NCBI RefSeq assembly: GCF_051105105.1
Contig: NZ_CP185339.1
Length of the DNA stretch: 64,000 nt
From: Nannocystis pusilla
GTDB taxonomy: Bacteria; Myxococcota_A; Polyangia; Nannocystales; Nannocystaceae
Reading direction: 5' to 3' (one strand)
Below the pieces are notes generated by a model. That model was not told the origin of the DNA, did no database searches, and worked only from the letters and a program-made list of their open reading frames with translations. Positions 1 through 64,000 of this stretch are shown here, one piece after another. The position numbers were made by a program, and so were the translations under genes. How positions within the stretch are numbered: the stretch's first letter is position 1; each line of letters opens with the position of its first letter.

Positions 1-51
1 CACGATGCCGGCGCCGATGCCCCGCGAGCCTCCGGTGACGAAGAAGTTCAT
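1..51 (-). CDS. short-chain dehydrogenase/reductase, 3-oxoacyl-ACP reductase-like (only the first 17 codons; the gene runs off the left edge)
   Basis: The reverse strand from 51 reads MNFFVTGGSRGIGAGIV, the TGxxxGIG Rossmann fingerprint of SDR/FabG enzymes. Its ATG lies 9 nt after the ketosynthase stop, so it looks operonic. Confidence 0.45.
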   Translation of the reverse strand, partial: MNFFVTGGSRGIGAGIV

Positions 52-59
52 GGCGCGGC

Positions 60-1372
60 TCACAGGCTGTTCGGGTCCCACCGGCGGTACAGAGCGCAGC
101 AATTGAGGCCGCCGAAGCCGAACGAGTTCTTGACCATCAGGTCGATGCGGTGCTCCACCGCCTTGTTGGCGCACACGTCGAGGTCGACCTCGGGGTCGAG
201 CTCGTCGATGTTGATCGACGGGTGCAGCACGCCGCCGCGCATCTGCAGCAGCGCCGCCACGGTCTCGACCGCCGGCGCCGACCAGCAGGTGTGGCCGAGC
301 ATCGACTTCGGCGCGTTGATCTTGAGCTTCTTGGCGTGGTCGCCGAAGACCTTGCGGATCGCGTTGAGCTCGGACAGGTCGCCGAGCGGCGTGCTGGTCG
401 CGTGGGCGCACACGAAGTCGACCTCGTCGGGCCGCACCTGCGCGCGCCGCAGCAGCCGCTCGAGCGTGCGCGCCTGGCCCTCGGTCGACGGCGACGGCAG
501 GTGGCAGCCGTCCGACGTTCGAGGTGCAGCCGAGCACCTCGGCGTAGATCGTCGCGCCGCGCTTCAGCGCGTGGCCGAGCTCCTCGAGCACCAGCGCGCC
601 GGCGCCGTGCGACGGCACGAAGCCCTCGCGCCGCGAGTCGTAGGGCCGGCTGGCCAGCTCGGGCGTGTCGTTGAAGCTCTCGAAGGTGATGGCGCCGAGC
701 AGCGCCATCGCGTGCACGCCCATCTGCGAGAAGTCGAGCACCGCGCCGACCACCATCGCCATGTCGTGGTCGTGGTGGCGGATCTCGTCGATCGCGTTGC
801 GCAGGGCCACGTTCGCGCTGGCGCACGCGCCCCCGAGCGTGTAGCAGGCGCCCTTCCAGCCGAGCATCTCGCTCACCGAGCCGGCGTGGTCGGTGTCGAG
901 CATGTGCAGCGCCGCCATCGAGTCGATGTAGTCGGGGTCTTCCGTCTGGAAGGTGACGTAGTTGTCGGCGAAGTAGCGCTCGTTGAGGTTGTGGCCGCCG
1001 ACCAGCACCGCGCAGCGGGTCGGGTCCGCGACCTCGACCATGCCGGCGTCGCGCCAGGCATCGGCCGCGCACAGCACCGACAGCGACGTTCGAGAACGGC
1101 GCCTTGTTGCACAGCTGGCGGGCCCGCTTGTGCACCTCGGCCGGCAGCACGTCGCGCAGGCGCGCCAGCTTGGCCTTGACGTCGTACTCCGACAGATCGC
1201 CGCCGATCTTCGAGTACACGCCGTCGTTGTTGTGCCACTTCCAGCGCGTGATCGCCGACTTGCCGGCGACGAGGTTGGCGTAGAAGGTGTCGAGATCGTC
1301 GCCCAGGGGCGTGTTGATGCCGAGGCCGGTGATGACCACGCGGCGGGGCGATTGTGCCTGCGATGAGACCAT
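60..1372 (-). CDS. beta-ketoacyl-ACP synthase (KAS I/II or PKS ketosynthase-like); reading frame broken twice by a 7-nt GACGTTC insertion (possible pseudogene or sequence artefact)
   Basis: N-terminal RRVVITGLGINTPLG and C-terminal DFVCAHATSTPLGDLSELNAIRKVFG...GHTCWSAPAVE...NSFGFGGLNCCAL are KAS hallmarks, but they lie in different frames. Removing the heptamers at 514-520 and 1085-1091 gives a continuous KAS with ...IYAEVLGCTSDGCHLPSPS... and ...PFSLSVLCAADAWRDAG... Confidence 0.8.
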
Positions 1373-1392
1373 GCGTGCTCTTCTGGGGGGAG

Positions 1393-1946
1393 TCAGTCCA
1401 TCAAGTAGACCTCGAACACCGCGAGGGCCTGGACCTCCTCGCCGCGGAGGGCCTGGCCGACGCAGGTCGAGACGTAGTCGCTGTGCTCGAGCGAGCGGGC
1501 GAGCAGCGTCAGCCGGTCGCCCGGGCGAACGCCGCCCTGGAACAGGGCGTGGTGGACCTTGAGCAGCCGCAGGCGCGCCGGCGCGTCCGCGGCGTCGATG
1601 CTGGCTGTCCCTTTGGCCATGAGGTGCAAGAGACAGATCCCGAGCTGCCCGATCGCCTCGACCAGCAGCACGCCCGGGTACACCGGGTCGCCGGGGAAGT
1701 GGCCGGCGAACACCGCGTCGCCGGCGTCGATCGTCCGCACGCCGCGGATCATGCCCGGGTCCTCGGGCGTGCGCGGCAGCTCGACCGCGTCGATCGCGTC
1801 GACGAACAGGAACGGGTCGCGGTGCGGCAGCATGCGCTCGATCGCGGCGCGGCCGAACTCGACCCGCGTGCTGCCCTCTCCGGGCACGAACACGGGCCGC
1901 CGGCGGAGCTGCTTGATCAGCGCGTCGAGGCCGCTCAGCTCGTCCA
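1393..1946 (-). CDS. 3-hydroxyacyl-ACP dehydratase, FabZ/FabA hotdog family (start codon uncertain)
   Basis: LPHRDPFLFVD and HFPGDPVYPGVLLVEAIGQLG match the FabZ catalytic His/Glu region. The start is placed at the GTG that overlaps the upstream acyltransferase stop. Confidence 0.65.
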
Positions 1947-2945
1947 CGACGCCTCCTGAGCCACGTCCTTGCGGGGGGTCGGCGGCAGGTGCTGGCGCAG
2001 CGCCGCGAGCACGCCGGCCAGGTGCCCGGCCGCGTCGTCGCGGTTGTCGGTGGCGTACTTCGGACGCGACGACCACTTGCGGTCGAGCAGGTTGTGCAGC
2101 ACCTGGCGCGGGCCGACCTCGACGAACACCGCGCCCGGGTGACGCTCGGTGACGCGGTCGATCGACTTGCGCCACAGCACCGGCGTGTGCACGTGCTCCT
2201 CGAGCAGGTCGACGAACACGCCCGGCCCCGGCGCCGGCACGAACTCGCCGCGGCGGTTCGGCAGGTACGGCAGCCGCGGGGCCTTGAAGCGCGCGCGCTG
2301 CAGGTGCGGGCGCAGGGCCGCGCCGACCGACTCGAACAGCGACGAGTGCATCGGCACCTGGCGCTCGATGATCGTCGGCACCACGTAGTGCTCGTCCTCC
2401 AGCAGCGCGACCGCGGCCTCGACCGCGGCGGCGTCGCCCGACAGCACGTGCTGCTTCGGCGAGTTGAGGTTGACGATCTCGAGCACCCCGAGGCCCTGGC
2501 CGCGGATCTGCTCGACCACCTCCTCGAGCGTCTCGAGGTCGAGCGGCTGGACCGAGGCCATCATCCCGCGCGGGCCGGCGTCGTAGGCCTCGCCGCGGGC
2601 CTGGACCAGGCGCAGCGCCTCCGGCAGCTCGAGCGCGCCGATGTGGACGAGATGGTTGTACTCGCCGAGCGACAGCCCCAGCGACAGCTCGGCGTCGACG
2701 CCCTCGGCCTGCAGGAGGCTGAGCATCATGTGGTTGGCGACGAACACGCCGACTTGGACGTCGACGTTGCGATCGAACGCCGTCGGGTTGTCCTCGCTGG
2801 TGTGCGCGTCGAGGTCGCGGCCGAGCACGTCGTTGCAGCGCGCCAGCACCTCGGCGGCCCGGCGGTGCAGCCGGGCCAGCTTGCCGAGCATCCCGGGGTA
2901 GCGTGAGCTCTGCCCTGGGAACATGAACACCAGCGTCGTCTTCAT
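1935..2945 (-). CDS. malonyl-CoA:ACP transacylase / acyltransferase domain protein (FabD-like)
   Basis: FMFPGQSS at the N-terminus and GLSLGEY (the GxSxG nucleophile elbow) are the MCAT/AT-domain fingerprints. The 336-aa ORF is intact. Confidence 0.75.
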   Translation of the reverse strand: MKTTLVFMFPGQSSRYPGMLGKLARLHRRAAEVLARCNDVLGRDLDAHTSEDNPTAFDRNVDVQVGVFVANHMMLSLLQAEGVDAELSLGLSLGEYNHLVHIGALELPEALRLVQARGEAYDAGPRGMMASVQPLDLETLEEVVEQIRGQGLGVLEIVNLNSPKQHVLSGDAAAVEAAVALLEDEHYVVPTIIERQVPMHSSLFESVGAALRPHLQRARFKAPRLPYLPNRRGEFVPAPGPGVFVDLLEEHVHTPVLWRKSIDRVTERHPGAVFVEVGPRQVLHNLLDRKWSSRPKYATDNRDDAAGHLAGVLAALRQHLPPTPRKDVAQEASWTS

Positions 2946-2967
2946 CGTGCCCCCTACCCTGTCCCGC

Positions 2968-4243
2968 TCACTCGGCCGCCCCGTCGACGCGGCCGCGGAT
3001 GATCGTGTCCTCGAGGATCTCGAGCGCGCGGTCGAGGTCGGCGCGCGTGTGCGCGGCCGTGATCGCGACGCGGAAGCGCAGCCCGTCCTCGGGCACCGAG
3101 GGGTAGTCGACCGGCGCGAGGAACAGCCCGCGACGGTGGAGCGTGCGCGTCAACTCATACAGCCGGCGGCGATCCGATCCGACCAGTAATTGGCACCACC
3201 TGACTCGAGCCGTGCCCGAGGTCGAGGCCGATCTGCTGCGCCTTCTCGCGGAAGTAGCGGGTGTTGGCCCACAGCGTCTCGCGCAGCGAGTTGTCGCGGG
3301 TCGCCACCTCGAGCGCCTTGCGGAGCCCGGCCACCACCGCCGGCGGCAGCGCGCAGCTGAAGCCGTAGGCGTTGATGTAGTAGCGCATGTACTGCAGCAG
3401 CGCGCGCGGCCCGACGGTGAAGCCGCCGCAGCCGGCGAACGCCTTGCTGAAGGTCGCGAACTGCAGGCCGATCGACTTCTCGGCCCCGTAGTGCTCGACC
3501 ACGCCGCGGCCGCTCGCGCCGTACACGAGGATCGAGTGGGCCTCGTCGATCAGCACGCCGACGCCGTGCTTCTCGGCCACCGGCAGCAGCTTCGGCAGAT
3601 CGGCCGTGTCGCCGTCCATCGAGTACACGCCCTCGACCACCACCAGCCGGCGCGCGCCCTCGCTGTCGGTCAGCGCCTGGTCGAGCGAGTCGGGGTCGTT
3701 GTGGTCGAAGAACACCAGCTTGGCGCGCGACAGCTTGGCGCCGTCGATCGAGCACAGGTGGGTCTTGGCGTCGAGGATGGCCACGTCGCCCTTGCGCAAC
3801 ACGCCGGCGAGCGTGCCCATTCCCCCGGCGAAGCCGCTGTTGAAGAGGATGCAGTCCTCCTGGCCGAGGAACGCCGCCAGCTCCTGCTCGAGCCCGCGGT
3901 GCAGATCCGACAACCCCGACAGCAGCGGCGATCCGCAGGCCCCGGTGCCGTAGGTGCGCAGGGCCTCCTGCGCCGCCTCGACGACCTCCGGGTGCGTCGC
4001 CAGCCCGAGGTAGTTGTACGAGCTGAGGTTGATGACGTCGCTGCGTTCGCCGGCGCGTTCGATCGCCATGCGCGGTGCGACGGCCCCCAACATGTGGGGC
4101 TCGTACATCGACATCGCCCAGGAGCCGGCCTCGGCCCACTGCACGAAGCCCTCGGGCGGACGGAGCGGATCGTCGCTGTCCGAGAAGTAGAAGTCGGCCA
4201 AACTGTGCTCGGCTTCGCGGCCCATCACGGAACTCCCCGGCAT
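2968..4243 (-). CDS. alpha-oxoamine synthase family PLP enzyme (serine palmitoyltransferase / KBL / BioF-like); apparent +1 frameshift near 3170-3180
   Basis: NLSSYNYLGL, the Spt/AONS signature, and FSKAFAGCGG, the PLP-lysine region, are present. The C-terminal 61 aa (RFRVAITAAHTRADLDRALEIL) sit in another frame. A single extra base, in the reverse-strand string ccaattActggtc, accounts for the shift. Confidence 0.75.
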
Positions 4244-4672
4244 GTCGGGGCCCGGGCGTAGTTACAGCGAAAGTATCGCGGCTGTCACGGAAATTTTGTT
4301 CCTCAGCGCATGCGGATCCACGTGCAGCGCGCGCTGTCGCGTCGTTGCACGTGTTGCAGATTGCGACGCGCTGGCCTTATCGGCGAACTATTTAAACCGG
4401 TGCATAAAATGATGCGCCTCGATACGGCCGCATGCGGCTGCATCGGCCGCTGGTAGTTAATCTCGAGTGCAACAATCTCCACGCCCTGCAGCGAACTCGA
4501 CGGCCGAGTCGCGCTCGCGCTCGCGTGTGGACTGCGAAATGCGTCGCACACTGGCTGTATGTCACGCATGCTGCGGACAGGAGACCGCGATCGAAGCGGC
4601 GCGTGGTGAAGCTCTCGAGCTCGTGTCATCGCCTTGACGTTCGACGCATGGCGGTGGGTAATCCCCCGCTTC

Positions 4673-5768
4673 GTGCGCACGAAGGTCCTCGTCACCGGCG
4701 CGAACGGCTTCATCGGCAGTCACCTCGTCGATCGTCTGCTCGCGGGCGGCGACGAGGTGCGGGCGATGGTCCGCGCCAGCGCCAACCTCGACAACCTCGC
4801 CGACGCGCTCGCGCGGACCGACGCGCGGCCCGAGCTCGTGCGCGCGTCGCTGGCCGACGTTCGACGCGATGGCGGCCGCGTTCGACGGCGTCGACATCGT
4901 CTATCACGTGGCCGGCCTGACCGCCGCGTTCACCCGCGACGAGTTCGCGCGGGCCAACGCGGCCGGCGTCGCCAACGTGCTCGCGGCGATCCGCCAGGCC
5001 CCGCGACGGCCGCGGCGGCTGGTCTACGTGTCGTCGCTGATGGCCGCCGGCCCGTCGCACCCCGAGGTCGCGCGCCGCGAGCACCACGCTCCGCGCGTCG
5101 GCTACACGCTCTACGGCGACAGCAAGCTCGACGGCGAGCGGCTGGTCTTCGCCGCCGCGCGCACCGGCGACGTCGAGGCCGTGATCGTGCGTCCGCCCGC
5201 GGTCTACGGCCCGCGCGACCTCGACATGTTGCAGATGATCCGCTCGGCCAAGTTCGGGTTGATCGCCCAGCCCGGCCTGCGCCCCGCGTGGATGTCCTTC
5301 ATCCACGCCTTCGACCTCGTCGAGGGCATCGCCCGCGCCGGCGCTCGCGGCCGCCCGATCCCTCGCGACGGCGAGCACGTGCTCGCCGATCAGGGCAGCC
5401 CCTTCGACCATGTCCCCGAGGACATCTCGCACCCCGCCGGCGCCGGCATCTACTACTTGACCGACGGCCAGCGCAGCACCGTCGTCGAGTTCGGCCGGGC
5501 CGCCGCCGCCGCGCTCGGCCGGCGGGCGCTCGCGCTGCCGATGCCGCAGGCCGCGGTGTGGACCGTCGCCGGCATCAACCACGCGATCGGCCGCCTGCGC
5601 GGCAAGGCCCCCGCGCTGACGCTCGACAAGGCCCGCGGCAGCATGGCGCCGGGCTGGTGGTGCGACGACAGCCGAGCCGTGCGCGAGCTCGAGTACGCCC
5701 CGCAGTGGCCGCTCGCGCGAGGGCTCGAGCACACCGTCGCGTGGGCCCGCTCCGTCGGTCGCCTGTGA
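4673..5768 (+). CDS. NAD-dependent epimerase/dehydratase (extended SDR); frame broken by a GACGTTC heptamer at 4856-4862
   Basis: VLVTGANGFIGSHLVDRL (Rossmann fold) and YGDSK (YxxxK catalytic motif) are present. After ...ASLAD the frame jumps to MAAAFDGVDIVYHVAG...; deleting the heptamer gives a continuous ...ASLADAMAAAFDGVD... The GTG start at 4673 is inferred. Confidence 0.75.
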
Positions 5769-6047
5769 CGCTTCGCGTCGACCTCGACGCGTGAAGGAGC
5801 GCCGGCGTCCGCGAACCGAGCCGCGACCGCGAGGACGAGGGTTGTTCCGAGGGCTCCGACGTGGATCGCGGCGTCGACCCGGACATCGGCTCCTGTCGCT
5901 CCGGAGGTTGCGATCTCGCGGTGATTCCGCAGTCGACTCCGGGGCGTCGCGAGCTGGACGACCGCACGTCACGCGCGGGCGCGTCCGGCGGGTCTTCGCG
6001 CCCTCGGGTTCGACCGCGCGGCCGACGTGGAGTAAGACCAGCGCGTC

Positions 6048-7172
6048 ATGCTCCGCCCTTCGGTCGCCGACATCGCCTTCGACGCCGCCCTCTTCGACTC
6101 TCTGCGCAGCGCCCTCGCCCGCGGCGAGCTCAGCCCCACGCGCGCCCGTCTGACCGCCCCGCCGCGGCCGCTCGGCGACGACGTCCTGCTCGACCTCGGC
6201 CGCGCCGACGCCCGGCCCGGCTGGCGCGCGCGCGGCCAGGATGCCCTCGGCGCGCGCAAGGTCGCCGCCCTGATCTTGAACGGCGGCATGGCCACGCGCT
6301 TCGGCGGCGTCGTCAAGGGCGTCGTCCCGGTCTTGCCCGATCGACCTGACCTCTCGTTCCTCGCCGTCAAGCTCGCCGGCGTCCGCGCGGCCGGTGTGCC
6401 GGCCGTCGTGATGCACAGCTTCGCCACCCGGGCTGCCTCCGGCGATCACCTCGCCACCATCGGCTGGTCCGGCGTCCCTGCCGACGACCGCCACGAATTC
6501 TTGCAGTCCTTGATGCCGCGCGTCGTGCCCGACGGCACCCCGCTCGTCAGCCTGCCCGGCGCCGACCTCTTGCCCGACACCACCGTCTACGCCGCACCCG
6601 GCCACGGCGACACCCTCCGGCGCGTGCGCGACAGCGGCGTCGTCGCCGAGCTGCGGCGCCGCGGCGTCGAGCACCTCCTCGTCTCCAACGTCGACAACCT
6701 CGGCGCCTCCCTCGATCCCACCGTCCTCGGCGCCCACCTCGACGCCGTCGACGGCGGCGCCGAGCTCAGCGTCGAGGTCGTCGCACGCGCCCCCGACGAC
6801 GCCGGCGGCTGCGTCGCCGAGGTCGACGGCCGCGCCACCATCATCGAGTCCTTCCGCCTGCCCCCCGGCGTCTCCCTGGCCCAGTATCCGCACTTCAACA
6901 CCAACACCCTGTGGATCTCCCTGGCCGCCCTCGAGCGCCCCTACCCGCTCACCTGGTTCCCCGTCGAGCGCTCCGTCGAGTGGCCCGGCCGCGACGACCA
7001 GCCCGTCATCCAGTTCGAACAGCTCATCGGCCAGATCACCGAGTTCGCCCGGACCGCCTGCCTGCGGGTCGACCGCGCCCGCTTCCTCCCGATCAAGACC
7101 CGCGACGACCTCGCCGCCGCCCGCCCCGCGATGACCGAGATCGTCCGCAGCGTCGGCCTCGATCCCGGCTGA
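6048..7172 (+). CDS. UTP--glucose-1-phosphate uridylyltransferase family protein (UDPGP, PF01704-like)
   Basis: LNGGMATRFGG...KG, the nucleotide-binding loop of UDP-sugar pyrophosphorylases. The 374-aa ORF is intact. Confidence 0.7.
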   Translation: MLRPSVADIAFDAALFDSLRSALARGELSPTRARLTAPPRPLGDDVLLDLGRADARPGWRARGQDALGARKVAALILNGGMATRFGGVVKGVVPVLPDRPDLSFLAVKLAGVRAAGVPAVVMHSFATRAASGDHLATIGWSGVPADDRHEFLQSLMPRVVPDGTPLVSLPGADLLPDTTVYAAPGHGDTLRRVRDSGVVAELRRRGVEHLLVSNVDNLGASLDPTVLGAHLDAVDGGAELSVEVVARAPDDAGGCVAEVDGRATIIESFRLPPGVSLAQYPHFNTNTLWISLAALERPYPLTWFPVERSVEWPGRDDQPVIQFEQLIGQITEFARTACLRVDRARFLPIKTRDDLAAARPAMTEIVRSVGLDPG

Positions 7173-7224
7173 CGCAGGCCCTCGCGCGCACCCGGCCTCA
7201 TCCTCGGCCCCCGCCCGCGCAGCG

Positions 7225-7307
7225 GCATGCCCGAAGGGACATGCCCGATTCGACATGTCCTTCTCGCCATGTCCATCACGACATGCCGCGAAGGACATGT
7301 CCAGTAG
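7225..7307. repeat. tandem array of six units of about 14 bp, each GACATGYCC plus a 4-7 nt spacer
   Basis: gcatgcccgaagg / gacatgcccgattc / gacatgtccttctcgc / catgtccatcac / gacatgccgcgaag / gacatgtccagtag. It lies in the intergenic region after the UDPGP gene, about 460 bp upstream of pgi. Confidence 0.8.
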
Positions 7308-7767
7308 TTTCCCCAGCCCTCTCGCGTCCCCACCGCCATTCGCCGCCCCGGAGCCGTCCGCCGCGCCGCCCGTCGCCGCGCACTGACGAGCGCCGGATGG
7401 GTCTCCAGGAGGTCCGAGCGATGGGCGGCCGGCCCCGGCCGTCCATCGCTCGGAGAGCCCTCCCCGCGCCGCGCCCTCCCGACAGCGGAGCCCACGACCG
7501 GCGCTCGGGCCACCCACGAGGCTAGCCGTGCAGCGGTCGGGGACGTGGGTCGGCGCCCATCCGCAGCGAGATGCGCCCGACGAAGGAGGGTGCATCCGCG
7601 AGGACTGGGCGCCGGCCCGCGTCCCCGACCGCCCGCGAGGCGGCCTCGGCAGTTCGCGAACCCCCGCGAAGCAAGCGCAACGAACCCCCGAAGCAAAGGC
7701 CGCCCGCCCGAGGCCTGGCGTCCCCAGGCTCCCCGCGAGCGCCGACGCTGCTATAAAGCGCGCCGAC

Positions 7768-9357
7768 ATGGCCGACGCACTCGACCACTATCTCACCTGG
7801 CGCCTTTACCGTGCCGAACTCGACATCGAGCTCGACTTCGCCGACGCCCAGCTCGACGAGCCCGCGCTGACCGCCAGCGCCCCGCGGCTCGAGGCCGCGC
7901 TGGACGCCCTTCACCGGATCGAGGGCGGCGCCGTCGCCAACGCCGACGAGGGCCGCATGGTCGGGCACTACTGGCTGCGCGACCCGGAGCGCGCCCCCGA
8001 TCCCGCGATCACTCAGGCCATCCACGACAGCTGGCGGCAGATCGAGGCCTTCGCCGCCGGCGTGCGCGGCGGCCAGATCCTCGCCGACGACGATCGGCCG
8101 TTCACCGGCGCCATCCTCGTCGGGATCGGCGGCAGCGCTCTCGGCCCGCAGCTGCTCGAGGCCGCCCTCACCGCGCGGGACAGCGGCCCCGGCTTCAGCC
8201 TGCGCGTCCTCGACAACACCGACCCGGCCGGCATCGCCGACCTGCTCGCAGAGACAGGTACGCTCGCGCAGACCTTGATCCTCGTCGTCTCCAAGTCGGG
8301 CTCCACCGTCGAGACGCGCAACGGCATGCTCGAGCTGCGGGCCGCCTGCGCCCGGCAGGCGATCGAGTTCCCCAAGCGGGCGATCGCCATCACCCTCGAG
8401 GGCAGCGCGCTCGATCAGCTCGCGCAGCGCGAGGGCTGGCTGGCGCGCTTCCCCATGTGGGACTGGGTCGGCGGGCGCACCAGCGTGCTCTCGCCGGTCG
8501 GCCTGCTGCCGGCGGCGCTGCTCGGCCACGACTGGCGCGGCCTCCTGCGCGGCGCCGCGGCGATGGACCAGTGGGGCCGCGTGCGGCCGGCGCGGCGCAA
8601 CCCGGCCGCCCTGCTCGCCTGGCTGTGGCACCAGCAGGGCTCCGGACATGGCCTTCGGGACATGGTCATTTTGCCATACAAGGATCGCCTGTCGCTGCTG
8701 TCGCGCTACCTGCAGCAGCTGGTGATGGAGTCGCTCGGCAAGCGGCTCGACCGCCAGGGGCGCGAGGTGTGGCAGGGGCTCGCGGTCTACGGCAACAAGG
8801 GCTCGACCGACCAGCACGCCTACGTGCAGCAGCTGCGCGACGGCCTGCACAACTTCTTCGCGGTGTTCGTGCGGGTGCTCCGCGACCTCGACGGCCAGGT
8901 CACGGGCCCGGGCATGGTCGAGGTCGAGCCGCAGGTGAGCTCGGGCGACTGCCTCGACGGCTTCTACCAGGGCACCCGCGCCGCGCTCGCCGAGCGCGGT
9001 CGGGCCAGCGCGACGATCGTCCTGCGCCAGGTCGACGCCGCCGCCGTCGGCGCCTTGATCGCGCTGTTCGAGCGCGCGGTCGGGATCTACGCCGAGCTCA
9101 TCGACGTCAACGCCTACCACCAGCCCGGCGTCGAGGCCGGCAAGCAGGCGGCGAAGGGCGTGCTCACGCTGCAGGCCGCGGTGCTCGCCGCGCTGCCGGG
9201 CGGCTCTGGAGGCAAGACCGCGCGCGAGCTCGCCGAGGCGCTCGGCGCCGACCCCGTGGCGGTGTGGCAGGTGCTGCGTCACCTCGCCAGCAACGGCCGC
9301 GTGAGCGTCGACAGCCTCGTCGATCCGGCGGCTGCACAGTTCGCGCGCGCGCCTTGA
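7768..9357 (+). CDS. pgi: glucose-6-phosphate isomerase
   Basis: Carries the SIS-domain PGI motifs (ILVGIGGSALGP, LVVSKSGSTVET, ESLGKR, HAYVQQL). The ORF track starts earlier at 7528, but the first convincing start is the ATG at 7768 (MADALDHYL). Confidence 0.85.
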   Translation: MADALDHYLTWRLYRAELDIELDFADAQLDEPALTASAPRLEAALDALHRIEGGAVANADEGRMVGHYWLRDPERAPDPAITQAIHDSWRQIEAFAAGVRGGQILADDDRPFTGAILVGIGGSALGPQLLEAALTARDSGPGFSLRVLDNTDPAGIADLLAETGTLAQTLILVVSKSGSTVETRNGMLELRAACARQAIEFPKRAIAITLEGSALDQLAQREGWLARFPMWDWVGGRTSVLSPVGLLPAALLGHDWRGLLRGAAAMDQWGRVRPARRNPAALLAWLWHQQGSGHGLRDMVILPYKDRLSLLSRYLQQLVMESLGKRLDRQGREVWQGLAVYGNKGSTDQHAYVQQLRDGLHNFFAVFVRVLRDLDGQVTGPGMVEVEPQVSSGDCLDGFYQGTRAALAERGRASATIVLRQVDAAAVGALIALFERAVGIYAELIDVNAYHQPGVEAGKQAAKGVLTLQAAVLAALPGGSGGKTARELAEALGADPVAVWQVLRHLASNGRVSVDSLVDPAAAQFARAP

Positions 9358-9400
9358 CGCGCGAGACGTCGCGGCGAAGGGCGAGTATCCTGCCGCGCCC

Positions 9401-10816
9401 ATGGCCCCGGTCCCCGGACTCCGCGCGCTCGTCACCCTGGCCTGGCCGATCGTGCTCGCACGCTCGGCGCAGTCGGTGATCAGCTTCAGTGACGCGGCGA
9501 TGGTCGCCCCGCTCGGCGACGACGCGCTCGCGGCCGCGACCACGGGCGCCATGAACGCGCTGGGGATCCTCGTCCTGCCGATGGGCATCACGTTCATCGT
9601 CCAGAGCTACGCGGCCCAGCTCGCCGGTCGGGGCGACCTCGCCAGCGCGCGCCGCTACGCCTGGTACGGCCTGTGCCTGGCCGCCCTGGCGATGATCGCC
9701 ACCATCGCCGCCATCCCGGCGATAGGTCCGCTCCTGTCGCTCACCGGCCACGCGCCGGCGGTGCGCGAGACGATGGCCGAGTACATGGCGATCCGCATGC
9801 TCAGCACCGGCGTGGTCGTCGGCACCGAGGCGCTCGGCAACTGGTTCGCCGGCCTCGGCGACACCCAGGTGTCGATGCGCGCCAGCCTGGTCGCCATGGT
9901 CGTCAACATCGGCCTCAACTGGGTCCTGATCTACGGCAACCTCGGCGCCCCCGCGCTCGGCGTCCAGGGGGCCGCGTGGGCCAGCGTGCTGGCCAGCGTG
10001 GCCGGCTTCGCGGTGTGCTGCCACGCCTTCTGGCGCGCGCGCGACCGGCGGGCGATCGACCCGGCGGCGCTCGGGCACGTCGAGCACCCGGTACCTGACC
10101 TTCCGGACAGCTCGGACGGCCGCCTCAACCTGCGCGAGTTCTCGCGGATGATGCGGTTCGGCCTGCCGAACGGCCTCAACTGGTTCCTCGAGTTCGCGGC
10201 CTTCCTGATCTTCATCAACCTCGTGGTCGCCGAGCTCGGGACCGTCGCGGTCGCGGCGCTGATGGCCGTGGTGGCCGTCAACTCGGTCTCGTTCATGCCC
10301 GCCTTCGGCCTCGGCTCGGCCGGCGCGGTCCTGGTCGGCCAGGCGATCGGCGCCGGCCGCCACGACCACGTGCCGCGGATCGTGGTGCGCACCTTCTCGG
10401 TCGCCGCCGCCTGGCAGGGCCTGGTCGGGCTGCTCTACTTCACGATCCCGGTGCCGCTGATGACGATCTTCGCCCGCGACGAGGTCGAGACGTCCAGCGA
10501 GGTCGTGCACCTCGGCGCCCAGCTGCTGGCGATCAGCGCCGTGTGGCAGCTGCTCGACGCCTCCGTGATCACCTTCAGCGAGGCGCTGCGCGCCGCCGGC
10601 GACACCGCCTGGCCGCTGATCCTCCGGATCGCGCTCGCCTGGGTGATCTGGCTGCCCCTGGCCTGGCTGACCGTGTTCGTCTGGGACGGCGGCGCGACCG
10701 CGGCGATGTGGAGCATGTGCGTGTACATGGTGTTCCTCGCCCTGGCGATGGTGCTCCGCTTCCGCACCGGCGCCTGGCGCCGCATCGACATCACCGGCCG
10801 CGGCGCGACCGGCTGA
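9401..10816 (+). CDS. MATE family efflux transporter
   Basis: 471 aa with 12 predicted TM segments. It has a typical MATE N-terminus (LAWPIVLARSAQSVISFSDAAMVAPLG) and the internal two-fold repeat. Confidence 0.8.
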   Translation: MAPVPGLRALVTLAWPIVLARSAQSVISFSDAAMVAPLGDDALAAATTGAMNALGILVLPMGITFIVQSYAAQLAGRGDLASARRYAWYGLCLAALAMIATIAAIPAIGPLLSLTGHAPAVRETMAEYMAIRMLSTGVVVGTEALGNWFAGLGDTQVSMRASLVAMVVNIGLNWVLIYGNLGAPALGVQGAAWASVLASVAGFAVCCHAFWRARDRRAIDPAALGHVEHPVPDLPDSSDGRLNLREFSRMMRFGLPNGLNWFLEFAAFLIFINLVVAELGTVAVAALMAVVAVNSVSFMPAFGLGSAGAVLVGQAIGAGRHDHVPRIVVRTFSVAAAWQGLVGLLYFTIPVPLMTIFARDEVETSSEVVHLGAQLLAISAVWQLLDASVITFSEALRAAGDTAWPLILRIALAWVIWLPLAWLTVFVWDGGATAAMWSMCVYMVFLALAMVLRFRTGAWRRIDITGRGATG

Positions 10817-10823
10817 TCGAGCC

Positions 10824-10880
10824 AGCTCTCGAGGGCATGTTCTCGAGAGCATGTCCTCGAGGGCATGCTCTCCAGGACAT
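10824..10880. repeat. tandem array of four units of about 14 bp (GCATGYYC-TCGAGR-like), filling the convergent intergenic region
   Basis: gggcatgttctcgaga / gcatgtcctcgagg / gcatgctctccag / gacatgctcttcag. It lies between the MATE stop (10816) and the DUF1963 stop (10886). Confidence 0.8.
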
Positions 10881-10885
10881 GCTCT

Positions 10886-12304
10886 TCAGTGGCACTGCAG
10901 CGCCCCGCGCGCCTGCGACCAGTCGTGGACGGCCAGGGCGTCGGCGGGGATCCAGAAGTAGAAGAAGCCACCGTCCTGGTTGAGCAGCAGCTCGCCGTCC
11001 TCCTGGGCGTCGATCTGCAGCAGCAGCCGCCAGCGCAGCGCTCGCCGGCGGACCGCCAGCGCCTCGGGGCTGCCGTCGTCCCAGCCGTCCCAGCCCCCGG
11101 GGCGGGTGTCGATCTCAACGTCGAGGTACGGATCGCCCTGGATCGAGGCCGGGTGACCGAGCAGGCGGTGGTACGGCCGCTCGTAGTCGTCGAGCTCGCC
11201 GGACTCGGCGATGAAGCGCTCGAGCGGGTTGAACGGGACCAACTCGCCCCCCTCGCCCTGCTGACGCTGACGATGGACCTCGAGGATGCGCGCCTCGGGC
11301 AGCAGTGACTCGTAGAAGAAGTAGCTGTCGACGCACGGGTACAGCAGCTCGTCGGCGACGTCGATGTCGTGGGCGCTCAGCCGCTCGACCCCCGGAGGCA
11401 CGGGACGACGCGCGAGCACGTCGAGGTCGGTGAGGTGGAGCACCCGTACCGGATGGCCGCGCACGCCGTCGGGCGGGATCGGGGCGTAAAAGAAGCTCAG
11501 GAGGCCGTGCGCGGGCAGCTCGCGCGCGGCGGCGCGGCCCGCCAGCTCGGCGAGATCGAACTGGGCGACGAAGGTCAGCAAGACGCCGTCGACCTCGGGC
11601 CACGCGAGGTCGGGCGGCAAGTCGGGAGCACCGCCCAGGCGCGTCTGACCGGCGAGATGGACCTCCGCGTCGCCGCCGTCATCCTCGTCGACCTCGGCCT
11701 CGTCGCCTTCATCGCCGCCGTCATCCTCGTCAACCTCGGCGTCGTCCTCGTCGAGCTCTTCGCTGCGAGAGAGATGCAGGCGGATCGACGGGCGGGCCAT
11801 GGCTCGCACCTCGGCGACGTGCTCGGCGAGGCCGAGCGGCTCCAGGCGCTCGCGCCACTCGGCCTCGCGCGCGGCCTCGTCCATGGCCGCGAGGCGAACC
11901 GGATCGCGGAGCGCCGCGGCGAACTCGTCGGGCCGCTGCAGCGCTTCGTCGGCGAGCACTGCTCCGTAGACGAACAGGTCGCAGGGCATCATCGCGTCGG
12001 GTTCGCCGAAATGCGCGAGGATCGCGGGCATCGCCTGCAGGTGGCCCTCGACGTACGCCAACCAGCGCTCGGGGGCGTGCTTGCGATCGTCGCCGATGAA
12101 GACCTCCTGCTCACGGACATCGAGCGGGAGGACGCCGTCGACCGGATCGAAGGTCGTCAGCCGCAGGGCCATGAGGAAATAGCCCGCCTCGCTGCGCCAC
12201 ACCGGCGCGTCGTAGCCGGACGCGAACGCGAGCTCGACGGATCCTTCGCGCAGCGGGAGGTGACGGCGGAACAACTCGAGCAACCGGTCGGGATCGACGC
12301 TCAC
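10886..12304 (-). CDS. DUF1963 (YwqG-like) domain protein with an internal acidic D/E repeat
   Basis: The C-terminal ...LLLQIDAQEDGELLLNQDGGFFYFWI... is the DUF1963 signature. A low-complexity DEDDAEVDEDDGGDEGDEAEVDEDDGGDAEV linker sits mid-protein. Confidence 0.6.
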   Translation of the reverse strand: MSVDPDRLLELFRRHLPLREGSVELAFASGYDAPVWRSEAGYFLMALRLTTFDPVDGVLPLDVREQEVFIGDDRKHAPERWLAYVEGHLQAMPAILAHFGEPDAMMPCDLFVYGAVLADEALQRPDEFAAALRDPVRLAAMDEAAREAEWRERLEPLGLAEHVAEVRAMARPSIRLHLSRSEELDEDDAEVDEDDGGDEGDEAEVDEDDGGDAEVHLAGQTRLGGAPDLPPDLAWPEVDGVLLTFVAQFDLAELAGRAAARELPAHGLLSFFYAPIPPDGVRGHPVRVLHLTDLDVLARRPVPPGVERLSAHDIDVADELLYPCVDSYFFYESLLPEARILEVHRQRQQGEGGELVPFNPLERFIAESGELDDYERPYHRLLGHPASIQGDPYLDVEIDTRPGGWDGWDDGSPEALAVRRRALRWRLLLQIDAQEDGELLLNQDGGFFYFWIPADALAVHDWSQARGALQCH

Positions 12305-12389
12305 GGGCGCATCATACCGACCGGCAAGATTCCCGCGCTCGCCCGCCCGGCGCGCTGCGCCCGAACCGACGACGCGCGCGAGGATCTGC

Positions 12390-13415
12390 CTACAGCCCCA
12401 CGGGCCCGGCGAACGCGGCCAGCAGCTCGGCGGCCGCGTGATCGGGGCTGAGCCGCCCGGCGCGGACGGCCGCCTCGAGCGCGGGCCGGCGCGCGAGCAC
12501 CTCGGGATCGGCGGCGAAGCGGCGCATCAGCTCGGCCTCGATCGCCCGCCACAACCAGTACACGTGCTGGGCCTCGCGCTGGGCCTGCCAGGCGGGGCCG
12601 GCCTGGAGGGCCTCGCGGTGACGCTCGACGGTCTGCCACAGCGCCGCAAGGCCGGCGCCGGTGACGGAAGAAGTGGTGACGACCGGGACCGACCAGCCGG
12701 CGTGCTTGGGCCGGATGAGGCGCATCGCCAGGGCGTACTCGGCGCGGGCGCGCTCGGCGGCGGCGAGGTTGTCACCGTCGGCCTTGGTGATGGCGAGGAT
12801 GTCGGCGAGCTCGAGGATCCCGCGTTTGATGCCCTGCAGCTCGTCGCCGGCGCCGGCGAGCATGAGGACGAGGAAGCAGTCGACGAGCTGCGCGACCATC
12901 ACCTCCGACTGGCCGACGCCGACGGTCTCGACCAGGACGACGTCGAAGCCCGCGGCCTCGCACAGCAGCACGGTCTCGCGGGTATGACGAGCGACGCCGC
13001 CGAGCTCGCCGAGCGACGGCGACGGGCGGATGAAGGCGCGCGGCTCACGGGCCAGCTCCTGCATGCGGGTCTTGTCGCCGAGGATGCTGCCGCCGCTGCG
13101 CACCGAGCTCGGATCGACCGCGAGCACGGCGACGCGGCGACCGAGGTCTCGCACCAGATGGAGGCCGAGCGCCTCGATCAGGGTGCTCTTGCCGGCCCCC
13201 GGGCTGCCGGTGATGCCGACGCGCAGCGCCCCGCCCGCCCGCGAATCGCCCGTCTGCAGCGCCGCCACCAGCTCGCGCGCCAGCGCCTGATCGTCGGCAC
13301 GCTGGCTCTCGACCAGGGTGATCGCTCGCGCCAGCACCGCGCGATCGCCGGCCTGCACCCCCGCTGCGTACGCCTCGACGCTGAGCCGCCCTCGTGCCAT
13401 CGCCGGGCGCACCAT
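12390..13415 (-). CDS. meaB: methylmalonyl-CoA mutase-associated GTPase MeaB/ArgK
   Basis: P-loop GITGSPGAGKST plus ...VLVETVGVGQSE... and ...ILAITKADGDN..., the G-protein metallochaperone motifs. Confidence 0.8.
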   Translation of the reverse strand: MVRPAMARGRLSVEAYAAGVQAGDRAVLARAITLVESQRADDQALARELVAALQTGDSRAGGALRVGITGSPGAGKSTLIEALGLHLVRDLGRRVAVLAVDPSSVRSGGSILGDKTRMQELAREPRAFIRPSPSLGELGGVARHTRETVLLCEAAGFDVVLVETVGVGQSEVMVAQLVDCFLVLMLAGAGDELQGIKRGILELADILAITKADGDNLAAAERARAEYALAMRLIRPKHAGWSVPVVTTSSVTGAGLAALWQTVERHREALQAGPAWQAQREAQHVYWLWRAIEAELMRRFAADPEVLARRPALEAAVRAGRLSPDHAAAELLAAFAGPVGL

Positions 13416-13590
13416 ACCCGCTGGCCGGGCCGCGCTACAAGCAGCTCACCGGATGTCCCGGGGGACCTGTCCCGAAGTTCAGACGTGCGTCACACCGCGT
13501 CTGCCGCGCCCGCAGCGGGCTCGACAGGAGCCGCCGAGACAGCGCGACTGCCGACGCGACGCGAAAGACTCGTGCGGGCCGTGGCCGGCG

Positions 13591-13818
13591 TCAGGGCGCC
13601 GCGGACGCCTGGGCGTGGGCACCACGGCTGGTCGGGCGGCTGTAGAACAGGGTGATGGTCAGGCAGTGGAACTCGCTGTCGGAGCTCTGGGTGACCACCT
13701 TGTCGACGATCTCGACGCCGGGATTGGCCTCGAGCCACTCGTTGATGCGGTCGCTGATCTGCTCGCGCTCCCAAGCCTTGGTCGCCGAGAACACCTTGAC
13801 TCCCGTAAATGCCACCAT
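13591..13818 (-). CDS. small hypothetical protein (about 75 aa)
   Basis: The ORF starts MVAFTGVKVFSATKAWEREQISDRINEWLEANPGVEIVDKVVTQSSDSEFHCLTITLFY; the sequence looks protein-like. The ATG was chosen over the longer ORF call in the track. Confidence 0.4.
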   Translation of the reverse strand: MVAFTGVKVFSATKAWEREQISDRINEWLEANPGVEIVDKVVTQSSDSEFHCLTITLFYSRPTSRGAHAQASAAP

Positions 13819-13894
13819 GTGCCTCTCCCTCTTGCAGCGCCCGGGGGGTTGTTTCGCGGCCAACCCCTCATGGGTCGCCGTCGCCGGAGGCGCC

Positions 13895-14060
13895 GCCCAG
13901 ATCTGGCCCTGAGGTATGGCAGAGGCAACGGGGCGAATAAAGTTAAAAAGTGCGCACGGGCCCGCGGGCCGCAGGTCACGGCCTGTTAGAGCCTTTTTTG
14001 TAATTGAGCATGCAATTTGATCCGTCGATATTGTGACGAACTCGCCTATATTGCCGCGCC
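13895..14060 (+). promoter_or_regulatory. AT-rich promoter region upstream of prmA, with a TATATT -10-like hexamer 12 nt before the ATG
   Basis: Locally AT-rich in a GC-rich background (...ttttttgtaattgagcatgcaatttgatccgtcgatattgtgacgaactcgcctatattgccgcgccATG). There is also a GGCCCGCGGGCC palindrome at 13926-13937. Confidence 0.3.
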
Positions 14061-15030
14061 ATGCGTGAGACAGCAGAGACGACCGCCGAACCGTGGGCGA
14101 CGCTTTTGGTCCAGCTCCGCGGCCGGTCCGACGACGACGGCGAGGGCCTCGACCTCGGCGAGCTGACCGAGGCGTCGGAGCGGCTCGAGGCGCTGGCGAC
14201 GCTGATCGCCGAGGACCCGCGCGCCGCGGGCGTGGAGACGCGGGACACGTCGACCCTCGGCAGTCGGTGCGAGATCCCCGAGCTTACGATTTACACCACC
14301 CCCGACGGCCTCGAAGGCCTCATCGCCGAGGTCGAGCGGCTCGGCGCCGACCTGCACCTGCCGCTGCGGCTGACCCCGGCGGTGCGCACCGACGACGACT
14401 GGCGCGACACGTGGAAGCAGTTCTACGCGCCGCTGGTGTTCTCGGCCGCGACGACGACGCTGCTGGTGCGACCGAGCTGGATCGATCGCCGGCCCGGCGA
14501 CCCGGAGCTCGAGCTGGTCCTCGACCCCGGCCGCGCCTTCGGCACCGGCCAGCACGAGACCACGCGGCTGTGCCTGGAGCTGCTGGTCGCCCTCGCCGAG
14601 GCCGGCGCGCGCCCCGACCGCGTGCTCGACCTCGGCTGCGGCTCCGGCATCCTGGCCCTGGGGGCGGCGCGGCTGTTCCCGCAGGCCGCGGTGGTCGCCG
14701 CCGACAACGACCCCGACGCCGCCGACACCACCGCCGAGAACGCCGCCGCCAACGAGCTCGAGGACCGGCTCGAAGATCCGGGCCGCGACCGTCTTGGAAC
14801 TTTCGGACAGCTTCGATCTGATCCTCGCCAACATCCGCCCCGGCGTGTTGATCCCGATCGCCGGCGACCTCGCGCGCCGGCTCGCCCCCGGCGGCGCCGT
14901 CGTCCTCAGCGGCGTGCTCGGCGAGGAGGCCGAGGCCGTGCTCGCCGCCTACACCGCGGCCGGGCTGGCGCTGGCCGACCGCCGCGACCTCGCCGAGTGG
15001 TGCGCGCTGGTCCTGCGAGCGGCCGGATGA
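14061..15030 (+). CDS. prmA: ribosomal protein L11 methyltransferase; apparent single-base frameshift near 14770-14776
   Basis: FGTGQHETTRLCLELL and LDLGCGSGILALGAA are PrmA SAM-binding motifs. The C-terminus (ELSDSFDLILANI...) is in the +1 frame. The string ctcgaAgatccgg looks like ctcgagatccgg with one extra A. Confidence 0.8.
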
Positions 15031-15716
15031 GCACGCGGGTGTTCGTGGGCGCGCCGGCCGACCCGGCGCGCGTCGGCCTGGACGCCGCCGAGTCGCACTA
15101 CCTCCGCCGGGTCCGCCGGGTCGGCGACGGCGCGCGCATCGAGGCGATCGACGACCACGGCGCGCTGTGGCTGGCCGAGGTCGTCGGCGGCGACGCGCGC
15201 GGCACCACCGTGAAGTTGCTCGAGCAACGAACGGTGCCGGCCCCCGCGCGCGAGGTCGTCGTCCTGCTCGGCATGCCGGAGCCGGCCACCGTGCTCGACG
15301 TGCTGCCGGCGCTGTGCGAGATCGGCGTCGCCGAGGTCGTGCTGGTCCGCTGCGCGCGCAGCCAGGGCGCGGCGCCCGGCGGCGAACGGATCGCGCGGGT
15401 GCTGCGAGCGGCGCAGCGGCAGTGCGGCAGGCCCCGCGCGCCCGCGATCTCGGGACCCGTCGATCTCCGCGAGGCCACGCACCGGCGCACCGACCTCCCC
15501 GGCTTGTTCGCGTGGGAGGAGCTGCGCGCGACATCGAGCGACACGCCGGCGGTCGTCGCGGGTGCTCGTGTGTGCGTGGGGCCCGAAGGTGGGTTTACCC
15601 CCGAGGAGGCGGCGCTGCTGCGCGCCGCGGGCTTCCGCGCGCTCGGCCTCGGGCCCTACACGCTGCGCACCGAGACGGCGGCGCTGGTCGCTGTCGCTCG
15701 CGTGATGTTCGCCTGA
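15027..15716 (+). CDS. rsmE: 16S rRNA (uracil1498-N3)-methyltransferase RsmE
   Basis: Ends in ...VCVGPEGGFTPEEAALLRAAGFRALGLGPYTLRTETAALVAVA, the RsmE C-terminal SPOUT-knot motif. Its ATG overlaps the prmA stop (ATGA). Confidence 0.8.
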   Translation: MSTRVFVGAPADPARVGLDAAESHYLRRVRRVGDGARIEAIDDHGALWLAEVVGGDARGTTVKLLEQRTVPAPAREVVVLLGMPEPATVLDVLPALCEIGVAEVVLVRCARSQGAAPGGERIARVLRAAQRQCGRPRAPAISGPVDLREATHRRTDLPGLFAWEELRATSSDTPAVVAGARVCVGPEGGFTPEEAALLRAAGFRALGLGPYTLRTETAALVAVARVMFA

Positions 15717-15770
15717 GCGCCGGCGGGGACCCGCCGCGCCGCGCGGGGACGGACCGGGAGGCCCGGGGCC

Positions 15771-16370
15771 GTGTTATGGTGCGCGCCGATGGCGTTTTGG
15801 TCCCGCAAGGAGCGACCCGCACCGTGTCCGAGCTGCGACGCGGCGCTGGACATCGGCCTCGTCAAAGACGGGCGACCGACGTGCCCGGCGTGCGGGCAAG
15901 CGCTGGTGCCGGTGCGCGTCGCCGGCTTCTGGCGGCGCCTCGCCGCCGCGGTGGTCGACGCCGCGATCCTGCTCGTCACCGCCGGCCCGCTGCACCTCGG
16001 CTTGCAGCGCGTGATCGGCGAGGCGAGCCCGGTGCGCGGCGCCTTCTCGTGGGCCGGTCTGCTCCAGCTCCTGACCGTCGACCCGCTCGAGATCCTGGTG
16101 TGGCTGGCGCCGCTCCTGGTGATGGTAGCGATCTACTTCGTGCTCTTCATCGCCCTGTCCGGAAGGACACCCGGGCAGAAGCTCACCGGGATCCGCGTGG
16201 TCCACCGCGCCGGCGGCAAGGTCGGTCCGGTGCGCGCGACGGTGCGTTTCGCGGGCACCGCCGTCGGCCTGGTGCCCGGCGGCCTCGGCTCGCTGTGGAT
16301 GGCTTTCGACCGCGAGAAGCGGGCCTTCCACGACTACCTGACAGGCACCTACGTCGTGAGGGAACAGTGA
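15771..16370 (+). CDS. RDD family membrane protein with an N-terminal CxxC..CxxC zinc ribbon
   Basis: CPSCDAAL...CPACGQ, then the RDD-type membrane core (WRRLAAAVVDAAILL...RTPGQKLTGIRVV). Confidence 0.6.
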   Translation: MLWCAPMAFWSRKERPAPCPSCDAALDIGLVKDGRPTCPACGQALVPVRVAGFWRRLAAAVVDAAILLVTAGPLHLGLQRVIGEASPVRGAFSWAGLLQLLTVDPLEILVWLAPLLVMVAIYFVLFIALSGRTPGQKLTGIRVVHRAGGKVGPVRATVRFAGTAVGLVPGGLGSLWMAFDREKRAFHDYLTGTYVVREQ

Positions 16371-19300
16371 GCCTCCTCCTGCGCCACCTCGAAGCCAACG
16401 GCCCGCTGTCGCGCGCCGATCTCGAGGCCGCGACCCGGCGGCAGCAGCTGGCCGGCGGCAGCCTCGACACCGCGATCCTCGAGCTCGGGCTGATGACCCC
16501 GCTGCAGCTCGACGCCCTGCTGCAGAGCGCCTGCGGCCTCCCCGGCGCGCCGGTGCGGCTGCTCGAGCGCGGGCCGACCCGTCCCTGGGAACATGTCCCG
16601 AGAGACCTGGTCGACATCGGCTGGGCCATGCCGCTCGCGCAGGAGGACGGCCGGCTGATCGTCGCCGTCCACCCCGACCTGCCCGACGCCAAGCTCGGCC
16701 AGCTCTACCGCATGGTCCGCGGCTTCTACCCGGTCGTCGCGCCCGAGTGCTGCCTGGCCAAGATCGCCGTCGAGCGCACCGGCTCGATCCTCGCCCCGCG
16801 CTACGCGCTGATCCTGCTCGACTACCTCGAGGCGCTGCGCACCGCCTCGATCACCATCAGCCTGGTGCCGGGCTCCGCCGAGGCGCGGGCGGGCGAGCCG
16901 CCTGTCCCTGCGGACAGGCAGCCGGCCGAGGCACCTGTCGCAACGGACAGGCAGCCGACGGCGGCCCGCGCCGAGGCAGCTGTCCCTGCGGACAGGCAGA
17001 CGGCCGACGCGCCCGACGCGGCGCCTGTCCCTGCGGACAGGCAGACGGCCGACGCGCCCGACGCGGCGCCTGTCCCCGCGGACAGGCAGCCTGCCGACGC
17101 CCGAGGCGCCGACACGACTGTCCCTGCGGACAGGTCGCACGCCGAGGCGCGACCGGAGCCGTCCGGCGCCGACACCCCGGTCGACGCTCGCCTCGCCGAC
17201 GCGCCCGCCGGCGATCGCCAGGCAGGCGACCCCGACGCGAGCCTGGAGCCCGGCGCCCCGGCCCGCCGCACCGACGCGCCCCCCGCCGCCCACGGGCTGG
17301 AGGTCGAGGCCGGAGGCCCTGCCCTCGGTTCGTCGCGACCCGGCGGGTCGGTGATCGGCCAGGTCGCCGCTGGTCGCGCGGATGCTCCTGTCCCTGCGGA
17401 CAGGTCCGCCGCCGACGCGAAGGTCGACGGGGCCGAGGCCTCGACTGCGGCCGGCGCCGTGCAGGCGGACGCCGCGGACGACGGGCGGACCGCCGCTGCC
17501 CCTGCCACCGGGGACGGGACGACCGCGGGCGCGCGGCCGGCGTCGCTGGCCGACGCGCTGCAGGCCGACGTACCTGTCCCATCGGACAGGCAGATGGCCG
17601 GGCCGCGCCCGGCGGCGATGTCCGGGCCCAACACCGCGGCGCGCGCGACGGGTTCGCCGTCCGGCGCCTCGCCGTTGTCGGAGGCCGGCTCGCCGAGGAC
17701 CGGGCCCGAGGACGCGGCCGCGACACCGCCTGCCCCCGGGGACAGGCCGAACGAGTCGCCCGCACCTGCCCTCAAGGACAGCCGCGACGAGGCCATCGAC
17801 GCGGACCGGGCCCGCCCGGCGAACGGGCCCGCGCTCGCCGCGGGTTCGTCCCCCGCGGCGCCGACTCCCGCCGGTTCGACGGCGTCCGACTCGGACGCCC
17901 ACGCGCCTCTCGCCGCCGACGAGCTCGCCGCGGACCGAGCGGCCGCCAGCAGCCCCGCGCCGTCGGCGTCGGCCCCGGCCGATGCAACTGTCCCTGAGGA
18001 CAGCAAAGGCGAAGCATCGCCGTCGCCGAGCGTCGCCGGCGCGTCCGCACCGGTCCCCGCGGGCAGCTCCGCTTCCAACGCCTCGACCAGGTCATTCCAG
18101 CTCGACACCCCGAGCCTCGCCGCTGCGGGGCGCCGGACCGAGCCCGCCCCCGCGCCTGCCGCCGCGGCGAGCCGCCAGACGGCTGCCTACGACTCCCGCG
18201 CGCCCGAGCCCGACTCCGCTGCCGCCGCCAACCGGCCCTCGACGCGGCCCTCGCCCGTCCCCGTCGCCCCGGACGCCCCGCTCATCGACCCGGGCGGCTT
18301 CGAGGACGAGAACGCCTCGCTGGCGGCGATGGCCATCGCCCCCGACACGCCGCTCATCATCCTGCCGCCGGCGACCACGCCGCGACCGGTGACCCCGCCC
18401 CTCGGGGTGCCGATCTACTCGGACACCTCGTCCGGCAATTGGGACAGGCGCACCCTCGTCGGCATCCCCGTCGGCGTGGCGCCCTCCCCCGCCCCCGCGG
18501 CCGACAAGCCCGCGGCCGCGCACGGCCCGAGCAACGGCGTCGCTCGCCCCACGACCGCGCCGGGCACACCTGTCCCTTCGGCCAGCCCCGTCGAGCCCGC
18601 CCCGAGCCCGCCTGTCCCTTCGACCAGCTCCCTGGAGGCCGCGCCGAGCGCCGCCGAAGCCGGGTCCGACGAGGATCTGGTCGAGTCGTCGACGCGCAAG
18701 CCGCCGGCCCTGCCGCAGCCGATGGTCATGACGCTGGCGCAGCGCCTCGACGCCGCCCGCGCCACGCTGGCCACCGCGCGCGAGCGCGACCGGATCACCG
18801 AGGCCCTGGTGCGAGCCGCCAGCCTGATCGCCCCGCGCGTGGCCCTGTTCGGGGTCAAGCGCGAGGGTCTGCGCGTCCTGGCCGCGCCCGGCAGCGCGCT
18901 GCGGATGTCCGAGGGCCTCGTCATCCCGCTGCCCGAGGGCGGCCTCCTCGATCGCGCGGTGTCGGGCCAGGGTCCGCTGCACCTCCTGATCGAGCCGAGC
19001 CTGTCGTTCGCCGTCGGCCAGCCGCTGGGGATCCCCTGCATCTTCGAGCCCGTGCTCGCTGGCGGACGCACCGTGCTGATGCTCTACCTCGACCGCTCCG
19101 GCGTCGCCTTCGATCCGCGCGAGCGGACCGTCCTGCGCGAGCTGTGCGACACGGCCCGGCAGAGCCTCGAGGCGCTGCTGCGGCTGCTCGGGTGGGTGGT
19201 GCCCGGCGGCACGCCCGGGGCCGGCCCGGCCGACCGTACACGCCCGTCGATCCGGCCCGCGACCCCGATCGTCACCGTCGACGAGGCCGACCCGCCGGGG

Positions 19301-21637
19301 ACGACACCACCTGTCTCTGCGGACAGCTCCGAGCTCGAGCCCGAGCCGCCGGCCGCCGAGGCCGAGGCCGAATCCGACCCGCCCCAGCCGCCGCCGACCG
19401 CGAGCGGCGCGGCGAGTGAACCCGGCTTCGGAGACAACAACAGCGTCGCCAGCCGGCTGCGCAGCCGCGGCAACCGCGGGCGCGCCGTCATCACCCTGAA
19501 GAACCCGATCCGGCGCGACGATCCGGCGACCGTGACGCCGCTGCCGGTCCGCGCCGAGAGCTCCGCGCTCGTGCGGGCTCAGACGCTCGCCGACGAGCCG
19601 CCGCCCCCGCCCGACGAGCCGGAGTACGAGGACCTCACCGACGACCCCGAGGAGCTCGACAGTCCGCCGCCCCGCCGCGACGGCCCCGGCCTCGGCCTCG
19701 CGCCGGTCCCCGTGCCCCTCGGCCCCGAGAACGGCCAGGACAGCCCGCTCGTGGCCCGCTTCGCCGCGATGTTCACCAAGCCGCCGGTGCCGGCGGTGAC
19801 GATCGACCTGTCCGATCGGCCCAATACCTTCGGACATGCGCGATCGGACAGCCCCGAGGCGCCGCCGGCGAGCCCGCAGCCCGAGATGCCGGGCTGGATC
19901 GCCACCGCCGAGCCGTCGGGCATCGAGGACCCGCTGCCGGTGGCGGCGGCGCTGCGGTCGGCCGCAACCGCCGCCGAAGCCCGCGTCGACCACGATCCGG
20001 CGGCGACGCTGCCGGGCGCGCCGCGGGTCGTGCTCGAGGAGACCACGCGGTCATCCACATCCACGCGCGACGAGTTCGACGAGTGGCCGCGCGCCGCCTC
20101 CGACACCCCGACCATCCTCGACCTCTCGCCTCCGCCGACCCACGAGCCGCTGCTGGTCGAGACCCGCGCCGCGCCCGACGCCAAGACTGTCCTCGACCTC
20201 CCGCGGGTCGACTCCCCGGTCCCGCCCGAGACCCTGATCCCCAACCTCGTCGCCCCGCCCGGCATGCCCGGCGCGGGTCGCCGTCGCCGCGCCAACGAAC
20301 CGGCCGAGGACGAGCCGGTGCTGGTGATCCCGAAGACGCTGCGGCGCTCGGGCGGCCTCACCGCCACGCCGCACCCGATGGCCCGTCGCAGCGACCCCGA
20401 CGAGCTCGAAGGCGGCCCGACGCTGTCGATGCCGACCACTCTGATCGGCCCGCGCAGCGGCCGGCGCCGCGGCAAGCACGACCCGCGCCCCGACTCCTCG
20501 TCCAGCGCCCTGACCATGCCCCGGCTGGTGCGCGAGGCCGAGGCCGAGGCCGAGGAGGTTGCGGCCCAGTCGACCGCGGGAGGGGCCGTTCCTTCGGAAC
20601 ATGCCCCCGAGGACATGCCCCGGAAGACCGGTCCCCAAGCGCAGGTCGACGCGAGCGCGCCGGCCGGCGCCGCCGAGGCGAGCGGGTCCGTCGCGGCCTC
20701 GCCGGCCGACGCTCGCCCGGCCGCGGTCGAGCAGTCGACCGAGGAGCCGGCCGCGACCGCCGAGGTCGCCTCCGGCGCGGCGCTCGACGACCGCGAGATC
20801 GACGCGGTGATCGAGGACTTCTTGCAGAACCCGGCCGAGTGGACCAGCGTGTCGCGGCTGCGCGCGCTCGACGAGCGCGGCCTGGCCCGCCTGGCGGCGC
20901 GCTTTCCCGGCCCCATCGACCTCGCCAACGCGACCAACTTCCCGCCGCCGAGCGCTCACGGGCCGCTGCTGCGCGCCTGCGTCGAACTCGGCCACGCGGT
21001 CAGCCCGCACGTGCTCGCCCTGTTCGCCAGCGCACGGCCGCAGATCCGCTTCTACGCCGCGTTCCTGTTCCAGGAGCTGCGCGACCCGAAGTGCCTGCGG
21101 CCGCTCGGTGAGCTGGCGTTCGACTCCGACCCCGACGTGCGGCTGATCGCCACCCGCGTGCTCGAGTCCTACAGCCGCGTGCCCGACTTCGCGACGGTGG
21201 CCGCGGAGATCCGCGGCGAGCTCGAGAGCCCGGACCGCGACCGCCAGCTCCTCGCCGTCGAGGCCGCCGGCACCCTGCGCGACACCCTCGCGGTGCCGCG
21301 TCTCATCGACCTGCTGGCGGTCCGCGACAAGCACGTCCGCGAGGCGGCGCTCGAGGCCCTGTGCTCGATCACCGCCAAGCACCACGGCTACCGCGCCCAG
21401 CGCTGGCGGGCGTGGTACGCCGAGCACGGCCAGGAGCCGCGCATCGAGTGGGTCATCGACGGCCTGCGCCACCGCGACGAGGCCGTGCGCCGCTGGGCCG
21501 CCGACGAGCTGGCGCGGATCACCGGTCAGCGGATCCCGTTCCCGGCCGAGGGCGACCGCCGCAGCCGCGATCTGGCCCTGCGCGCCTGGCAGGCCTGGTG
21601 GGACAGCAACCGCGAGGACTTCACCGCCGGTAGCTGA
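16367..21637 (+). CDS. large multidomain protein of about 1750 aa: N-terminal MshEN (T2SS-E N-terminal-like) domain, long Pro/Ala/Asp-rich disordered repeats, a central GAF-like region and C-terminal HEAT/PBS-lyase repeats
   Basis: GTG at 16367 overlaps the RDD stop. The N-terminus LLRHLEANGPLSRADLEAATRRQQLAGGSLDTAILELGLMTPLQLDALL resembles the GspE-N/MshEN fold. The C-terminus (...DSDPDVRLIATRVLE...DRDRQLLAVEAAGTLRD...DKHVREAALEAL...DEAVRRWAADELARI) is HEAT-repeat-like. The 2156-aa ORF in the track is a GC-driven 5' over-extension through prmA, rsmE and the RDD gene. Confidence 0.7.
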   Translation: MSLLLRHLEANGPLSRADLEAATRRQQLAGGSLDTAILELGLMTPLQLDALLQSACGLPGAPVRLLERGPTRPWEHVPRDLVDIGWAMPLAQEDGRLIVAVHPDLPDAKLGQLYRMVRGFYPVVAPECCLAKIAVERTGSILAPRYALILLDYLEALRTASITISLVPGSAEARAGEPPVPADRQPAEAPVATDRQPTAARAEAAVPADRQTADAPDAAPVPADRQTADAPDAAPVPADRQPADARGADTTVPADRSHAEARPEPSGADTPVDARLADAPAGDRQAGDPDASLEPGAPARRTDAPPAAHGLEVEAGGPALGSSRPGGSVIGQVAAGRADAPVPADRSAADAKVDGAEASTAAGAVQADAADDGRTAAAPATGDGTTAGARPASLADALQADVPVPSDRQMAGPRPAAMSGPNTAARATGSPSGASPLSEAGSPRTGPEDAAATPPAPGDRPNESPAPALKDSRDEAIDADRARPANGPALAAGSSPAAPTPAGSTASDSDAHAPLAADELAADRAAASSPAPSASAPADATVPEDSKGEASPSPSVAGASAPVPAGSSASNASTRSFQLDTPSLAAAGRRTEPAPAPAAAASRQTAAYDSRAPEPDSAAAANRPSTRPSPVPVAPDAPLIDPGGFEDENASLAAMAIAPDTPLIILPPATTPRPVTPPLGVPIYSDTSSGNWDRRTLVGIPVGVAPSPAPAADKPAAAHGPSNGVARPTTAPGTPVPSASPVEPAPSPPVPSTSSLEAAPSAAEAGSDEDLVESSTRKPPALPQPMVMTLAQRLDAARATLATARERDRITEALVRAASLIAPRVALFGVKREGLRVLAAPGSALRMSEGLVIPLPEGGLLDRAVSGQGPLHLLIEPSLSFAVGQPLGIPCIFEPVLAGGRTVLMLYLDRSGVAFDPRERTVLRELCDTARQSLEALLRLLGWVVPGGTPGAGPADRTRPSIRPATPIVTVDEADPPGTTPPVSADSSELEPEPPAAEAEAESDPPQPPPTASGAASEPGFGDNNSVASRLRSRGNRGRAVITLKNPIRRDDPATVTPLPVRAESSALVRAQTLADEPPPPPDEPEYEDLTDDPEELDSPPPRRDGPGLGLAPVPVPLGPENGQDSPLVARFAAMFTKPPVPAVTIDLSDRPNTFGHARSDSPEAPPASPQPEMPGWIATAEPSGIEDPLPVAAALRSAATAAEARVDHDPAATLPGAPRVVLEETTRSSTSTRDEFDEWPRAASDTPTILDLSPPPTHEPLLVETRAAPDAKTVLDLPRVDSPVPPETLIPNLVAPPGMPGAGRRRRANEPAEDEPVLVIPKTLRRSGGLTATPHPMARRSDPDELEGGPTLSMPTTLIGPRSGRRRGKHDPRPDSSSSALTMPRLVREAEAEAEEVAAQSTAGGAVPSEHAPEDMPRKTGPQAQVDASAPAGAAEASGSVAASPADARPAAVEQSTEEPAATAEVASGAALDDREIDAVIEDFLQNPAEWTSVSRLRALDERGLARLAARFPGPIDLANATNFPPPSAHGPLLRACVELGHAVSPHVLALFASARPQIRFYAAFLFQELRDPKCLRPLGELAFDSDPDVRLIATRVLESYSRVPDFATVAAEIRGELESPDRDRQLLAVEAAGTLRDTLAVPRLIDLLAVRDKHVREAALEALCSITAKHHGYRAQRWRAWYAEHGQEPRIEWVIDGLRHRDEAVRRWAADELARITGQRIPFPAEGDRRSRDLALRAWQAWWDSNREDFTAGS
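16980..17069 (+). repeat. exact 45-bp tandem duplication (x2, plus a degenerate third copy) inside the giant gene; each unit carries the inverted repeat CTGTCC-CTGC-GGACAG
   Basis: ctgtccctgcggacaggcagacggccgacgcgcccgacgcggcgc occurs twice back to back, encoding PVPADRQTADAPDAA. Further CTGTCC-N4-GGACAG copies lie near 16902, 16935, 17396, 17583, 17995, 19308 and elsewhere. Confidence 0.85.
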
Positions 21638-21649
21638 GCGGCTGTCACT

Positions 21650-21707
21650 TCGGGCATGTCCTGAAAGACATGCCTGAATCGGCATGCTCATTCGGGCATG
21701 TCCTCTG
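21650..21707. repeat. tandem array of four units of about 14 bp of the same family
   Basis: cgggcatgtcctgaaa / gacatgcctgaatcg / gcatgctcattcgg / gcatgtcctctgg. It begins immediately after the giant gene's stop (21637). Confidence 0.8.
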
Positions 21708-22033
21708 GACCAGGCACCGCGGCGACCCGAGCGCGCGCGAGCGCGTGCTACCCGACACGGCCGCAGGCCCGGCCGTCCGGGCGCGGCCTTCGCCCGTGCC
21801 CATGACGGTTCCGGCCGCGACACCGCACCTGCGCCGCCCGAGCTCGCAAGGCCACGGCGCAGGCATGACCGTTCGGACATGCCCCATCGACCTCCCGCTC
21901 GCCCGCCGCAGCCATGACTGTTCGGACACGGCCTTTCGACCATCTCCCTTGTTCAACGCCGGCGACGGGCCCTCGCTGACCAGCGCGGAGGACATGGCCG
22001 ATGCGCCACGCCCTCGGAGCGCCTTCTCGCGGC

Positions 22034-22870
22034 TCAGAGGTCGTCGACGACCTTCACCTTGCCGGTCTTGGCCGGAGCGATCCGGCCCATCCGCACCGGC
22101 TCGGGCGGCGGCGGGGGCTCGACGACGGCGATGTCGCCCATCAGCGGCTGCGATTTGGGCGGCTCGACCACCTTCACCGGCGCCTGGCCCATCTGCGGCG
22201 GCGGCGGCGGGGCGAAGCCGGGCTGCGGATCGCACGGCTCCTTCACCTCCGGCATCGCCTCGCCCATCTTCGCGTGCTCGACCGGCGCCACCTTGCCCAT
22301 CAGCTCCTCGGTCGGCGGCGGCGGCGGCGGCTCGACGGCGATCGGCGCGGCGCCCATCACCTCGGGGACGGGCGGGACCGGCGGCGGCTGGGGCGGACGG
22401 ATTCGGGCCCCGAGGTCGACGACGTTCTTGCAGACCTCGTGACCCACCGGGAAGTGCATGGTGGTGAAGGGCCCGGTCTGGACCTCGCAACCGCCCTCGG
22501 GCGAGGGCTTGGCGTCGCGGGCCATCGCCTCGATGGCGATGTCGCCGATGTCCTGGATCGGCGGGCCGTCGCCGTGCGGGGCGCAGGCGGCCAGGAGCAT
22601 CGCCGCGAAGGCGGTGCGCACCGGGCGGAGGCGAGACAGCGGGACGGTGTCGCGAAACGCGATCTGGCCGTCTTCCTGGTTCGAGTAGCGGACGCACAGG
22701 TGCTCGCCCTTGTGCGCCTGCAGGAGATCGGTGGCCGCCTGCCGCGTCATCGCCGAGAGGTTGTGCACGTGTTTGGCGCAGACATCGCAGAAGCGGCGCT
22801 CCGCATCGCCGTGCATGGCGTCCCACGACTCGTGGCAGGGGCTCTTGATCTCGACGTTGCGACTGTGCAT
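22034..22870 (-). CDS. hypothetical protein with an N-terminal Cys/His zinc-binding motif and a Pro-rich MG-repeat C-terminus
   Basis: CHESWDAMHGDAERRFCDVCAKHVH, followed by repeated ...PPPP..MG.. units resembling a TonB-like spacer. Confidence 0.5.
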   Translation of the reverse strand: MHSRNVEIKSPCHESWDAMHGDAERRFCDVCAKHVHNLSAMTRQAATDLLQAHKGEHLCVRYSNQEDGQIAFRDTVPLSRLRPVRTAFAAMLLAACAPHGDGPPIQDIGDIAIEAMARDAKPSPEGGCEVQTGPFTTMHFPVGHEVCKNVVDLGARIRPPQPPPVPPVPEVMGAAPIAVEPPPPPPTEELMGKVAPVEHAKMGEAMPEVKEPCDPQPGFAPPPPPQMGQAPVKVVEPPKSQPLMGDIAVVEPPPPPEPVRMGRIAPAKTGKVKVVDDL

Positions 22871-22980
22871 GGCGGCGGGACAACGCGCGGGGTCGGGGCC
22901 GGGTCTCGTGCGAGAGCTCGGCGCAGCGCGTCGTGAGGACCAGCGTATCCCCCGTGCGAGAAGCTTGGTATAGGGCCGGC

Positions 22981-23976
22981 GTGCCCCATGTCCCTGCCCT
23001 CCTCGCGCGACTGCGCGACGAGCCGCGCTACCTCGCCGCGCTGGCAGCGCTGCTGGTCGACGAGGTCCTCGCCGCGCCGGCGCGCCGCTTCATCGATCCC
23101 GTAAGGCTGACCCCGCTGATCGTCACCGGCCTGCAAGCCGTCGCCGCCGCGCCCGGCCACGCGGCGTGGCTCGAGCAGCGCCTCCGCGACGCGCTGACAC
23201 GGATCCGTCCGCGACAGGGCACGCTGCGCGCGCGCTTGCCCGGCGATCTGCTGCCGCTGCTGCGCACCGTGGTCCGCCGGCCCTACACGCCGAGCCGCGC
23301 GCTCGTGCGAGCGGTCGTCGATCAGGCGACCGTGCGCGACCTGTCGCGCACGATCCTCCACACCACCCTGCTCGACTTCGCCAAGAAGGTCGGCTCGATC
23401 TTGCCGGACACCAGCAAGATCCCGGGCGCCGGCGTCACCTCGAAGCTGTTCGGCGTCGCCAAGGGCGTGGCCTCCGTGGTCGGGCTCGACGCTTCGGTCG
23501 AGGACCGCGTGCGCGGCTTCGTCGACGGGGCTGTCGGTCGCGTGATCGACATGATCGTCGACCGCGTCAGCGACCCCAAGCACGCCGGCGAGGGCGCGGC
23601 CTTCCGCACCGACGTGCTCGCCTCGCTGCTCGACCTGCCGGAGTCCGCCGTCCACGCCGAGCTCGTCAAGCTCGACCCGGCCGTGGTCGCGGCCGACGTC
23701 CAGGCCGCGCTGGTCGCCGTCGCCGCCTGGGACCGCCTACCGGCCGAGGTCGAGGCGGTGCTCACGGAGGCGGTCGCCGGCCTCGGCGACGTCACGGTCG
23801 GCGAGCTGCTGGCCGGATCGGGCGAGATCGAGGCGTGGCGCGGCGCGGTCGAGGCCGAGCTGCGCTACCACCTCGGCCACGGCCTCGCCGGCCCGCGCTT
23901 CGCCGCCTGGCTCGAGCACCTGGTCGCCGGGACATTGCCTGAAGAGCAGGTCCCTGGGGCCAGCAGCGCCGAGTGA
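22981..23976 (+). CDS. hypothetical protein
   Basis: Intact 330-aa ORF with protein-like composition and no recognisable motif. The GTG start is inferred. Confidence 0.45.
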   Translation: MPHVPALLARLRDEPRYLAALAALLVDEVLAAPARRFIDPVRLTPLIVTGLQAVAAAPGHAAWLEQRLRDALTRIRPRQGTLRARLPGDLLPLLRTVVRRPYTPSRALVRAVVDQATVRDLSRTILHTTLLDFAKKVGSILPDTSKIPGAGVTSKLFGVAKGVASVVGLDASVEDRVRGFVDGAVGRVIDMIVDRVSDPKHAGEGAAFRTDVLASLLDLPESAVHAELVKLDPAVVAADVQAALVAVAAWDRLPAEVEAVLTEAVAGLGDVTVGELLAGSGEIEAWRGAVEAELRYHLGHGLAGPRFAAWLEHLVAGTLPEEQVPGASSAE

Positions 23977-23983
23977 CCCGACA

Positions 23984-24015
23984 CCTGCGCTTCAGGACAT
24001 GCCCTGAAGCGCAGG
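23984..24015. terminator. perfect 13-bp-stem hairpin (cctgcgcttcagg-acatgc-cctgaagcgcagg) between convergent genes; candidate bidirectional intrinsic terminator lacking a U-tract
   Basis: It starts 8 nt after the stop of the 22981-23976 gene and ends 110 nt before the 3' end of the 24126 gene on the other strand. The loop and flanks contain the GGACATGCC motif. Confidence 0.45.
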
Positions 24016-24125
24016 TTCGCCTCCCAGCGCTCGGACCGCGACGCGCGGACGCGGACGGCCGCTCCCGCGAGCGCACGCACCCGGCAGCGCCCCGTCAGGC
24101 GCGGCGAACCTCGCGTCCGACCGGT

Positions 24126-26525
24126 TCACACCCCTGCCGCCTGCGCGACCTCGCCGAGCGGGCGGGCGCGGCCGATCGCCGGGTCGGCGGCGGCCAGATC
24201 CTCGTAGGCCTCCGGGTTGGCCTGCTTGAGCGCCCCGCCGGGGGCTTCGGCCGTGCCGATGAGCTCGCGGATGCCTCGCACCGACCCGTAGTAGTTGCCG
24301 TTGTTGTGGTCCTCGTCGCTGTTGCAGCGGCGGATCAGCGAGCGGGACAGCCGCGGCAGCTGCAGCATGTCGAGCGCCATCTCCCACAGGCCGTCGACGA
24401 AGTTCTGGTCGGCCGGGAACTCGAGCAGCCCGGCGAGCAACAGCAGCAGCCCGGCGCGCTGGCCGAGCGGCGTGTCGAGCGGCGGCGCGGCGGCGAGGTA
24501 ACCGAGGTCGATCGCCCGCCACCACGCCTCGGCGGCGACCAGCAGGCGCTTGAACTCCTGCGCGCTGTGGCTGAGGTGGCTGTGGAACAGCACGTCGGCA
24601 GTCAGCGCGTCGCCGGCCGGGTCGCGGACATAGCGGACCACCGCGGGCAAGCGGCCGAGATCCCCGCGCGGCCCCTTGCCGGCCGGCACGTCGCGCGGCG
24701 GCTCGGCGCCGCTGAAGAAGCCGCCAGCCCGGAACGCGTAGAGGATCTCGGCCTGGCCGGGCAAGCTGTCCCAAAGTTCAGAGTACTGCGTGACCCGGTT
24801 GAGGCTGCCGGCGGCCCAGCCGAGCCCGCGCGCCGCCTCGCCGCTGATCTGCGACGGCGACGCCCCCGGATCGCGCGGCACCGCCGAGTCCTTGAGGCTT
24901 TCGGCGATCTCGACCAGGCGGAAGTCGAGGAATCCGTCGTAGTAGTCGGCCTTGCCGTCGCGATTGATGTCCTGGTAGCGCGCCACCACCAGCGGATGGG
25001 CCGGGCCGATGAACTGCACGAAGTCGGGCGTGCGGCTCTGGCGGTGGTGCCACTGGGCCTTGCGGATCCGCCGGTCGATCGCCGCGAAGTCCTCCTCCTC
25101 GGCGAGGCCACGCAGGATCGCCACGAAGCAGTCGATGCCCTCCGAGGCCACCACCTTGTCGCCCTCGCCGGTGCGGAAGTAGGTCGAGTCCCAGCTCGAG
25201 AAGATGTCGGCGTCGGGGAACATGCGGGCGATGGCGAAGCGCGTGGTCAGCCCGGCGCACTGGCAGTTCATCATCAGCTTGTAGCCGACCTGCTGAGTCT
25301 GGATCGCCGAGGCGCGCATGTCGTAGGCGCCGAGGTTGGCGTGGCGGCTGACGAGCAGGCCGGTGAAGAACTCCTGCGACATCTCGAAGTTCTCGTCGCG
25401 CGGCGAGGCCGAGCGGGCGAACAGCAAGAACTCGCGCCCGCCCTTGCCGACGAACGGCGCCTGCAGCACCACGTAGCCCTCGCCCCACGGGTTCGGCGGC
25501 TTCGGCGTGCCCTCGGGCGCGACGATCTTGGTGAAGCCGTACTTCGTCTGCAGGAGCTCGACCTCGCCGGGGAAGAACTCGGACGCCGAGGCCAGGGCGA
25601 ACCGCCACGGCCCGGTCAGCGCCGCGTACGGCGGGGCCTGCCGCGACAGCGAGCGCAGCAGCGCCCGCGCGCGCGCCTGCTGCTCGGGTCGCAGGGCCGG
25701 GCCGCGCAGCGACAGCAACGAGATGGCGTGCGCGCGCAGCTCGCTGCGTCCGCCGGGCCCGGCCTCCTCGTCGATCAGCCGGAAGATGCGCCCGGCGGCC
25801 GCATCGGCGGCGGCGCGAAACTGAGGGTCCTTGAGCACCGTGGCGACCACGTGCGACAGCACCGTCAGCGCCGCCGAGCGCAGCTGCACCGCGTCGTCGA
25901 CCGCCCCGTGCGGGCCCGCGGGCGCCGCCGCAGTCAGCACCGCCTCGACCTGCTGCAGCAGCGCCCCCGCCTGCGCGGGCGTCAGCCGCTCGGTCCGCAG
26001 CGGCTCGTCGGGGAAGAACGCGCTCGGCGGGAACAGGCACTCGAAGCTCGACGTCCGCCGCGCGGAGATCCAGCGCGCCGCGGCGACGAACACCGGCAGC
26101 GACGACATGTCCCTCGGGGCAGGTCCAGCCGCGTCGCCCGCCAGCTCGCCGGACGACAGCAGGAACAGCGGAGCCGCGCCGTGGATGCCGGCGGTCAGGT
26201 CGAGCGCCGCCGCCTGCGGCTCCGGCGTGTCCCGAAGACCCTGTCCCGAGAGACCGGCGAGGCGCTGGCGGACCGCGCGGCGGCCGGGGAAGTCGAGCAG
26301 GATCTTGTGCCCGACCGACGACCGCAGCAGCGCCTTGTCGGCCGCCGAGGGCTCGGCGACGAGGGCGACGTGGTAGTCGCGCTCGCCGGCGAGGTGGATC
26401 TGCACGCCCGGGCCGCTGCGCGCGCGCTCGAAGCTGCGGGTGGCCGTGCTACCCGACTTGACCAGGACGGCGGCGAAACGCGTGGACGCGGCGCCACGCC
26501 CGATCCGAATCTCGATCTCCTTCAT
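24126..26525 (-). CDS. large hypothetical protein (about 800 aa)
   Basis: Intact ORF starting MKEIEIRIGRG. It has a complex, non-repetitive composition and no motif I can name. Confidence 0.55.
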   Translation of the reverse strand: MKEIEIRIGRGAASTRFAAVLVKSGSTATRSFERARSGPGVQIHLAGERDYHVALVAEPSAADKALLRSSVGHKILLDFPGRRAVRQRLAGLSGQGLRDTPEPQAAALDLTAGIHGAAPLFLLSSGELAGDAAGPAPRDMSSLPVFVAAARWISARRTSSFECLFPPSAFFPDEPLRTERLTPAQAGALLQQVEAVLTAAAPAGPHGAVDDAVQLRSAALTVLSHVVATVLKDPQFRAAADAAAGRIFRLIDEEAGPGGRSELRAHAISLLSLRGPALRPEQQARARALLRSLSRQAPPYAALTGPWRFALASASEFFPGEVELLQTKYGFTKIVAPEGTPKPPNPWGEGYVVLQAPFVGKGGREFLLFARSASPRDENFEMSQEFFTGLLVSRHANLGAYDMRASAIQTQQVGYKLMMNCQCAGLTTRFAIARMFPDADIFSSWDSTYFRTGEGDKVVASEGIDCFVAILRGLAEEEDFAAIDRRIRKAQWHHRQSRTPDFVQFIGPAHPLVVARYQDINRDGKADYYDGFLDFRLVEIAESLKDSAVPRDPGASPSQISGEAARGLGWAAGSLNRVTQYSELWDSLPGQAEILYAFRAGGFFSGAEPPRDVPAGKGPRGDLGRLPAVVRYVRDPAGDALTADVLFHSHLSHSAQEFKRLLVAAEAWWRAIDLGYLAAAPPLDTPLGQRAGLLLLLAGLLEFPADQNFVDGLWEMALDMLQLPRLSRSLIRRCNSDEDHNNGNYYGSVRGIRELIGTAEAPGGALKQANPEAYEDLAAADPAIGRARPLGEVAQAAGV

Positions 26526-26689
26526 CGCACCCTCCGAAGGCGCGAGCGTAACACGCTGCCGCAACGTCACCGGACGCGCGCTCCCACGCGCGCGGGCGCG
26601 GCGGCGCCGGCGAGACACGACATGTCCCTCGGGACAGCCATGGAGCTCGGTGAACCGTGGTCACGCGCCGCGGTTCGATGTTCTGCGCC

Positions 26690-28109
26690 CTACTTCAGCG
26701 CGCCGCGGTGCACGTGCGGCTCGGGTGGCACGGGAGGCATCCCCGTCTGCGGAGCGACGCGGTATTCGTTGAGGCGGTACTGAATCTTGCGCGGCGAGAT
26801 CCCGAGGATCTTCGCGGCCTTGCTCGTGCTGCCGCCGACGTGCTCGAGCGTCCGCAGGATCGCGTAGCGCTCGATCTCTCGCAGCGACGCGCCCGGGATC
26901 ACGGGCGCCGAGTCGTCGCCGCGCATCTTCGACATCAGCTCGCGCGGCAGGTCGCGCGGCTCGATCTCCGCCCCGCGGGCGAGCACCACCGCCCGCTCGA
27001 CGCTGTTCTCGAGCTGACGGATGTTGCCCGGCCAGTCGCACCCGAGCAGCACCCCGAGCGCTCGCTCGCTGAAGCCGACCATCGGTCGGTGCGCCTGGGC
27101 GGCGAACTGCCGCAGGAAGTGCATCGCCAGCAGCGGGATGTCGTCCCGGCGCTCGCGCAGCGAAGGCATGCGCAGGCTGACCACGTTGAGGCGGTAGTAC
27201 AGGTCCTCGCGCAGCTTGCTGCCCCTGGCCGCGCCGAGGTCCTGGCTGGTCGCCGCGAGCACGCGGACGTCGGCCTGCAGCGGCTCGCTGTCGCCGACGC
27301 GGCAGAACGTCCGGTCTTGCAGGAACCGCAGCAGCGCCGCCTGCACGCCCGCGGGCAGCTCGTCGACGTCGGCGAGGAAGAGCGTGCCGCCGTCGGCCTC
27401 GACGAGCCGGCCCTCGCGCAGCACCGCCTCGCCGTCGCGCACCCCGAACAGCTCGCGGGCGCACGCCTCGTCGGTGAAGCCGCTGCACTGCAGGCTGACG
27501 AACGGGCCGCGGCGGCCGCTCCACTGGTGGATCAGGCGCGCCAGATGTTGCTTGCCGGTGCCGCGCTCGCCGGTGACGAGCACCGACACCGGCGAGTCGG
27601 CGACCTGGCGCGCGAGGCCGAGGAGGTCGCGGAACACCTTCGACTGGCCGATGATGCCGGCGCGCTGGTCGGCGCGTTGACTCTCGAGCGCCGAGCGGAG
27701 GTGCCGGGCCTCGCGTTGCAGCGCCCGGTGTCGCAGGACCCGCTGCAGCACGATGAGCAGCTGCGGCAGGTCGACGGGCTTGCTGAGGTAATCGTCGGCG
27801 CCGAGGTGGAGCGCCTCGACGGCGCCCTCGACCGAGCCGAAGGCAGTCATCACAACGACCGCGACGTTCAGGGTAGAGTTCACGAAGTTTGGATATGAGC
27901 TCGAGGCCGTTGAGGCCGGGCATCTTGACGTCGGTGATGACGACATCCGGCTCCCACTGGTCGATGCGTCCGAGCGCCTTGTATCCGTCGGCGGCGGACT
28001 GGACCTCATAACCTTCCTCGCGCAGCAACTCGCTGAGTGCAGAGCGTGCGCTTGACTCGTCATCGACCACCAAAATTCGGGTCGGCCTGGTCTCTTCAAA
28101 TTTCGTCAT
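26690..28109 (-). CDS. sigma-54-dependent response regulator (NtrC family: REC, AAA+, HTH); frame broken by a GACGTTC heptamer at 27863-27869
   Basis: N-terminal REC domain (ILVVDDESS...VITDVKMPGLNGLELISKLRELYP), then in another frame AVVVMTAFGS...GERGTGKQ...GAFTGA-like ESELFGxxxGAFTGA region...and a C-terminal HTH. Deleting the heptamer gives a continuous ...ELYPAVVVMTAFGS... Confidence 0.8.
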
Positions 28110-28272
28110 AGGCGGTACCTCCGCGGGGGCTTCGCCTACTCTGCGGGCGGAAGATGCGCGGGTGTAATGCATACTTTGCGCGCTCGCGCAAACCCGCGAC
28201 CCCCGCCCACGACGTTTCTCCTATCGTTGCGAGATTTTCATGCCTGGCACGGAAGGCGCACTGGCACAGCGT

Positions 28273-29742
28273 TCAGCCAGTCGGCGCGTCATTCGGCGGC
28301 GGCGCCTCGCCCTCGCGGGGTGCCTCGGCCGGCGCCTGGCCGTCCGGCTGGCCTTCGGGCGGGACCTGACCGTCACCCTGGCCTTGCCCCTGACCGCCCT
28401 CCGGCTGCTGCACTTCCTCCATCGCCGGCGGCAGCGGCGGCGGCGGCACTTGCTCGGCCGGGCGCTCGTCTTGCCGCGCTTCGGGCTCCGGCTCGGGCGG
28501 CGGCGGCTGGGTCGACGGCGTCGGCGGCGGCTCGGCCGGACGCATCTCGGAGTCAGGCGTCTTCGCCGGCTCGCGCTCGGCCCCGCCGGTCTCGCCGGCG
28601 CCGACGCTCGGCAGCTCCGGCCCGTTGTTGCGCTCGAGCGCGTCCTTCTCCTCGGTCTTCTTCGTCGAACGCGACTTGGTGCGCGCCTTCTTGGCCGCCT
28701 CGCGCTCGGCGTTCTTCTGCCGCCGCTCGAGCATCCGCTCCTCGGCGGTCTTGGTCTTGATGCCCATGAAGCGCGGCTTGCCGACGGTGCCGCGCAGCTT
28801 GAAGCCAAGCCAGCCCTCGTCGGGCGGGTCCATCCGCGACGAGGGGCCAGCAGTCTGCACCGCGAAGCGCAGCGTCTCGCTCTTGTCTTGCAGCGCCTGC
28901 GTGACCAGCAGCTTCATCTGGAACGCGAACTCGGACTTCGAGAACGGATCCTTGAGCGGCATGTCGCCGGTGACCTCGAGCTCGATGTCTGCGCTCTTGG
29001 TCTTGAAGTCCTCGACGGTGGCCCGGCCCTCCGCCACCTTCAGCTTGCCGACCAGGGTGCCGAGGTCGATCTCGGGGATGGTGATGCCCTTGGCGGTGAT
29101 GCCCGACGAGCCGGGGATGAACAGCAGCTCCTCGCCGTCGCCGATCGAGCACGAGGCGCACTCGAGCGAGATCGACCCCTCGGCCTTCTCGAACAGGTTC
29201 TCCGGCATCGTCATGTCGACGTGCAGGGCGAACAGGCCGCGCAGCGGGGCGCCAAGCGCCTGCTGCAGCTTCGGCACCGAGCCGAGCGGCAGCTCGGTGA
29301 CCTCGATCTTGATGCTCGACTCGCTGCTGCTGCGCGCGTACTCGGCGTGGATCGGCGCCTCGTCGAGCACGGTGTCGACCTCGACGTTGATGTTGCCGAG
29401 CAGCAGGTACCCGAGGATCGAGAAGTCGACGTTGACCGCGTCGAGCACCATCTGGTGCGGGATCTGGCCCGGGTGCGACGGCGCGTACGTCCACGTGACG
29501 TTGTAGAGCGTCGCGCTGCCCCACGGCCGCACCGACATGTCCTCGATGTCGATGAGGTAGCCGGCCTGGCGCGCCTGGTGGCCGATCCGCCACGCGAGCG
29601 CGCGGGTCGGCAGGCTGATCCAGATGAAGGCGAAGAACACGAACACGGCCAGGAACACCCAGCCGGCGGAGCTGCGGAGGCGCCGCGAGAACAGGCGCAT
29701 GCGGTCGCCGAAGCCGCCGATCGGGGCGGCCGGCGCGACCAT
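28273..29742 (-). CDS. gspN: type II secretion system protein N-like (GspN), with a low-complexity P/E/Q-rich C-terminal tail
   Basis: It sits at the distal end of the gsp cluster. A single N-terminal TM segment (WVFLAVFVFFAFIWISL) is followed by a periplasmic domain. The assignment rests on position and architecture. Confidence 0.55.
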   Translation of the reverse strand: MVAPAAPIGGFGDRMRLFSRRLRSSAGWVFLAVFVFFAFIWISLPTRALAWRIGHQARQAGYLIDIEDMSVRPWGSATLYNVTWTYAPSHPGQIPHQMVLDAVNVDFSILGYLLLGNINVEVDTVLDEAPIHAEYARSSSESSIKIEVTELPLGSVPKLQQALGAPLRGLFALHVDMTMPENLFEKAEGSISLECASCSIGDGEELLFIPGSSGITAKGITIPEIDLGTLVGKLKVAEGRATVEDFKTKSADIELEVTGDMPLKDPFSKSEFAFQMKLLVTQALQDKSETLRFAVQTAGPSSRMDPPDEGWLGFKLRGTVGKPRFMGIKTKTAEERMLERRQKNAEREAAKKARTKSRSTKKTEEKDALERNNGPELPSVGAGETGGAEREPAKTPDSEMRPAEPPPTPSTQPPPPEPEPEARQDERPAEQVPPPPLPPAMEEVQQPEGGQGQGQGDGQVPPEGQPDGQAPAEAPREGEAPPPNDAPTG

Positions 29743-29816
29743 GGTGCCGCTCGCGGGCGGGGCCGCGGGCAGGTCGCCGCCGCGGCGGAGGCTGGCGAGG
29801 TTGGGCAGGCGGATCT

Positions 29817-30392
29817 TCACGACTCCCCCTCCTCGCCGCCCGGCACCGGCGCCGGCTCTTCGGGCTTCTGCAGCTGCCACGTCGCCAGCTCGACCTCCGC
29901 GTTGAGGCGATCCTCGAGCGCCGAGGGCGAGCGCAGCATCAGGCGCTCGACGAACAGGATGTTGCCCGGCTGACCCTCGAGCTTGGCGAGGAAGTTCAGC
30001 AGCTCCTCGAGCGCGACGTTGCGGACCTCGAACGCGACCACGCGCTTGGTCAGGCCCTTCTCCTCGTCGACCACCATCGACGGCCGCTCCTCCTCGCCGC
30101 GCAGCGTGCCGGTGACCAGGTCTTTCTGCGCCTCTTCGAGGAGGATCGAGAACACGATCGGCTGGGCGCTGGCGATCCTGCCCTCGCGCGCCTCCTTCTC
30201 CTTCTTCTCGGTGTCGTACGCGGTGCCCTTGGTGCGCACGAGGACGAGGGCCTCGCGCAGCTCGGCGATCTCGGCGCGGGCCGTGTCGAACGAGCTCTTG
30301 CGCATCATGTAGAGCACGCCGACGGCGGTGACGAAGAACACCAGCATCAGCACGCCGAGCAGCGCCCGCTCGCGCTGGTTGAAGCGGGACAT
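29817..30392 (-). CDS. gspM: type II secretion system protein M (GspM)
   Basis: MSRFNQRERALLGVLMLVFFVTAVGVLYM, a single TM segment plus a roughly 150-aa periplasmic domain, lying between gspL and gspN. Confidence 0.6.
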   Translation of the reverse strand: MSRFNQRERALLGVLMLVFFVTAVGVLYMMRKSSFDTARAEIAELREALVLVRTKGTAYDTEKKEKEAREGRIASAQPIVFSILLEEAQKDLVTGTLRGEEERPSMVVDEEKGLTKRVVAFEVRNVALEELLNFLAKLEGQPGNILFVERLMLRSPSALEDRLNAEVELATWQLQKPEEPAPVPGGEEGES

Positions 30393-30421
30393 GAACCCGA
30401 ACAGGGTAGTTTCGATGGCGC

Positions 30422-32176
30422 TCACGACTCGGTCTCCGTGCTGCTGTAGCAGTCGTGCTCGATGTTGGGGTCGAACACCTTCTTGGTGCCCTCGTCGCGC
30501 ACCTTGGCGACCTGGAACGGGATGACGCAGGGCAGCGTCTGCAGCAGCTTGTTCTTGAACCGCTCCTGCGCCGACGAGCGCGTGGCGGAGGCGCGGAACT
30601 GGATCGCCCGCGGCCGGATCTCGATCAGCGACAGCACGAACTCGTCGTCCCACACGACGCCCGCCGAGCCCTCGACCGAGGGCAGCTGCACCGGCGCTGT
30701 CGGCGTCGTCGCCGACGAGCTCTCGGCGTCGGGGCTGGCGCCCTCCTCCGCCACCATCGGCGTCGGCGCAGGCGCCGGCTTCGGGCCGGTCGGCGTGGCC
30801 GCCTTGACGAAGCCGGCGAGCACGTCGAGCGCGCCCCGCTGCGGGATGAGCTTGGTGATGTCGCGGCCGTCGACGGCGTTGAGGCGATCCTCGATCTCGG
30901 CCTTCGAGGTGAGCGCCTCGCCGAACACCTTGTGGCTGGCCTCGCCGAGCTCCTCCTCGTAGGCCGCGCGCTCCGACTCGAGCGCGCTCGAGCCGACCAC
31001 GGTGTCGACCACGCCGAACGCGAGGATCGCGAACCCGAGCGCGGCGACCGTGGCGATCCGCTCGGCGATCCAGCTGCCGTCGCCGCCGCGCTGGACGGTG
31101 GCGTCCTTGTGCAGCTGGATCAGCGGCCGACGGGCGCAGCCGACGGCGCCGCCGAGCGCGGCCGACATGGCCGTCCAGTCATGTCCCGCGAGACCTTTGA
31201 GCCCGAGGCTCTCGCGCGGGCGGGCGCGCTCGGTCGGCAGCCCGAGCTGCTCGGCCAGGTAGGCGTCGAGGCCGCGGAGGTTGGCGCCGCCGCCGGACAG
31301 GCGCAGCTGCACGACCTCGGCGGAGAACTCGGCCCGCAGCCACATGCGCGTGTGCTCGATCTCCCGCACCACCGGCTCGAGCGCGCGGGCCACGATCGTC
31401 GCCGACTCGAGCTGCTCCGCCGACAGGTCGCCCTGGCCGCGGTGCGGCAGGAACGCGTTGTCGCGCTTGGCCGCCTCGGCCTCGGCGTCGCTGAGCTGGT
31501 AGCGCTGCTGCAGCGCACGAGTGACGTGCACGCCGCCGCGGCGGAGCATGCGGGCCGCGAGCGGACCCTTGGCGCCGAAGGCCACCAGGTCGGTGGTCGC
31601 GTGGCCGATGTCGAGGCCGAGCACCACCGGCGTGCGCGACTCGGCCGGCGCGCCCTTGGTCGGCTCGGGCAGGTCGGCGGTGAGCACCTGCGCGGTCGCC
31701 AGGACGTTGACGGTGATGAGCTTGACGTCGATCGTCGCCGCCTTGAACGCGGCCTGGACCTGGTCGACGGCGGAGCGGCGGACCGCGACCGCGAGGGCCT
31801 GGCCGCCGCCGCCGGGGACGGTCGCGGGCACGTGGTCGAGCTCGAGGTTCTCGAGCGGGACCGGGAACTGGCCCTCGGCCTCGAACGCGATCGCCTGGGC
31901 GATCCGGCGCGGGTCGCTGAACGGGAACTTGAACACGCGATAGGCCGCGAAGCTGCCGGGCAGCACCACGCCGATCGGGTAGTGGTTCCAGCCGCGGCGG
32001 CGCAGCACGGCGATGCCGATGTCGAGCGCGGCGGCCAGCGAGGTGTCGCCCTGCGGCGTGAGCGTCACCGGCTCGACGACCGTCTCGAGCACCTGGATGG
32101 TGCGCAGGCCGGCGTTGATGAGCACGGCCTTGACTTCGGAGGTTCCGAGGTCGAGTCCTACGTACTTCTGAGCCAC
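30422..32176 (-). CDS. gspL: type II secretion system protein L (GspL)
   Basis: The N-terminal actin-like fold VGLDLGTSEVKAV (PilM/GspL cytoplasmic domain), a mid-protein TM segment and a periplasmic C-terminus. The start is a GTG. Confidence 0.7.
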   Translation of the reverse strand: MAQKYVGLDLGTSEVKAVLINAGLRTIQVLETVVEPVTLTPQGDTSLAAALDIGIAVLRRRGWNHYPIGVVLPGSFAAYRVFKFPFSDPRRIAQAIAFEAEGQFPVPLENLELDHVPATVPGGGGQALAVAVRRSAVDQVQAAFKAATIDVKLITVNVLATAQVLTADLPEPTKGAPAESRTPVVLGLDIGHATTDLVAFGAKGPLAARMLRRGGVHVTRALQQRYQLSDAEAEAAKRDNAFLPHRGQGDLSAEQLESATIVARALEPVVREIEHTRMWLRAEFSAEVVQLRLSGGGANLRGLDAYLAEQLGLPTERARPRESLGLKGLAGHDWTAMSAALGGAVGCARRPLIQLHKDATVQRGGDGSWIAERIATVAALGFAILAFGVVDTVVGSSALESERAAYEEELGEASHKVFGEALTSKAEIEDRLNAVDGRDITKLIPQRGALDVLAGFVKAATPTGPKPAPAPTPMVAEEGASPDAESSSATTPTAPVQLPSVEGSAGVVWDDEFVLSLIEIRPRAIQFRASATRSSAQERFKNKLLQTLPCVIPFQVAKVRDEGTKKVFDPNIEHDCYSSTETES

Positions 32177-32216
32177 GTGCGGCAGTCCTTGCGGTTGAAG
32201 ATGGGAGCCATGGAGA

Positions 32217-33587
32217 TCAGTCCTCGCGCAGGTAGAGCCACGCGCCGGTGCCCTTCGCGCCCTCGCTGCGGACGAACTGCATGTCGTAGATGGCCGTGAG
32301 GCGCTTCTTGACCGCGCCGACCTCGGCGATGATCTCGATGCGGTAGACCCGCTCGGGGGCGATGGTGGCGATGTCGCTGAGGCCGCCGAGCTGCTCGCCC
32401 GAGCTCTTGTCCTCCTCGCTGTTCTCGCGGATGGTCATGCCCTCGGGGATGCGCGGCAGGTTGGCCCGATTGAGCGCCTGCCCGGCCGCACCGCCGCCGC
32501 CGAGCGCGGCCAGCGGGTTCATGAACTTGTCGGGCTTCTCGACGAACTCCTTGAACGCCTTCATGTCGGCGAACAGGCTCATCGTCCGCGTGTCGACCAC
32601 GTAGCGGGCCAGCGGCAGCGTCTTGATCAGGAAGTTCTCGCCCTCGGTCTTCCACTTGTCCTCTTCGGTGACCGAGTGACGCAGCACCAGCGCGATCTGG
32701 TCGGCGCTGGCGAAGTTGAGGTTGACCTTGCAGCCGCCGTAGACGGTGAGGTCGGCGGCGATCGCCGTCATCAGGTCGTCGTCGACGCCCTGGACCAGGT
32801 GCAGCTCCTCGACGCTGTCGATCCGGGCGTTGCGCGGCTGGTACGGGTCGAAGATCTCGGTGTAGCGGTAGCGCTCCTGCGTCGACGACGACGCCAGCTT
32901 GACCATGTCCCAGGCCTTGTTGTCCTCGTCGATGTAATCGACGATCGCCTTGATGACGTTGGCCCGGGTGTAGCGCTGACCGTCGCCCTTCTCCTCGTCG
33001 AACAGCGGGTCGTAGAGCGTCGGCATCAGCATCGCCTCGAGCGTCTCGACGGTGCGCGCCTGCGGGTTGTCCTTGCCCTGCCCGGTCCCCGCCAGGCAGT
33101 TGACGTTGAGCTTGCCGCTCTCGGCCTCGACGCGGATCTCGAAGCCGCCGTGGTCGATGGCGAGATCCTTGAAGGTCGAGTTGTCGAGGCCGACCAGGCC
33201 CGAGATCGCCTCGTGGCCGTCCTTCGAGCCGAACGCCGACATCAGGTACGGCGCGACCTGGGTGATGTCCCAGGTGCCGAGCATCTGCCGGAACTGCTTC
33301 TGGTTGAACACCATGCGCTGCAGCTCGAACAGCAGCAGCGACAGGCGCATCCCGCCGCGGGTCAGGTTGCGCGCCGAGATCTCGTCGCGCAGGTTGACCG
33401 CGGCCTGCCAGTCGACGCGCGTGGTGTAGCTGAACGCGGCGGTGAACGGCAGCAGCACCGCGATGCAGGCCAGCACCATCAGCAGGGCGATGCCGTGCTC
33501 CTTGCCGCCGCCGCGCCGACGCGCCGCGCCGGACCTGGCCGGACGGACATGTGGCTTGGGCTTGGCGGTGTCGGCGTGAGCGGTCAC
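32217..33587 (-). CDS. gspK: type II secretion system minor pseudopilin K (GspK)
   Basis: 456 aa. An N-terminal hydrophobic segment (GIALLMVLACIAVLLPF) is followed by the large GspK alpha-domain. Confidence 0.75.
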   Translation of the reverse strand: MTAHADTAKPKPHVRPARSGAARRRGGGKEHGIALLMVLACIAVLLPFTAAFSYTTRVDWQAAVNLRDEISARNLTRGGMRLSLLLFELQRMVFNQKQFRQMLGTWDITQVAPYLMSAFGSKDGHEAISGLVGLDNSTFKDLAIDHGGFEIRVEAESGKLNVNCLAGTGQGKDNPQARTVETLEAMLMPTLYDPLFDEEKGDGQRYTRANVIKAIVDYIDEDNKAWDMVKLASSSTQERYRYTEIFDPYQPRNARIDSVEELHLVQGVDDDLMTAIAADLTVYGGCKVNLNFASADQIALVLRHSVTEEDKWKTEGENFLIKTLPLARYVVDTRTMSLFADMKAFKEFVEKPDKFMNPLAALGGGGAAGQALNRANLPRIPEGMTIRENSEEDKSSGEQLGGLSDIATIAPERVYRIEIIAEVGAVKKRLTAIYDMQFVRSEGAKGTGAWLYLRED

Positions 33588-33599
33588 GGGCGGGGCCTT

Positions 33600-34326
33600 T
33601 CAGCGGGAGAAGTCGATGCGCTCCTGCATCGGGATGAGGGTCTGGGTGACGTACTTGACCTCCTTGCCGAGGTCCGCGTCCCACACACCGAGGGTGATCT
33701 TGACGCGCTCGGGCAGGCGGTTGGGCTGCATGTCCTGCTTCATCGTGCGCCACTCGTCGCGCCACTCGATGCGCTTGACGTCCCAGTACTTGACGTCGAA
33801 CGACTTGATGTCCTCGCAGAACACGTAGGCCGGCCACCACTCCTCCATCTTCTCCGGGCGGTCGGCCATCAGCCGCCGCGTCTCGCGCTTGTAGAGGTGC
33901 GTGCGGTTGGCGTCGTTCGGGTCCTTGTAGAGGAAGTACTGGATGACCGACTGGTCGCTCTCGTTGGCGTCCTTGCGCATGCGGATGTGGGCGAACGCGG
34001 AGAACGTGAGGCTGTCGGCGTTGAACTCGTCGCGGCCCTCGAACAGCGTGTAGTGCAGTTCATCGCCGGCGGGACGGTTGTGCGACAGGTACGCCAGCGA
34101 GATCTCGGTGCCCATGCGCGCCAGGCAGTTGCGCAGCACCGCGTACTTCTGCTGGGTCTTCTCCGCCGAACGCATGCTCTGCGCCGTCGTGCTGAAGCTG
34201 GCGTAGACCGAGGCGGTCATCATCGTCATCATCGCCACCGCGACGAGGATCTCGATCAGCGACAGGCCGCGCTGGCGGGCTGTCCGCGAGGACATGGTCG
34301 GAACGACATGGCCGATGGTACTCATC
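33600..34326 (-). CDS. gspJ: type II secretion system minor pseudopilin J (GspJ)
   Basis: Prepilin-type N-terminus RGLSLIEILVAVAMM. Its ATG overlaps the gspI stop (ATGA). Confidence 0.7.
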
Positions 34327-35086
34327 GCTTCCCTCCCATGCCCATGCTCGCGCCCGGCCCCGTGGCGCCCGTCTGGCGCCCGCCGGCCGGCTGCGCCCCG
34401 GCGCCGGTGCCGGTCCCTGTGCCGGTCCCGGTCCCGCCGCCCTGCGGCTTCTCGTCGCCGAGGTCGCCCTCCTTCGCCTCGCCGCCGAGGCCAGGCAGCT
34501 GCTTGAGCTTCTCCGGGTCGGCCCAGAAGGTGTTGACGATGAACTCCTCGTCGAGGTTGCCGTTCTTCCACTTGACCGTGCACTTGACCTTGCGGATCGA
34601 GCGCTCGATCGCCTGCTTGACCGGGGTCCAGACCATGCCGAGCGCCGTGAACGCCTGATCGGCGGCGCTGCGGTAGTACATGCTGCTCTCGCCGCGGTTG
34701 GCCCGATCGGTGTCGTCCTTGGCCGCGCGCAGCTCGGTGAACTCCGGCAGCTTGAGGAAGTCGACGATGCACTTGTACTTGACGTCGGGCCAGCCCTGGT
34801 CGGCGAAGGTGCCCTCGTAGAACTTGTCCTCGAGCACCCAGCCGCCCTCCTTGCGGACGATGTACTCGGTCTCGATCAGCTGGTAGTCGGCGAGGAACGC
34901 CACCGAGGTGATGGTCTGGGCGTAGCGAGTGGCCCGCAGGCTGGCCATCTGCGACGTCAGCATCGAGGTCAGCGACAGCGCCAGCACGGCCATGGCGATC
35001 ATGACCTCGAGCAGGGTGAAGCCCGCCGCGGCGTAGCGCTGCTCGGGCGGCCGCAGCCGCGGGCGCTTGGTGTCGGGCGAGGTCAT
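34322..35086 (-). CDS. gspI: type II secretion system minor pseudopilin I (GspI)
   Basis: Prepilin N-terminus AGFTLLEVMIAMAVLA. It has a Gly/Thr-rich C-terminal tail. Confidence 0.65.
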   Translation of the reverse strand: MTSPDTKRPRLRPPEQRYAAAGFTLLEVMIAMAVLALSLTSMLTSQMASLRATRYAQTITSVAFLADYQLIETEYIVRKEGGWVLEDKFYEGTFADQGWPDVKYKCIVDFLKLPEFTELRAAKDDTDRANRGESSMYYRSAADQAFTALGMVWTPVKQAIERSIRKVKCTVKWKNGNLDEEFIVNTFWADPEKLKQLPGLGGEAKEGDLGDEKPQGGGTGTGTGTGTGAGAQPAGGRQTGATGPGASMGMGGKR

Positions 35087-35087
35087 G

Positions 35088-36080
35088 TCAGAACGCCCTC
35101 CGGTTCATCTTCTTGCCGAGGTCGTCGCGGATGGAGGTCGGGTCCTCGGGCAGCGCCAGGTCGATGTGGCCCTCCTTGACCTCGACCCGGCCGGTCAGCG
35201 GCTTGACGATGATGGTGAACTCGTTCTCCGGGTTGGCGACCTCTTGCACGTGGATGTGCGCCAGCTGGGTGTGACCCTGCGGGAAGAAGTAGAGGCTCGC
35301 CTCGCCCTTGGTGATCGGCTTGAGGTCCTCGGCGGTGCGCACGGCGATGACCTTGACCTCGGGCGGGAACTTGAACGGCTTGCGCAGCTCCGACAGGCTG
35401 TTGTCGTCCTCGAAGGCGCCGAAGATCGGCGGCTTGCGCCGCGGGACCTTCTTCGGCGGCGTGATGTACTTGTCGAGCGACTGGGTCGGAGACGGCGTGG
35501 TGCCCGGCTTGGCCGCGCCGGCCGCGGCAGGCTGCCCGGGCGCGCCCGGCGTGCCGGCCTTCGTCGGCTGTCCCGGAGTGCCTGTCCCCTGGGCCACGCT
35601 CGCCATCGGCTGCCCGAGCGGGCCCATGGTCTGGCCCGGCTTGCCGACCGGCGCGCCCTTGACGGCGTCGAGGACGCGCGCCTGCAGCGACCGGTTGTAG
35701 TTCTCCTCGGCCCGCTTGTCCCGCTCCTCGCGCTCCTTCACCTTGCCCGGGTCGATGACGACGATCCGGCCGTAGCGGTCGGTCGCGGGCAAGTACATGC
35801 GGTCGTCGCCGCGCTGCATGGTGAAGGAGTTCTTGTCGATGTCGATGAGGAGGCGGTAGTAGGTGCCGGTGACGCGGGCCTTGTTGTAGGCGAAGCGGAT
35901 CGTGTTGGCGAGCTGGTTGGTGACGCGGGCCACCTGCGCCTGCTTGCTGGCGCCGAGGCCGGTGATCACCGAGCCGATCAGCAGCGCGAGGATCCCCATG
36001 ACGACGAGGACCTCGATCAGCGTGAAGCCGAGGCTCCCTCGCCGCCCGCGCGCTGCTGTATGTCGACTCCGCATCGTCAT
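35088..36080 (-). CDS. gspH: type II secretion system pseudopilin H-like (GspH), with a Pro/Gly-rich insert
   Basis: Prepilin N-terminus LGFTLIEVLVVMGILALL. Position is between gspG and gspI. Confidence 0.6.
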   Translation of the reverse strand: MTMRSRHTAARGRRGSLGFTLIEVLVVMGILALLIGSVITGLGASKQAQVARVTNQLANTIRFAYNKARVTGTYYRLLIDIDKNSFTMQRGDDRMYLPATDRYGRIVVIDPGKVKEREERDKRAEENYNRSLQARVLDAVKGAPVGKPGQTMGPLGQPMASVAQGTGTPGQPTKAGTPGAPGQPAAAGAAKPGTTPSPTQSLDKYITPPKKVPRRKPPIFGAFEDDNSLSELRKPFKFPPEVKVIAVRTAEDLKPITKGEASLYFFPQGHTQLAHIHVQEVANPENEFTIIVKPLTGRVEVKEGHIDLALPEDPTSIRDDLGKKMNRRAF

Positions 36081-36121
36081 GACGATCCTCGCGGCAGAGA
36101 ACGATCGGGGCTAGCGCCCGA

Positions 36122-36568
36122 TCACTTCTTCTCCTCCTTGGCGGCCTCGATCTCCTTCGGGTCCTCCCAGCTGTTGACGTTGTCGCCGCCGGACGGCTTC
36201 TTGTCGGGGCCGTTGGAGGTGACGTTGACCGGGCCGTGCTGACCGGGGCAGACGATGACGTACTCCTCGCCCCACGGGTCCTTCTTGACGCGCGCCGTCA
36301 CGCCGGCGGCCTTGAGGTCCGCCATGCTCTTCGGGCACTTGTCGTTCTTCTGCAGCATGTACTGCTCGCTGAGCTTCTGGATCTCGACCACCTCGTTGTA
36401 GGCGACCTTGACCTTCGAGTCCGAGAGCGCGTTGAAGGCGACGACGCTGACGCCGCCGACGATGAGGCCGATGATCGCCAGCACGACGAGGATCTCGATC
36501 AGCGTCATGCCGCGGCTCTGACGGCGGCGGCGGACGGCCTGGCGGACGGTGTGAAGTTGCGGATTCAT
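36122..36568 (-). CDS. gspG: type II secretion system major pseudopilin G (GspG)
   Basis: RGMTLIEILVVLAIIGLIVG, the prepilin peptidase site and N-methylation motif. The protein is 148 aa. Confidence 0.85.
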   Translation of the reverse strand: MNPQLHTVRQAVRRRRQSRGMTLIEILVVLAIIGLIVGGVSVVAFNALSDSKVKVAYNEVVEIQKLSEQYMLQKNDKCPKSMADLKAAGVTARVKKDPWGEEYVIVCPGQHGPVNVTSNGPDKKPSGGDNVNSWEDPKEIEAAKEEKK

Positions 36569-36594
36569 GGGTGGTCTCTCCTGAGGTACTCGGG

Positions 36595-37833
36595 CTACTG
36601 CGCGGCCATTTCGTTGAGCATCATGATCGGCTGCATGATCGAGAACACGATAAAGCCGACGCTGCCGCCCATGAGCACGATCATGAGAGGCTCCAGCAGC
36701 GCGGTCATGCGCGTGAGCGCGGTGTTGACCTCGCGGTCGTAGGCGTTGGCGACGTTGGTGAGCATCTGCTCGAGCTGGCCGGAGCGCTCACCGACCGAGA
36801 TCATGTGCGTCACCAGGGCCGGGAACTGGCCGCTGCGCTTGAGCGCCGGGGCGATGCCCTCGCCCTCGCGGATGTTGTCGCGGGCGGTGGCGACGACCTT
36901 CTCGAGCACCCAGTTGCCGAGCAGCGCCCGCACGATGTCGAGCGCCGCGAGCAGCTGCACGCCGCTGGCGAGCATGGTCGCAAGTGTACGGGCGAACCGC
37001 GCGATCGCCAGCTTGCGCGCGAGGTCGCCGATGATCGGCAGCTTGAGCAGGATGGTGTCGCCGGTCGCGCGGCCGATGTCGGTCTTGCGCCAGCGGCGGA
37101 ACAGCCAGCCGGCGGCGAAGAAGCCGACGATGATCATGAACCACCAGGCGGCGATGAAGTCGCTGAGCCAGATCAGGAACGCGGTGTTCCACGGCAGCTG
37201 GGCGTTCATGCCCTCGAACATCTCCGTGATCTGCGGGACCACGTTGAGCATCAGCATCGTGATGATGCCGCCCGACAGCACGGTCATGATCGCCGGGTAG
37301 ATCATCGCCGAGGTGACCTTGCCCTTCAGCTCCTCCTGCTGATCCATGAAGTCGGCGATGCGCAGGAGCACGGTCTCGAGCGAGCCGGACGCCTCGCCCG
37401 CGCGGACCATGTTGATGAACAGCGGCTGGAACACGTCGGGGTAACGGGCGCAGGCGTCGGCCAGCGAGCTGCCCTCGTTCACCTTGTTGGCGATGTCGCT
37501 GAGGATGCCCTTGAGCCGCCGGCTCTCGCTCTGCTCGGTGATCGCCGACAGCGACTCGGGCAGCGTGACGCCGGCGCACAGCAGGGTGGCCAGCAGCCGC
37601 GTGGTGCGCGAGACCGTCTTCTGCGAGATACGGTCGAACAGCGCCCCGAGGTCGACCTCGCGGCCGCCCGCCCCGCCCGCGGCCGCCACCTGCGCCGTGG
37701 TCTCGCTGACCGCGGTGAGGAAGATGCCGGCGCGCTTGAGGTTGGCCTTGAGCGCGGCGACCGTGTCGGCCGACTCGACGCCCTTGACCGTCTTGCCGTC
37801 CTTGCGCAGGCCCGTGTACGCGAACGCCGGCAT
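36595..37833 (-). CDS. gspF: type II secretion system inner-membrane platform protein F (GspF)
   Basis: 412 aa with the duplicated GspF/PilC cytoplasmic domains and three TM segments. Confidence 0.85.
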   Translation of the reverse strand: MPAFAYTGLRKDGKTVKGVESADTVAALKANLKRAGIFLTAVSETTAQVAAAGGAGGREVDLGALFDRISQKTVSRTTRLLATLLCAGVTLPESLSAITEQSESRRLKGILSDIANKVNEGSSLADACARYPDVFQPLFINMVRAGEASGSLETVLLRIADFMDQQEELKGKVTSAMIYPAIMTVLSGGIITMLMLNVVPQITEMFEGMNAQLPWNTAFLIWLSDFIAAWWFMIIVGFFAAGWLFRRWRKTDIGRATGDTILLKLPIIGDLARKLAIARFARTLATMLASGVQLLAALDIVRALLGNWVLEKVVATARDNIREGEGIAPALKRSGQFPALVTHMISVGERSGQLEQMLTNVANAYDREVNTALTRMTALLEPLMIVLMGGSVGFIVFSIMQPIMMLNEMAAQ

Positions 37834-37839
37834 GCTTCG

Positions 37840-39696
37840 TTACGACTCCACCGAGGTCGCGCGCAGGACCTCGTCGAGGGTGCTGATGCCGCAGACGACT
37901 TTGTGCGCGCCGTCGTCGCGGAGCGTGCGCAGGCCCTGAGCCAGCGCCGCCTGCTTGATCTGCATGGCGTCGGCGTTGCGGATCGCCAGGCGGCGGACCT
38001 CTTCGCTGACCATCAAGACCTCGTACACGCCGGTTCGCCCGGAGTAGCCGCTGCCCTGGCACTTGTCGCAGCCGACGGCCCGGTAGACGTGACCGCGCGG
38101 CGGCAGCCGCCGCGGCTCGGGCACCGACAGCGGCATGACCTCGCCGTTCTCGTCGCGCACCGGCACCTTCAGCGCCTGCTCGCCGGCGTAGAAGGCCGCG
38201 GGGATGATGCCGATCTCCTCGAGCTCGGTCGCCGACGGCCGGTACGGCTCGCAGCAGTGGACGCAGACGCGGCGGATCAGGCGCTGGGCCTGCAGCGCGA
38301 CCAGCGACGAGGCGACCAGGAACGGCTGCACGCCCATGTCGACGAGGCGCGTGATGCCGGTCGCGGCGTCGTTGGTGTGGATGGTGCTGAGCACCAAGTG
38401 ACCGGTGAGCGACGCCTGGATCGCGATCTCGGCGGTCTCGACGTTGCGGATCTCGCCGACCATGATCACGTCGGGGTCGTGGCGCAGGAAGGAGCGCAAG
38501 CCGGCCGCGAAGGTCAGGTTGATCTTGCTCTGCACCTGCACCTGCGAGATGCCGGCGAGCTGGTACTCGACCGGGTCCTCGACGGTGAGGATGTTGAGGT
38601 CCGGCGTGTTGATCTCGGTCAGCGCCGAGTACAGCGTGGTCGTCTTACCCGAACCGGTCGGGCCGGTGACGAGGAAGATGCCGTGCGGCCGGTTGATGAC
38701 GTTGCGGATCATCCGCAGGTGGTCGGCCGCGATGCCGATGTTGTCGAGCTTGAGCGCGACGGCGGACTTGTCGAGGAGACGGACGGTGACGCGCTCGCCG
38801 TGGGCCGTGGGCACGGTGGCGACGCGCATGTCGACCTCCTTGCCGGCGATCTTGCGGCGAATGCGGCCGTCCTGCGGCAGCCGCTTCTCGGCGATGTTGA
38901 GGCCCGCCATGATCTTGACGCGGGCGATGACGCTGGGGAGGTGGGCCTTGGGCGCCCGCTTGACCTCGTGCAGCACGCCGTCGACGCGGTTGCGGACGAT
39001 GATCTCCTTGTCACCCGGCTCGATGTGGATGTCGCTCGCCTTCTCCTTCGAGGCGTTGAAGATCAGGCTGTTGACGAAGCGGATGATCGGAGCGTCCTCG
39101 GCCGAGGCGTGCAGGATGTCCTCGTCCTCCTCCTCGTACTCCTCTTCCTTCTTCTCGAGGTCGACGTCCTTGGTGCGCCGCGCGTAGGTGCGGTTGATGA
39201 TCTCGAGGACGTTCGACTCCGGCATCAGCGTGACGTTGACGTTGGCGTCGTAGAGGGTGCCGAGGTCGTCGAGGTCGAGCAGCCGCAGCGGGTCGGCGGC
39301 GTAGACGCTGAGCACGCCGCGCTCGCGGTCGAGGCGGTACGGCAGGACCTTGTTGGCGCGCGCGTACTGGATCGGCAGCTGCTCGACCAGCTCGTCCTGG
39401 ATGTCGCTGATCTCGGTGTTCTCGCGGGCGGGCAGGCCGAACTGCCGCGCCAGCCCGCGCGCGAGGTCCCACTCGGAGCAGTGCTTGAGCCGCACCAGCG
39501 TCTCGCCGATCTTCTCGCCCTCGAGGTGCTGCGCCTGCAGGCCCTCGGCGAGCGCCTCGGCGGTGACGCAGCCCATCTCGATCAAGATCTCGCCGAGCGG
39601 GCGCGCGAGCGGACGGACCCCGAGCGGCGCGAAGGTCGGGCCGGCGTTGCGTTCTGCGGTGGTCTTGAGGGCGGTGTCCATGGGCATCTCAGGCAA
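37840..39696 (-). CDS. gspE: type II secretion system ATPase E (GspE)
   Basis: N-terminal GspE-N domain, Walker A VTGPTGSGKTTT, Asp box, Walker B and the C-terminal CxxC...CxxC zinc motif (CVHCC...CDKCQGSG). The 618-aa ORF is intact. Confidence 0.9.
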   Translation of the reverse strand: MPEMPMDTALKTTAERNAGPTFAPLGVRPLARPLGEILIEMGCVTAEALAEGLQAQHLEGEKIGETLVRLKHCSEWDLARGLARQFGLPARENTEISDIQDELVEQLPIQYARANKVLPYRLDRERGVLSVYAADPLRLLDLDDLGTLYDANVNVTLMPESNVLEIINRTYARRTKDVDLEKKEEEYEEEDEDILHASAEDAPIIRFVNSLIFNASKEKASDIHIEPGDKEIIVRNRVDGVLHEVKRAPKAHLPSVIARVKIMAGLNIAEKRLPQDGRIRRKIAGKEVDMRVATVPTAHGERVTVRLLDKSAVALKLDNIGIAADHLRMIRNVINRPHGIFLVTGPTGSGKTTTLYSALTEINTPDLNILTVEDPVEYQLAGISQVQVQSKINLTFAAGLRSFLRHDPDVIMVGEIRNVETAEIAIQASLTGHLVLSTIHTNDAATGITRLVDMGVQPFLVASSLVALQAQRLIRRVCVHCCEPYRPSATELEEIGIIPAAFYAGEQALKVPVRDENGEVMPLSVPEPRRLPPRGHVYRAVGCDKCQGSGYSGRTGVYEVLMVSEEVRRLAIRNADAMQIKQAALAQGLRTLRDDGAHKVVCGISTLDEVLRATSVES

Positions 39697-39706
39697 CAGG
39701 ATAGCT

Positions 39707-42122
39707 TCAGGGCTCGCGCCGGATCACCGGCGCCGGGTTCACCGTCGCGGGCGGCGCGCCGCCGCCCCCGCCCTCGCCGCCGACGTTGTCGTCGACCGCG
39801 GCCGAGCGCGGGCTGAGGCCGAGCTCGCCGGTGATGATCTCGCGCCGCATCTCCTCCTCGGCGCGGCGCAGCAGCAGCTCCTCCTGCTCCATGCGCCGGG
39901 CCTCCTTGTCGATCGCGGCCAAGATGCCGGACTTCTTGCGGTAGTTGATGTTGCTCTTGAGCTCGCGCTTGCGGAAGTTGGTCTCGCGCTCGATGAACTC
40001 GAGCCGCTCCTTGTCGCGCCGCTCGTGGATCCGGCGCACGTCGTCGGGGCTGTCGATGATGTGCGGGACCATGACGAGGAGGAGGTTGATCTTCTCCTTC
40101 TCCTTGACGCGGTTCTTGAAGAGCCAGCCGAGGAGCGGGATCGAGCCGAGGCCGGGGACCTGCTTGACGTTCTCGCTCTCGCGGTCACGGATGAGGCCGC
40201 CGAGCACGACCGGCTGACCGTCGCGGCCGACGATCTTGTCGAGCTTGATGCGCCGCTTGGTGGTGGTGACGCCGAGCACCGGGTCCTTCTCGGTGATGTC
40301 GCGGTCCTCGACCTCGACGTCCATCGTCACGTTGCGCTCGTCGTTGATGTAGGGCTTGACCTTGATGCGCAGGGTGACGTCCTGGCGCTCCACCGACTGC
40401 AGCGGGACCAGGCCGGTGCCACCGCCGCCACCTGCTCCGAAGGACAGGGCGCCCGGGGTCGGGACGTTGCGGCCGACCTCGATGGTGGCCTCCTGGTTGT
40501 CGGCCGCGTACATGTGCGGCTCGCTGACGACGTTGACGTCGCTGTTGCTCTGCAGCGCCTGGATGATGGCGCCGAAGGCCGGCACGTCGCGGCCGGTGCC
40601 GAGGATCGTGCCGGAGTTGAGCAGCGGGGGACCGATGAGGCCGAGGGTGAAGTTCTTCAGCGAGTCGGGCGAGAGCAGCAGCGAGTTGAGCGCGGGCGTC
40701 GGCGCGCTGCCCACCATGCCGATCGCGGTGCCGGCGGTGCCGCCGAGGCTCGGTGCTGATCGGGTAGCCGAAGTGGCCGCCCGCGCCGGCGTCGGTGCTG
40801 TGCTTGATGCTCACCTCGAGCATGTAGATCTCGATGTAGAGCTGGCGCCGCTCGCGGTCGAGCTTCTCGATCACCGGCTCCAAGTTCTTGTAGTCGGCCG
40901 CCGAGGCGATGATGACGAGCGAGCGCGTCGCCGGGTCGGGCGTGACCTTGACGTTGCCGGAGAACAGGTCGGCGCTGACCGGGTTGCCCGCGGGCGGCTT
41001 CTGCCCGCCCTGCTGCGAGGCCTGGGCCGCCTGCTTGGCGCCGGTGGCCAGCTGCGACAGCACCTGCGCGACCTCGGTGGCGTCGGCGTTCTTGAGCTTG
41101 TAGACGTGGATCCGGCCGCCGCCGCCGGGCAGCTTGACGTTGAGGCGCTCGATCAGCTTGCGGATGACGATGTAGTCGGACTCGGTGGTGACGATGATGA
41201 GGGTGCTGCTGCGCTCGTCGACGATGACGCGGCTGATCGCCGAGTCGGTCTGACCGCCGCCGCCGCCGCCGCCGGCCCGCCGACCCGCGCGACCGCCCGT
41301 GGCCCCGCCGCCGCCGCCACCGCCGCCGCCGCTGGCCTTGGCCTCGCCGAAGATGTCGCGGATGATCTGCGCGACCTCCTCGGCGTTGGCGTACTGCAGC
41401 TGGTAGAAGAAGATCTTCTCGCTGCCCATCGGCTGATCGAGCTCGGCGGCGAAGGTCTCGAGCCGCCGCACCATCGAGCCCTTGTCGGTGATGATGAGCA
41501 GGTTGCCGACCAGATCGACGCTGCCCGACTTGCTCTTGAGCTGGCCGAGGACGTTGCTGATCTCCTTGCTGTTGCCGTGCTTGACGCGCATCAGCTTGGT
41601 GACGAAGCGGTCGCTGTTGGGCGCGTTGGCGTCGTCGCCGTAGGTCGGCAGCGTGCGGTTCTTGGCGTCGGTGGTCTCGACGATCTTGAAGTAGCGACCC
41701 GAGGGCTCCACCGTCAGGCCCATCGTCTCGAGCGCGGCGTAGAAGGCCGCGTAGGCCTCCTCGGCCGTGACCGGCTCGGGCGACAAGATCGTCACCTTGC
41801 CCGACCGCACCTTGCGGTCCCAGATGAACTTCTGACACGTGATCGACATGATCCAGTTGACGAGGTCCTCGAGCTCGGTCTCCTTCGGCAACGTGATCGT
41901 GAACTTGGCCCCGCGCGGGGTCTTCTTGCACGTGTTGAACGGGATCGGGCCGCCGCCGGGCGTACCGCCGCCCTCGTCGCCGATCAGCTCGCCGCCACGG
42001 CTGCCGGTGGTCGGATCCTGCGCGGACGCGGAGACGGTGGTCGGGCCGAGCGTCAGAGCGGCCAGACCGAGAGAGACGAGGCCCAGTGCAGTCGGGCGGA
42101 CGGGGTTGCTACGCGCAATCAT
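39707..42122 (-). CDS. gspD: type II secretion system secretin D (GspD); apparent +1 frameshift near 40745-40760
   Basis: N0-N3 domains, a Gly-rich linker and the secretin domain. The secretin C-terminus (MVGSAPTPALNSLLLSPDS...) is in the +1 frame relative to ...HFGYPISTEP. No GACGTTC heptamer is present here. Confidence 0.85.
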
Positions 42123-43174
42123 TGGATCGTGATGTCCTTGGTGATCGACTCGCCCTTGCGCTCAATCGTGACCTGGAGGTTGCTGGCGCTGCGCATCTTG
42201 GTCAAAAGGCCCATGACTTGGTCGACCGACTTCAGCTCGATGCCGTTGACCGAGGTGAGGAGGTCGCCGTTCTTCATGCCGAGCAGCTTGGGCAGGCTGC
42301 CCGGGCGGATCCCGTAGAACTTGAAGCCCTTGGTCTCGCCGTCCTTGATCGACGGCATCACCCGCGCCTGCTTGGTCAGCGCGGCCGGGTTGGCGAACAG
42401 GCTGTCGATGAACATGCGATCGACGGTGCACGAGTTCTCGCTCTCGCACTTGATCGCGTCCTCGGCCCCGGGGATGGCGCCCGCCGCCGGCGGCGCGTCT
42501 TCCTTCTTCTCGGCCACCTGCACCGGCTTGGCCGAGGGCTTCGGCGGCTCGACGCCGAGCTCGATGTACTCGAGCGCGCCGCCGTTCTTGACGTGGACGA
42601 GGCTGCGCTCGACGCTGACGAGGTAGACGCCGGACCGGATGCGGTCGCCGGGCCAGTACGGGCCGACGCTGCCGTCCTCCTCGTCGCGGATCGTCGCCCA
42701 CGAGTACTCGGGCATGTTGGTCTCCATCGTGGCGATGAGCCGCAGCGGCTGCGTGCACGGGCCCTCGCCCGGCTGCTTGCCGCCTGCCACCTGCGGCAGC
42801 TCGCCGGGCCCGAGGTCGGGCGCGACCGCGGGGCCGCCGGGGCCGGTCTCGGGCGTGACGACCTTGGTGCAGGTCGGGCAGAACAGGTTGAGCGAGAGGA
42901 TGGTCTGCGTGACCTTGTTGCGGTCAGCCGCGGAGGGTCCGCGCGAGGGGCTCGACATCAGCCGCGGGTTGATGATGGGCTTGTCCTCCTCGTCCTCTTC
43001 CTCTTCCTTGGCGCCGTCGGTGTCGGTGCCGGTCGCCTCGGCCTCGTCGGTCGGGGTCTCGTAGATGTACGAGGTGCCGAGCCAGGTGGTGAACGCCGAG
43101 GCGGCGAACGCAGCGGCGACGCTGAGGCCCAGCGCCTTGACGACCCAGAAGTGCTGCTTGAAGACGGCTTCCAT
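42119..43174 (-). CDS. gspC: type II secretion system protein C (GspC), with a C-terminal PDZ domain
   Basis: An N-terminal TM segment and a C-terminal PDZ-like region (...GFKFYGIRPGSLPKLLGMKNGDLLTSVNGIELKSVDQ...). It lies immediately upstream of gspD. Confidence 0.7.
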   Translation of the reverse strand: MEAVFKQHFWVVKALGLSVAAAFAASAFTTWLGTSYIYETPTDEAEATGTDTDGAKEEEEDEEDKPIINPRLMSSPSRGPSAADRNKVTQTILSLNLFCPTCTKVVTPETGPGGPAVAPDLGPGELPQVAGGKQPGEGPCTQPLRLIATMETNMPEYSWATIRDEEDGSVGPYWPGDRIRSGVYLVSVERSLVHVKNGGALEYIELGVEPPKPSAKPVQVAEKKEDAPPAAGAIPGAEDAIKCESENSCTVDRMFIDSLFANPAALTKQARVMPSIKDGETKGFKFYGIRPGSLPKLLGMKNGDLLTSVNGIELKSVDQVMGLLTKMRSASNLQVTIERKGESITKDITIQ

Positions 43175-43183
43175 CGCTCTCCG

Positions 43184-44593
<1,410 letters not shown>

Positions 44594-45289
44594 GGGCGCT
44601 CGAGTCGAACCCGCGGTGTGCAATTCGGGGTCCTCGGTGAAAAGCGAATGATTCTAAGGCAAGTCCTGGAGCCAGAACGAGGGTGTCACGCGCAATTGTC
44701 AGGCCGTCCGAGGCGGGTTGCCAAAATGGCAATCGCGGCCCTCGCGCCCGCCTCCCGGCGCCTCAACCGCCACCCCCCTGCCCCGCCTTGGCGGGGCGGC
44801 GGCGAGGTCGGCCAGGGGGCGAGGCGGCGGCTGGCGCTTGGGACAGGTCGAGGAGCGGCAGCTGGAACGACGAGAGTGAGACGGATGCGCTGCGGGGGGC
44901 TGTCTCGAGGGACAGGTCGCGGTCGACGGCTCGGGTCGTCGGTGGGGCCGGTGATCGCTCGGCCGGAGGCGTACCTGTCTCGACGGACATGTGGGCGCTG
45001 GCGGGCGCTTCGCTCGGATTGCTGCGTGACGGCGCCGTTGCATCTGGTTCTTGGGACATGTCCGTCTCGGCGGGCCGGACTGGCCTCGCGGTCGCTGGCG
45101 CGCGCGCGGTCCTGGCTCGCGCGACCGTGCTCGCCCCGGGCTCGACCGGCGCCTCTGACTTCGACGGACCCGTCCCGGCGGACAGGCCATCGCCCGCGGC
45201 GCGCTTGGCGGCGGCCTTGCGCCCTTTCTTGCTCGGGCCTTCGCCTGTCTCTTCGGTCAGACTCTTCTGGGGCGGCCGGATCTTTCCTC

Positions 45290-46384
45290 GCAGACATGTC
45301 GGCGCCGGCCGCGAAGTCGCGGATGCTGCGGATCGCCACGCGCCGCTTTTCGAACACGAGGAAATAGGAGTGGTTCTTGCGCGCGTGGACCTGGGCCTTG
45401 AGCCGGCTGACCCCGGGGCTGTTGGGGCGCACGAGCACGAACAGGTCCTTGCAGTAGAGGCCGAGCGACTCGCCGCCCGTGATCAGCTCGACGTGGGTGA
45501 GGCGCTGCTTGTTGGCGCTGACCTCGTCCTGGCACTTGACGATCAGGACGCCGCCCGGCACGAGCACGCGCGCGGCCTCGCGGCAGGCCTTTTCGTAGAG
45601 GTCGACGACGGCGTCGTGCCACTTGGGCCCCGACTCGGTGACGGCGGCGGCCGAATAGGCGCGACGGAACGCGGCGTGGGTGCCGGAGCCGGCCATGTGA
45701 TCGACGCTGCGGCGGTACATGCCCTCCATGTACGGCGGGTCGAGGACGACGCAGTCGAGGCTCGCGTCGGCGTACGGCAAGGCGCGGCAGTCGACGCCGC
45801 TCGTCAGCTTCGCGCCGGCGCGCGCGGGGACGTTCCGGCTTGAGGGCGATGTCGCTGGCGAGCAGGGTGTAGAGCCCGTCAGGGACGCGGCGCCAAAACA
45901 CGCCGAGGCCGTAGGTGACGTTGGCGACGGTGCTGCCCTTCGGGACGTGTAGCTCGAGGATCTGGGCGAACAGCTCGGCGTTGTCGCCGACCCGCGCGGA
46001 CACGACGACGTTGGCGGTGGCCACCCCTCCCTGCACGCGTCGGGCAGGTCGCGACTCGGTGGGCGCGACCTCGGGGGTATCTGCTTTCTTCGGCGCGGCA
46101 GGACGCGACTTGGCGGGCGCGGCTCCCCGCGCGCTTGACCGCGCGGCTCGGCGTGGCTCGGCGTCCGCGGTCTCACGGGCCCGCATGCGCCGGGTGGTCG
46201 CAGGCTGCGGCTCGTCCGCAGGGGTCTCCCGGGTCCGCTCGCTGGCGGGGGTCGGACGGGGCCGCGAGGCGGCTCGACGCGTCTCGACGGGCGCGCCCGG
46301 CTCGTCCGTGGCGGCCTTGCGCGCCCGTCCGCGGCGGGCGGTCGCGGGTCGCGGCTCGGCGGCGGATCGGGAGCGGGCGGCCAT
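45290..46384 (-). CDS. SAM-dependent DNA methyltransferase (N6/N4 class, DPPY motif) with a basic Arg/Ala/Pro-rich N-terminal tail; frame broken by a GACGTTC heptamer at 45829-45835; C-terminal end uncertain
   Basis: VVLDPPY and [10 protein letters not shown] motifs. Upstream, ...[12 protein letters not shown] is in another frame; deleting the heptamer gives a continuous ...[17 protein letters not shown]... No in-frame stop occurs before 44686, so the 3' end was set after ...FLVFEK. Confidence 0.5.
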
Positions 46385-46487
46385 GGGGGCCGGACGGTAC
46401 CCGATCTCGCGGCCGCTGGCCCGAAAGGCGCGCGCCGGCGCGGCCCGCTCGCGGCAGGCCGGCCGGCGCCGGCAGGGACCGCGGAGC

Positions 46488-48398
46488 TCAGCGGCCCGAG
46501 GCGGCCTCGTCCTCCTGCTGCTGGTCGCGCAGCTGGGCCAGCAGGCGGTCGCCGCGGGTCGTGATCTCCTCATAGAGGGCGTTGCAGCGCGGTTCGGCGC
46601 GCTCGAGCCAGCGCTCGAGGATGCTGCGGCGCTCCGGGTGCTTGCGCGACTGCTCGAGGAGGATCTCGACGATCGCGGTGTCGGCCATCAGGCGCGTCAG
46701 CCGCTCGGCGTGCAGCATCGCGTAGGAGAAGTCGCGCTTGGGGTCCCAGTTCTGGAAGAACTCCTTGGACCACTCGGTGATCTTGTGCTTGCCGAGGCCG
46801 CGCAGCTTGTCGGCGGCGGTGCGCTGGATCAGGTGCTGCTGGGCGGCGAGCGTCAGCGAGGTGAGGCGCGCGACGCGGCGCTCGAGCGCGTCGAGGGCGG
46901 AGAGGCTGCGCCAGCGGGCCTGCGCCACGCGGGTGAGGAAGCGCTGCGGGTTGCGCATGATGCCGCTCATCGCGTCCTTCATCGCCATGAGCGACTGGAT
47001 CTGGCTGGTGCCCTCGTAGATCGGCAGGACCATGGCGTCGCGCAGCAGCTTCTCGGCCCCGTACTCGCGGACGTAGCCGGCGCCGCCGAGGATCTGGATG
47101 CACTTGCGGGCCATCTCGACGGCCTTCTCGCTGGCGATGTACTTCAGCAGCGGGGTGAGCCGGCGGGCCCGGTTGGCGTGGCGCTTGGCCTGCTTGAGCA
47201 CCCGCGCTCGCTCGATGCTGTCGGGGTCGGTGTCGAGCACGCCCTGCATCTTGGTGCGCTGGTGCAGCTCCTCGTGGTAGGCGCACTGCATGGCAAGCGC
47301 GCGCAGGCCGAGGATCTCGGTCTGCATCTCGTCGAGGAAGTCGGCGATCATCTCGTGGCGATCGATCGACTTGCCCATGCTGCGGCGCTCGGCCGCGTAG
47401 GCCTTGGCCTTGCGGTAGGCGGCCTCGCAGGCGCCGATCGACTCGAAGCCGACGCCGACGCGGGCGTTGTTCATCAGCAGCAGCATGAGCTGGAAGCCCT
47501 CGCCGCGCTTGCCGATCAGGCGGCCCGGGGCGCGGTCGAAGCTGACGGCGGCGGTGGCCGAGCCGTGGTGGCCGAGCTTCTCCTCAAGGCGGTCGATCAC
47601 GGCGATCCGGCGCCGCGTGCCGTCGGGCATGTCCTCGTAGGCCGGGACGTGGAACAGCGACAGGCCGCCGAGGCCGGGCTTGTCGGGCTCGGTGCGGGCG
47701 ATGACGATGTGGTGCTTGCCGTGGCCGGAGGTCAAAAAGATCTTCTGGCCGGTGATGAACCAGTTGCCCGCTTCGTCCTGCTCGGCGCGGGCCTTGAGCG
47801 CGGCCATGTCGCTGCCGGCGTCGGGCTCGGTGATGTCCATGCTGCCCCACGCGTCGCCGCGCAGGATCTCGGCGATCTCGGGCTGAAAGCGCGTGCCGGT
47901 GATGACCCGCTGCTCGCGGTCGAAGGTGGTGGTGCCCTCGTGCACCGAGTACAGCAGGAGCATCAGGGCGATGCCGCTGTAGAAGTTGTAGTGCGTCATG
48001 ACGACGTTGTCGGCCCGCGCCAGCAGCTCGCACACCATGAAGTGGACGACCGCGGGGCAGCCGATGCCGCCGAGCTCGCGCGGCAGGGACAGACCGTGGA
48101 GGTCGAGGCCCTTGATCTGCTCGAAGAGGGCGTCGGTCTCGGGCGCGAGGTGGCCCTCGCCGTCCTTCAGGTGGACGCCCTTCGCGTCGATGGCCATCGA
48201 CTTCGGCGCGACCTGCTCGGCGGCGAACTCACCGACCATGCCGAGGATGTCGCGGTAGGCGGCCCGCGCCTCGTCCAGCGAGGCGTAACCGCCGGGGATG
48301 CGGAAGTCCTGCTCGACGAGCCCGACGATCGGCGCCCAGTCGAGGCCGCGATCCATGTAGAACTGGAGGTCTTCGTTGTCGTCGAAGTAGTTGGCCAC
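46488..48398 (-). CDS. acyl-CoA dehydrogenase (long FadE-like form)
   Basis: 636 aa with the ACAD middle and C-terminal domains (...GQKIFLTSG..., ...YEGTSQIQ...). Confidence 0.8.
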
Positions 48399-48564
48399 GA
48401 GACGACACTAGCCGAGGCCGATATGCTGAGCAAGCTCAGGAAAAGTCCGTGCAGGCGGCGGGCTGGAGGCAGTTTGAGCCGATGAAGGGACTGCGCGAGC
48501 GGCGCTGGCCGGTCGAATGTCCGCACCGCGGAGCGCCGCATGGTGGCGTGATAAAAGGAGAATC

Positions 48565-49293
48565 GTGAGCCGAGGCAAAGGGATGCGGAACCGCGAGCAC
48601 GAGTCGTTCCGCCGCGAGGCGACGTTTCATGCGGCGCCCCACGCGCTGACGGAGGCGGTGCTGGAGGCGGACCGCGAGGCGACCGCCCGCCGCGAAGAGG
48701 TGGCGCCCGGGGTGCATGTGCTCCACGGGGTGATGTCGCCGAAAGAGTGCAAGCGACTCATCGCGGCGGCGGAGGCGATCGGCTTCACCCACGCGGGCCT
48801 GGCGATCGGCGACGACACGTACCGGGTCAACCTGGCGGCCCGCAACAACCTGCGGGTGGTGTTCGACGCGCCGGAGCTGGCGGACGGGCTGTGGCAGCGG
48901 GTCCGCGGGGTCGCAAATCCGCAGCACGAGGGGGCGCCGCTGCGCGGGCTCAACTTTCGCTTCCGCGTGTACCGCTACGAGGTCGGGATGCGCTTCTCGC
49001 CGCACGTCGACGTCCGCACCGCGGTGCCGCTCGGCGAGACGCGCGAGTCGCTGGTCATCTTCCTCAACGCCGAGTTCGAGGGCGGCGCGACCCGCTTTTT
49101 TGAGGAGAAGGACAAGTCGCAGCGCCGCGGCCAGGGCCGCGGGCGCAAGTTCGACAACAAGGTGAGGTTCGCGCTGAAGCCCCCGGTCGGCGGCGCGGTG
49201 GTGTTCGACCACCTGCTGCTCCACGAGGGCGCGGAGGTGACGGCGGGCGTGAAGTATGCGGTGCGCTCCGACGTGATCTACGGGCCGCGCTGA
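48565..49293 (+). CDS. 2-oxoglutarate/Fe(II)-dependent oxygenase (prolyl 4-hydroxylase-like)
   Basis: HVD...H motif: FSPHVD...LLLHEG. The GTG at 48565 lies 7 nt after a perfect AAGGAG Shine-Dalgarno sequence. Confidence 0.65.
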   Translation: MSRGKGMRNREHESFRREATFHAAPHALTEAVLEADREATARREEVAPGVHVLHGVMSPKECKRLIAAAEAIGFTHAGLAIGDDTYRVNLAARNNLRVVFDAPELADGLWQRVRGVANPQHEGAPLRGLNFRFRVYRYEVGMRFSPHVDVRTAVPLGETRESLVIFLNAEFEGGATRFFEEKDKSQRRGQGRGRKFDNKVRFALKPPVGGAVVFDHLLLHEGAEVTAGVKYAVRSDVIYGPR

Positions 49294-49424
49294 GCGGAGG
49301 CGGCGAGAAGGATCGCCTGTCTTCGAGGCCATGCTTTCGTGACGCCGGGCGAACAGAGCGATCTGTCCCTGGGGACATCCGCGCCGCTTCGGGCTCTCGG
49401 CTGCCCTCAAGGACAGGTGACCGC

Positions 49425-50870
49425 TCAGGGCTCGTAGCTCGGCAGCTCGACCACGTAGGCGTCGACGGTCTCGCCGCCGCCCCAGTCGCTGCCGAACAGG
49501 ATGCGCGTGCCGCTCGGGCTCGGGACCGCGGTCGGCGCGGCCCAGTAGGGCTCGCCGAGGTTGGTGTTGTTCTGCCCCCAGCTGCGATGCCGGCCCACGC
49601 GGCACACCTGGCCGGTGTTCGTGTCGGCCAGCAGCAGCTCCTGGTCGAGGAGCTTCTGGCCGGAGGGATTGCCGATCGTCGACACGACGACCCAGCCGGG
49701 CCGGTGGATCGCCAGCGCCGAGATGTGGCCCGCCGGAGGATACGGCCAGCCGGTCTTCGGGCCGATGATCACCCGCGACGTTGCGTCGGTGAGGTCCCAG
49801 GTCACGAGCGCGCCGATGTCGTCGTTGCCGCCGGGGCCCGGGTCGTAGACAAAGCCGTTCCAGGTGTCGTGGCCGTTCGCCAGCATGCCGAGCGAGGCGT
49901 GGCCCCACGGCTCGAGCAGATCGAGGGTGTGCAGCACGTCGAGCGCCGGATCGACGACCCGACCGGTGTCGCTCAGGTACGCCAGCGAGCCGCTGGGCCC
50001 GATCTGGGCCGGGTTCTCGTCGAGCGTCACCTGCCCCAGCACCGCGTCGGTGGCGACGTTGTAGACGAACACTTGGTCGTCGCAGATGAAGCCGAAGCGG
50101 TTGGAGTCCCACGACGAGAACATCGGGTCGCTGCCGCCGCTGACCGGACCGCCGCAGAAGTCGAAGGTGTGCACGGGCTCCTCGACCTCGGTGTCGACGT
50201 TGTAGCGCACCAGCGTCTTGCCGTGCATGAACATCACGATGCTCGGGTCGGATCCGTGCCAGTAGAACTGCTCGAGGTCGGGCGGATCGATCGGCAGCTC
50301 TTTTAAAAACTCGTAGGTCTTGCCGTCGTAGAGCAGGTGGCCCGCCGTCACGTCGTAGAGGATGAGGCGCGTCTCGTCCGTGTTCCACGCGGCGATCGTG
50401 CTGTAGGCCGGCTTTATTACCGGGTTTGCGCCCATCGCAGGGACGCCGCTGATCCGCCGGATCGTGGTGCCGAACTCCGCGTCGACCACGGTCGCGCCCA
50501 CCTCGGGCTTGGCGAGCGGGGTCATCGGTCGGTCCATCAGATCCTGCACCAGCCCGGCGCACAGGTCGGGCGGGTCGACCGGTTCGCCGGTGGTGTCGCC
50601 CTCGGTCGTCGTGGCGGTCGGGTCGCTGGTGGCCTCGGTCGTCGTCCCCGGTCCGGCGGTCGTCGGCGCAGGATCGTCGGTGCCGACGGACGAGCTCGCC
50701 GTCGTCGAGGTGGTCGTGAGGCCGCTATCGTCGGTGGTCGAGGTCGTCGTCGAGGTGGTGGTGGTCTGCGGCCCGTCGGTCGTCGAGCCGGCGTCGTCGT
50801 TGCTGCTGCCGCCGCCGCAACCGCAGGCGACGAGGAGGGCGAAAGTCCATCGATGTGAAGCGAATGCCAT
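49425..50870 (-). CDS. lipoprotein with a Thr/Ser-rich linker and a beta-propeller-like domain
   Basis: Signal peptide plus lipobox (LLVACGCGG), then a poly-T/S linker and a roughly 350-aa globular domain. Confidence 0.55.
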   Translation of the reverse strand: MAFASHRWTFALLVACGCGGGSSNDDAGSTTDGPQTTTTSTTTSTTDDSGLTTTSTTASSSVGTDDPAPTTAGPGTTTEATSDPTATTTEGDTTGEPVDPPDLCAGLVQDLMDRPMTPLAKPEVGATVVDAEFGTTIRRISGVPAMGANPVIKPAYSTIAAWNTDETRLILYDVTAGHLLYDGKTYEFLKELPIDPPDLEQFYWHGSDPSIVMFMHGKTLVRYNVDTEVEEPVHTFDFCGGPVSGGSDPMFSSWDSNRFGFICDDQVFVYNVATDAVLGQVTLDENPAQIGPSGSLAYLSDTGRVVDPALDVLHTLDLLEPWGHASLGMLANGHDTWNGFVYDPGPGGNDDIGALVTWDLTDATSRVIIGPKTGWPYPPAGHISALAIHRPGWVVVSTIGNPSGQKLLDQELLLADTNTGQVCRVGRHRSWGQNNTNLGEPYWAAPTAVPSPSGTRILFGSDWGGGETVDAYVVELPSYEP

Positions 50871-51191
50871 GGATCGACGCTAACACGGCGATCGCCCGCG
50901 AAAGGACAGGCGAATGCGCGCCCTGCGGCCCTTAGTCGCCGTTCTGCGGCCGTTTACGGGGTCCGCGGGCCCCACGTGGCGGACCTCAGGCGAAGTCGAA
51001 CATGGCTGAAAGGACAGGCGATGCGAATGGCAGGGCGCAGCTCGCCATGGCCGCTCAATGTCTCGAGAGACATGTCGCTATAGGCAGCTCAGATGGGCGC
51101 GCTCGCTCGCTGGCGGCAAGATCCAGTCCGGGGGGCGCGTCCGCGTCCGCGCCAGTTGCCGAGGCCGCCCCGCCGCGTGTACGATCGCGCG

Positions 51192-51756
51192 ATGATCTTG
51201 TCCCGCTCCTTAACAGCCTCCGCCGCGCGCTGGTCCGCGGCCCTGTTGTTCCTGCTCGCCCCCGCCGCGAGCCGCACCGCGCGCGCCGACGCCGTGTCCG
51301 AGCCGCCGAGCTGCCCCGACGGCTCGAGCCCCGACGGCTGCCACGGGGGCGAGTACTGCGAGCCGAACGAGTGCACCGACACCTGTCCTTCGGGCAAGGT
51401 GTGCAAGGAGGTCGAGCGCTGCGCGGGCACGGTCACGTGCGGCGGCGGGTGGACCAGCACCGGCGGTGACTTCTCGGTCGACAACATCCTCGGAGACTGC
51501 GGCGAGGGCGGTGCGTGCGCTGCGGGGATGTGCAAGTCGTTCAAGCTGTGCGTGTCGGACACGAGCGGCACGACGTTCGACGGGCGACGGCTCCGGCACC
51601 TCGCAGGGGTCCGAGTCCGACGGCGACAGCGACGGCACGCCGCCGAAGAAGGAGGGCTGCGAAGGTTGCCGGACGAGCGACGACGCCGCGCCGGCGCTGC
51701 TGGCCCTGGGCGTCCTCGGCCTGGCGATCGGCCGGCGCTCGCGGCGACGCGGCTGA
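51192..51756 (+). CDS. Cys-rich secreted protein with a MYXO-CTERM sorting tail; frame broken by a GACGTTC heptamer at 51572-51578
   Basis: A signal peptide and a Cys-rich region (CPDGSSPDGCHGGEYCEPNECTDTCPSGKVCKEVERCAG...). The C-terminus GCEGCRTSDDAAPALLALGVLGLAIGRRSRRRG is in the +1 frame. Deleting the heptamer gives a continuous ...SGTTGDGSGTSQGSESDGD... Confidence 0.65.
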
Positions 51757-52123
51757 CGGCGGCGCGACGCGAGCGGGCGAACGCTCCTCGGGCCCGACCC
51801 GAAACGCAGGGGCAGACCGGGCCGCGTGGTGACGCTGCGGCCGATCCCCGCCGCACAAGCCCCCTGCCCTGCCGCCTGCTCCGCGCGGCGGGTGCGGTTG
51901 CAGAGCGTCGATCGTTGCATACGCCCCGCCCTGCGCACGACCCGAAGCCGCGCCTGGCGCAGGCGGCCCGCCGAGAGCCGCGCGACGCGTGGGCCCTGCT
52001 GGCGCCGTCGTCGACGACCAGGCGACCTGTCCCTTACGCCAGGTGCCAGTCTCGGCGCGAAATCGATCATCACCGCTCGCATCGACAAGTGCGGGGCCAT
52101 TTGCGACTCTGCATGCTGCCGAC

Positions 52124-53176
52124 ATGCCGATCGACCAGCAGCTCGTCCCCACCTCGCGTCTCCGCGTCCACACCCGCATCGCCGGTCCCGTCGGGGCCCC
52201 GCTCGTCGTCCTCGTCCACGGCAACGCCTCGAGCGGCGGGTTCTTCGAGCCGTTGATGCTGGCGCTCTCCGATCGCTTCCGCGTGATCGCGCCCGACATG
52301 CGCGGCTTCGGCGACACCGAGCCGGCCCCGATCGACGCGACCCGCGGCGTGCGCGACTTCGCCGACGATCTGCACGCGCTGCTCGTCGCGCTCGACCTGT
52401 CCTCGCGGCCAGCCGTGTTCGTCGGCTGGTCGGCAGGCGGCGGTGTGATCATGCAGTACGCGATCGATCACGCCAGCCATGTCGCCGGGCTGGTGCTCGA
52501 GAACCCGATGTCGCCGTACGGCTTCGGCGGCACCCGCGACGCCCGCGGCACCGCGACGACCGCCGACTTCGCCGGCTCGGGCGGCGGCACGGCCAACCCC
52601 GAGTTCGCGCGCCTGATCAAGGCCGGCGACCGCGGCAGCGACAACCAGGTCTCGCCGCGCAACGTCATGAACACCTTCTACTTCAAGCCGCCGTTCCGGG
52701 TCGAGCCGGCCCTCGAGGATGCGTTCGTCGAGGCGGTGGTGAAGACCAAGATCGGCGACGACCACTACCCCGGCGACATGACTGCGTCGTCGAACTGGCC
52801 GGGAGTCGCGCCCGGCACGCGCGGGATGAACAACGCGATCTCGCCGAAGTACGTCGACCTGTCGCCGTTCGCCGGCATCGATCCGCGGCCGCCGGTGCTG
52901 TGGATCCGCGGGGCCGACGACCAGATCGTCAGCGACACGTCGGTGTTCGACTTCGGGTTCCTCGGCAAGCTGGGCGCGGTGCCGGGCTGGCCGGGCGACG
53001 AGGTCGCGCCGCCGCAGCCGATGGTCGGGCAGATGCGCGCGGTCCTCGACGCCTACGCCGGCAACGGCGGACGCTACGAGGAGGTGGTGTTCTCCGACTG
53101 CGGACACTCGCCGCACATCGAGCAGCACGAGCGCTTTCTTGCGGCGCTGCGAAATTTTGCCGAGTCGGTGTTCTAG
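52124..53176 (+). CDS. alpha/beta hydrolase fold protein
   Basis: HGNASSGGFFEP..., GWSAGG (nucleophile elbow) and ...DCGHSPH... The ATG at 52124 was chosen over the longer ORF in the track. Confidence 0.7.
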   Translation: MPIDQQLVPTSRLRVHTRIAGPVGAPLVVLVHGNASSGGFFEPLMLALSDRFRVIAPDMRGFGDTEPAPIDATRGVRDFADDLHALLVALDLSSRPAVFVGWSAGGGVIMQYAIDHASHVAGLVLENPMSPYGFGGTRDARGTATTADFAGSGGGTANPEFARLIKAGDRGSDNQVSPRNVMNTFYFKPPFRVEPALEDAFVEAVVKTKIGDDHYPGDMTASSNWPGVAPGTRGMNNAISPKYVDLSPFAGIDPRPPVLWIRGADDQIVSDTSVFDFGFLGKLGAVPGWPGDEVAPPQPMVGQMRAVLDAYAGNGGRYEEVVFSDCGHSPHIEQHERFLAALRNFAESVF

Positions 53177-53236
53177 CCGCCGTAGAGGGCTTCTGTGCGC
53201 TTTTGCGCCGGCGATGAATGGGCTAAATTGCTGCAC

Positions 53237-54751
53237 ATGCGAACACGCCGTCCCTGGGCCGCCCTCACCCTCCTCCTCGCCTGCACGCCGCAAGGTGGCG
53301 GCGACACCGACGCGACGACCGCGGCGGTGACCGACTCCACGCCGGGCACCGATTCGACCGACTCGAGCGAAGCGACGGACACGGCGACGACGGGGCCGAC
53401 GTTCGACCAGCGACGCGCCGCCGACGGGGACGACGACCGAGGCGCCGGCGACCACCTCGACGACGACCGAGGACCCGACCGCGCCGACGAGCACGACCAC
53501 CGAGACCGGCGGCGACGGGCTGCACGGGCTCGTCCTCGAGGACACGTTCGAGGACGGGATTCTCGAACGGCTGGGTCCGCGTCGAGCGGTGGTTCGACCC
53601 CGATCCGTTCTTCATTCAGGAGGATCGGTTCGACCTCGATCAGCGGGCCCACCAGACCGGGCAGCGGCTTCGAGTTCTTCGGCAACGACCCGGTGCCGCA
53701 CAGCGGGCGGTTCTTGCTGTACTACGCGCCCGGCTGGAACAACGGCGCCAAGTCGACGGTGCTGCTGGCGCACGGCGCCAACGACCAGGCCGACCGCGCG
53801 TGGGCCAACCCCGGCGAGAGCGGCGACTTCGGCTGCGGTCAGTCGACCTGTCCCGACATCGGCCTGATGCAGGAGCTGGCGGCCGCGGGCCACCGCGTGT
53901 TCGCGGTCTCGCACGCGCACAGCCAGGGCGACAACGTGTTCTGGGCCCTGCAGATCGCGTGGGCCATCGACATCATCCGCGAGCGCACCGGGGTCGACAA
54001 GGTCGACGTGATCGGGTGGAGCAAGGGCGTGATGTCGTCGCGCATGTACGCGTCGGGCCTCACCGGCGGTCACCTCGAGTACCGGGGCGACATCGACAAG
54101 CTGATCCTGATCGGCGGGCCGAACCTCGGCTTCGACTACATCTTCCGCTACGGGACGGCCCACAACGCCGGCGTCTACGCCGACTTCGGCGGCAAGATCC
54201 ACGCGCCCGGGCCGCACGACGAGCTGCTGATCTTCGGCCTGTGGGAGGACCGCTCGGAGTACGCGATCTACAAGTCCGCCGCCGGCGACAACTACCGCGG
54301 GCAGCTGCAGATGCTCGCGGCGTGGGACGACGTTTATCCGCTGACCGGCACGGCCAACAACGGGCTGATGCAGTGGATCGTCGGCGACAGCGAGTCGACC
54401 TACTACGGCGAGGGCCAGTACAAGGGCGTGTACGCCCGCGGCAAGGGCATCGACTACGCGATCCAGCAGGGCTCGGTGATCGCCGACATGATCGACGCCG
54501 GCATCCCCGCCTCGATCTCGACCCACCTGCTGTGCGGCGACCTGAACCTCAATGACAACAGCGTGCTGATCCCGGGCATCCCCAACGAGATCGCCGGGCC
54601 GAGCGACGGCGTGGTGTTCGTCGACAGCTGCGCGGCGACCGACGGGATCGGGACGCTCACCGACTCGGCTGTCCTGAAGGACATCAACCACCTCAAGCTG
54701 GGCTGGCACCCGACGGCGGCCGCCCAGATCCTGACGTGGCTCGGTCAGTGA
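53237..54751 (+). CDS. secreted lipase/esterase-like alpha/beta hydrolase lipoprotein; three compensating frameshifts (a heptamer at 53398-53404 and single bases near 53568 and 53660)
   Basis: Lipoprotein signal LLLACTPQGG and a T/S/D-rich linker, then GWSKG (nucleophile elbow). With the heptamer removed, the frame between 53404 and about 53660 reads SDAPPTGTTTEAPATTSTTTEDPTAPTSTTTETGGDGLHGLVLEDTFEDGILE, then GWVRVERWFDPDPFFIQEDRFDLDQ, instead of the R/D/H-rich nonsense of the called frame. The shifts total 9 nt, so the ORF track shows one open frame. Confidence 0.6.
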   Translation: MRTRRPWAALTLLLACTPQGGGDTDATTAAVTDSTPGTDSTDSSEATDTATTGPTFDQRRAADGDDDRGAGDHLDDDRGPDRADEHDHRDRRRRAARARPRGHVRGRDSRTAGSASSGGSTPIRSSFRRIGSTSISGPTRPGSGFEFFGNDPVPHSGRFLLYYAPGWNNGAKSTVLLAHGANDQADRAWANPGESGDFGCGQSTCPDIGLMQELAAAGHRVFAVSHAHSQGDNVFWALQIAWAIDIIRERTGVDKVDVIGWSKGVMSSRMYASGLTGGHLEYRGDIDKLILIGGPNLGFDYIFRYGTAHNAGVYADFGGKIHAPGPHDELLIFGLWEDRSEYAIYKSAAGDNYRGQLQMLAAWDDVYPLTGTANNGLMQWIVGDSESTYYGEGQYKGVYARGKGIDYAIQQGSVIADMIDAGIPASISTHLLCGDLNLNDNSVLIPGIPNEIAGPSDGVVFVDSCAATDGIGTLTDSAVLKDINHLKLGWHPTAAAQILTWLGQ

Positions 54752-54772
54752 CGCGAACGGCCCGCCCGGGGC

Positions 54773-55918
54773 TCACCCGGGCGACATCGGCTCGCTGTGC
54801 TCGGCCAGCCAGCCGGCGATCTTCGGCCAGATGACCTTGGGGCCCTTGCTCGAGGTCGACAGGCCGATGTGCCCGACCGGGAACCGCAGCAAGGTCTTGT
54901 CGGTCGAGCCGACGGCGCCGAGCAGCGCCTCCGACGAGGGCGGCGGGGCGATGGTGTCGTTTTCGGCGACGAGGACGAGCAGCGGGCCGTGGATCTGGCG
55001 CAGGTCGACGCGCCGGCCGCCGACGATCATGCGGCCCTCGAAGAAGTTGTTCTCCTGGTAGCAGTCGCGGATGTACTGCCGGTACACCTCGCCGGGGAAG
55101 GGCACGTTGTCGGCGGCCCAGTGCTCCATGGCGAGGAAGCTGGTGACGAAGTCGCGGTCGTCGAGGCGGCGGAACACCTCGAACCACTTCGAGATCCGCT
55201 GCACCGGGGCCATCATCGAGAAGCCCGACTCCATCAGGTCGATCGGGACGTTGCCGTAGGCGTCGACCATGCTGTCGACGTTGAAGAACTCGGGGTCGGT
55301 CCAGGTGGTGAAGATGCCGCCGTGCTTGAAGTCGACCGGGGTGGCCTGGGCCACGAAGTTGCGCACGCCGCTGGGGTGGAGCGCCGCGGCGGCCAGCGCC
55401 ATCGTGCCGCCCATGCAGTAGCCGTACATCGTCAGGTCGTCGGCGCCGGACAGCTTGAAGACCCACCGCTTGGCGGCCTCGACGAAGCCGCCGAGCAGGT
55501 CGTCCCAGGTCATGTCCTGCTCGACCGCGCCGGGCGTGCCCCAGTCGATGGCGTAGACGTTGAAGCCCTGCTGGGTCATGAACTCGATCAGGCTGCGACC
55601 CGGCAGGAAGTCGAGGATGTAGTAGCGGTTGATCAGCGAGTAGACGAACAGGATCGGGGTGCGGAAGCGACGCACGGCCGGCTCGAAGCGGATCAGCTTC
55701 ATGCCGCCGCGCGCGTACACGACCCGCTTCGGGGTCGAGTTGACCGGGGGATCGCCGAGCCCGGTCGCGCGCTTGACCAGCGGCGCCAGGTAACGGGTCG
55801 GGCTGATCGCGCGGTCGCGTAGCGCCCGCTGCCAGGCGGCGCCGATCGTGGCTGTCCCTTCGGCCATGTCCGCGAGCTTGCGCGCGGCGCCCTTGACCCG
55901 CGAAAACGGCGTCGTCAC
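54773..55918 (-). CDS. phaC: poly(3-hydroxyalkanoate) synthase, class III/IV PhaC type
   Basis: About 380 aa, alpha/beta hydrolase, GYCMGG lipase box, with C-terminal ...NDTIAPP...FPVGHIGL. Its GTG overlaps the stop of the upstream small gene. Confidence 0.75.
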   Translation of the reverse strand: MTTPFSRVKGAARKLADMAEGTATIGAAWQRALRDRAISPTRYLAPLVKRATGLGDPPVNSTPKRVVYARGGMKLIRFEPAVRRFRTPILFVYSLINRYYILDFLPGRSLIEFMTQQGFNVYAIDWGTPGAVEQDMTWDDLLGGFVEAAKRWVFKLSGADDLTMYGYCMGGTMALAAAALHPSGVRNFVAQATPVDFKHGGIFTTWTDPEFFNVDSMVDAYGNVPIDLMESGFSMMAPVQRISKWFEVFRRLDDRDFVTSFLAMEHWAADNVPFPGEVYRQYIRDCYQENNFFEGRMIVGGRRVDLRQIHGPLLVLVAENDTIAPPPSSEALLGAVGSTDKTLLRFPVGHIGLSTSSKGPKVIWPKIAGWLAEHSEPMSPG

Positions 55919-56313
55919 GCGGCCCCCCGGACCGAGCGGGCCAGCTCGGCCTGCAGCTTCTCCAGCAGCTGGAGCGCGAGCTCCAGCTGGGTGGTGGTGA
56001 TCTCGAGCCGGTCCTCGGCCCGCCGCAGCTGCGCCCGCACCTCGTTGAAGTCGCCGAGCGTCGGCACGCGCCAGAAGTGCAGGACCTCCTCGGTGAGGTC
56101 GACGACGTTGCGGTGGAGGTGGAACATCTTCTGCAGCCCGCGGCCCGCGAACTTGAGGTAGCGCGGGCTGGTGGCCAGGCGCGTCATGACGCCGGTCGAG
56201 GCGCCCTCGAAGCGCATCCACCACTTGCCGGGGCCGCTCTTGGGGTCGGTGAGGTAGCCGACGAGCCGGAGGATCCGGGCGGTGAGGTTCCTGGGGGCTG
56301 TCTCTTGGGACAT
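55915..56313 (-). CDS. small coiled-coil protein, putative PHA synthase partner subunit (PhaE/PhaR-like) or phasin
   Basis: 132 aa with a coiled-coil C-terminus (...EDRLEITTTQLELALQLLEKLQAELARS). It is translationally coupled to phaC. The assignment is by position only. Confidence 0.35.
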   Translation of the reverse strand: MSQETAPRNLTARILRLVGYLTDPKSGPGKWWMRFEGASTGVMTRLATSPRYLKFAGRGLQKMFHLHRNVVDLTEEVLHFWRVPTLGDFNEVRAQLRRAEDRLEITTTQLELALQLLEKLQAELARSVRGAA

Positions 56314-56326
56314 GGCGAATAAAGTC

Positions 56327-57851
<1,525 letters not shown>

Positions 57852-57989
57852 GCGAAGATCCTCCGCTCCCGAGGCTACCCGAAGGCCCGGCCGTGCTGCA
57901 CCTGCGAAACGGCCTGCCGGGGTCTGCCGGCCGAGGATAGGCCGAGACAGCGGGAGATCAAGGCGTGAATTGTGCAGCGCACAAACGGC

Positions 57990-58547
57990 TCAGGAGGCGG
58001 GCCGCCTGCCCTTGCGGGGGGGCTTGCCGTCCTCGACGGTGCGCCGCAGCTCGGCGAGCTCGCGCCGCAGCGCGGCCAGCTCGTCGGACATGCCGCCTGG
58101 CTCGGGCGGGGGCGGCTCGTCGGGGAACGGCGGCGGCGCCGGCTCGCCGGCCGCGGGCGGGGTCCCGCCGAACCATCTCTTGAGGATCCCCGGCATCGCC
58201 AGGTCGGCCAGCGGGTTCCACGGGACGACGGCGCGCGCGCCCCCCTTGAGCTGCAGGTAGACCTCGAGCGCCCAGGCGATGTAGCGGCCGAAGAACTCGG
58301 CGAGCGCGTCGTCCCGCATGCGCACGAGCTGCTTGAGCAGGGACACCGGGAGCAGGCGCGCCGCCCCGCGGCTCTCGAGGATGATCTGCGCGAGCGTGAC
58401 CTGGGTGAGGTCCTGCCCGCTCTTGGCGTCGACGACCTTGAGGTCCTCGCCCATGCGCACGCGCTCCGCGATCTCCTCGAGGGTGACGTACCGGCTGCCC
58501 TCGGTGTCGTAGAGCCGACGGTTGCCGTACTTCTTGACCTGCAACAC
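57990..58547 (-). CDS. phaR: polyhydroxyalkanoate synthesis repressor PhaR
   Basis: VKKYGNRRLYDTEGSRYVTLEEIAERV...KVVDAKSGQDLTQVTLAQIILE is the PhaR DNA-binding N-terminal signature. The GTG start is inferred. Confidence 0.7.
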   Translation of the reverse strand: MLQVKKYGNRRLYDTEGSRYVTLEEIAERVRMGEDLKVVDAKSGQDLTQVTLAQIILESRGAARLLPVSLLKQLVRMRDDALAEFFGRYIAWALEVYLQLKGGARAVVPWNPLADLAMPGILKRWFGGTPPAAGEPAPPPFPDEPPPPEPGGMSDELAALRRELAELRRTVEDGKPPRKGRRPAS

Positions 58548-58862
58548 GGCGAGAACGGTAGCCGAGGTCGTGCTGCAGGTGCGAGGGGCGATTTCGCGCG
58601 AACAGGCGAACGCCACGGAGGGCGGCGGGAACGAGGCACGGGCGCGCGTCGCCTGTCGCCAGGTTTTCGGCCCTGGTAGCGGCTGGGAGCGCCGGGCGGC
58701 GAAATCATCGACCGGTCGAGCTCGGCGCGGAGCCACGCTCGGCCGCGCAGCGGGCCGTTCGCGCCTGGGGGCGCCGCCGCCGGGTCGCGGACGGGTGAGA
58801 CGCGATCTGGCCGATGGGACAGACCCTCCGCGACGCCCTCGACCCTCGGCCGGCGCATGTCC

Positions 58863-59837
58863 TCACGGACATGTCGCCGGGGCCAGCTTGCAGTCGGAGA
58901 ACCAGGCGGCAACGTCGCGGCACTGCGGGTCGGCCGGGTCGGCGGCGGCGCAGGCGAGGAAGCCGGCGCGATCGCGCAGGGAGCACAGGCGCGGCAGCTC
59001 CCACTTGCGGTCGCGGCAGCTGGTGTCGCGCGGGTCGCAGGTGCTGCGCATCCAGGTCGCGGTGCCGTCGCCGCGGAGGAACACGCGGTCATCGACGTTG
59101 CGGGCGCCGACCAGGCTCTCGACGCGGAGGCTGGCGGCGGCCTCGGCGGCGAGGGCCTGGTAGAGGCAGGCGTCGCCGGCGACCTCGTCGTCGCACGGGC
59201 GCGGCGAGGCGCAGGCTTCGAGCAGCGCGAGGGCGATGTCACCCGGGCAGCGGCCGGCCGCGCACACGCAGGCGCACGCCTCGGGGTCCTGCGAGCCGAG
59301 GCCGCACTCGGTCCAGCCTGCAGGATGCTCGGGGCCGGGGAAGTCGCCGGCCTTGCGACCGACGCGGCGGACGTGGACGACGTTGCCGACCCGCTTGTAG
59401 AAGGTGGAGTCGTAGTCCTCGTCGCCGGTCGAGGCGCTGGCGGTGGCGCAGAAGCCCGCGGCCTCGAAGGCGCAGGTCGAGCGATTGGCGAGGCGCTCGG
59501 TGGCGAACCAGATGCAACCGGCGGCGTCGCAGTCGGCCTCGACGGCGTGCGACTCGCACGGCTCGACGGCCGCGGGCGGGAGCTCGGGCGCGAGGTCGGG
59601 CGGCGGCGTGACGAGGGCGCCGCTGCCGGTGACCGGCACGCTGGTGGCGGCGTCGCCGGTGCTCGTGCTGCCGGCGGTGCCGGTGGTGCTCCCCTCGCCG
59701 ACCGTCGCCACGGTGCCGCCCTCGCTGTCGGTGCCGCGCGAAGCCGCGTCGGACCGCCCGGGGCTACACCCAGTCGCTACCAGCCACGAGAAGAGATAGG
59801 CGACGCCTGCCGGGCGCGCGCCAAAACCAAACCGCAC
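58863..59837 (-). CDS. Cys-rich lipoprotein, hypothetical
   Basis: Signal peptide plus lipobox (MRFGFGARPAGVAYLFSWLVATGC), a T/G/S linker, then a domain with more than 20 Cys (...CDAAGCIW...CAFEAAGFCA...CACVCAAGRCPGD...). Confidence 0.5.
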   Translation of the reverse strand: MRFGFGARPAGVAYLFSWLVATGCSPGRSDAASRGTDSEGGTVATVGEGSTTGTAGSTSTGDAATSVPVTGSGALVTPPPDLAPELPPAAVEPCESHAVEADCDAAGCIWFATERLANRSTCAFEAAGFCATASASTGDEDYDSTFYKRVGNVVHVRRVGRKAGDFPGPEHPAGWTECGLGSQDPEACACVCAAGRCPGDIALALLEACASPRPCDDEVAGDACLYQALAAEAAASLRVESLVGARNVDDRVFLRGDGTATWMRSTCDPRDTSCRDRKWELPRLCSLRDRAGFLACAAADPADPQCRDVAAWFSDCKLAPATCP

Positions 59838-60802
59838 GGTCTCACCCTGCCAGAGCACGCGCAGGAGATCAAGGAACCGCAGCGCTGGCGGCCCCGGCGC
59901 GGCGCGACGATTGCGACCGAGGCTGCCCGACGATGTGGGCGAGCATCGCCGGTGTAAGAAGCTCGCTGCGACGAATGGGTGATGCGCGACACAGGCCCGG
60001 CGCGATGAAGGATGAAGAAGGAATGCCGGCGACGGGCTGGAGTCGACGGTTGCCCGCGGTTGCGAGGGAGAGGCCCACTCCGAGGCGTTTTCCGCGGGCC
60101 AGCGGGGCCCGGGCGCGGGCTGTGCGAACCGGTGTGCTCGGCTCGGCGGAGCGTCGGTCGCAAGGGTGACCCGCGCTCGCGGCTGCACGGTCGATGACGT
60201 TGGTCCACGCGCCGCCTGCCCTTCCGGCTCGGTCGTCGCGCCCGTTCCTGGCGCTCGCGCGGGCCGATCCTTGCGGTGTCATTCCGTGACCCGCGTCGGA
60301 GGCGAGGCGCGTCGGTGTCGAGGCGAACTGCAACGCGTTGTTCGATCGCGCGGCGGCGCAGGCGACGTCGTCCGGTCGGCGCTGGAGCCGGTGGGCGAAG
60401 CGCAGTGCGTCTGTCGACGTGACAGTGGCGGTGCCGCGGCGGGAGTACGACTGTCCGGTCCAGCGAGGCTGGAGGCGGAGCGCGACCGTCGATTTCGACG
60501 CGCGAGTCAGCGCCCGGCGCGACGGCCACCACGGCGCAGCGAACCTGCCGGGTCGGGATCGGCCGGCGTGCCCCGAGTGCAGGGGCGCGGTCCCTGCCCC
60601 GTCCACGGACCGCCGCGCGGCCGAACCAGGGCGCGGGGTCCCTGCCCCGTTCGCGTCGGATCGGCGCGGCCGAGCCTACCTCGCGCCGCGCGAACGCATC
60701 CCCCGGGCCGGCGGCCTCTTGCTCGCCCGGCTGCAGCGAGCTCGCTGCAGCGGCTGCAAGAACGTCGACGCATTGGGATAGCTGAACGCACACATCCCTC
60801 AC

Positions 60803-60873
60803 GACATGCTCTTTCGAGCATGCTCTTCGGAGCATGTCTTTTCGCCAATGGGCGAAAGAGCATGTCGCTTCGG
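60803..60873. repeat. tandem array of four units of about 14 bp of the same family, with an embedded 7-bp-stem hairpin
   Basis: gacatgctctttcga / gcatgctcttcgga / gcatgtcttttcgccaatgggcgaaaga / gcatgtcgcttcgg. The third unit carries the hairpin tttcgcc-aatg-ggcgaaa. Confidence 0.8.
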
Positions 60874-60930
60874 GCAGGGCGAGCGACCTCCCGAGCGGAC
60901 CCTACCCGCCGTGGCGGGGCCTGCGGCGCC

Positions 60931-62013
60931 TCAGCGCGGGCCGGGGATGATGCGGAGGTCGGTGAGGAAGCGGGCGAGCTCGCGGATGTAGTCGCGGCGG
61001 CCGAGCTGCAGGAAGTGGCCGCCGGTGAAGCGGAAGCGGCGCGGGCGCTGCCAGTGGTTCCACAGCGCGTCGGCGTGGGCCTCGGTGACGAGGGCGTCGC
61101 CGCGGGCGGTGACGACGAGCCGGCGCTCCCACGGCACCTTGGGCTCGTACGAGAGGGGGCTGTGCAGCGCCCACGAGCTGTGGAAGCGCTCGCGGGTCAT
61201 GCCGAGCGCCTCGGCCTGGCGGCGGAACGAGTCGCCCTCGCCGTGATCCCAGAAGAGGTGCGCGAACGAGGCGGGGGCCATGATCGGGACGACGAAGGAC
61301 AGCCGCGGATCGATCGAGGCGACCAGGGCCGAGGTGTAGCCGCCGAGGCTCGAGCCCATCATACCGAGCGGCGCCGGGCTGTGGCGCAGGATGGCGGTGA
61401 TGGCGGCGCGGACGTCCTGGACGGTCTGGATGAAGGCCTCGTTGGTGCGCACCAGATCGGTCGAGGGGAACAGCTCGCCCGAGAAGCGCGCGGTGGTCGG
61501 CTTGCGCAGGCTGTGGAACGGCTGGACGTAGAGGTAGACGTTGAGGCCGAGGTCCCGGTAGAGGGTGGAGATGCTGAACTCGATCTCGTGCAGGCGACGG
61601 TTGCCAACGCACCAGCCGTGCGCGAGCAAGATCGAGGCGGGCGCGGGCCGGTCGTGCTGCCAGGCGTGCAGGTGGACGGTGTCGACGCGATCGTAGGTGG
61701 CGTACTCGCGGGCGTAGCCGGGGTCGCGCGGGCGGTAGGGCGAGGCGAAGCTGAAGTGGGTGGCGCGACCGTCGACGAGCGGCCGCACGGCGAGCGGGAC
61801 GAGCGGCGGCGGGGCCGGCGGCGGCGCGAGCAGGCGATCGGGCTCGGCGAGCACGGCGGGGTCGGTGTACTGCGCGACGACCTCGAGGCGGCGCTCGAGC
61901 TCGGCCCGCGCGAGCCGGTCGAGCTCGTTGCGCTGCATGAGGACGCGGCGGAGCCCGTGCCGCATGACGCGGTCGAAGCGGGCGCAGGCGTGATCGGCGA
62001 GGGCGCTGAGCAT
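60931..62013 (-). CDS. alpha/beta hydrolase fold protein
   Basis: GSSLGG nucleophile elbow with ...HGWCVGN... upstream. The 360-aa ORF is intact. Confidence 0.65.
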   Translation of the reverse strand: MLSALADHACARFDRVMRHGLRRVLMQRNELDRLARAELERRLEVVAQYTDPAVLAEPDRLLAPPPAPPPLVPLAVRPLVDGRATHFSFASPYRPRDPGYAREYATYDRVDTVHLHAWQHDRPAPASILLAHGWCVGNRRLHEIEFSISTLYRDLGLNVYLYVQPFHSLRKPTTARFSGELFPSTDLVRTNEAFIQTVQDVRAAITAILRHSPAPLGMMGSSLGGYTSALVASIDPRLSFVVPIMAPASFAHLFWDHGEGDSFRRQAEALGMTRERFHSSWALHSPLSYEPKVPWERRLVVTARGDALVTEAHADALWNHWQRPRRFRFTGGHFLQLGRRDYIRELARFLTDLRIIPGPR

Positions 62014-62108
62014 GCGGGTCTGATTTTTGTTTTAGGCGCGCGGACGGCGTTTGAGAAGCAAAATCCCGCCTTGCGCCGCGGGGCCGGCGGGTGCGAGGCT
62101 GGCTGCGC

Positions 62109-63677
62109 ATGCAGGTCGCCGTGGCCGGAGCGAGCGGGTTCATCGGACAGGCGACCGTCCACGCGCTGCTGCAGGCCGGTCACGCGGTGGTCGGGCTGTC
62201 GCGGGGCCGTCGCGGCCGCATCGATCGGCCGGGGCTGGTGTGGCGAGAGGTGGACGTGAGCCGCGGGGGGCCCGAGCTGGTGGCCGCATTGGCGGGCTGC
62301 GAGGCGGTGGTCAACCTGGTGGGGATCAAGCGGCCCGAGCCGGGGCAGTCGTTCGACTCGGCCCACGTGGCGACGGTGGCGGCGCTGACGACCGCGATGC
62401 AGGCGGCGGCGATCCGGCGGCTCGTCCACGTCAGCGTGGCCGGGCCGCGAGCGGAGCCGCCGCGGCCGACGCAGTACATGACGACCAAGCGAGAGGCTGA
62501 ACGTTCGGTCATGTCCTCCGAGACAGACTGGACGATCCTCCGCCCCGGTCCGGTGGCCGGGCCGGGCGACGACTTCGTGCGCAACCTGGCGGCGACGCTG
62601 CGCCACGCGGGGGTGTTCCCGGCCCCGGACGGCGGCCACGCGCCGCTGCAGCCGGTGCTGGTCGAGGACGTGGCGCTGGCGATCGCGGCGGCGCTGGCGC
62701 GACCGGCGGCGATCGGGCGCTGCTACGACGTGGTCGGACCGGAGGTGCTGACGCTGCGCGAGGTGGTGACGCGGGTGGCCGACGCGCTGGGGCTGCCGGT
62801 GACGCTGGTGCCCTGCCCCGCCCCGCTGCTGGCGGTCGCGGTCGCGGGGCTCGAGAAGCTGCCCGACCCGCTGCTGACGCGGGCGCAGCTCGGGCTGCTC
62901 AGCCACGGGCTGATCGGCGATCCGGGGCCAGCGGCGGCGGAGCTCGGGCTGGTGACGCAGCCGCTGACCGCGGCCAAGATCGTGGCGCTGTCGGCCGGGG
63001 TCGAGCCGTGGCTGGGGCTGTCGCTGCGGCTGCGACGTGGCGACGAGGACATGTTCTTCAAGACATGTTCAAAGGGCGCGATCCACGTGGCCTGGCTGGT
63101 GCCGCTGGCGGTGGCGCTGATCTGGGCGCTCGGCTCGGTGACGCCGCACGTGTGGTGGCGGATGCTGGCGGCCAACCTGGTGCTGGTGCCGCTGTGCCTG
63201 CTGACGGTGCGTCTGCCGTGGCTGGAGCTGTGGCGCCCGAGCCTGCGCGGGCTGGTCCAGGGGGTGATGGCGACGGCGGTGCTGGTCGCGGCCGGCTGGC
63301 TCGGCAGCCAGGTGCTGTTCGCGGTGACGCCGGAGGCGCGGGCCGAGGTTGCGGCGGTGTACGGCTGGGTCCACCTGCTGCCGGCCGGGCTCGCGGTGGT
63401 GCTGCTGCCGCCGATCGCGGCGGCGGAAGAGGTGGTGTGGCGCGGGGCGGTGGCGTTCGCGGTGGCGTCGCGCGCGGGGCCGTGGTGGGGCGCAGCGACG
63501 GCGGCCGCCGCCTTCGCGGTGGCGCACGTGAGCCTCGGGGTGCCCGCATTGGTGGTGGCGGCCGCCGGCGCGGGGTTCTTCTGGGCCTGGCTCGGCCTCA
63601 AGACCCGCAGCCTGTTCGTGGTGCTGGTGTGCCACGTGCTGTGGGACGCGTGCGTGGCGGTGCTGCGGCTGTACTGA
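62109..63677 (+). CDS. fusion protein: NAD(P)-binding NmrA/epimerase-like domain plus a C-terminal CPBP (CAAX protease / Abi) intramembrane metalloprotease domain; could be two genes read through
   Basis: VAGASGFIGQATVHALL (Rossmann fold) and, downstream, EEVVWRG...FAVAHV.. (CPBP motifs). The linker ...RGDEDMFFKTCSKG... (63040-63075) is encoded by two copies of the GGACATG motif and contains an in-frame ATG at 63051. Confidence 0.55.
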   Translation: MQVAVAGASGFIGQATVHALLQAGHAVVGLSRGRRGRIDRPGLVWREVDVSRGGPELVAALAGCEAVVNLVGIKRPEPGQSFDSAHVATVAALTTAMQAAAIRRLVHVSVAGPRAEPPRPTQYMTTKREAERSVMSSETDWTILRPGPVAGPGDDFVRNLAATLRHAGVFPAPDGGHAPLQPVLVEDVALAIAAALARPAAIGRCYDVVGPEVLTLREVVTRVADALGLPVTLVPCPAPLLAVAVAGLEKLPDPLLTRAQLGLLSHGLIGDPGPAAAELGLVTQPLTAAKIVALSAGVEPWLGLSLRLRRGDEDMFFKTCSKGAIHVAWLVPLAVALIWALGSVTPHVWWRMLAANLVLVPLCLLTVRLPWLELWRPSLRGLVQGVMATAVLVAAGWLGSQVLFAVTPEARAEVAAVYGWVHLLPAGLAVVLLPPIAAAEEVVWRGAVAFAVASRAGPWWGAATAAAAFAVAHVSLGVPALVVAAAGAGFFWAWLGLKTRSLFVVLVCHVLWDACVAVLRLY

Positions 63678-63812
63678 TCAGGCGTTCTCCGGGACATGTC
63701 CGCAGGGACACTCTCGGGCATGGGTTCGCCACCTGTCTTTTCAGTCATGCGGGGGAGCGCCCGGCCGCGCTTGCGGACGCGACCCGCGCGCTGCTATCGA
63801 GGTCGCACCCCC

Positions 63813-64000
63813 ATGCGCTGGACTGCGTTTCCCTCGGCCCCGATCACCCACCTCCCCCCGGCCCCGCGCGCGCCGTCGCTGCGGATCTTCGCCGGCAAGC
63901 CGCACGCGCTGGCGTTCCTCGCCGACGGCTCGCTGGTGGTCGGCGGCAGCCACGGGATCACGCTGCACGATCCGGCCGCACCGTCGCCGCCGGGCGCCCG
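63813..64000 (+). CDS. hypothetical protein, 5' fragment (beta-propeller-like GSLVVGGSHGITL motif)
   Basis: An open frame from the ATG at 63813 to the window edge. It is not in the ORF track because no stop codon is reached. Confidence 0.3.
   Translation, partial: MRWTAFPSAPITHLPPAPRAPSLRIFAGKPHALAFLADGSLVVGGSHGITLHDPAAPSPPGA

Follow-up and report, generated by a model that had tools for sequence, protein, structure and literature searches.

An alpha-oxoamine synthase operon with a beta-branching cassette in Nannocystis pusilla: a candidate variant of bacterial ceramide synthesis

The DNA that was analysed is a stretch of 64,000 nucleotides from Nannocystis pusilla (contig NZ_CP185339.1), referred to here as the window. 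At its start the minus strand encodes an alpha-oxoamine synthase (AOS), an acyltransferase resembling FabD, a dehydratase resembling FabZ, a ketosynthase (KS) and the start of a FabG-like reductase, and an extended SDR is encoded divergently from them (Table 1). The spacings between the minus-strand genes are, in this order, 22, -13, 20 and 8 nt, the negative value denoting an overlap. These five genes open a conserved operon of 11 genes, which in relatives continues past what is here the left edge. On the other side, the SDR gene of Nannocystis has a UDPGP-family gene (6048-7172) and PGI (about 7700-9357) downstream of it in the same orientation. The gene positions and family calls of the preliminary description, made from the letters of the sequence, were reproduced by Pfam matches. 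Its observations on the genes, the GC content of the spacer and the frame changes were accurate, but the frameshifts and the two palindromes did not prove meaningful. Two of the frame changes fall in the KS (~519, ~1090) and one each in the AOS (~3186) and the SDR (~4861).

Table 1. Features at the start of the window, with coordinates counted from its first letter.
Feature	Coordinates	Strand	Basis
FabG-like ketoreductase, 5' end, 17 codons, MNFFVTGGSRGIGAGIV	1..51	-	translation; runs off left edge
Ketosynthase, 436 aa after removing inserted T at 518 and 1089	60..1372	-	Pfam ketoacyl-synt N + C
GACGTTCGA, inserted T at 518, KS frameshift	514..522	+	comparison with relatives
GACGTTCGA, inserted T at 1089, KS frameshift	1085..1093	+	comparison with relatives
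FabZ/FabA-fold dehydratase, 184 aa	1393..1947	-	Pfam FabA, E 4e-19
FabD-like acyltransferase, 336 aa, intact	1935..2945	-	Pfam Acyl_transf_1, E 5e-22
Alpha-oxoamine synthase (AOS), Spt-like by context	2968..4243	-	Pfam Aminotran_1_2, E 2e-48
AOS lesion: CCGATCATGG in relatives, CCAATTACTGG in window; two substitutions and one inserted base	3184..3192		seven-relative alignment
Divergent intergenic region, 429 bp	4244..4672		about 60% GC
Conserved block ~15-60 nt upstream of AOS start, AOS sense TTTCCGTGACAGCCGCGATACTTTCGCTGTAACTACGCC	4256..4300	-	alignment
GACGTTCGA, inserted T at 4640, intergenic	4636..4644	+	comparison with relatives
Extended SDR, NAD-dependent epimerase/dehydratase family, CerR-like	4673..5768	+	Pfam Epimerase, E 1e-33
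GACGTTCGA, inserted T at 4860, SDR frameshift	4856..4864	+	comparison with relatives

The AOS comprises 424 residues once one base near position 3186 is removed, and an ATG at 4225 (418 aa), preceded by the Shine-Dalgarno sequence GGGGAG, is its likelier start. After this correction the protein matches P0001, the product of an intact gene on a short-read contig, with 100% identity along 99% of its length, and it keeps the PLP lysine (FSKA) as well as the His and Asp-x-x-His motifs. It forms a separate clade that lies outside the KBL, ThAOS and BioF groups and also outside the characterised Spt group, being about equally far (31-37% identity) from Spt, KBL, ThAOS and BioF. When the 149 nearest representatives of 50%-identity clusters were compared, S. 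multivorum SPT was the best characterised reference for 120 of them, and the AOS itself stays under all three NCBIfam Spt equivalog cutoffs (298 vs 640, 288 vs 500 and 232 vs 670). The designation as an Spt-like enzyme stands insofar as the AOS does not belong to the KBL or BioF clade, but not as a placement among the characterised Spt enzymes. As the AOS is outside this group, the sphingolipid reading rests on synteny, and the label Spt is one that we infer from the genomic context.

The preliminary description had proposed a dedicated acyl-chain supply beside the AOS, and the fab-like genes do form a fixed operon with the AOS and an HMGS cassette. The KS has a Cys-His-His triad, is encoded by an intact gene (436 aa) in L010, N. 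punicea (L007) and Pseudenhygromyxa (L011) and matches the polyketide KS model PRK07103 best (358 bits; FabF 328) in NCBIfam. The acyltransferase carries GLSLGE instead of GHSLGE and reaches 143 bits on TIGR00128 fabD, under the cutoff of 261, and the N. punicea orthologue of the FabG-like ketoreductase has its full 247 aa and scores 241 bits against TIGR01830 3-oxoacyl-ACP reductase. In relatives the 3' part of the operon encodes HMGS, two enoyl-CoA hydratases, two FabL-like reductases and, at its end and thus outside the window, the ACP that it had been suggested to look for. ECH2 reaches 276 on the pksX-type model NF005496, above its curated cutoff of 215; KS, ECH1 and ACP have their best matches among neighbouring pksX-cassette models, all under curated cutoffs, and HMGS matches TIGR01835 (under the curated cutoff) as well as Pfam HMG_CoA_synt N and C. 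PRK07103, PRK07110, PRK07112 and PRK07117 are the NCBIfam models which we take to be of pksX type. The beta-branching cassette of the Bacillus subtilis trans-AT polyketide pathway pksX consists of AcpK, PksC, PksF, PksG, PksH and PksI, and all six part types, i.e., acyltransferase, free-standing ACP, KS, HMGS, ECH1 and ECH2, are present in the Nannocystaceae operon. Unlike pksX, the Nannocystaceae cassette comes without a modular PKS to act on; it belongs to a minimal type II system, which has only one ACP and ends in an AOS. The membership of the acyl-supply genes in an HMGS beta-branching system is the unusual part of the locus and is invisible from the window alone.

The complete operon was observed in N. 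punicea, and the same content was found in Pseudenhygromyxa, Plesiocystis (L012), Nannocystaceae ST9 (L014) and a MAG (L013), the AOS proteins of these relatives being 58-86% identical. In another gene order, the same gene set accompanies AOS relatives down to 47% identity (L024, L020, L021). In Nannocystis the SDR still adjoins the operon although all other flanking genes differ, and the SDR-AOS adjacency is kept in four Nannocystaceae genera, between which the remaining neighbours change; this supports the proposed pairing of the AOS with a CerR-like reductase. Once the inserted T at 4860 is taken out, the SDR has 364 aa, with TGANGFIGSHL and YGDSK motifs. It aligns end-to-end with the E. 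coli BL21 CerR homolog (27% identity, E 2e-26), a level that is common among extended SDRs, and both proteins have the same two best NCBIfam families, HpnA then OleD, so that the SDR groups by rank with lipid-ketone reductases and not with GalE-type sugar epimerases. Moreover, in full-length comparison it shares 56% of its residues with the SDRs that adjoin a cerS homolog in Pseudenhygromyxa, Plesiocystis and Nannocystaceae ST9. In these three genera the divergent unit consists of the orthologous SDR and, between SDR and AOS, a protein of ~400 aa with 32-34% identity to E. coli BL21 YghO (full-length alignments, E 1e-66 to 1e-74). YghO is a homolog of Caulobacter CC_1154, the bacterial ceramide synthase CerS (PMC9386255, PMC11324152). 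The cerS homolog of Nannocystis sits away from the operon, followed by genes for an ACP and an acyl-AMP ligase.

The bacterial ceramide genes of Caulobacter crescentus and E. coli BL21 include spt, acpR, cerR (CC_1164 / ECD_02852), aasR and cerS (CC_1154 / yghO) (PMC9386255, PMC11324152). As in these species, an AOS-family enzyme, a dedicated ACP, an epimerase-family reductase and a YghO-family N-acyltransferase occur at one locus in the Nannocystaceae, cerS and spt lie in different transcription units, and the proteins align over their full length with the YghO and CerR homologs of E. coli BL21 (PMC9386255, PMC11324152). In contrast to both, which use the acyl-ACP synthetase AasR, the chain is apparently made de novo by AT, KS, KR, DH and ER from the operon together with an HMGS branching cassette; cerR is predicted to be co-transcribed with cerS and not with spt in three Nannocystaceae genera, and in Nannocystis cerS has moved beside the ACP and AMP-ligase genes. 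Furthermore, the Nannocystaceae AOS, at 30-32% identity, is of a separate clade from the E. coli Spt.

Most likely, the locus represents a form of bacterial ceramide synthesis that is as yet uncharacterised and has a branched-chain supply of its own. We hold it to be slightly more probable than all other readings together that it is the promoter-proximal half of a conserved Nannocystaceae pathway to a methyl-branched sphingoid base or ceramide-type lipid and that its genes are functional. The interpretation of the preliminary description survives in its combination of AOS, CerR-like reductase and acyl supply, but not with respect to the Spt clade, the lesions and the palindromes. In the proposed pathway, the acyltransferase would load malonate onto the ACP of the operon, the KS would provide acetyl-ACP and beta-ketoacyl-ACP, and HMGS, ECH1 and ECH2 would convert the beta-keto group to a methyl branch. 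Acting on acetoacetyl-ACP, the latter enzymes would yield 3-methylcrotonyl-ACP and then isovaleryl-ACP, the branch site (starter or mid-chain) being a guess. KS, KR, DH and ER would extend and reduce the chain, the AOS would condense an amino acid, serine being the most likely one, with the acyl-ACP to form a 3-keto long-chain base, and this base would be N-acylated by the CerS homolog and reduced at its 3-ketone by the SDR. The isovaleryl-ACP route would be an ACP-bound counterpart of the alternative isovaleryl-CoA pathway of Myxococcus xanthus (MvaS, LiuC, AibA/B and AibC). Both would proceed from an HMG thioester via 3-methylglutaconyl and 3-methylcrotonyl to isovaleryl and give iso-branched chains; however, the M. 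xanthus pathway is CoA-bound, uses a glutaconate-CoA-transferase-like decarboxylase and has no link to an AOS. The searchable literature yielded no lipid data for Nannocystaceae.

Alternatively, with a clearly smaller but still appreciable probability, the operon is a specialised-metabolite cluster, in which a small type II PKS/FAS with beta-branching builds a chain whose release by the AOS gives an alpha-amino ketone or amino alcohol. Rather than a membrane sphingolipid, the cluster would make a CAI-1/LAI-1-like signal, a pyrazine precursor or a sphinganine-analogue toxin; the SDR would reduce the ketone, and the amino acid need not be serine. Release of a polyketide synthase chain by an AOS is known from the fungal sphinganine-analogue pathways (fumonisin with Fum1 and Fum8, sphingofungin, myriocin), which use iterative type I PKSs and SAM-derived methyl groups and lead to toxins or inhibitors. 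A dedicated synthase, a methyl-branched chain, the joining of an amino acid by an AOS and a subsequent ketoreduction are common to the fungal systems and the route proposed for the Nannocystaceae; in the latter, however, the enzymes are discrete, the methyl group would derive from acetate via HMGS, and ceramide-pathway genes are adjacent. The position of the AOS beyond the characterised Spt group and the pksX-type NCBIfam matches speak for a specialised metabolite, as does the fact that HMGS cassettes are otherwise known from polyketide pathways. Also, the dehydratase, whose orthologues match ApeI-like PF22818, and the ketoreductase are akin to aryl-polyene or flexirubin-type type II PKS parts (ApeI-like, FlxB). 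Neither cerS nor cerR is present within 10 kb of the AOS-HMGS module in L020 and L024, so that its link to ceramide genes is not a constant one; L020 in addition encodes a second ACP-AOS fusion and an AOS-AT fusion. Against this, the fixed operon content in at least four Nannocystaceae genera at 58-86% AOS identity fits a core lipid better, the operon directly adjoins both ceramide-pathway homologs in three genera, and substitutions in AOS and KS are mostly synonymous.

It is very improbable that the neighbourhood is an unrelated one, with a BioF or KBL of biotin or threonine metabolism, fab-like genes that are spare copies for fatty-acid synthesis and an SDR that acts as sugar-nucleotide epimerase with the downstream UDP-glucose pyrophosphorylase and glucose-6-phosphate isomerase. 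The top raw NCBIfam scores of the AOS are indeed 329 bits for bioF and 318 bits for the BioF/Kbl subfamily, but it remains under all BioF/KBL equivalog cutoffs (329 vs 426, 300 vs 460) and does not branch with BioF or Kbl of E. coli, with a second solved KBL (7v58) or with the Thermus AOS, and bio and tdh genes are absent nearby. The UDPGP-family and PGI genes follow the SDR in Nannocystis only, as opposed to the SDR-AOS adjacency in four genera, the SDR falls far short of the GalE cutoff (45 vs 262 bits), and the fab-like genes are held in the fixed operon. The combination of an AOS of the KBL or BioF clade with an SDR of the sugar-epimerase type, which the preliminary description had named as evidence against its proposal, was not found.

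Three of the four frameshifts and the intergenic site at 4640 are one identical change, an extra T that turns GACGTCGA into GACGTTCGA, always on the plus strand whichever way the gene runs. It is also seen at frame shifts 50 kb further on. The window contains nine ACGTTCGA sites, at six of which the GC3 phase shifts by +1, and no reverse-complement form of ACGTTCGA. The extra T was not found in seven related assemblies (six Nannocystis genomes and one short-read contig), and the separate AOS change near 3186 is missing from all seven as well. When a single base is removed at each of the four frameshifts, the ORFs become gap-free and stop-free; they differ from those of relatives mostly by synonymous changes (AOS, KS) and show no accumulated stop codons or other indels. 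Judged by these sequence patterns, the frameshifts are artefacts of sequencing, i.e., motif-specific errors, and not gene decay, so that the frame changes described as lesions of the Spt, KAS (twice) and epimerase genes are present but do not represent gene damage. A decaying pseudogene cluster in this strain, to which the four single-base insertions that break three of six genes within 5.8 kb as given would point if they were real mutations, is very improbable in view of the identical one-stranded change, its absence from the relatives and the otherwise intact genes.

The divergent intergenic region had been described as locally AT-rich and about 430 bp long, and with 429 bp and a GC content of about 60%, compared to 70-75% on both sides, it is so. 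Within 4244..4672 no sigma-70 consensus matches, terminator or Rfam match were found. The two palindromes exist, the first (CGCGTCG/CGACGCG) with arms at 4338-4344 and 4364-4370, but both are at chance level, inverted repeats of such a size being no commoner than in shuffles (7-nt arms: 4 observed vs 2.6 +/- 2.2), and in the closest relatives the left arm of the first is disrupted without compensation. The block at 4256..4300 is unchanged across Nannocystis, still recognisable in a 79%-identity MAG (L006) and, in the form TTCCGTGACAGG-N-CTTTGGCG(G)TACTGAGCC, also recognisable in Nannocystaceae ST9 and Plesiocystis, which makes it a candidate promoter or operator of the operon.

The locus at the beginning of the window combines an alpha-oxoamine synthase (AOS) gene with genes for an acyltransferase (AT), a dehydratase (DH), a ketosynthase (KS) and a ketoreductase (KR), and a divergently oriented gene encodes an extended SDR. 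The GC content of the region amounts to 70–75% with very strong third-position GC, so that reading frames are directly traceable, and the gene calls and coordinates of a preliminary description of the locus were found to be correct.

Features of the AOS locus and of sequences compared with it (L numbers denote individual loci)
Feature	Sequence	Coordinates	Strand	Remark
Alpha-oxoamine synthase (AOS)	window	4243 to 2968	-	Pfam PF00155, E 2e-48
FabD-like acyltransferase (AT)	window	2945 to 1935	-	
FabZ/FabA-fold dehydratase (DH)	window	1947 to 1393	-	
Ketosynthase (KS)	window	1372 to 60	-	
FabG-like reductase (KR)	window	51 to 1	-	first 17 codons only
Extended SDR	window	4673-5768	+	NAD-dependent epimerase/dehydratase family
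UDPGP-family nucleotidyltransferase	window	6048-7172	+	3' of SDR
Glucose-6-phosphate isomerase	window	~7700-9357	+	next gene
MATE transporter	window		+	next gene
Conserved block	window	4256-4300	-	just upstream of AOS
ORF with two GC3 phase changes	window	14037-15716	+	
AOS	L011 (Pseudenhygromyxa)	10001-11548		
AOS	L012 (Plesiocystis pacifica)	10001-11560		
Thiamine-diphosphate enzyme	L011	1-1397		575 aa
Thiamine-diphosphate enzyme	L012	1-1129		575 aa
cerS homolog, ACP, acyl ligase	L017 (N. punicea, CP114040)	8001-11279		at ~12.2 Mb
Module with two AOS enzymes	L020 (GCA_047159535.1)	7699-19216		69% GC

Downstream of the SDR, no NCBIfam model matched the UDPGP-family gene, and the upstream ORF extension of the glucose-6-phosphate isomerase is long and Arg/Pro-rich. 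Both genes occur at this position in Nannocystis only and possibly have a putative role in lipid glycosylation.

The operon extends past the window edge. In N. punicea (L007), downstream of the FabG-like gene come a homolog of HMG-CoA synthase (HMGS), two crotonase-fold enoyl-CoA hydratase genes (ECH1 and ECH2), two paralogous FabL-like SDRs and an 88-aa acyl carrier protein (ACP), and the identical eleven parts are found in identical order in Pseudenhygromyxa (L011), Plesiocystis pacifica (L012), a MAG (L013) and Nannocystaceae bacterium ST9 (L014), with AOS identities of 58–86% across these loci. The ACP, which the preliminary description had proposed to look for outside the window, was located as a PP-binding protein of 86–88 aa closing the operon in all five related loci. 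Moreover, KS, KR, HMGS, two ECH, SDR, ACP and DH are kept with AOS relatives in the more distant loci L020, L021 and L024, in other gene orders or with AOS-AT fusions. As this gene set accompanies AOS relatives down to 47% identity, the AOS, the synthase and the HMGS genes form a conserved module and not a chance neighbourhood.

The HMGS homolog, encoded outside the window, matches the N- and C-terminal Pfam HMG_CoA_synt models in L011, L012 and L014 and shows the catalytic-residue motifs ESSVD, ACYGG and YHVPF in L007; its TIGR01835 score of 256 bits lies under the cutoff of 360. Two adjoining ECH genes, as expected for a dehydratase (ECH1) and a decarboxylase (ECH2), are present at every operon locus. 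ECH2 reaches 276 bits on the pksX-type model NF005496, above the curated cutoff of 215, and ECH1 has its best match in PRK07112 with 124 bits, under the cutoff of this model. The KS scores highest on PRK07103 (358 bits, missing the cutoff of 445; FabF 328 bits) and the ACP on PRK07117 (60 bits, missing the cutoff of 79), and the best matches of KS, ECH1 and ACP are all adjacent pksX-cassette models. AT, ACP, KS, HMGS, ECH1 and ECH2 would constitute a complete beta-branching cassette (an exact-protein look-up with the intact AT gave no match), and KR, DH and the enoyl reductase (ER)-like SDRs provide a full reductive cycle. Because the catalytic cysteine of the KS is retained, the enzyme could perform elongation, decarboxylation or both.

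The organization of the AOS itself varies. In Pseudenhygromyxa and Plesiocystis it comprises 515–519 aa and exceeds the Nannocystis enzyme by a C-terminal stretch of about 100 residues that lacks any Pfam domain; the stop codon overlaps the start of the acyltransferase gene. The L020 variant encodes an ACP-AOS fusion (532 aa), a 236-aa protein without Pfam match and an AOS-acyltransferase fusion (736 aa), followed by DH, KS, KR, HMGS, two ECH and an SDR-ACP-SDR arrangement.

The catalytic Lys, His and Asp-x-x-His of the AOS are present (motifs FSKA, THLCSIDG and IDEAHS in the sequence corrected for the insertions described below), and residues 64–405 align with solved serine palmitoyltransferase (SPT) structures. 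The enzyme missed all NCBIfam cutoffs, with scores against cutoffs of 298/640, 288/500 and 232/670 for the Spt equivalogs, 329/426 for bioF and 300/460 and 268/493 for KBL. Its identity to the SPTs of S. paucimobilis and S. multivorum, to Spt, Kbl and BioF of E. coli and to Thermus AOS is 31–37%, and in a PDB sequence search Thermus AOS, S. multivorum SPT and KBL scored almost alike. Among 1.84 billion cluster representatives searched, a tight AOS family stands out (P0241–P0249, 44–55% identity), beyond which generic AOS enzymes form a plateau. Two trees, one of 12 sequences and a neighbour-joining (NJ) tree of 72 sequences with bootstrap, established no more than that the family is a clade of its own. 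In the NJ tree this clade (bootstrap 73/100) can be separated both from the KBL/ThAOS/BioF group and from the three characterised SPTs (SmSPT, SpSPT and E. coli Spt); the weak backbone is compatible with a position next to the Spt group, and both groups are separable from the AOS in 71% of replicates, hence the tree does not discriminate between a grouping with Spt and one with KBL. S. multivorum SPT is the best characterised reference for 120 of the 149 nearest representatives compared, and the sequences lean weakly toward the Bacteroidota/delta-proteobacterial Spt subgroup. A BioF or KBL identity was rejected, as the equivalog cutoffs were missed, the AOS does not branch with E. coli BioF or Kbl and no bio or tdh genes are present at the locus. 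The Spt-like reading put forward in the preliminary description was not contradicted by a KBL/BioF placement; the phylogeny does not show Spt, and the characterised Spt clade is not joined. It is the gene context that suggests an Spt function.

This context includes the divergent unit. In L011, L012 and L014 it consists of a protein of about 400 aa and then an SDR, of which the SDR in the window is an orthologue (56% identity, full length). The ~400-aa protein has faint GNAT Pfam matches only and is 32–34% identical over its whole length to YghO of E. coli BL21 (E 1e-66 to 1e-74). The homologs named for E. coli BL21 (PMC9386255) served as CerS and CerR queries: yghO (ECD_02850) and ECD_02852 are homologs of Caulobacter CC_1154 and CC_1164 (PMC9386255), i.e., of cerS and cerR, both of which are needed for dihydroceramide (PMC11324152). 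In the annotated BL21 genome the locus reads yghO, acyl-AMP ligase, epimerase-family protein, ACP and spt. The alignment of the window's SDR with the E. coli cerR homolog spans both proteins in full, but at 27% identity (E 2e-26), and both proteins have the same top two NCBIfam families, HpnA and then OleD, with scores far above those of sugar epimerases such as GalE. A sugar-nucleotide 4-epimerase or dehydratase was rejected, the scores being far under the cutoffs (GalE 45/262, dTDP-glucose dehydratase 44/365, heptose epimerase 29/275). An AOS in the KBL or BioF clade beside a sugar epimerase, which the preliminary description had named as the sign of an unrelated neighbourhood, was therefore not what the AOS placement and the SDR scores returned.

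The search for a bCerS-like GNAT near the AOS, also proposed there, succeeded in part: the gene adjoins in L011, L012 and L014, but in Nannocystis no cerS homolog is present at the AOS locus, neither in the window nor within +/-10 kb, and it is encoded elsewhere in these genomes. In N. punicea a distance of 7.3 Mb separates it from the AOS operon, and ACP and AMP-ligase genes follow it; the cerS/YghO homolog, the 93-aa ACP and the 589-aa AMP-binding acyl ligase form one unit. This ACP could be a second dedicated carrier, delivering the N-acyl chain. The ACP/AMP-ligase pair matches the acpR-aasR pairs described in other myxobacteria (PMC9386255). In L011 and L012 the gene of a thiamine-diphosphate enzyme lies at a distance of a few genes from the cerS-cerR unit, with genes for a large AAA_16 protein and a HATPase_c protein in between; in Pseudenhygromyxa a KAS III gene follows it. 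These genes possibly belong to the same pathway, with a starter-unit or regulatory role.

Bacterial sphingolipid synthesis is known to proceed via Spt, CerS and CerR, with an acyl chain taken from general fatty-acid metabolism via acyl-CoA or an acyl-ACP synthetase. On balance, we favor by a modest margin of confidence that the locus is a variant of bacterial ceramide synthesis carrying an HMGS cassette in an Spt-type operon. The divergent SDR-AOS adjacency holds in four genera, and the SDR was kept beside the AOS operon though every other flanking gene changed. The main rival explanation is that the product is a specialised amino-lipid or signal and not a membrane sphingolipid, and the occurrence of the AOS-HMGS module without cerS or cerR in L020 and L024 (none within 10 kb in either) speaks for it.

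For the ceramide variant, a more detailed and rather tentative proposal is that Nannocystaceae make the sphingoid base de novo on a private ACP, a minimal type II synthase with an HMGS cassette supplying an acetate-derived, methyl-branched (probably iso-) acyl-ACP to the Spt-like AOS clade for the long-chain base of a membrane ceramide. In the mechanism considered most likely for the ceramide variant, the AT would load malonyl onto the ACP, the KS would give acetyl-ACP and beta-ketoacyl-ACP, and HMGS, ECH1 and ECH2 would convert the beta-keto group into a methyl branch. If acetoacetyl-ACP were the substrate of HMGS and ECH, this would lead to 3-methylcrotonyl-ACP and via an ER to isovaleryl-ACP, for which the alternative isovaleryl-CoA route of myxobacteria is the CoA-bound analogue. 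The chain would then be elongated by KS, KR, DH and ER, and the AOS would condense acyl-ACP with serine to a 3-keto base (with amino acid, chain length and branch position as presumed here), which CerS would acylate and the SDR would reduce at the ketone.

No description of an Spt-type enzyme sharing an operon with an HMGS cassette and no report of sphingolipids in Nannocystaceae were found in the searchable literature, itself incomplete, and Nannocystaceae are absent from the supplements of the Black Sea Spt survey. The locus suggests a third route of acyl supply, in which a dedicated synthase with beta-branching chemistry is fused into the Spt operon. Should the tentative de novo proposal hold, no earlier bacterial example would exist of an assembly line in polyketide style that serves a sphingolipid, and the fungal PKS-plus-AOS logic would have its counterpart in bacteria. 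The AOS clade would be new for sphingolipid surveys and missed by those relying on Spt phylogeny alone, and unusual methyl-branched long-chain bases would be predicted in a sterol-making myxobacterial group. The 11-gene cassette is compact and suited to heterologous expression.

The spacer between AOS and SDR comprises 429 bp with about 60% GC, and searches in it turned up neither an Rfam family nor a sigma-70 consensus or a terminator. Two palindromes highlighted in the preliminary description were discarded, as they occur at chance frequency and the closest relatives do not conserve the first one. The conserved block just upstream of the AOS reads in AOS sense TTCCGTGACAG-N-GCTGTAACTACGCC and has recognisable counterparts ahead of the AOS gene at three other Nannocystaceae loci (a divergent Nannocystis MAG, Nannocystaceae ST9 and Plesiocystis). 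It contains an imperfect 8-bp inverted repeat (GTTACAGC / GCTGTCAC, plus strand, 12-nt spacing) and is a candidate promoter or operator.

The frameshift lesions reported in the preliminary description are present in the window, but not as gene damage: none of the insertions occurs in any of seven relatives (six sequenced Nannocystis genomes and one short-read metagenome contig, 93–97% identical in DNA to the window, which is itself Nannocystis). Relative to all of these the window carries single-base insertions at 518, 1089, 3186 and 4860 and, in the spacer, at 4640. Four of the five represent one event, in which GACGTCGA of every relative reads GACGTTCGA in the window, always on the plus strand, whether the gene lies on the plus (SDR) or minus strand (KS); at 3186 the lesion (GATCATGG to AATTACTGG) stands in another sequence context. 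Across the 64 kb there are nine copies of the octamer ACGTTCGA (515, 1086, 4637, 4857, 39209, 51573, 53399, 53544 and 57561) and none of its reverse complement TCGAACGT, and in the relatives GACGTTCGA is found about once per roughly 130 kb. Six of the nine sites coincide exactly with a +1 GC3 phase jump, namely three of the four at the locus and those at 51573, 53399 and 57561, which shows that genes far from the locus are broken by the same inserted T. A strand asymmetry of ACGTT against AACGT was examined as a possible component of the insertion artefact and rejected, as it mostly reflects AAC-GTC codons of minus-strand genes and the ACGTTCGA subset alone is anomalous.

Deletion of one base at each of four sites restores full-length ORFs that are free of gaps and stops, run collinear with those of the relatives and differ from them mostly by synonymous changes (42 synonymous and 11 nonsynonymous changes for the AOS, 36 and 11 for the KS, each against the relative L005). 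Once corrected, the AOS matches the protein encoded intact on the short-read contig with 100% identity across 99% of its length. Since the insertion recurs at one motif on one strand, gene decay was rejected, and the inserted T at GACGTCGA is, judged from these comparisons, an error of sequence production; we infer an effect of base modification on long-read basecalling behind it. The inserted T probably affects gene calls assembly-wide, meaning that apparent pseudogenes of the assembly are a motif-specific artefact and gene calls across the genome need correcting. In a further ORF of the window (14037-15716 in the table) the GC3 phase shifts at ~14767 and reverts at ~15037, within 270 nt, and the translation in between is Arg/Pro-rich nonsense, which suggests two further compensating indels or a read-through junction of two genes.

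Follow-up and report, generated by a model that had tools for sequence, protein, structure and literature searches.

Single-base insertions, very probably consensus errors, behind the frameshifted genes of a 64,000-nucleotide Nannocystis window

We found that the frame disruptions in a stretch of 64,000 nucleotides of Nannocystis DNA (the window) are insertions private to the assembly of Nannocystis sp. UBH4. They depend on sequence motif and on contig strand, and they occur also in non-coding DNA. Judging from the sequence, all 13 lesions are very probably errors of a single kind, one inserted base each, in the nanopore-only UBH4 consensus. The organism itself most likely has intact copies of the affected genes, among them those of the T2SS secretin, PrmA, the sphingolipid-type alpha-oxoamine synthase (AOS) and the lipase. 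A preliminary description of this DNA had counted 13 lesions in 11 genes and had offered three causes: a draft of low consensus quality, decay of the locus, or mutations introduced by engineering. The number of lesions was correct, with 12 of them in 9 genes and one intergenic. The first of these causes is now strongly supported by the nanopore-only, unpolished assembly, by the motif and strand dependence and by the lack of the extra bases in the relatives covering the sites.

Frame switches and repaired reading frames

We compared the window with the PacBio assemblies RBIL2, BB15-2, NCELM and FL3, with N. exedens DSM 71, with the ONT R9.4.1 assembly Na p29, with N. pusilla assembly L014, with metagenome contig L013 and with MIELM (sequencing platform established for 6 of the 9). 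The preliminary description had placed five +1 shifts in AOS, prmA, gspD and twice in the lipase gene, and all five exist, as GC3 phase, three-frame translations and alignments with relatives agree. At each site GC3 of approximately 1.0 jumped from one phase to the next and the window held one extra base relative to the aligned genomes. Deletion of one base recovered full-length AOS, PrmA, GspD and lipase. The site given for prmA was exact and that for gspD was confirmed, while the other three were misplaced by approximately 10 nt or the base was misnamed.

The AOS gene (Spt-like; 2968..4243, minus strand) carries its lesion at 3186..3191 on the same strand. One base is inserted at 3186 (G on the plus strand, C on the coding strand). 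Six relatives have CCA-TGATCGG on the plus strand vs CCAGTAATTGG in the window, and the coding ATG becomes ACTG. The insertion is flanked by two synonymous, window-private substitutions, G>A (3188) and C>T (3191), which destroy GATC. What had been read as an extra A at 3176 is thus an inserted base together with two synonymous transitions. The synonymous status of both substitutions would also suit real polymorphisms. Repaired AOS matched PF00155 without a break (2-360 of 361).

The prmA gene (14061..15030, plus strand) has an extra A at 14773..14774 on the plus strand, CTCGA[A]GATCC, which on the opposite strand is CT[T]CGAG; RBIL2 and MIELM have CTCG-AGATCC. As written the gene is split. Its repaired product of 322 aa was 98% identical over 100% of P0241 (322 aa) and matched PF06325 over 70-294 of 296. 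Of PrmA, the source's NCBI record contains only a C-terminal fragment of 61 aa, P0365, with the window-specific EAEAVL.

The gspD gene (39707..42122, minus strand) lies within the T2SS operon and is split at 40751..40753 (minus strand), where the coding strand has one extra base, ACC(G)AGC, with the join at ...YPIST|SLGG.... It may have arisen by doubling of a C or by insertion of a G. Removal of one base gave 804 aa that aligned with the orthologues end to end. Across the join repaired GspD aligned with 7 orthologues, with 94% identity to P0121, and the downstream secretin domain was fully conserved. The orthologues are all approximately 790 aa long and carry PF21305 (N0), PF03958 (Secretin_N) and PF00263 (Secretin). 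The earlier suggestion of a non-functional T2SS does not follow, since the organism most likely has an intact gspD.

The esterase/lipase gene (53237..54751, plus strand) reads as a single open ORF whose central part, approximately 89 codons, is out of frame. All three of its lesions are on the plus strand. The first, an extra T at 53402..53403 (GACGT[T]CGA), adds 1 nt to the sequence of L012 and L013, and not the 7 reported before; the orthologues have TGPTSTGDAP at this place, and NCBI protein P0001 from the source contig has TGPTFDQRRAADGDDD.... The second is an extra T at 53560..53561 (GGGAT[T]CTCG; L012 and L013 have GGGA-TC...), where the orthologues have EDGI[K/A]NGWVRVERW, and it had been taken for an extra C at 53568. 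The third is an extra T at 53669..53670 (GGCT[T]CGAG; CGGC-TCGAG in L012 and L013); it had been misread as a G added to GGG at 53660. The orthologues have QTGQRLEFFGNDP in this region. The gene stays open because the three +1 insertions total 3 nt, and not the 9 nt (+7, +1, +1) of the earlier account, which was right that one ORF stays open around a nonsense stretch. P0001 is this lipase, out of frame over the same stretch as in the window.

The remaining lesions are all extra T. Two lie in a ketoacyl-synthase gene at 518..519 and 1089..1090 (minus strand; both GACGT[T]CGA on the plus strand) and are absent in 7 of 7 relatives. The repaired protein matched PF02801 over the first site (1-118 of 119) and PF00109 over the second (2-250 of 252), both unbroken. 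The intergenic insertion at 4640..4641 (GACGT[T]CGA), which the relatives lack, is located approximately 30 nt upstream of the start of an NAD-dependent epimerase gene, within a promoter-like TTGACG...GGTAAT; the RBIL2 annotation puts this start at approximately 4674 of the window. The epimerase itself is hit at 4860..4861 (plus strand, GACGT[T]CGA), the base being absent in all relatives compared, and after repair it matched PF01370 unbroken (1-227 of 240). A DNA methyltransferase-like gene has its lesion at 45833..45834 (minus strand; GACGT[T]CCG on the plus strand); L014 is without it, and the repaired protein matches PF01555 N6_N4_Mtase. In a gene for a Cys-rich secreted protein (about 51186-51751), the insertion at 51576..51577 (plus strand, GACGT[T]CGA) is missing from L013, and the repaired ORF of 187 aa equals the L013 gene in length. 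The lesion of an acyl-CoA synthetase gene (56327..57851) at 57564..57565 (minus strand; GACGT[T]CGA on the plus strand) was seen by the GC3 switch and three-frame translation, and the repaired protein matched PF00501 unbroken (3-384 of 384).

Sequence context and orientation of the insertions

The lesions at the heptamer, from which the five others had been set apart as having no heptamer, are single T insertions that turn GACGTCGA into GACGTTCGA. Therefore all 13 lesions form one class, and prmA and the third lipase lesion even share T[T]CGA. Every lesion (13/13) is an insertion, and we found no window-private frameshifting deletions and no homopolymer deletions in the CDS of the window. The adjacent base is duplicated in 12 of 13 lesions. 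The form T[T]CGA is present in 9 and GACGT[T]C in 8, while the AOS, gspD and second lipase lesions (3/13) match neither motif. Seven of the 13 share both the 8-mer and the position within it (chance P(>=7/13) ~3e-22), and CGACGTTCGA occurs 5 times in the window vs 0.5 expected. The ratio of converted to intact GACGTCGA was 8:12 in the window vs 2:127 in 211 kb of relatives (Fisher p = 1e-6).

Every GACGTTCGA site is on the plus strand whatever the strand of the gene, so the orientation tracks the contig. About half of the plus-oriented GACGTCGA sites were converted and none of the 6 minus-oriented ones (asymmetry p = 0.044). This asymmetry, like the three lesions outside both motifs, speaks against the consensus-error reading. 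We also considered a phase-variable contingency locus and rejected it, as the lesions turn one base into two in mixed sequence with no long homopolymer or SSR.

Origin of the insertions

The UBH4 genome (12,213,092 bp, one contig) was obtained from ONT R10.4.1 reads with Guppy, Flye and Medaka only (PMC12766979 Table 1), and the assembly had no short-read polishing. Wherever a relative covers a site, and whatever its platform, it lacks the extra base (12 of the 13 sites, 1-7 relatives each, the sites covered being all except 57564/57565). The repaired proteins were full length and 94-99% identical to their orthologues, with Pfam matches continuous over the lesions. Downstream of the lesions the coding sequence is perfectly conserved, and we saw no secondary decay in the form of stops, indels or excess non-synonymous change. 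Window-private substitutions had an ordinary pattern, 14 of the 22 being third-position changes.

We propose that the window is a piece of the deposited UBH4 record, whose consensus would carry a duplicated base at certain contexts, chiefly T before CGA and especially in GACG-T-CGA. The errors presumably arise in basecalling or polishing. MIELM, made with the UBH4 pipeline, lacks the insertions at the three lesion sites of the window that it covers, which points to a strain- or run-specific cause, e.g. methylation. Distortion of the nanopore signal by a strain-specific modification (methylation), placed at TCGA/GACGTC or overlapping it, would probably be the trigger.

Nanopore errors that DNA modification induces are known to be strand-specific and to remain in assemblies made from R10.4.1 reads alone, with a preference for C>T and G>A (PMC11610603; PMC12392509); the two substitutions flanking the AOS insertion are of these types. 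Such Hammerhead-type errors resemble the lesions in being motif-linked, strand-biased and strain-specific and in outlasting Medaka on R10.4.1. A counterpoint to a modification cause is that the published errors are mainly substitutions and not insertions, whereas each of the 13 lesions in the window involves one inserted nucleotide, in most cases a T doubled ahead of CGA.

A consensus error may also be independent of modification. Guppy, Flye and Medaka would then produce a generic context artefact, with an extra T at GACGTCGA-like k-mers in any genome. We regard this as possible but doubtful. The close binding of the lesions to sequence context speaks for it, and long-read polishers are known sources of error; according to the literature Medaka polishing can introduce errors, and both methylation and high local GC are recognised error classes. 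However, in 21 kb of MIELM, from the same published pipeline, 8 GACGTCGA sites are intact and 0 converted, and the three covered lesion sites are unmutated, although its kit, basecaller model and coverage may differ from those of UBH4. The error signature of MIELM is deletion in C/G homopolymers. Homopolymer indel errors of this kind (MIELM L016, Na p29 L003; PMC11649196) are likewise single-base indels that split or fuse conserved genes, inflate CDS counts and are absent from other assemblies of relatives. They differ in being deletions in C/G runs of at least 4, whereas the window lesions turn one base into two in mixed contexts.

Real and very recent frameshifts, gathered by UBH4 at a decaying locus or as pseudogenes of a mutator lineage, are very improbable. 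In their favour, the lesions stand in the deposited sequence, the compared assemblies are all from relatives with none contradicting from the same strain, and the substitutions at the AOS site are both synonymous. As in genuine pseudogene accumulation, many conserved genes are frameshifted per unit length. Seven identical events at one 8-mer argue against this reading, and pseudogene decay normally favours deletions, while all of the lesions are insertions. Secondary decay is missing: behind the lesions we saw neither additional stops nor relaxed constraint, and the decaying locus suggested earlier is therefore rejected. The density of 0.2 lesions per kb would extrapolate to approximately 2,500 frameshifts per genome, in a free-living predatory myxobacterium of 12 Mb, and the source assembly is ONT-only.

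It is slightly less probable still that the extra bases are real through a UBH4-specific activity at GACGT|C / T|CGA, e.g. self-restriction with error-prone repair. If true, this would mean orientation-biased +1 insertions at high frequency, with hundreds of frameshifted genes tolerated or compensated. Less credible again is site-specific mutagenesis by a nick or cut at GACGT^C (the AatII cleavage position), with a T added by error-prone end-filling or NHEJ. In 8 lesions the extra T coincides precisely with the GACGT|C junction, and the effect is restricted to UBH4, but five lesions lie outside GACGTC and the fitness objection is the same as for other real mutations. A palindromic target moreover predicts both orientations, while all events are GACGTTC on the plus strand. 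We know of no mechanism for a precise +1 at a 3'-overhang cut.

Programmed recoding, in which +1 ribosomal frameshifting or transcriptional slippage rescues truly shifted genes, has a negligible probability: all shifts are +1 and inside otherwise conserved genes, and as in known cases (e.g. prfB CUU UGA C) both frames encode conserved protein, but the sense strand is GACGTTCGA in plus-strand genes vs TCGAACGTC in minus-strand genes and therefore there is no common mRNA signal, the motif is oriented by DNA strand, one site lies between genes, no shift is common to any orthologue and the lipase would need three successive events. Lesions planted in the window or strain are equally far-fetched, for although their density and uniform +1 direction appear designed, the insertions are at pre-existing natural GACGTCGA sites, about half of them hit, and NCBI, RefSeq and UniRef proteins of the source contig, deposited independently, carry these lesions as well, so that nothing was engineered into the window.

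Consequences for the deposited genome

Read as consensus errors, the lesions are a data-quality warning without biological significance. In this window a single-contig GenBank genome has a load of approximately 0.2 frameshifting insertions per kb. NCBI proteins of the source N. pusilla contig reproduce the lesions (lipase P0001, PrmA fragment P0365), and RefSeq/UniRef hold at least one corrupted protein, WP_434415783.1 ('esterase/lipase family protein'), with approximately 89 aa of nonsense. Pan-genome, BGC and pseudogene analyses that use UBH4 will be distorted, and those with MIELM and Na p29 likewise, by another error type. As a modest technical lead, the recurrent extra base in GACGT[T]CGA / T[T]CGA may flag an uncharacterised methylation motif of UBH4 and a way in which R10.4.1, Guppy and Medaka fail by inserting bases.

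The CDS density of UBH4 was 922 per Mb, compared with 882-921 in PacBio Nannocystis genomes. Approximately 2,500 gene-splitting errors should raise it beyond this value. As the density is just at the top of the PacBio range, the window may exceed the genome-average lesion load.

Frame switches and their placement against relatives

The G+C content of the window was 71% and GC3 in its genes was approximately 1.0, therefore the reading frames could be followed on a GC3 phase plot. The preliminary description had placed five single-base +1 frameshifts in the genes of the Spt-like alpha-oxoamine synthase (AOS), PrmA and GspD and, twice, in the lipase gene. At five of five sites we observed a clean jump of the high-GC3 phase to the next phase. 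Seven-state GC3 segmentation recovered the same switches and further ones on the same strand, and in three-frame translation sensible protein resumed in the +1 frame after each site. As the three analyses concur, the five events are present in the sequence. Further switches were found at approximately 513, 1084, 4860, 51576, 53400 and 57565, all with CGACGTTCGA/ACGTTCGA. The strand calls of the GC3-HMM were wrong in places (e.g. the 51-kb gene, actually on the + strand), and choosing the longest ORF returned off-frame ORFs for the ketoacyl synthase and the epimerase.

To obtain loci of relatives, GTDB genomes were scanned from a protein seed, the undamaged portion of AOS. The scan gave seven syntenic Nannocystis loci with DNA identity up to 96%; more relatives were added through homology searches and contigs carrying exactly matching proteins. 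In the alignments all relatives had GACGTCGA where the window had GACGTTCGA. Therefore the lesions described as heptamers are single T insertions. The model of a seven-base insertion (GACGTTC) seemed to restore the frame of the acyl-CoA synthetase; it was ruled out, as the window differs from the GACGTCGA of the relatives by one extra T.

The remaining lesions were placed in the same way. The relatives read CCA-TGATCGG where the window has CCAGTAATTGG in AOS (one inserted base with G>A and C>T), CTCG-AGATCC where it has CTCGAAGATCC in prmA, GGGA-TC where it has GGGATTC at the second lesion of the lipase gene and CGGC-TCGAG where it has CGGCTTCGAG at the third. Alignment also placed the insertions at 45833 (GACGT[T]CCG) and 51576 (GACGT[T]CGA). 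The gspD lesion lies in a variable loop and was placed by protein alignment between ...YPIST and SLGG.... The lesion at 57565, a site with no DNA of a relative, was based on GC3, translation and Pfam continuity.

All indels that separate the window from ten loci of relatives were scanned systematically. The coding, window-private frameshifting indels contradicted by all covering relatives were these +1 insertions only, and no private frameshifting deletions were found in coding sequence. The sole window-private 1-nt deletion seen was non-coding: at 13445-13447, upstream of a MeaB-like gene, the window was one base short in comparison with all six relatives. This deletion may be natural. A scan of 57-62 kb, where DNA of relatives was lacking, gave no additional sharp frame switches.

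One insertion (4640/4641) was outside any gene, in a promoter-like region upstream of the epimerase start (TTGACG ... GGTAAT, 4633-4665). The extra T lies just past the -35-like hexamer and would extend the spacer by one base. The earlier count of 13 lesions in 11 genes was right as to the lesions, but 12 of them fall within nine genes and one is intergenic. The frameshifts had been correctly observed, while several details given for them were wrong.

Sequence signature of the insertions

All 13 lesions were insertions (P = 1e-4 under equal likelihood of insertion and deletion), and in 12 the neighbouring base was duplicated. The context was T[T]CGA in nine of 13 (prmA counted on the opposite strand) and GACGT[T]C in eight. 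ACGTTCGA was present in 9 copies against approximately 2 expected, all on the + strand regardless of gene orientation. Converted and intact GACGTCGA sites numbered 8 and 12 in the window; the corresponding numbers in 211 kb of sequence from relatives were 2 and 127 (p = 1e-6). By orientation, 7/13 + oriented sites were converted vs 0/6 - oriented ones (p = 0.044). Conversion was roughly 50% penetrant, and the chance that seven of 13 random insertions fall at that one position is approximately 3e-22. The GACGTTCGA at 39208 is natural, because it is common to another N. pusilla genome (L014).

We rejected one rule for all lesions, as TCGA accounts for nine and GACGTC for eight. The 759 TCGA and 534 GATC sites were mostly unaffected. 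The asymmetry between ACGTT and AACGT (65 vs 12) was rejected as a concealed surplus of lesions, being natural and due to Asn-Val codons of genes on the minus strand. Over the first 14 kb, the surplus of ACGTT over relatives equalled the four known lesions. Window-private substitutions fell at codon position 3 in 14 of 22 cases, like in ordinary evolution, therefore the assembly is not generally noisy.

Source assembly and origin of the insertions

The source strain, Nannocystis sp. UBH4, is represented by one contig of 12,213,092 bp with 71.7% GC and 94.7% ANI to N. pusilla (PMC12766979, Table 1). Every isolate of that study was sequenced on ONT R10.4.1 with Guppy basecalling, Flye assembly and Medaka correction, without short reads (PMC12766979). 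The lesions were absent, wherever their sites were covered, from four PacBio HGAP assemblies (RBIL2, BB15-2, NCELM and FL3), from N. exedens DSM 71, L014 and a metagenome contig (L013), and from the ONT assemblies Na p29 and MIELM. The latter (GCA_049060185.1) comes from the same study as UBH4; 8/8 of its GACGTCGA sites were intact, and it was unmutated at the three window lesion sites covered.

In N. pusilla Na p29 (ONT R9.4.1) and MIELM other genes were broken, by single-base deletions in C/G homopolymers. These were dense, with the epimerase in three pieces, DUF1963 in two and PGI fused to MatE, and the published CDS number of MIELM is 14,925, approximately 30% above its relatives. Among three nanopore assemblies with near-identical gene sets, the broken genes thus differ, and so does the error signature of each assembly. 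The CDS density of UBH4 was 922 per Mb vs 882-921 in PacBio relatives. Since this is merely the top of the PacBio range, lesion density in the window may be above the UBH4 genome average.

The frameshifts are almost certainly an assembly artefact, not a biological feature. Low consensus quality, the first of three readings offered by the preliminary description, is strongly supported by motif-tied insertions private to an ONT-only, Medaka-corrected assembly, and the extra bases are best explained as insertions that the ONT consensus acquired by error in particular sequence contexts. According to the literature, polishing can itself introduce errors, known classes of error include methylation and high local GC, and indels at only 0.03% difference can add hundreds of spurious CDS.

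Since MIELM, from the same pipeline, keeps the sites intact, the trigger would be specific to the strain or run. The most economical one would be a modification of UBH4 DNA at or overlapping TCGA/GACGTC, and we infer that such modification caused the lesions. Modification-induced nanopore errors are strand-specific, remain in assemblies made from R10.4.1 data alone and are biased towards C>T and G>A (PMC11610603; PMC12392509), the same types as the two substitutions of the AOS lesion. However, the published errors are mainly substitutions, whereas the UBH4 lesions are insertions; insertion-type failure due to modification would thus be new in a modest, technical sense. A candidate for the origin of such a strain-specific modification is a predicted DNA methyltransferase-like gene at approximately 45283-46100 (- strand; PF01555, N6_N4_Mtase, DPPY motif). 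This gene itself carries a GACGT[T]C insertion (45833/45834).

A real site-specific mutagenic process at GACGT|C is very unlikely; it would leave five lesions unaccounted for and would hardly act in one orientation on a palindromic core. Real pseudogenisation, proposed earlier as a decaying locus, is contradicted by recurrence of the same motif, by absence of deletions and secondary decay and by an extrapolated load of approximately 2,500 frameshifts. Programmed recoding is excluded, as orientation of the motif goes with the DNA strand rather than with the mRNA, one of the sites lies between genes and none of the orthologues is shifted. Engineered mutations are excluded too, because deposited NCBI proteins of the source carry the same lesions and thus nothing was added to the window.

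Deposited and repaired proteins and neighbouring features

The best lipase match (P0001, NCBI "esterase/lipase family protein [Nannocystis pusilla]") is encoded on the 12,213,092-bp contig and shares with the window the R/D/H-rich stretch that is out of frame. A 61-aa PrmA fragment from the same contig (P0365) is identical to the post-lesion piece of the window. In NCBI, RefSeq and UniRef, WP_434415783.1 is the lipase at 53237-54751, with approximately 89 aa out-of-frame, annotated as a normal protein, and WP_434428165.1 is a 61-aa "PrmA", also from the UBH4 assembly. Corrupted proteins of this assembly are now propagated into RefSeq and UniRef.

Deletion of exactly one base per lesion gave full-length proteins. 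Repaired PrmA had 322 aa and 98% identity across 100% of its orthologue (P0241). The repaired lipase aligned with orthologues across the formerly nonsense stretch, and the part of AOS before the lesion (query residues 1-351) was 97-99% identical to orthologues. Single-stretch Pfam matches extended across every lesion inside a matched domain (PF00109, PF02801, PF00155, PF01370, PF06325 and PF00501). Judging by these comparisons, the frames on both sides of the lesions are the conserved ones. Repaired GspD was 94% identical to its orthologue (P0121), with the entire secretin domain downstream conserved. The gspD shift, if real, had been expected to make the T2SS non-functional; in all likelihood both the secretion system and gspD are functional.

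The protein encoded at approximately 51186-51751 (+ strand) is Cys-rich and secreted, with zero Pfam matches. Its C-terminus resembles a MYXO-CTERM sorting signal, in that it combines a GCEGC motif with a hydrophobic helix and a tail rich in Arg. At 10825-10885, between convergent MatE-like (end 10816) and DUF1963-like (end 10886) genes, 4.4 copies of a 14-nt unit (GCTCTCGAGGGCAT) stand in tandem, and the copy number varies in 14-nt units across Nannocystis relatives. The conserved cluster at 1-5768 (ketoacyl synthase, small ORF, FabD-like acyltransferase, Spt-like alpha-oxoamine synthase and divergent NAD-dependent epimerase) was syntenic in 7/7 Nannocystis loci and probably represents a sphingolipid-type lipid pathway.

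What the first reader, a model, noticed from the sequence alone, without database searches (positions are those of the whole stretch)
7225..63740. Dispersed palindromic motif family built on the half-site GGACA/TGTCC (GGACATGYCC and relatives), strongly over-represented and mostly intergenic
The AT-centred palindrome GACATGTC occurs about nine times in the window (7252, 7294, 26097, 26628, 45055, 45293, 51070, 58870, 63690, among others). A back-of-envelope estimate for this GC content gives an expectation of about 0.4. Relaxed forms GGACATGCC, GCATGTCC, TGTCCGAACGGACA (44483) and CTGTCC-N4-GGACAG number in the dozens. They concentrate in intergenic regions between convergent genes (10824-10880, 21650-22033, 49370-49420, 23984-24015), in divergent and promoter regions (26628-26646, about 100 bp upstream of the 800-aa hypothetical gene; 58815-58878, upstream of phaR; 50900-51075, between the lipoprotein and MYXO-CTERM gene starts; 13440-13480), and downstream of the last gene at 63680-63740. 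They also generate the recurring spurious ORF peptides RTCP, CPRGQ and MLSRTC seen on both strands in the six-frame track. This pattern fits a genome-specific REP/BIME-like element, or the operator of a very abundant dimeric regulator that recognises GGACA half-sites in both head-to-head and tail-to-tail arrangement. I do not recognise it as a described myxobacterial element.
Basis: seen in the sequence. Interest (0 to 1): 0.85.

Follow-up and report, generated by a model that had tools for sequence, protein, structure and literature searches.

The report
Nannocystis 14-bp phased palindrome arrays
The scattered GGACA/TGTCC palindromes are one repeat family, found here only in the myxobacterial genus Nannocystis: a 14-bp palindromic module laid end to end in strict register just after the ends of genes, an undescribed counterpart of the REP elements of E. 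coli.

Summary
GACATGTC occurs 10 times against 0.8 expected, and GGACATGTCC with at most one mismatch occurs 26 times against 1.8.

The head-to-head and tail-to-tail forms are one structure. The module is TGYCC-N4-GGRCA, 14 bp long, and abutting modules create an invariant CATG. In the window, CATG pairs lie exactly 14 bp apart 20 times and never 13 or 15 bp apart. In 403 kb of Nannocystis DNA, the N4 spacer occurs 139 times against at most 6 for any other spacer.

It returned this type of array only from six Nannocystis species. Every other hit was a plain mini- or microsatellite.

Arrays of 1-8 modules sit just after stop codons. Of 57 arrays, 33 lie between convergent genes, 22 between same-direction genes and 2 between divergent genes. 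Between species, arrays change in module number, appear and vanish, and are sometimes replaced by ordinary hairpins. CATG and the register are kept while other positions drift.

The arrays would fold very stably as RNA, but there is no U-tract, no compensatory covariation and no G·U versus A·C strand asymmetry.

Best reading: a REP/BIME-like, DNA-level repeat family recognised by a dyad-symmetric partner. A role in ending or insulating transcription is inferred. It is a new variant of a known kind.

The parts
7223..7302 (.). Array of 6 phased modules (CATG at 7226, 7240, 7254, 7268, 7282, 7296), 51 nt after the stop of the UDP-glucose pyrophosphorylase-like gene (6048-7172, +).
   Evidence: The RNA fold has z -6.2 on the + strand and -5.8 on the - strand. 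The orthologous spacer holds a non-alignable array in N. bainbridge and none in N. radixulma.
10833..10884 (.). Array of 4 modules that fills the 69-nt gap between the convergent MATE transporter gene (9401-10816, +) and the DUF1963 gene (10886-12304, -).
   Evidence: The fold is -44.2 kcal/mol, z -7.3. The ortholog has 8 modules in N. bainbridge and an ordinary hairpin instead in N. radixulma.
21643..21703 (.). A boundary half module (GCTGTC) plus 4 phased modules, starting 6 nt after the stop (21637) of the large HEAT-repeat ORF. The neighbouring gene, 22034-22870 (-), is convergent.
   Evidence: fold.
21861..21930 (.). Two phased modules (CATG at 21864 and 21878) and a further CATG-N9-GGACA in the same convergent spacer.
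23980..24020 (.). A single core, GGACATGCCC, at the tip of a 13-14 bp perfect hairpin (ACCTGCGCTTCAGG / CCTGAAGCGCAGGT) between convergent genes 22981-23976 (+) and 24126-26618 (-).
26619..26646 (.). GACATGTCC-ctcg-GGACAg-cCATG: one N4 module with flanking CATGs, 54 nt after the stop of the sigma-54 activator gene (26690-28099, -) and just upstream of the 830-aa ORF.
34281..34313 (.). TGTCC-gcga-GGACATG-N10-CATG: an N4 module plus 2 phased CATGs, directly after the stop of gene 34322-35086 (-).
44470..44505 (.). CTGTCC-N8-CTGTCC-gaac-GGACATG: three half-sites in 14-bp register near the start of gene 43184-44623 (-).
44901..45063 (.). Relaxed modules TGTCTCGAGGGACA (44901) and TGTCTCGACGGACATG (44976), and an isolated core GGACATGTCC (45054), in a roughly 680-nt non-coding stretch downstream of a minus-strand gene.
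49318..49415 (.). Single modules TGTCCctggGGACA (49364) and TGCCCtcaaGGACA (49402), plus a degenerate one (49318), between convergent genes 48517-49293 (+) and 49425-50870 (-).
51059..51076 (.). TGTCtcgagaGACATGTC, a relaxed module.
54670..54683 (.). TGTCCTGAAGGACA inside the last 80 nt of gene 53195-54751 (+), about 90 nt beyond the stop of the convergent gene 54773-56224 (-). The intergenic gap here is only 21 nt.
56299..56314 (.). TGTCtcttgGGACATG, a relaxed module in the 13-nt gap after the stop of gene 56327-57532 (-).
58853..58876 (.). CATGTCC-tcac-GGACATGTC: one N4 module with two phased CATGs. It overlaps the stop of minus-strand ORF 58863-59711 and lies about 120 nt upstream of the phaR ORF (57990-58736, -).
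60802..60875 (.). Array of 3 phased modules plus one more after a degenerate slot (CATG at 60805, 60819, 60833, 60861), 92 nt beyond the stop of the hydrolase gene 60931-62013 (-).
   Evidence: fold z -5.2 and -6.6.
63692..63727 (.). GGACATGTCC-gcag-GGACAC-N10-GGGCATG: an array with one degenerate slot (CACT at 63709), starting 15 nt after the stop of gene 62091-63677 (+).
13454..13481 (.). TGTCCcgggggacc-TGTCCcgaag: two half-sites 14 bp apart between the small minus-strand ORF (3' end about 13591) and the start of the MeaB gene. Kept in N. bainbridge and N. radixulma.
16903..19325 (+). Ten in-frame TGTCC-N4-GGACA-type sites inside the disordered middle of the large ORF 16367-21637. They encode PVPADRQ-like repeats with very rare codons.
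   Evidence: Orthologs keep the palindrome while the peptide changes.
20597..20620 (.). Two phased modules (GGAACATGCCCCCGAGGACATGCCCC) inside the same large ORF.

Best explanation
The window comes from a Nannocystis species. It carries a repeat family that was found here only in that genus. The basic module is a 14-bp palindrome, TGYCC-N4-GGRCA. Modules occur singly or abut with no gap, 2-8 in a row, and each junction then reads GGRCA|TGYCC. That junction gives an invariant CATG every 14 bp, and arrays end in half modules (cTGTCC ... GGACAg). The elements sit almost only just downstream of stop codons, above all between convergent genes.

I read the family as the Nannocystis counterpart of REP/BIME elements. 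It is a DNA-level element whose core and spacing are kept because a sequence-specific, dyad-symmetric partner recognises them. That partner would be a protein, possibly the one that spreads or resizes the arrays. The elements persist at 3' ends, where they also give both transcripts a very stable hairpin or a bound block that ends or insulates transcription.

Shown here: the lattice, the restriction to the genus among the genome hits returned, the 3'-end position, the rapid turnover, the conservation of CATG, and the absence of RNA-type signatures. Inferred: that a protein partner exists, how the elements spread, and the terminator or insulator role.
For: Lattice: CATG-CATG distances of 14, 28 and 42 bp occur 20, 11 and 8 times in the window, with none at 13 or 15. 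In 368 kb of Nannocystis DNA the same distances occur 262, 172 and 113 times, with at most 5 at 13 or 15. TGYCC-N4-GGRCA occurs 139 times against at most 6 for any other spacer from 0 to 12. GGRCA-N0-TGYCC occurs 89 times against at most 5.

Logo from 359 units: (A/T)(A/C)GGR-CATG-YCC-NN. Arrays end in GGnCA followed by G.

Lineage: 38 of the 120 loci returned for five phased CATGs come from six Nannocystis species. All other hits are near-identical 7- or 14-bp tandem repeats. No such elements occur in three 21-kb loci from more distant Nannocystaceae or Nannocystales genomes. The window's MATE protein is 87% identical to that of N. bainbridge, and gene order matches over about 21 kb.

Position: of 57 arrays with at least 3 units, 33 are between convergent genes, 22 between same-direction genes (mostly next to the upstream gene's stop) and 2 between divergent genes. 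In the window, all five confidently called convergent pairs carry an element.

Turnover: the same spacer holds 4, 8 or 0 modules in three species. Another holds 6, about 6 (not alignable) or 0, and a third holds 0, about 8 or about 4. One orthologous pair differs by one whole module, 5 against 4. Three orthologous sites that lack an array carry an ordinary hairpin instead.

Selective conservation: in one alignable orthologous pair, 0 of 20 CATG positions differ against 15 of 50 other positions, while the flanks are 94-97% identical.

DNA-level symmetry: G·U and A·C mismatches are equal on the sense strand, 64 against 65. C-A is not depleted at the Y/R pair. There is no complementarity at the variable positions.

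Hairpin potential: folds have z -4 to -7. Real arrays fold little better than arrays assembled from random units of the family, -6.96 against -6.43 kcal/mol per unit. The stability therefore comes from the consensus itself.
Against: No partner protein, transposase or RAYT gene was identified, and none could be searched for. The conserved tetranucleotide is CATG, not the GTAG of classical REPs. The module is much shorter than a REP.

Units within an array are as different from each other as random family members. That is hard to square with simple copy-and-paste spread.

The 3'-end position could reflect only where insertions are tolerated, not a function. No expression or 3'-end data were available.

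Gene positions in the Nannocystis loci come from a GC3 frame heuristic that miscalls some genes; for example, it called the window's own MATE spacer same-direction.

The sense strand folds slightly better than the antisense strand in 18 of 24 one-direction contexts (p = 0.04). This weak hint of RNA-level selection points the other way.
Confidence: 0.5

Rival explanations
1. A host-encoded protein lattice. A dimeric DNA-binding protein found only in this genus binds each 14-bp palindrome and polymerises cooperatively along abutting sites. The bound array acts as a two-way transcription roadblock or a barrier to supercoiling at the ends of transcription units. Under this reading the arrays are host regulatory or architectural sites, not REP-like selfish or mobile DNA.
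For: The half-site spacing is rigid and the 14-bp register exact. CATG is invariant while neighbouring positions drift. There is no compensatory covariation and mismatches are strand-symmetric. Unit numbers fall off smoothly, with 35, 16 and 5 arrays of 2, 3 and 4 units, and show no preference for even numbers. Every confident convergent pair in the window has an element. Tandem abutting palindromic operators bound cooperatively are an established mode, as in the MetJ met-boxes and the omega-protein heptads (general knowledge).
Against: Presence or absence and module number at orthologous sites change quickly between close species, and ordinary hairpins substitute for arrays. That pattern looks more like interchangeable 3' hairpins or mobile DNA than conserved binding sites. 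No candidate protein is known. About ten sites lie inside one coding region.
Confidence: 0.25
2. Purely RNA-level elements. The arrays are factor-independent terminators or 3'-end protective hairpins that work in both directions. The shared sequence is only a frozen accident of common descent.
For: They sit right after stop codons and between convergent genes. Predicted folds are very stable on both strands. Ordinary hairpins occupy the same position in species that lack the array. The sense strand folds better in 18 of 24 one-direction contexts, p = 0.04.
Against: There is no U-tract after the arrays. Loop length never varies: N4 occurs 139 times, N3 3 times and N5 twice. There is no compensatory covariation and C-A mismatches are not depleted. 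G·U equals A·C on the sense strand. Real arrays fold barely better than random assemblies of family units. CATG is conserved far more than the other stem positions.
Confidence: 0.13
3. Operators of an abundant transcription factor that controls promoters.
For: The half-sites are dyad-symmetric at fixed spacing. A few sites also lie upstream of a gene, for example 26619 before the 830-aa ORF, 58853 before phaR, and the conserved 13454 site before the MeaB gene.
Against: Only 2 of 57 arrays are between divergent genes and 33 are between convergent genes. The 'promoter' sites in the window are also the 3' ends of the preceding gene. Five of the six divergent spacers in the window have no element; the sixth, near 51059, depends on an uncertain gene call.
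Confidence: 0.04
4. Clusters of target sites for a DNA methyltransferase or restriction-modification system with RCATGY-type specificity, acting as an epigenetic mark.
For: The invariant core RCATGY is a typical type II recognition sequence (general knowledge; not tested here).
Against: CATG overall is neither avoided nor strongly enriched in the window, at observed/expected 1.18. The conserved GG/CC flanks, the 14-bp register and the N4 single modules that lack CATG are not explained.
Confidence: 0.03
5. Chance, a codon or start-codon by-product, or ordinary slippage-type tandem repeats.
For: A few instances are coding coincidences. The two phased CATGs at 8644-8667 lie in a PGI gene segment that is identical in two other species, and some GACAT sites may be start codons.
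Against: Enrichment is 10- to 20-fold over shuffles. There are 20 pairs at exactly 14 bp against about 1 expected. The arrays are non-coding. Adjacent units are no more alike than random family members, unlike every non-Nannocystis hit.
Confidence: 0.01

Closest known systems
REP / BIME elements of Escherichia coli and other Proteobacteria (repetitive extragenic palindromes, mobilised by RAYT transposases)
   Same: Short palindromic units at high density, limited to a lineage and lying outside genes. They concentrate at gene 3' ends and between convergent genes, cluster in arrays, turn over quickly between relatives, and carry one conserved tetranucleotide plus a hairpin-forming core.
   Different: The module is only 14 bp and is itself a palindrome. 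Modules abut on an exact 14-bp lattice instead of being joined by linkers of set types. The conserved tetranucleotide is CATG, not GTAG. Only about 8 of 14 positions are conserved, so units in one array differ widely. No RAYT link has been tested.
Intrinsic (Rho-independent) and bidirectional terminators
   Same: Position just after stop codons and between convergent genes. The hairpins are very stable and can form on both strands. Ordinary hairpins replace them at orthologous sites.
   Different: There is no U-tract or A-tract. The sequence, loop length and register are fixed across hundreds of sites, which a hairpin function alone does not require. There is no compensatory covariation.
Tandem cooperative operators: MetJ met-boxes (8-bp palindromes, 2-5 abutting copies) and omega-protein heptad arrays of plasmid pSM19035
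   Same: Abutting short dyad-symmetric units in exact register, a variable number of copies, and tolerance of degenerate units within an array.
   Different: Those arrays lie in a handful of promoters and repress them. These lie at hundreds of gene 3' ends. No binding protein is known.
DNA uptake sequences (DUS/USS) of Neisseria and Haemophilus, and HIP1 of cyanobacteria
   Same: Lineage-specific short motifs at about one per 1-3 kb. DUS often occur as inverted pairs that double as terminators. HIP1 is a short, highly iterated palindrome.
   Different: DUS/USS are not palindromic and not phased. HIP1 is spread through coding DNA. Neither forms a 14-bp lattice. Competence in Nannocystis was not examined.

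Membership tests
REP/BIME (RAYT-associated repetitive extragenic palindromes) | Many dispersed copies, lying outside genes | tested here: met
   The window holds about 17 non-coding sites in 64 kb. There are 99 phased-CATG arrays of 2 or more units in 368 kb of Nannocystis DNA. Most copies are non-coding.
REP/BIME (RAYT-associated repetitive extragenic palindromes) | Preference for gene 3' ends, convergent spacers and gaps within operons | tested here: met
   Counts are 33 convergent, 22 same-direction and 2 divergent; window details.
REP/BIME (RAYT-associated repetitive extragenic palindromes) | Unit is an imperfect palindrome of about 20-40 nt | tested here: not met
   The unit is a 14-bp palindrome, TGYCC-N4-GGRCA. 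Only arrays reach 28-112 bp.
REP/BIME (RAYT-associated repetitive extragenic palindromes) | Conserved GTAG/CTAC tetranucleotide next to the hairpin | tested here: not met
   The invariant tetranucleotide is CATG.
REP/BIME (RAYT-associated repetitive extragenic palindromes) | A RAYT (Y1 HUH transposase) gene in the genome, flanked by the repeats | not testable with these tools
   Whole Nannocystis genomes could not be scanned for a protein family. No such gene was seen in the called genes of L121-L123.
Intrinsic terminator | Stable G+C-rich hairpin downstream of a stop codon | tested here: met
   Folds reach -28 to -53 kcal/mol, z -2.3 to -7.3. Arrays start 6-92 nt after stops.
Intrinsic terminator | Run of U immediately 3' of the hairpin | tested here: not met
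   The flank profile of 128 array ends shows T at 0.05-0.23 beyond the last half module and no T run.
Structured RNA under selection for pairing | Compensatory changes and tolerance of G·U on the transcribed strand | tested here: not met
   No complementarity beyond the shuffle expectation at variable positions. C-A is not depleted. G·U 64 against A·C 65 on the sense strand. There is only a weak bias in fold energy, p = 0.04.
Plain tandem repeat (mini- or microsatellite) | Near-identical adjacent units made by slippage | tested here: not met
   Identity between adjacent units equals the shuffle expectation at every position. In contrast, all non-Nannocystis hits have near-identical units. One N. 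pusilla array (L083) is of the slippage type.
Cooperative tandem operator (MetJ or omega type) | Abutting dyad-symmetric units in exact register | tested here: met
Cooperative tandem operator (MetJ or omega type) | Located in promoters of a regulon, with a known cognate repressor | tested here: not met
   Only 2 of 57 arrays lie in divergent spacers. The existence of a binding protein is not testable here.
Rfam RNA families | Match to a curated covariance model | tested here: not met
   No match at gathering score anywhere in the window.

The most novel reading that the evidence does not exclude
Nannocystis has a dedicated protein that polymerises on a rigid 14-bp lattice of palindromic sites placed at the ends of transcription units. 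This would be a sequence-programmed, two-way, protein-based terminator, roadblock or supercoil barrier used genome-wide in place of classical U-tract terminators. No such system is known in bacteria.
Probability: 0.2. Interest if true: 0.85.

Novelty: new variant of a known kind. Interest (0 to 1): 0.6.

Why it matters
High-GC bacteria such as myxobacteria mostly lack recognisable U-tract terminators. How they end and insulate transcription between convergent genes is poorly understood.

This study found a sequence-defined, genus-wide element at those positions. Its rules are precise enough to be tested by mutation: an invariant CATG, an N4 spacer and a 14-bp register. That turns a vague question into a direct experiment comparing hairpin against protein lattice.

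The element also gives a new example of how a REP-like family can be built. The motif is a ready marker for Nannocystis DNA in metagenomes and a likely bait for a new DNA-binding protein. Genome annotators should expect spurious ORFs and peptides from these arrays.

Tried and rejected
- **Rfam:** the whole window at gathering score gave no match.
- **Literature:** five searches found no description of the element. They covered Nannocystis with palindromic, intergenic and repeat; REP with myxobacteria; RAYT with Myxococc; and the motif string itself.
- **Viral contigs:** the five-CATG pattern gave 42 loci, none of the Nannocystis type.
- **Exact look-up of the window's MATE protein:** not on record, so the source genome itself is not in the collection.
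- **Pairing within a unit or across junctions at the variable positions:** none found.
- **Preferred tetraloops (GNRA, UUCG) in the N4 spacer:** none. The spacers are varied and simply richer in A+T.
- **U-tract or A-tract flanks:** none.
- **Recent copy-and-paste:** tested through excess near-identical units. Only a mild excess was seen, 29 exact pairs against 6.9 expected, and part of it is orthologs.
- **Restriction-type avoidance or excess of CATG:** none, at observed/expected 1.18.
- **Replication origin or terminus explanation for the GC-skew turn near 24-30 kb:** rejected. The skew simply follows gene strand.
- **Highest-order Markov background (k-2):** it does not flag the motif, because the sub-words are themselves enriched. 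The order-2 model does flag it.
- **DnaA-box, CsrA (GGA), LexA and CRP/FNR-type site resemblances:** considered from memory and dropped, because the conserved positions or the locations do not fit.

Full report
**1.

GACATGTC occurs 10 times in the window. Dinucleotide-preserving shuffles give 0.79 on average and at most 4. GGACATGTCC with up to one mismatch occurs 26 times against 1.8 expected. Under an order-2 Markov background, GGACATGT/ACATGTCC (17 vs 0.9) and AGGACATG (18 vs 1.07) head the list of enriched 8-mers. The window has about 71% G+C.

**2. The forms reduce to one 14-bp lattice**

The key feature was not in the finding. Distances between CATG tetranucleotides are 14 bp for 20 pairs, 28 bp for 11, 42 bp for 8 and 56 bp for 4. 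No pair is 13 or 15 bp apart, and about one pair is expected at any given distance.

Written in register, the sites are arrays of units of the form nnGGR-CATG-YCCnn. There are six units at 7223-7302 and four each at 10833-10884 and 21652-21703. There are three plus one at 60802-60875, and pairs elsewhere.

The two arrangements are therefore the same lattice. Array ends show a half unit (cTGTCC at the 5' side, GGnCA-G at the 3' side), and single TGYCC-N4-GGRCA sites are common. The natural module is thus the 14-bp palindrome TGYCC-N4-GGRCA, and abutting modules create the CATG.

The spacing is rigid. In 403 kb of Nannocystis DNA, TGYCC-Nn-GGRCA occurs 139 times with n = 4 and at most 6 times with any other n from 0 to 12. 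GGRCA-Nn-TGYCC occurs 89 times with n = 0 and at most 5 times otherwise.

**3. It belongs to the genus Nannocystis**

I scanned one genome for each of 185,579 species with five CATGs at 14-bp spacing. Thirty-eight of them came from six Nannocystis species: exedens, pusilla, punicea, radixulma, bainbridge and sp. RBIL2.

Every non-Nannocystis hit is an ordinary 7- or 14-bp tandem repeat with near-identical units. The Nannocystis arrays keep only the core and differ freely elsewhere. The logo from 359 units has G at 0.69-0.70 at positions -3 and -2, A or G at -1, CATG, T or C at +4, and C at 0.69-0.73 at +5 and +6.

The window itself is from a Nannocystis species. Its MATE transporter is 87% identical to that of N. 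bainbridge, and gene order matches N. bainbridge and N. radixulma over about 21 kb. An exact look-up of the protein found nothing, so the source genome is not in the collection.

Three 21-kb loci from more distant Nannocystaceae or Nannocystales genomes hold no phased CATG pairs and 0-2 modules. A metagenomic relative at 72% protein identity has one phased pair. IMG/VR viral contigs hold none of this type. Rfam has no match, and five literature searches found no description.

**4. Where the elements sit**

I called coding strand from the GC3 frame signal on both sides of 57 arrays with at least three units. Thirty-three lie between convergent genes, 22 between genes of the same direction and 2 between divergent genes. 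In the same-direction cases where the two distances differ, the array is nearer the upstream gene's stop in 10 cases and nearer the downstream start in 3.

In the window, all five confidently called convergent pairs carry an element. These are the pairs at 10816/10886, 21637/22034, 23976/24126, 49293/49425 and 54751/54773. In the last pair the gap is only 21 nt, and the module lies inside the end of the opposite gene. About half of the same-direction gaps carry one, and five of the six divergent gaps do not; the sixth, near 51059, depends on an uncertain gene call.

Arrays begin 6-92 nt after the stop. This applies to 26619, to 58853 upstream of phaR, and to 51059.

The frame heuristic is imperfect. 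It miscalled the window's own MATE spacer. The tool-called genes of L121 and L122 agree for the three arrays there.

**5. How the elements evolve**

At the MATE/DUF1963 convergent spacer the window has 4 modules and N. bainbridge has 8. N. radixulma has none there but has an ordinary hairpin. After the UDP-glucose pyrophosphorylase gene the window has 6 modules. N. bainbridge has about 6 that cannot be aligned with them, and N. radixulma has none. After the MeaB gene the window has none, N. bainbridge about 8 and N. radixulma about 4.

Among the scanned loci, one orthologous pair (N. punicea and N. radixulma) differs by one whole module, 5 against 4. At a second site an array in one species faces an ordinary hairpin in the other.

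In the one pair of arrays that aligns cleanly (N. pusilla and sp. RBIL2; flanks 94-97% identical), none of the 20 CATG positions differs. Fifteen of the other 50 positions differ.

The register and CATG are therefore held while the rest drifts at or above the neutral rate. Arrays are gained, lost and resized in quanta of 14 bp.

**6. RNA hairpin or DNA site?**

As RNA the arrays would fold very stably, at -28 to -53 kcal/mol, with z mostly -4 to -7 against shuffles, on both strands. That result, the position, and the replacement by ordinary hairpins in other species all argue for a hairpin role at transcript 3' ends. However, the signatures expected of selection on pairing are missing:

- Variable positions show no complementarity within units or across junctions.
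- The Y/R pair shows no depletion of C-A mismatches. The counts are T-A 68, T-G 51, C-G 46 and C-A 44.
- In one-direction contexts, G·U and A·C mismatches on the sense strand are equal, 64 against 65.
- Real arrays fold only slightly better than arrays assembled from random family units, -6.96 against -6.43 kcal/mol per unit, p = 0.02.
- The loop length never varies.
- No tetraloop type is preferred.
- No U-tract follows the arrays.
- Unit numbers fall off smoothly, with no preference for even numbers.

The only hint in the other direction is that the sense strand folds better in 18 of 24 cases, p = 0.04.

Within a unit, the R and Y that flank CATG are anticorrelated. ACATGC and GCATGT are preferred over the perfect palindromes (z = -4). 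I cannot explain this.

Taken together, the conserved features are a tetranucleotide, GG/CC flanks and exact spacing, symmetric on both strands. These are what a dyad-symmetric protein reading DNA would impose. A hairpin would not need them.

**7. Best explanation and rivals**

I file the family as a REP/BIME-like element of Nannocystis (confidence 0.5). It is a DNA-level repeat recognised by a sequence-specific partner. It is tolerated, and probably useful, at gene 3' ends, where it supplies a strong two-way hairpin or a bound block. The partner, the mode of spread and the terminator or insulator role are inferences.

It fails strict REP membership on unit length and on the GTAG tetranucleotide. 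The RAYT link could not be tested.

The main rival (0.25) is that the arrays are host sites for a cooperative DNA-binding protein. That protein would act as a roadblock or topological barrier, with no mobile-element history. A purely RNA-level terminator or stabiliser gets 0.13, promoter operators 0.04, and methylation-site clusters 0.03. CATG overall is neither avoided nor strongly enriched, at observed/expected 1.18. Chance, codon or slippage artefacts are rejected.

**8. Sites inside a gene**

Ten TGTCC-N4-GGACA-type sites lie in frame in the disordered middle of the large ORF 16367-21637. This ORF has an N-terminal segment that resembles, by eye, a secretion-ATPase N-terminal domain (not tested), and its orthologs show faint HEAT-repeat hits. 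The sites encode PVPADRQ-like repeats.

All eight arginines there use AGG, which makes up 0.7% of Arg codons in the window's other genes. The flanking prolines mostly use CCT, which makes up 2.5% of Pro codons. Orthologs in N. bainbridge, N. radixulma and the metagenomic relative keep a palindrome at these places while the peptide changes to forms such as PVLADS.

Some of these copies are tandem duplicates, so the codon counts are not independent. Even so, the pattern suggests that the nucleic-acid motif, not only the peptide, is kept there.

**9. Limits**

- The Nannocystis loci were selected because they contain an array of at least five units.
- Gene calls outside L121-L126 are heuristic.
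- No transcript, methylation or protein-binding data exist for these organisms in the tools available.
- The conservation argument for CATG rests on one cleanly alignable orthologous pair plus the general scarcity of gapped arrays. There are 172 pairs at 28 bp, against 163 expected from unbroken chains.

Noticed in passing
window 7388-7665 (also L121 7991-8265, L122 7915-8187, and an inverted second copy at L122 12951-13221): A conserved non-coding element of about 275 nt upstream of the pgi gene. It has long hairpins that change by compensatory substitutions between species, for example GGGGACGTGGGTCGGCGCCC...GGGCGCCGGCCCGCGTCCCC against GGGGATGCGGTCCTCCGACC...GGGCGGAGGACCGCATCCCC. N. radixulma has a second, inverted copy at another spacer. 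Rfam gives no match (best E 0.047, to a microRNA). No further copies occur in about 360 kb of other Nannocystis loci. It looks like an unannotated structured RNA or a small mobile element.
   Followed up: partly
window 16367-21637 (+): An ORF of about 1,750 aa with a very long proline- and alanine-rich disordered middle that carries PVPADRQ-type repeats of 33-45 nt period. It is conserved and equally repetitive in N. bainbridge and N. radixulma.
   Followed up: partly
viral loci L128, L133, L135, L155, L164, L166: Several IMG/VR contigs of about 46% G+C carry a different set of 14-bp-phased CATG arrays with variable spacers. The units resemble TGATTCATGTATTC and TAATACATGCTAAC. They look like phage iterons rather than simple tandem repeats.
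   Followed up: no
L083 3549-3632 (N. pusilla): One Nannocystis array consists of six nearly identical units (TCGGACATGCACGT). It is a slippage-type expansion on the same lattice, unlike the other arrays.
   Followed up: no
window 41254-41332: A (CCG)n triplet repeat of about 26 copies inside a region with a minus-strand coding signal.
   Followed up: no
whole window: CTAG is strongly depleted: 5 observed against 38 expected from trinucleotides, a ratio of 0.13. AATT, TATA and TTAA are above expectation at very low counts.
   Followed up: no
whole window: GC skew follows gene strand, with the coding strand richer in C. It is negative where genes are on the plus strand (5-22 kb) and positive where they are on the minus strand (30-48 kb). 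The turn in cumulative skew near 24-30 kb is therefore not evidence of a replication origin or terminus.
   Followed up: partly
array units in all Nannocystis loci: Within a unit, the bases flanking CATG avoid the perfect palindrome. GCATGT and ACATGC are commoner than ACATGT and GCATGC (z = -4 for within-unit complementarity). No model considered here explains this.
   Followed up: partly
window 8644-8667: Two phased GGACATG units lie inside the pgi coding region. They are identical in N. bainbridge and N. radixulma and are probably a coding coincidence rather than an element.
   Followed up: partly

Follow-up and report, generated by a model that had tools for sequence, protein, structure and literature searches.

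A phased array of 14-bp palindromic units between two convergent Nannocystis genes is one copy of an apparently undescribed, REP-like repeat family

The short gap between two convergent genes in the Nannocystis DNA analysed here (a stretch of 64,000 nucleotides, hereafter the window) is filled by a tandem array of 14-bp palindromic units, and this array is one copy of an apparently undescribed, genus-specific, REP/BIME-like interspersed family. With moderate confidence, and by analogy with REP elements, we interpret it as a copy of a genus-specific extragenic palindromic family that would serve as a bidirectional 3'-end element and that may, we infer, affect transcripts.

The gap (10817-10885, 69 bp) separates a MatE-family efflux gene on the + strand (9401..10816; Pfam PF01554, E 3.3e-42) from a DUF1963/YwqG-family gene on the - strand (10886..12304; Pfam PF09234, E 1.4e-25), in a window whose G+C content is 71.6%. 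The array was delimited from the sequence itself, Tandem Repeats Finder, pattern enrichment, the phase of its CATG tetranucleotides and the orthologous arrays of other species; it begins 2 nt past the MatE stop codon (TGA, 10814-10816) and comprises five 14-bp units (5 x 14 = 70 bp, 10819..10888). The first core (GAGCCAGCTC, 10819-10828) is decayed here and intact in the N. pusilla orthologue, and the four that follow are intact: GGGCATGTTC (10833-10842), GAGCATGTCC (10847-10856), GGGCATGCTC (10861-10870) and GGACATGCTC (10875-10884). The spacers are, in order, TCGA, TCGA, TCGA, TCCA and TTCA, and the CATG tetranucleotides start at 10836, 10850, 10864 and 10878. Tandem Repeats Finder, by which this was the strongest short-period array nearby, reported a period of 14 over 10825-10885, with 4.4 copies, 82% matches and a score of 80. 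The stop codon of the DUF1963 gene (TCA on the + strand, 10886-10888) lies inside the final repeat unit, the one with the spacer TTCA.

In the preliminary description of this DNA, the gap was said to be wholly occupied by a four-unit array of a 14-bp repeat. Full occupancy was borne out when the five units, read base by base, were found to span the gap; the count of four is correct for the intact units, to which one further decayed unit has to be added, and the third unit, which had been given one base short, is like every other unit 14 bp in length. Because the fifth, decayed unit brings the array to 70 bp, the whole gap is filled and the DUF1963 stop codon is overlapped.

The gap had also been described as containing no hairpin, and this is false. 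Units 1-4 are predicted to form, as RNA or as single-stranded DNA, a near-perfect 25-bp stem (10831..10886 on the + strand) with the tetraloop UCGA at its apex (10857-10860), which opens 15 nt past the MatE stop and closes on the DUF1963 stop; the complementary strand folds too. The + strand RNA folded at -53.4 kcal/mol for a 96-nt stretch (z -4.87, with 0 of 200 shuffles as stable), the - strand RNA at -44.6 kcal/mol (z -2.9), and the array as single-stranded DNA at -20.7 kcal/mol (z -4.4). Each spacer is part of a CTCGAG, so that the array consists of two alternating palindromes. The reported absence of a U-tract was upheld both for this locus, where a scan for the canonical terminator consensus over 6000-13000 returned 0 sites, and for the family, in which the T fraction 3' of the arrays stays at background (0.1-0.17). 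A search of the whole window against Rfam at the curated gathering score gave 0 matches. Like a bidirectional intrinsic terminator, the array places a strong, symmetric, G+C-rich hairpin directly past the gene end, fills a short convergent gap and can be folded in both transcripts; it differs in that no 3' U run (or 5' A run) flanks it and in that its sequence is itself common to hundreds of loci. The earlier argument for a protein-dependent terminator or roadblock had been built on the supposed lack of a hairpin, a premise that does not hold.

The array is not unique to its locus. A search for it elsewhere, which the preliminary description had proposed as a check, was run, and the unit was found at other Nannocystis loci and about 10 times in the 64-kb window, in four arrays with three or more units and about six shorter copies. 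A degenerate unit pattern matched the window 66 times, as compared to 22 +/- 4.8 in shuffled sequence (0 of 100 shuffles reached 66), and 9 of these matches overlap the array between MatE and DUF1963. The distance from one CATG to another was 14 on 20 occasions and 28, 42 and 56 on 11, 8 and 4 occasions, against 1-5 occasions for each distance that is not a multiple of 14. A six-unit copy (7221..7302; z -5.3 and -5.9) lies about 50 nt past the stop of the + gene at 6048-7172 and 225 nt before the next gene. A four-unit copy (21650..21706; z -4.0 and -2.3) is situated in a convergent gap 15 nt past the stop (21637) of a long + ORF, and the same gap holds a two-unit copy (21861..21884). Further two-unit copies were found 8 nt past the stop of the - gene at 34322-35086 (34290..34313) and at the stop of the - ORF at 58863-60188 (58853..58876). 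Between 60 and 130 nt past the stop of the - gene at 60931-62013 there is a copy made of three units, one decayed unit (CAATG) and one more unit (60802..60871), which folds with z -5.2 and -6.6; a decayed three-unit copy (GGGACATGTCC / GGACACTCTC / GGGCATGG, 63690..63724) follows 16 nt past the stop of the + gene ending at 63677. The other arrays of the window resemble the one described above in folding strongly on both strands, with z from -2.3 to -6.6.

A single core, GGACATGCCC, was located at the tip of a perfect palindrome with a 14-bp stem (23986..24014) in the convergent gap 23977-24125; this palindrome has folding energies of -30.5 and -31.2 kcal/mol (z about -7), and the core is displayed in the hairpin loop, not in the stems. 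Four two-unit matches (8644-8667, 20597-20620, 31163-31186 and 63047-63070) fall inside coding sequence and were not counted as family members. The first of them, CCATGTCC-cgaag-GCCATGTCC in the PGI gene, is a coding coincidence that is kept in all six species including N. radixulma, with its counterparts near 6050-6220 of loci L121-L126.

The octamer GRCATGYC occurs 26 times in the window as compared to an expected 5.5. A short, lineage-specific and over-represented motif found at terminator positions recalls the DNA-uptake signals of Neisseria (DUS) and Haemophilus (USS), which often lie as inverted pairs at such positions. That the decamer is a signal of this type appears very improbable to us, as most copies lie in phased tandem arrays or intergenic gaps and only 15 are solitary, several of these being decayed arrays, whereas DUS and USS occur throughout coding sequence and form no phased arrays; natural competence of Nannocystis, moreover, was not documented in the literature examined.

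To place the array in a wider context, one genome from each of 185,579 species was scanned for four RCATGY sites at a 14-bp phase, a query for which we estimate about 0.5 chance matches in random sequence. At least 120 loci were returned, and among the matches listed 89 of 120 belong to Nannocystis, in 7 assemblies. The other 31 listed loci are perfect 7-bp or 14-bp minisatellites from unrelated organisms, with no shared core, and their spacers are copied from repeat to repeat no less exactly than the CATG, which is not the case in the Nannocystis arrays. The 16 matching viral contigs contained unrelated minisatellites only and no family arrays, and in 54 kb from three loci of relatives outside the genus (Nannocystaceae bacterium ST9 and two others) no phased CATG pair was found. 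That CATG-bearing period-14 minisatellites do arise in unrelated genomes, and that Tandem Repeats Finder sees here a simple period-14 repeat, could suggest that the array is an ordinary minisatellite created by a one-off local tandem duplication. This explanation was refuted, and we give it next to no credence: the same core and phase recur with different spacers in about 10 copies in the window, in arrays across 7 Nannocystis assemblies and in the orthologous gap of five other species. Minisatellites and VNTRs, in addition, consist of units that are near-identical, spacer included, and occupy one locus, whereas the Nannocystis spacers are diverse and the loci many.

Family statistics were derived from 712 kb of Nannocystis loci. 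The 737 units found in this sample gave the logo GGRCATGYCC followed by four variable, A/T-enriched bases, with frequencies of G(0.71) G(0.68) R C A T G Y C(0.68) C(0.71). The phase is exact, as 525 CATG pairs were separated by 14 bp and only 6 and 17 by 13 and 15 bp, respectively. Extra arrays of at least three units occur roughly once per 16 kb, and at least 141 arrays of three or more units were counted across the 7 Nannocystis assemblies. Runs of intact units number from 2 to 6 (up to 7 in N. bainbridge), and most arrays are flanked by one decayed unit at either end. The spacers are diverse, with 144 distinct 4-mers among 453, and differ both within and between arrays. R and Y are anti-correlated inside units, in which ACATGC and GCATGT are favoured relative to the fully symmetric forms ACATGT and GCATGC (odds ratio 0.38, p = 7e-8). 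A C at position +4 is more often followed by a T at +5 (Nannocystis loci L001-L119). Along the arrays, the mirror forms ACATGC and GCATGT alternate only slightly (89 alternating against 67 same-type neighbours), and a model of oriented, BIME-like units was rejected for lack of clear alternation.

A full-text search of the literature on Nannocystis repeats, the decamer and extragenic palindromes in myxobacteria did not yield a description of the family; the repeats mentioned in the N. exedens genome note are large unresolved ones only. The consensus decamer, GGACATGTCC, is identical to the half-site consensus of p53 response elements in animals, and the 47 literature matches for the string GGACATGTCC were all eukaryotic, the top ones concerning p53, and none bacterial. 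We take this identity to be a coincidence.

The placement of the arrays with respect to the surrounding genes was determined with a crude, GC3-based gene caller, in which stop-codon ends are exact and starts approximate. By this classification, 56 arrays of at least four units lay in convergent gaps, 24 in co-directional (tandem) gaps and 3 in divergent gaps, as compared to 85, 175 and 61, respectively, for all gaps in the same loci. The convergent share is accordingly 67% of the arrays against 26% of all gaps (chi-square p = 4e-22), so that the position of a bidirectional terminator, which had been noted for the single array, holds across the arrays sampled. Arrays in convergent gaps are separated from the flanking stops by median distances of 30 and 23 nt; those in co-directional gaps follow the upstream stop at a median of about 30 nt, and the next start is hundreds of nt away. 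Arrays are scarce in divergent gaps, which carry promoters, and in coding sequence, and all clear copies in the window obey the 3'-end placement.

The gene order around the array (PGI-MatE facing DUF1963-MeaB) is kept in six Nannocystis species, in which the DUF1963 orthologues are 63-89% identical, the closest being that of Nannocystis sp. RBIL2 (89%). The array is retained in five other species, at 77-89% identity of the neighbouring protein. In RBIL2 the gap measures 55 bp and holds 4 CATG units; it measures 69 bp in the window (4 intact and 1 decayed unit), in N. pusilla (5 units), in N. exedens (5 units, the middle one decayed) and in N. punicea (5 units, the last reading CACG), and 119 bp in N. 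bainbridge (7 units). Four of the five array-bearing orthologous gaps, together with that of the window, therefore have a length of either 55 or 69 bp, a difference of one 14-bp unit. Folding on both strands, with z from -4.2 to -7.7, is predicted for every one of the five array-bearing orthologues. The spacers differ between species and yet remain complementary, as in GGAAAG/CTTTCC (N. exedens) and CTGGAGAG/CTCTCCGG (N. pusilla), which indicates that a long hairpin is maintained at this gap.

In N. radixulma, the gap between MatE and DUF1963 (L126:3839-3893) contains no array; it is an unrelated 55-bp sequence with a fold z of about 0, and the same species carries many arrays at other loci. 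In Nannocystaceae bacterium ST9 the neighbouring gene is a different one and no array is found at the corresponding place. In the adjacent MeaB-DUF1963 gap, an array has been gained or lost along with additional DNA: in N. exedens, N. bainbridge and N. punicea this gap is 340-530 bp long and carries a 4-7-unit array directly past the MeaB stop (L123:2091, L124:1990 and L125:2200, respectively), and in the window, RBIL2 and N. pusilla it is 85-87 bp long and the array is absent. As the array is lacking at the N. radixulma gap and arrays come and go at the MeaB-DUF1963 gap, single copies are dispensable.

Such variation in presence at orthologous gaps, along with changes of unit number in 14-bp steps, would be expected if the arrays were selfish or neutral DNA, spread by a RAYT-like or another CATG-recognising enzyme or by slippage, and tolerated at gene 3' ends with no function for the host. 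The depletion of arrays where insertions would do harm (divergent gaps and coding sequence) and the conservation of sequence over hundreds of loci with no structural covariation, as in REP/RAYT systems, point in the same direction. We nevertheless regard this scenario as unlikely: a tblastn search with E. coli RayT against about 1 Mb of Nannocystis DNA and the window, a small part of the genomes, found no RAYT homologue (best E 1.5), and the array between MatE and DUF1963 is retained in five other species. Recent slippage, in particular, is not the source of the arrays, as the units within an array differ in their spacers.

The question of whether it is base pairing or sequence that is held constant was approached in several ways. 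Hairpin potential is inherent in the arrays, whose palindromic cores can all pair with one another, and the mean minimum free energy falls from -26 to -31 and -45 kcal/mol for arrays of 4, 5 and 6 units. Compensatory R/Y covariation between adjacent units was looked for and rejected, Watson-Crick pairing being 0.49 and 0.47 as compared to 0.45 at random (Fisher p 0.28 and 0.49). Mirror symmetry of the whole array was rejected as well, as pairing outside the CATG was only marginally above the between-array control, and this in even-sized arrays only. With the 10-mer fixed, the spacers contribute a mean of -1.1 kcal/mol of extra stability (p = 1e-5); a first spacer control had given z -1.8, having also shuffled positions -3 and +6 and so broken part of the core. 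In 31 co-directional contexts, the stability of the sense and antisense strands did not differ (15 against 16, p = 0.17). The lack of covariation, the small effect of the spacers and the lack of a strand difference leave nothing that is specific to selection at the level of RNA.

What is held constant is the CATG tetranucleotide and the 14-bp register. In six orthologous array pairs, CATG positions were identical in 100 of 104 cases (96%), a value that is partly inflated because CATG in both species had served to identify the loci of four of the six pairs, as compared to 40 of 100 spacer positions (40%) and 45-67% at the other core positions; the two unbiased pairs, from the gap between MatE and DUF1963, gave 17/20 and 19/20. 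Compensated variants (such as CGTG with CACG) and loops of 3-6 nt would be allowed if only pairing mattered; they are rare, which argues for a sequence-specific reader. The pattern of conservation would imply a sequence-specific partner, be it a binding protein, a modifying enzyme or an enzyme that spreads the repeat, and a protein partner is plausible, as base pairing would not require nearly so strong a conservation of CATG and of the 14-bp phase.

One explanation for these findings is that the arrays are phased sites in double-stranded DNA for a putative dimeric protein, either nucleoid-associated, gyrase-like or acting as a two-sided roadblock to RNA polymerase. Such a protein would read each decamer, the 14-bp spacing would set successive dimers about 120 degrees apart on the helix, and the hairpin potential would be a by-product of the repeated palindrome. 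BIMEs are reported to bind gyrase and IHF. The near-invariance of CATG and the exactness of the phase, the free drift of spacers and flanking core positions between species, and the lack of both compensatory covariation between units and sense/antisense asymmetry are all consistent with this explanation, and the anti-correlation of R and Y within units looks more like a constraint on composition or shape than on pairing. On the other hand, no candidate protein was derived from the sequence, the placement at stop codons and the depletion from divergent gaps fit a role at the transcript level at least as well, and the spacers add a small but significant stability and co-vary at the locus in a manner that keeps the long hairpin. 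We consider such a site array possible, although on the whole less than likely, and treat it, in the role of a roadblock or a topology element, as the main rival to the hairpin element, since it accounts better for the conservation of CATG and phase and no worse for the placement at stop codons. The two readings are compatible with each other.

Of the three alternatives that the preliminary description had offered, the REP-like one was supported, as the family is dispersed, lineage-specific, extragenic, palindromic and located at gene 3' ends. As in the REP/BIME elements of E. coli, Salmonella and Pseudomonas, lineage-specific palindromic repeats are present in many extragenic copies, concentrated past stop codons and between convergent genes and scarce in promoter regions; they form clusters of variable number, give stem-loops from either strand, and vary in presence among related strains or species. 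The differences are equally clear. There is no sequence similarity between the two; a REP unit consists of some 35 nt (20-40 nt for the class) that form an imperfect palindrome, whereas the Nannocystis unit is of 14 bp, a 10-bp palindrome with a 4-nt spacer. REP/BIME copies alternate in orientation and are joined by defined linkers, whereas the units described here are arranged head to tail at a fixed 14-bp phase. The invariant part of a REP is its 5' GTAG; that of the Nannocystis family is the central CATG, and GTAG is absent. REP/BIME elements are also linked to a RAYT (Y1 transposase) gene; none has been linked to the present family, for which about 1 Mb of Nannocystis DNA and the window were searched.

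Other known classes are less similar. The BOX elements of Streptococcus pneumoniae and the mycobacterial MIRUs are likewise dispersed and intergenic, with a tandem module that varies in number and stable predicted RNA structures, but their modules are of 40-100 bp, with no short palindrome at a strict phase and no CATG core. Phased operator-like or centromere-like arrays (MetJ boxes, omega heptads, ParR/ParG repeats) are composed of head-to-tail sites with fixed spacing and variable copy number, and the Nannocystis arrays share with them specific sites at a fixed centre-to-centre distance; such arrays, however, are found within promoters or partition sites, at a single locus or a few loci per replicon, and not at many gene 3' ends. 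The family is therefore classed as REP-like extragenic palindromic repeats with an unusual, strictly phased tandem design.

A family copy, then, is made of 2-7 head-to-tail units of exactly 14 bp, each a palindromic decamer (GGRCATGYCC) and 4 variable bases, and copies gather directly past stop codons, mostly between convergent genes, their length shifting in 14-bp steps between species. As all cores are self-complementary, any two units can pair, and a transcript arriving from either gene is predicted to form a very stable stem-loop. In the mechanism that we propose for such a 3'-end element, this stem-loop might slow or end transcription with no need of a U-tract, possibly with the help of Rho or another factor; alternatively, or in addition, it could block 3'-to-5' exonucleases. 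The converging MatE and DUF1963 genes would thereby be insulated from each other.

Such a hairpin-based action at 3' ends is suggested by the placement, by the folding and by two analogies. The REP325 element of E. coli was reported to be a partly Rho-dependent terminator and a stabiliser of mRNA, and the presence of REPs in convergent gaps correlates with higher expression of the two genes (bioRxiv 10.64898/2026.03.23.713779). In Streptomyces avermitilis, with a G+C content above 70%, about 25% of the mapped 3' ends have a U-rich motif, and the ends that lack U are genuine (PMC8780764). Against the proposed mechanism, a perfect duplex of 25 bp could also be a substrate of RNase III, in which case the transcript would be destabilised and not protected; the missing U-tract, and the N. 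radixulma gap with neither an array nor a significant hairpin, argue against it too. An additional scenario, which we regard as quite unlikely, is that a dedicated factor reads the phased CATG palindromes, in DNA or in the RNA duplex, and marks gene ends across the genus in a bidirectional manner independent of U-tracts. If true, such a CATG-reading factor would account for the fixity of CATG and of the 14-bp register in an array that otherwise drifts.

Nannocystis genomes measure 11-13 Mb, have a G+C content of 72% and are mined for natural products; to our knowledge, almost nothing is known of their transcript ends. Estimated at several hundred copies per genome, positioned on stop codons and folding both ways, the family is a candidate 3'-end signal, and, as canonical hairpin-plus-U terminators are not evident in the lineage, it is a candidate for the missing one. 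As structure, CATG core and 14-bp phase can each be altered on their own, the arrays may help to part a case in which a hairpin is enough from one in which a protein reads the sequence, a question that is still argued for REP elements after 40 years. The arrays are also compact candidate insulator parts for the engineering of myxobacterial gene clusters, and, as a source of artefacts in assembly and alignment, they are of relevance to annotators.

Several other repeated elements were observed in the window. Next to the six-unit array there is another dispersed, intergenic element, some 300 bp in length (7358-7666), which was also found at L107:438-744 and L126 ~2130-2400. It includes a hairpin with GGCCGGCCCCGGCC as well as the string GACCGGCGCTCGGGCCACCCACGAG, shares 88% identity with a sequence from N. 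punicea, is recognisable in a gap of N. radixulma, and might represent a MITE or a small RNA. Inside the long + ORF ending at 21637, in which third-position G+C is high from about 16400 onward, tandem repeats of 45 and 42 bp (16890-17100 and 18555-18655) contain inverted CCTGTCC...GGACAGG half-sites that match the two outer parts of the core of the array. Isolated TGTCC-N4-GGACA motifs were also present in the convergent gap 49294-49424.
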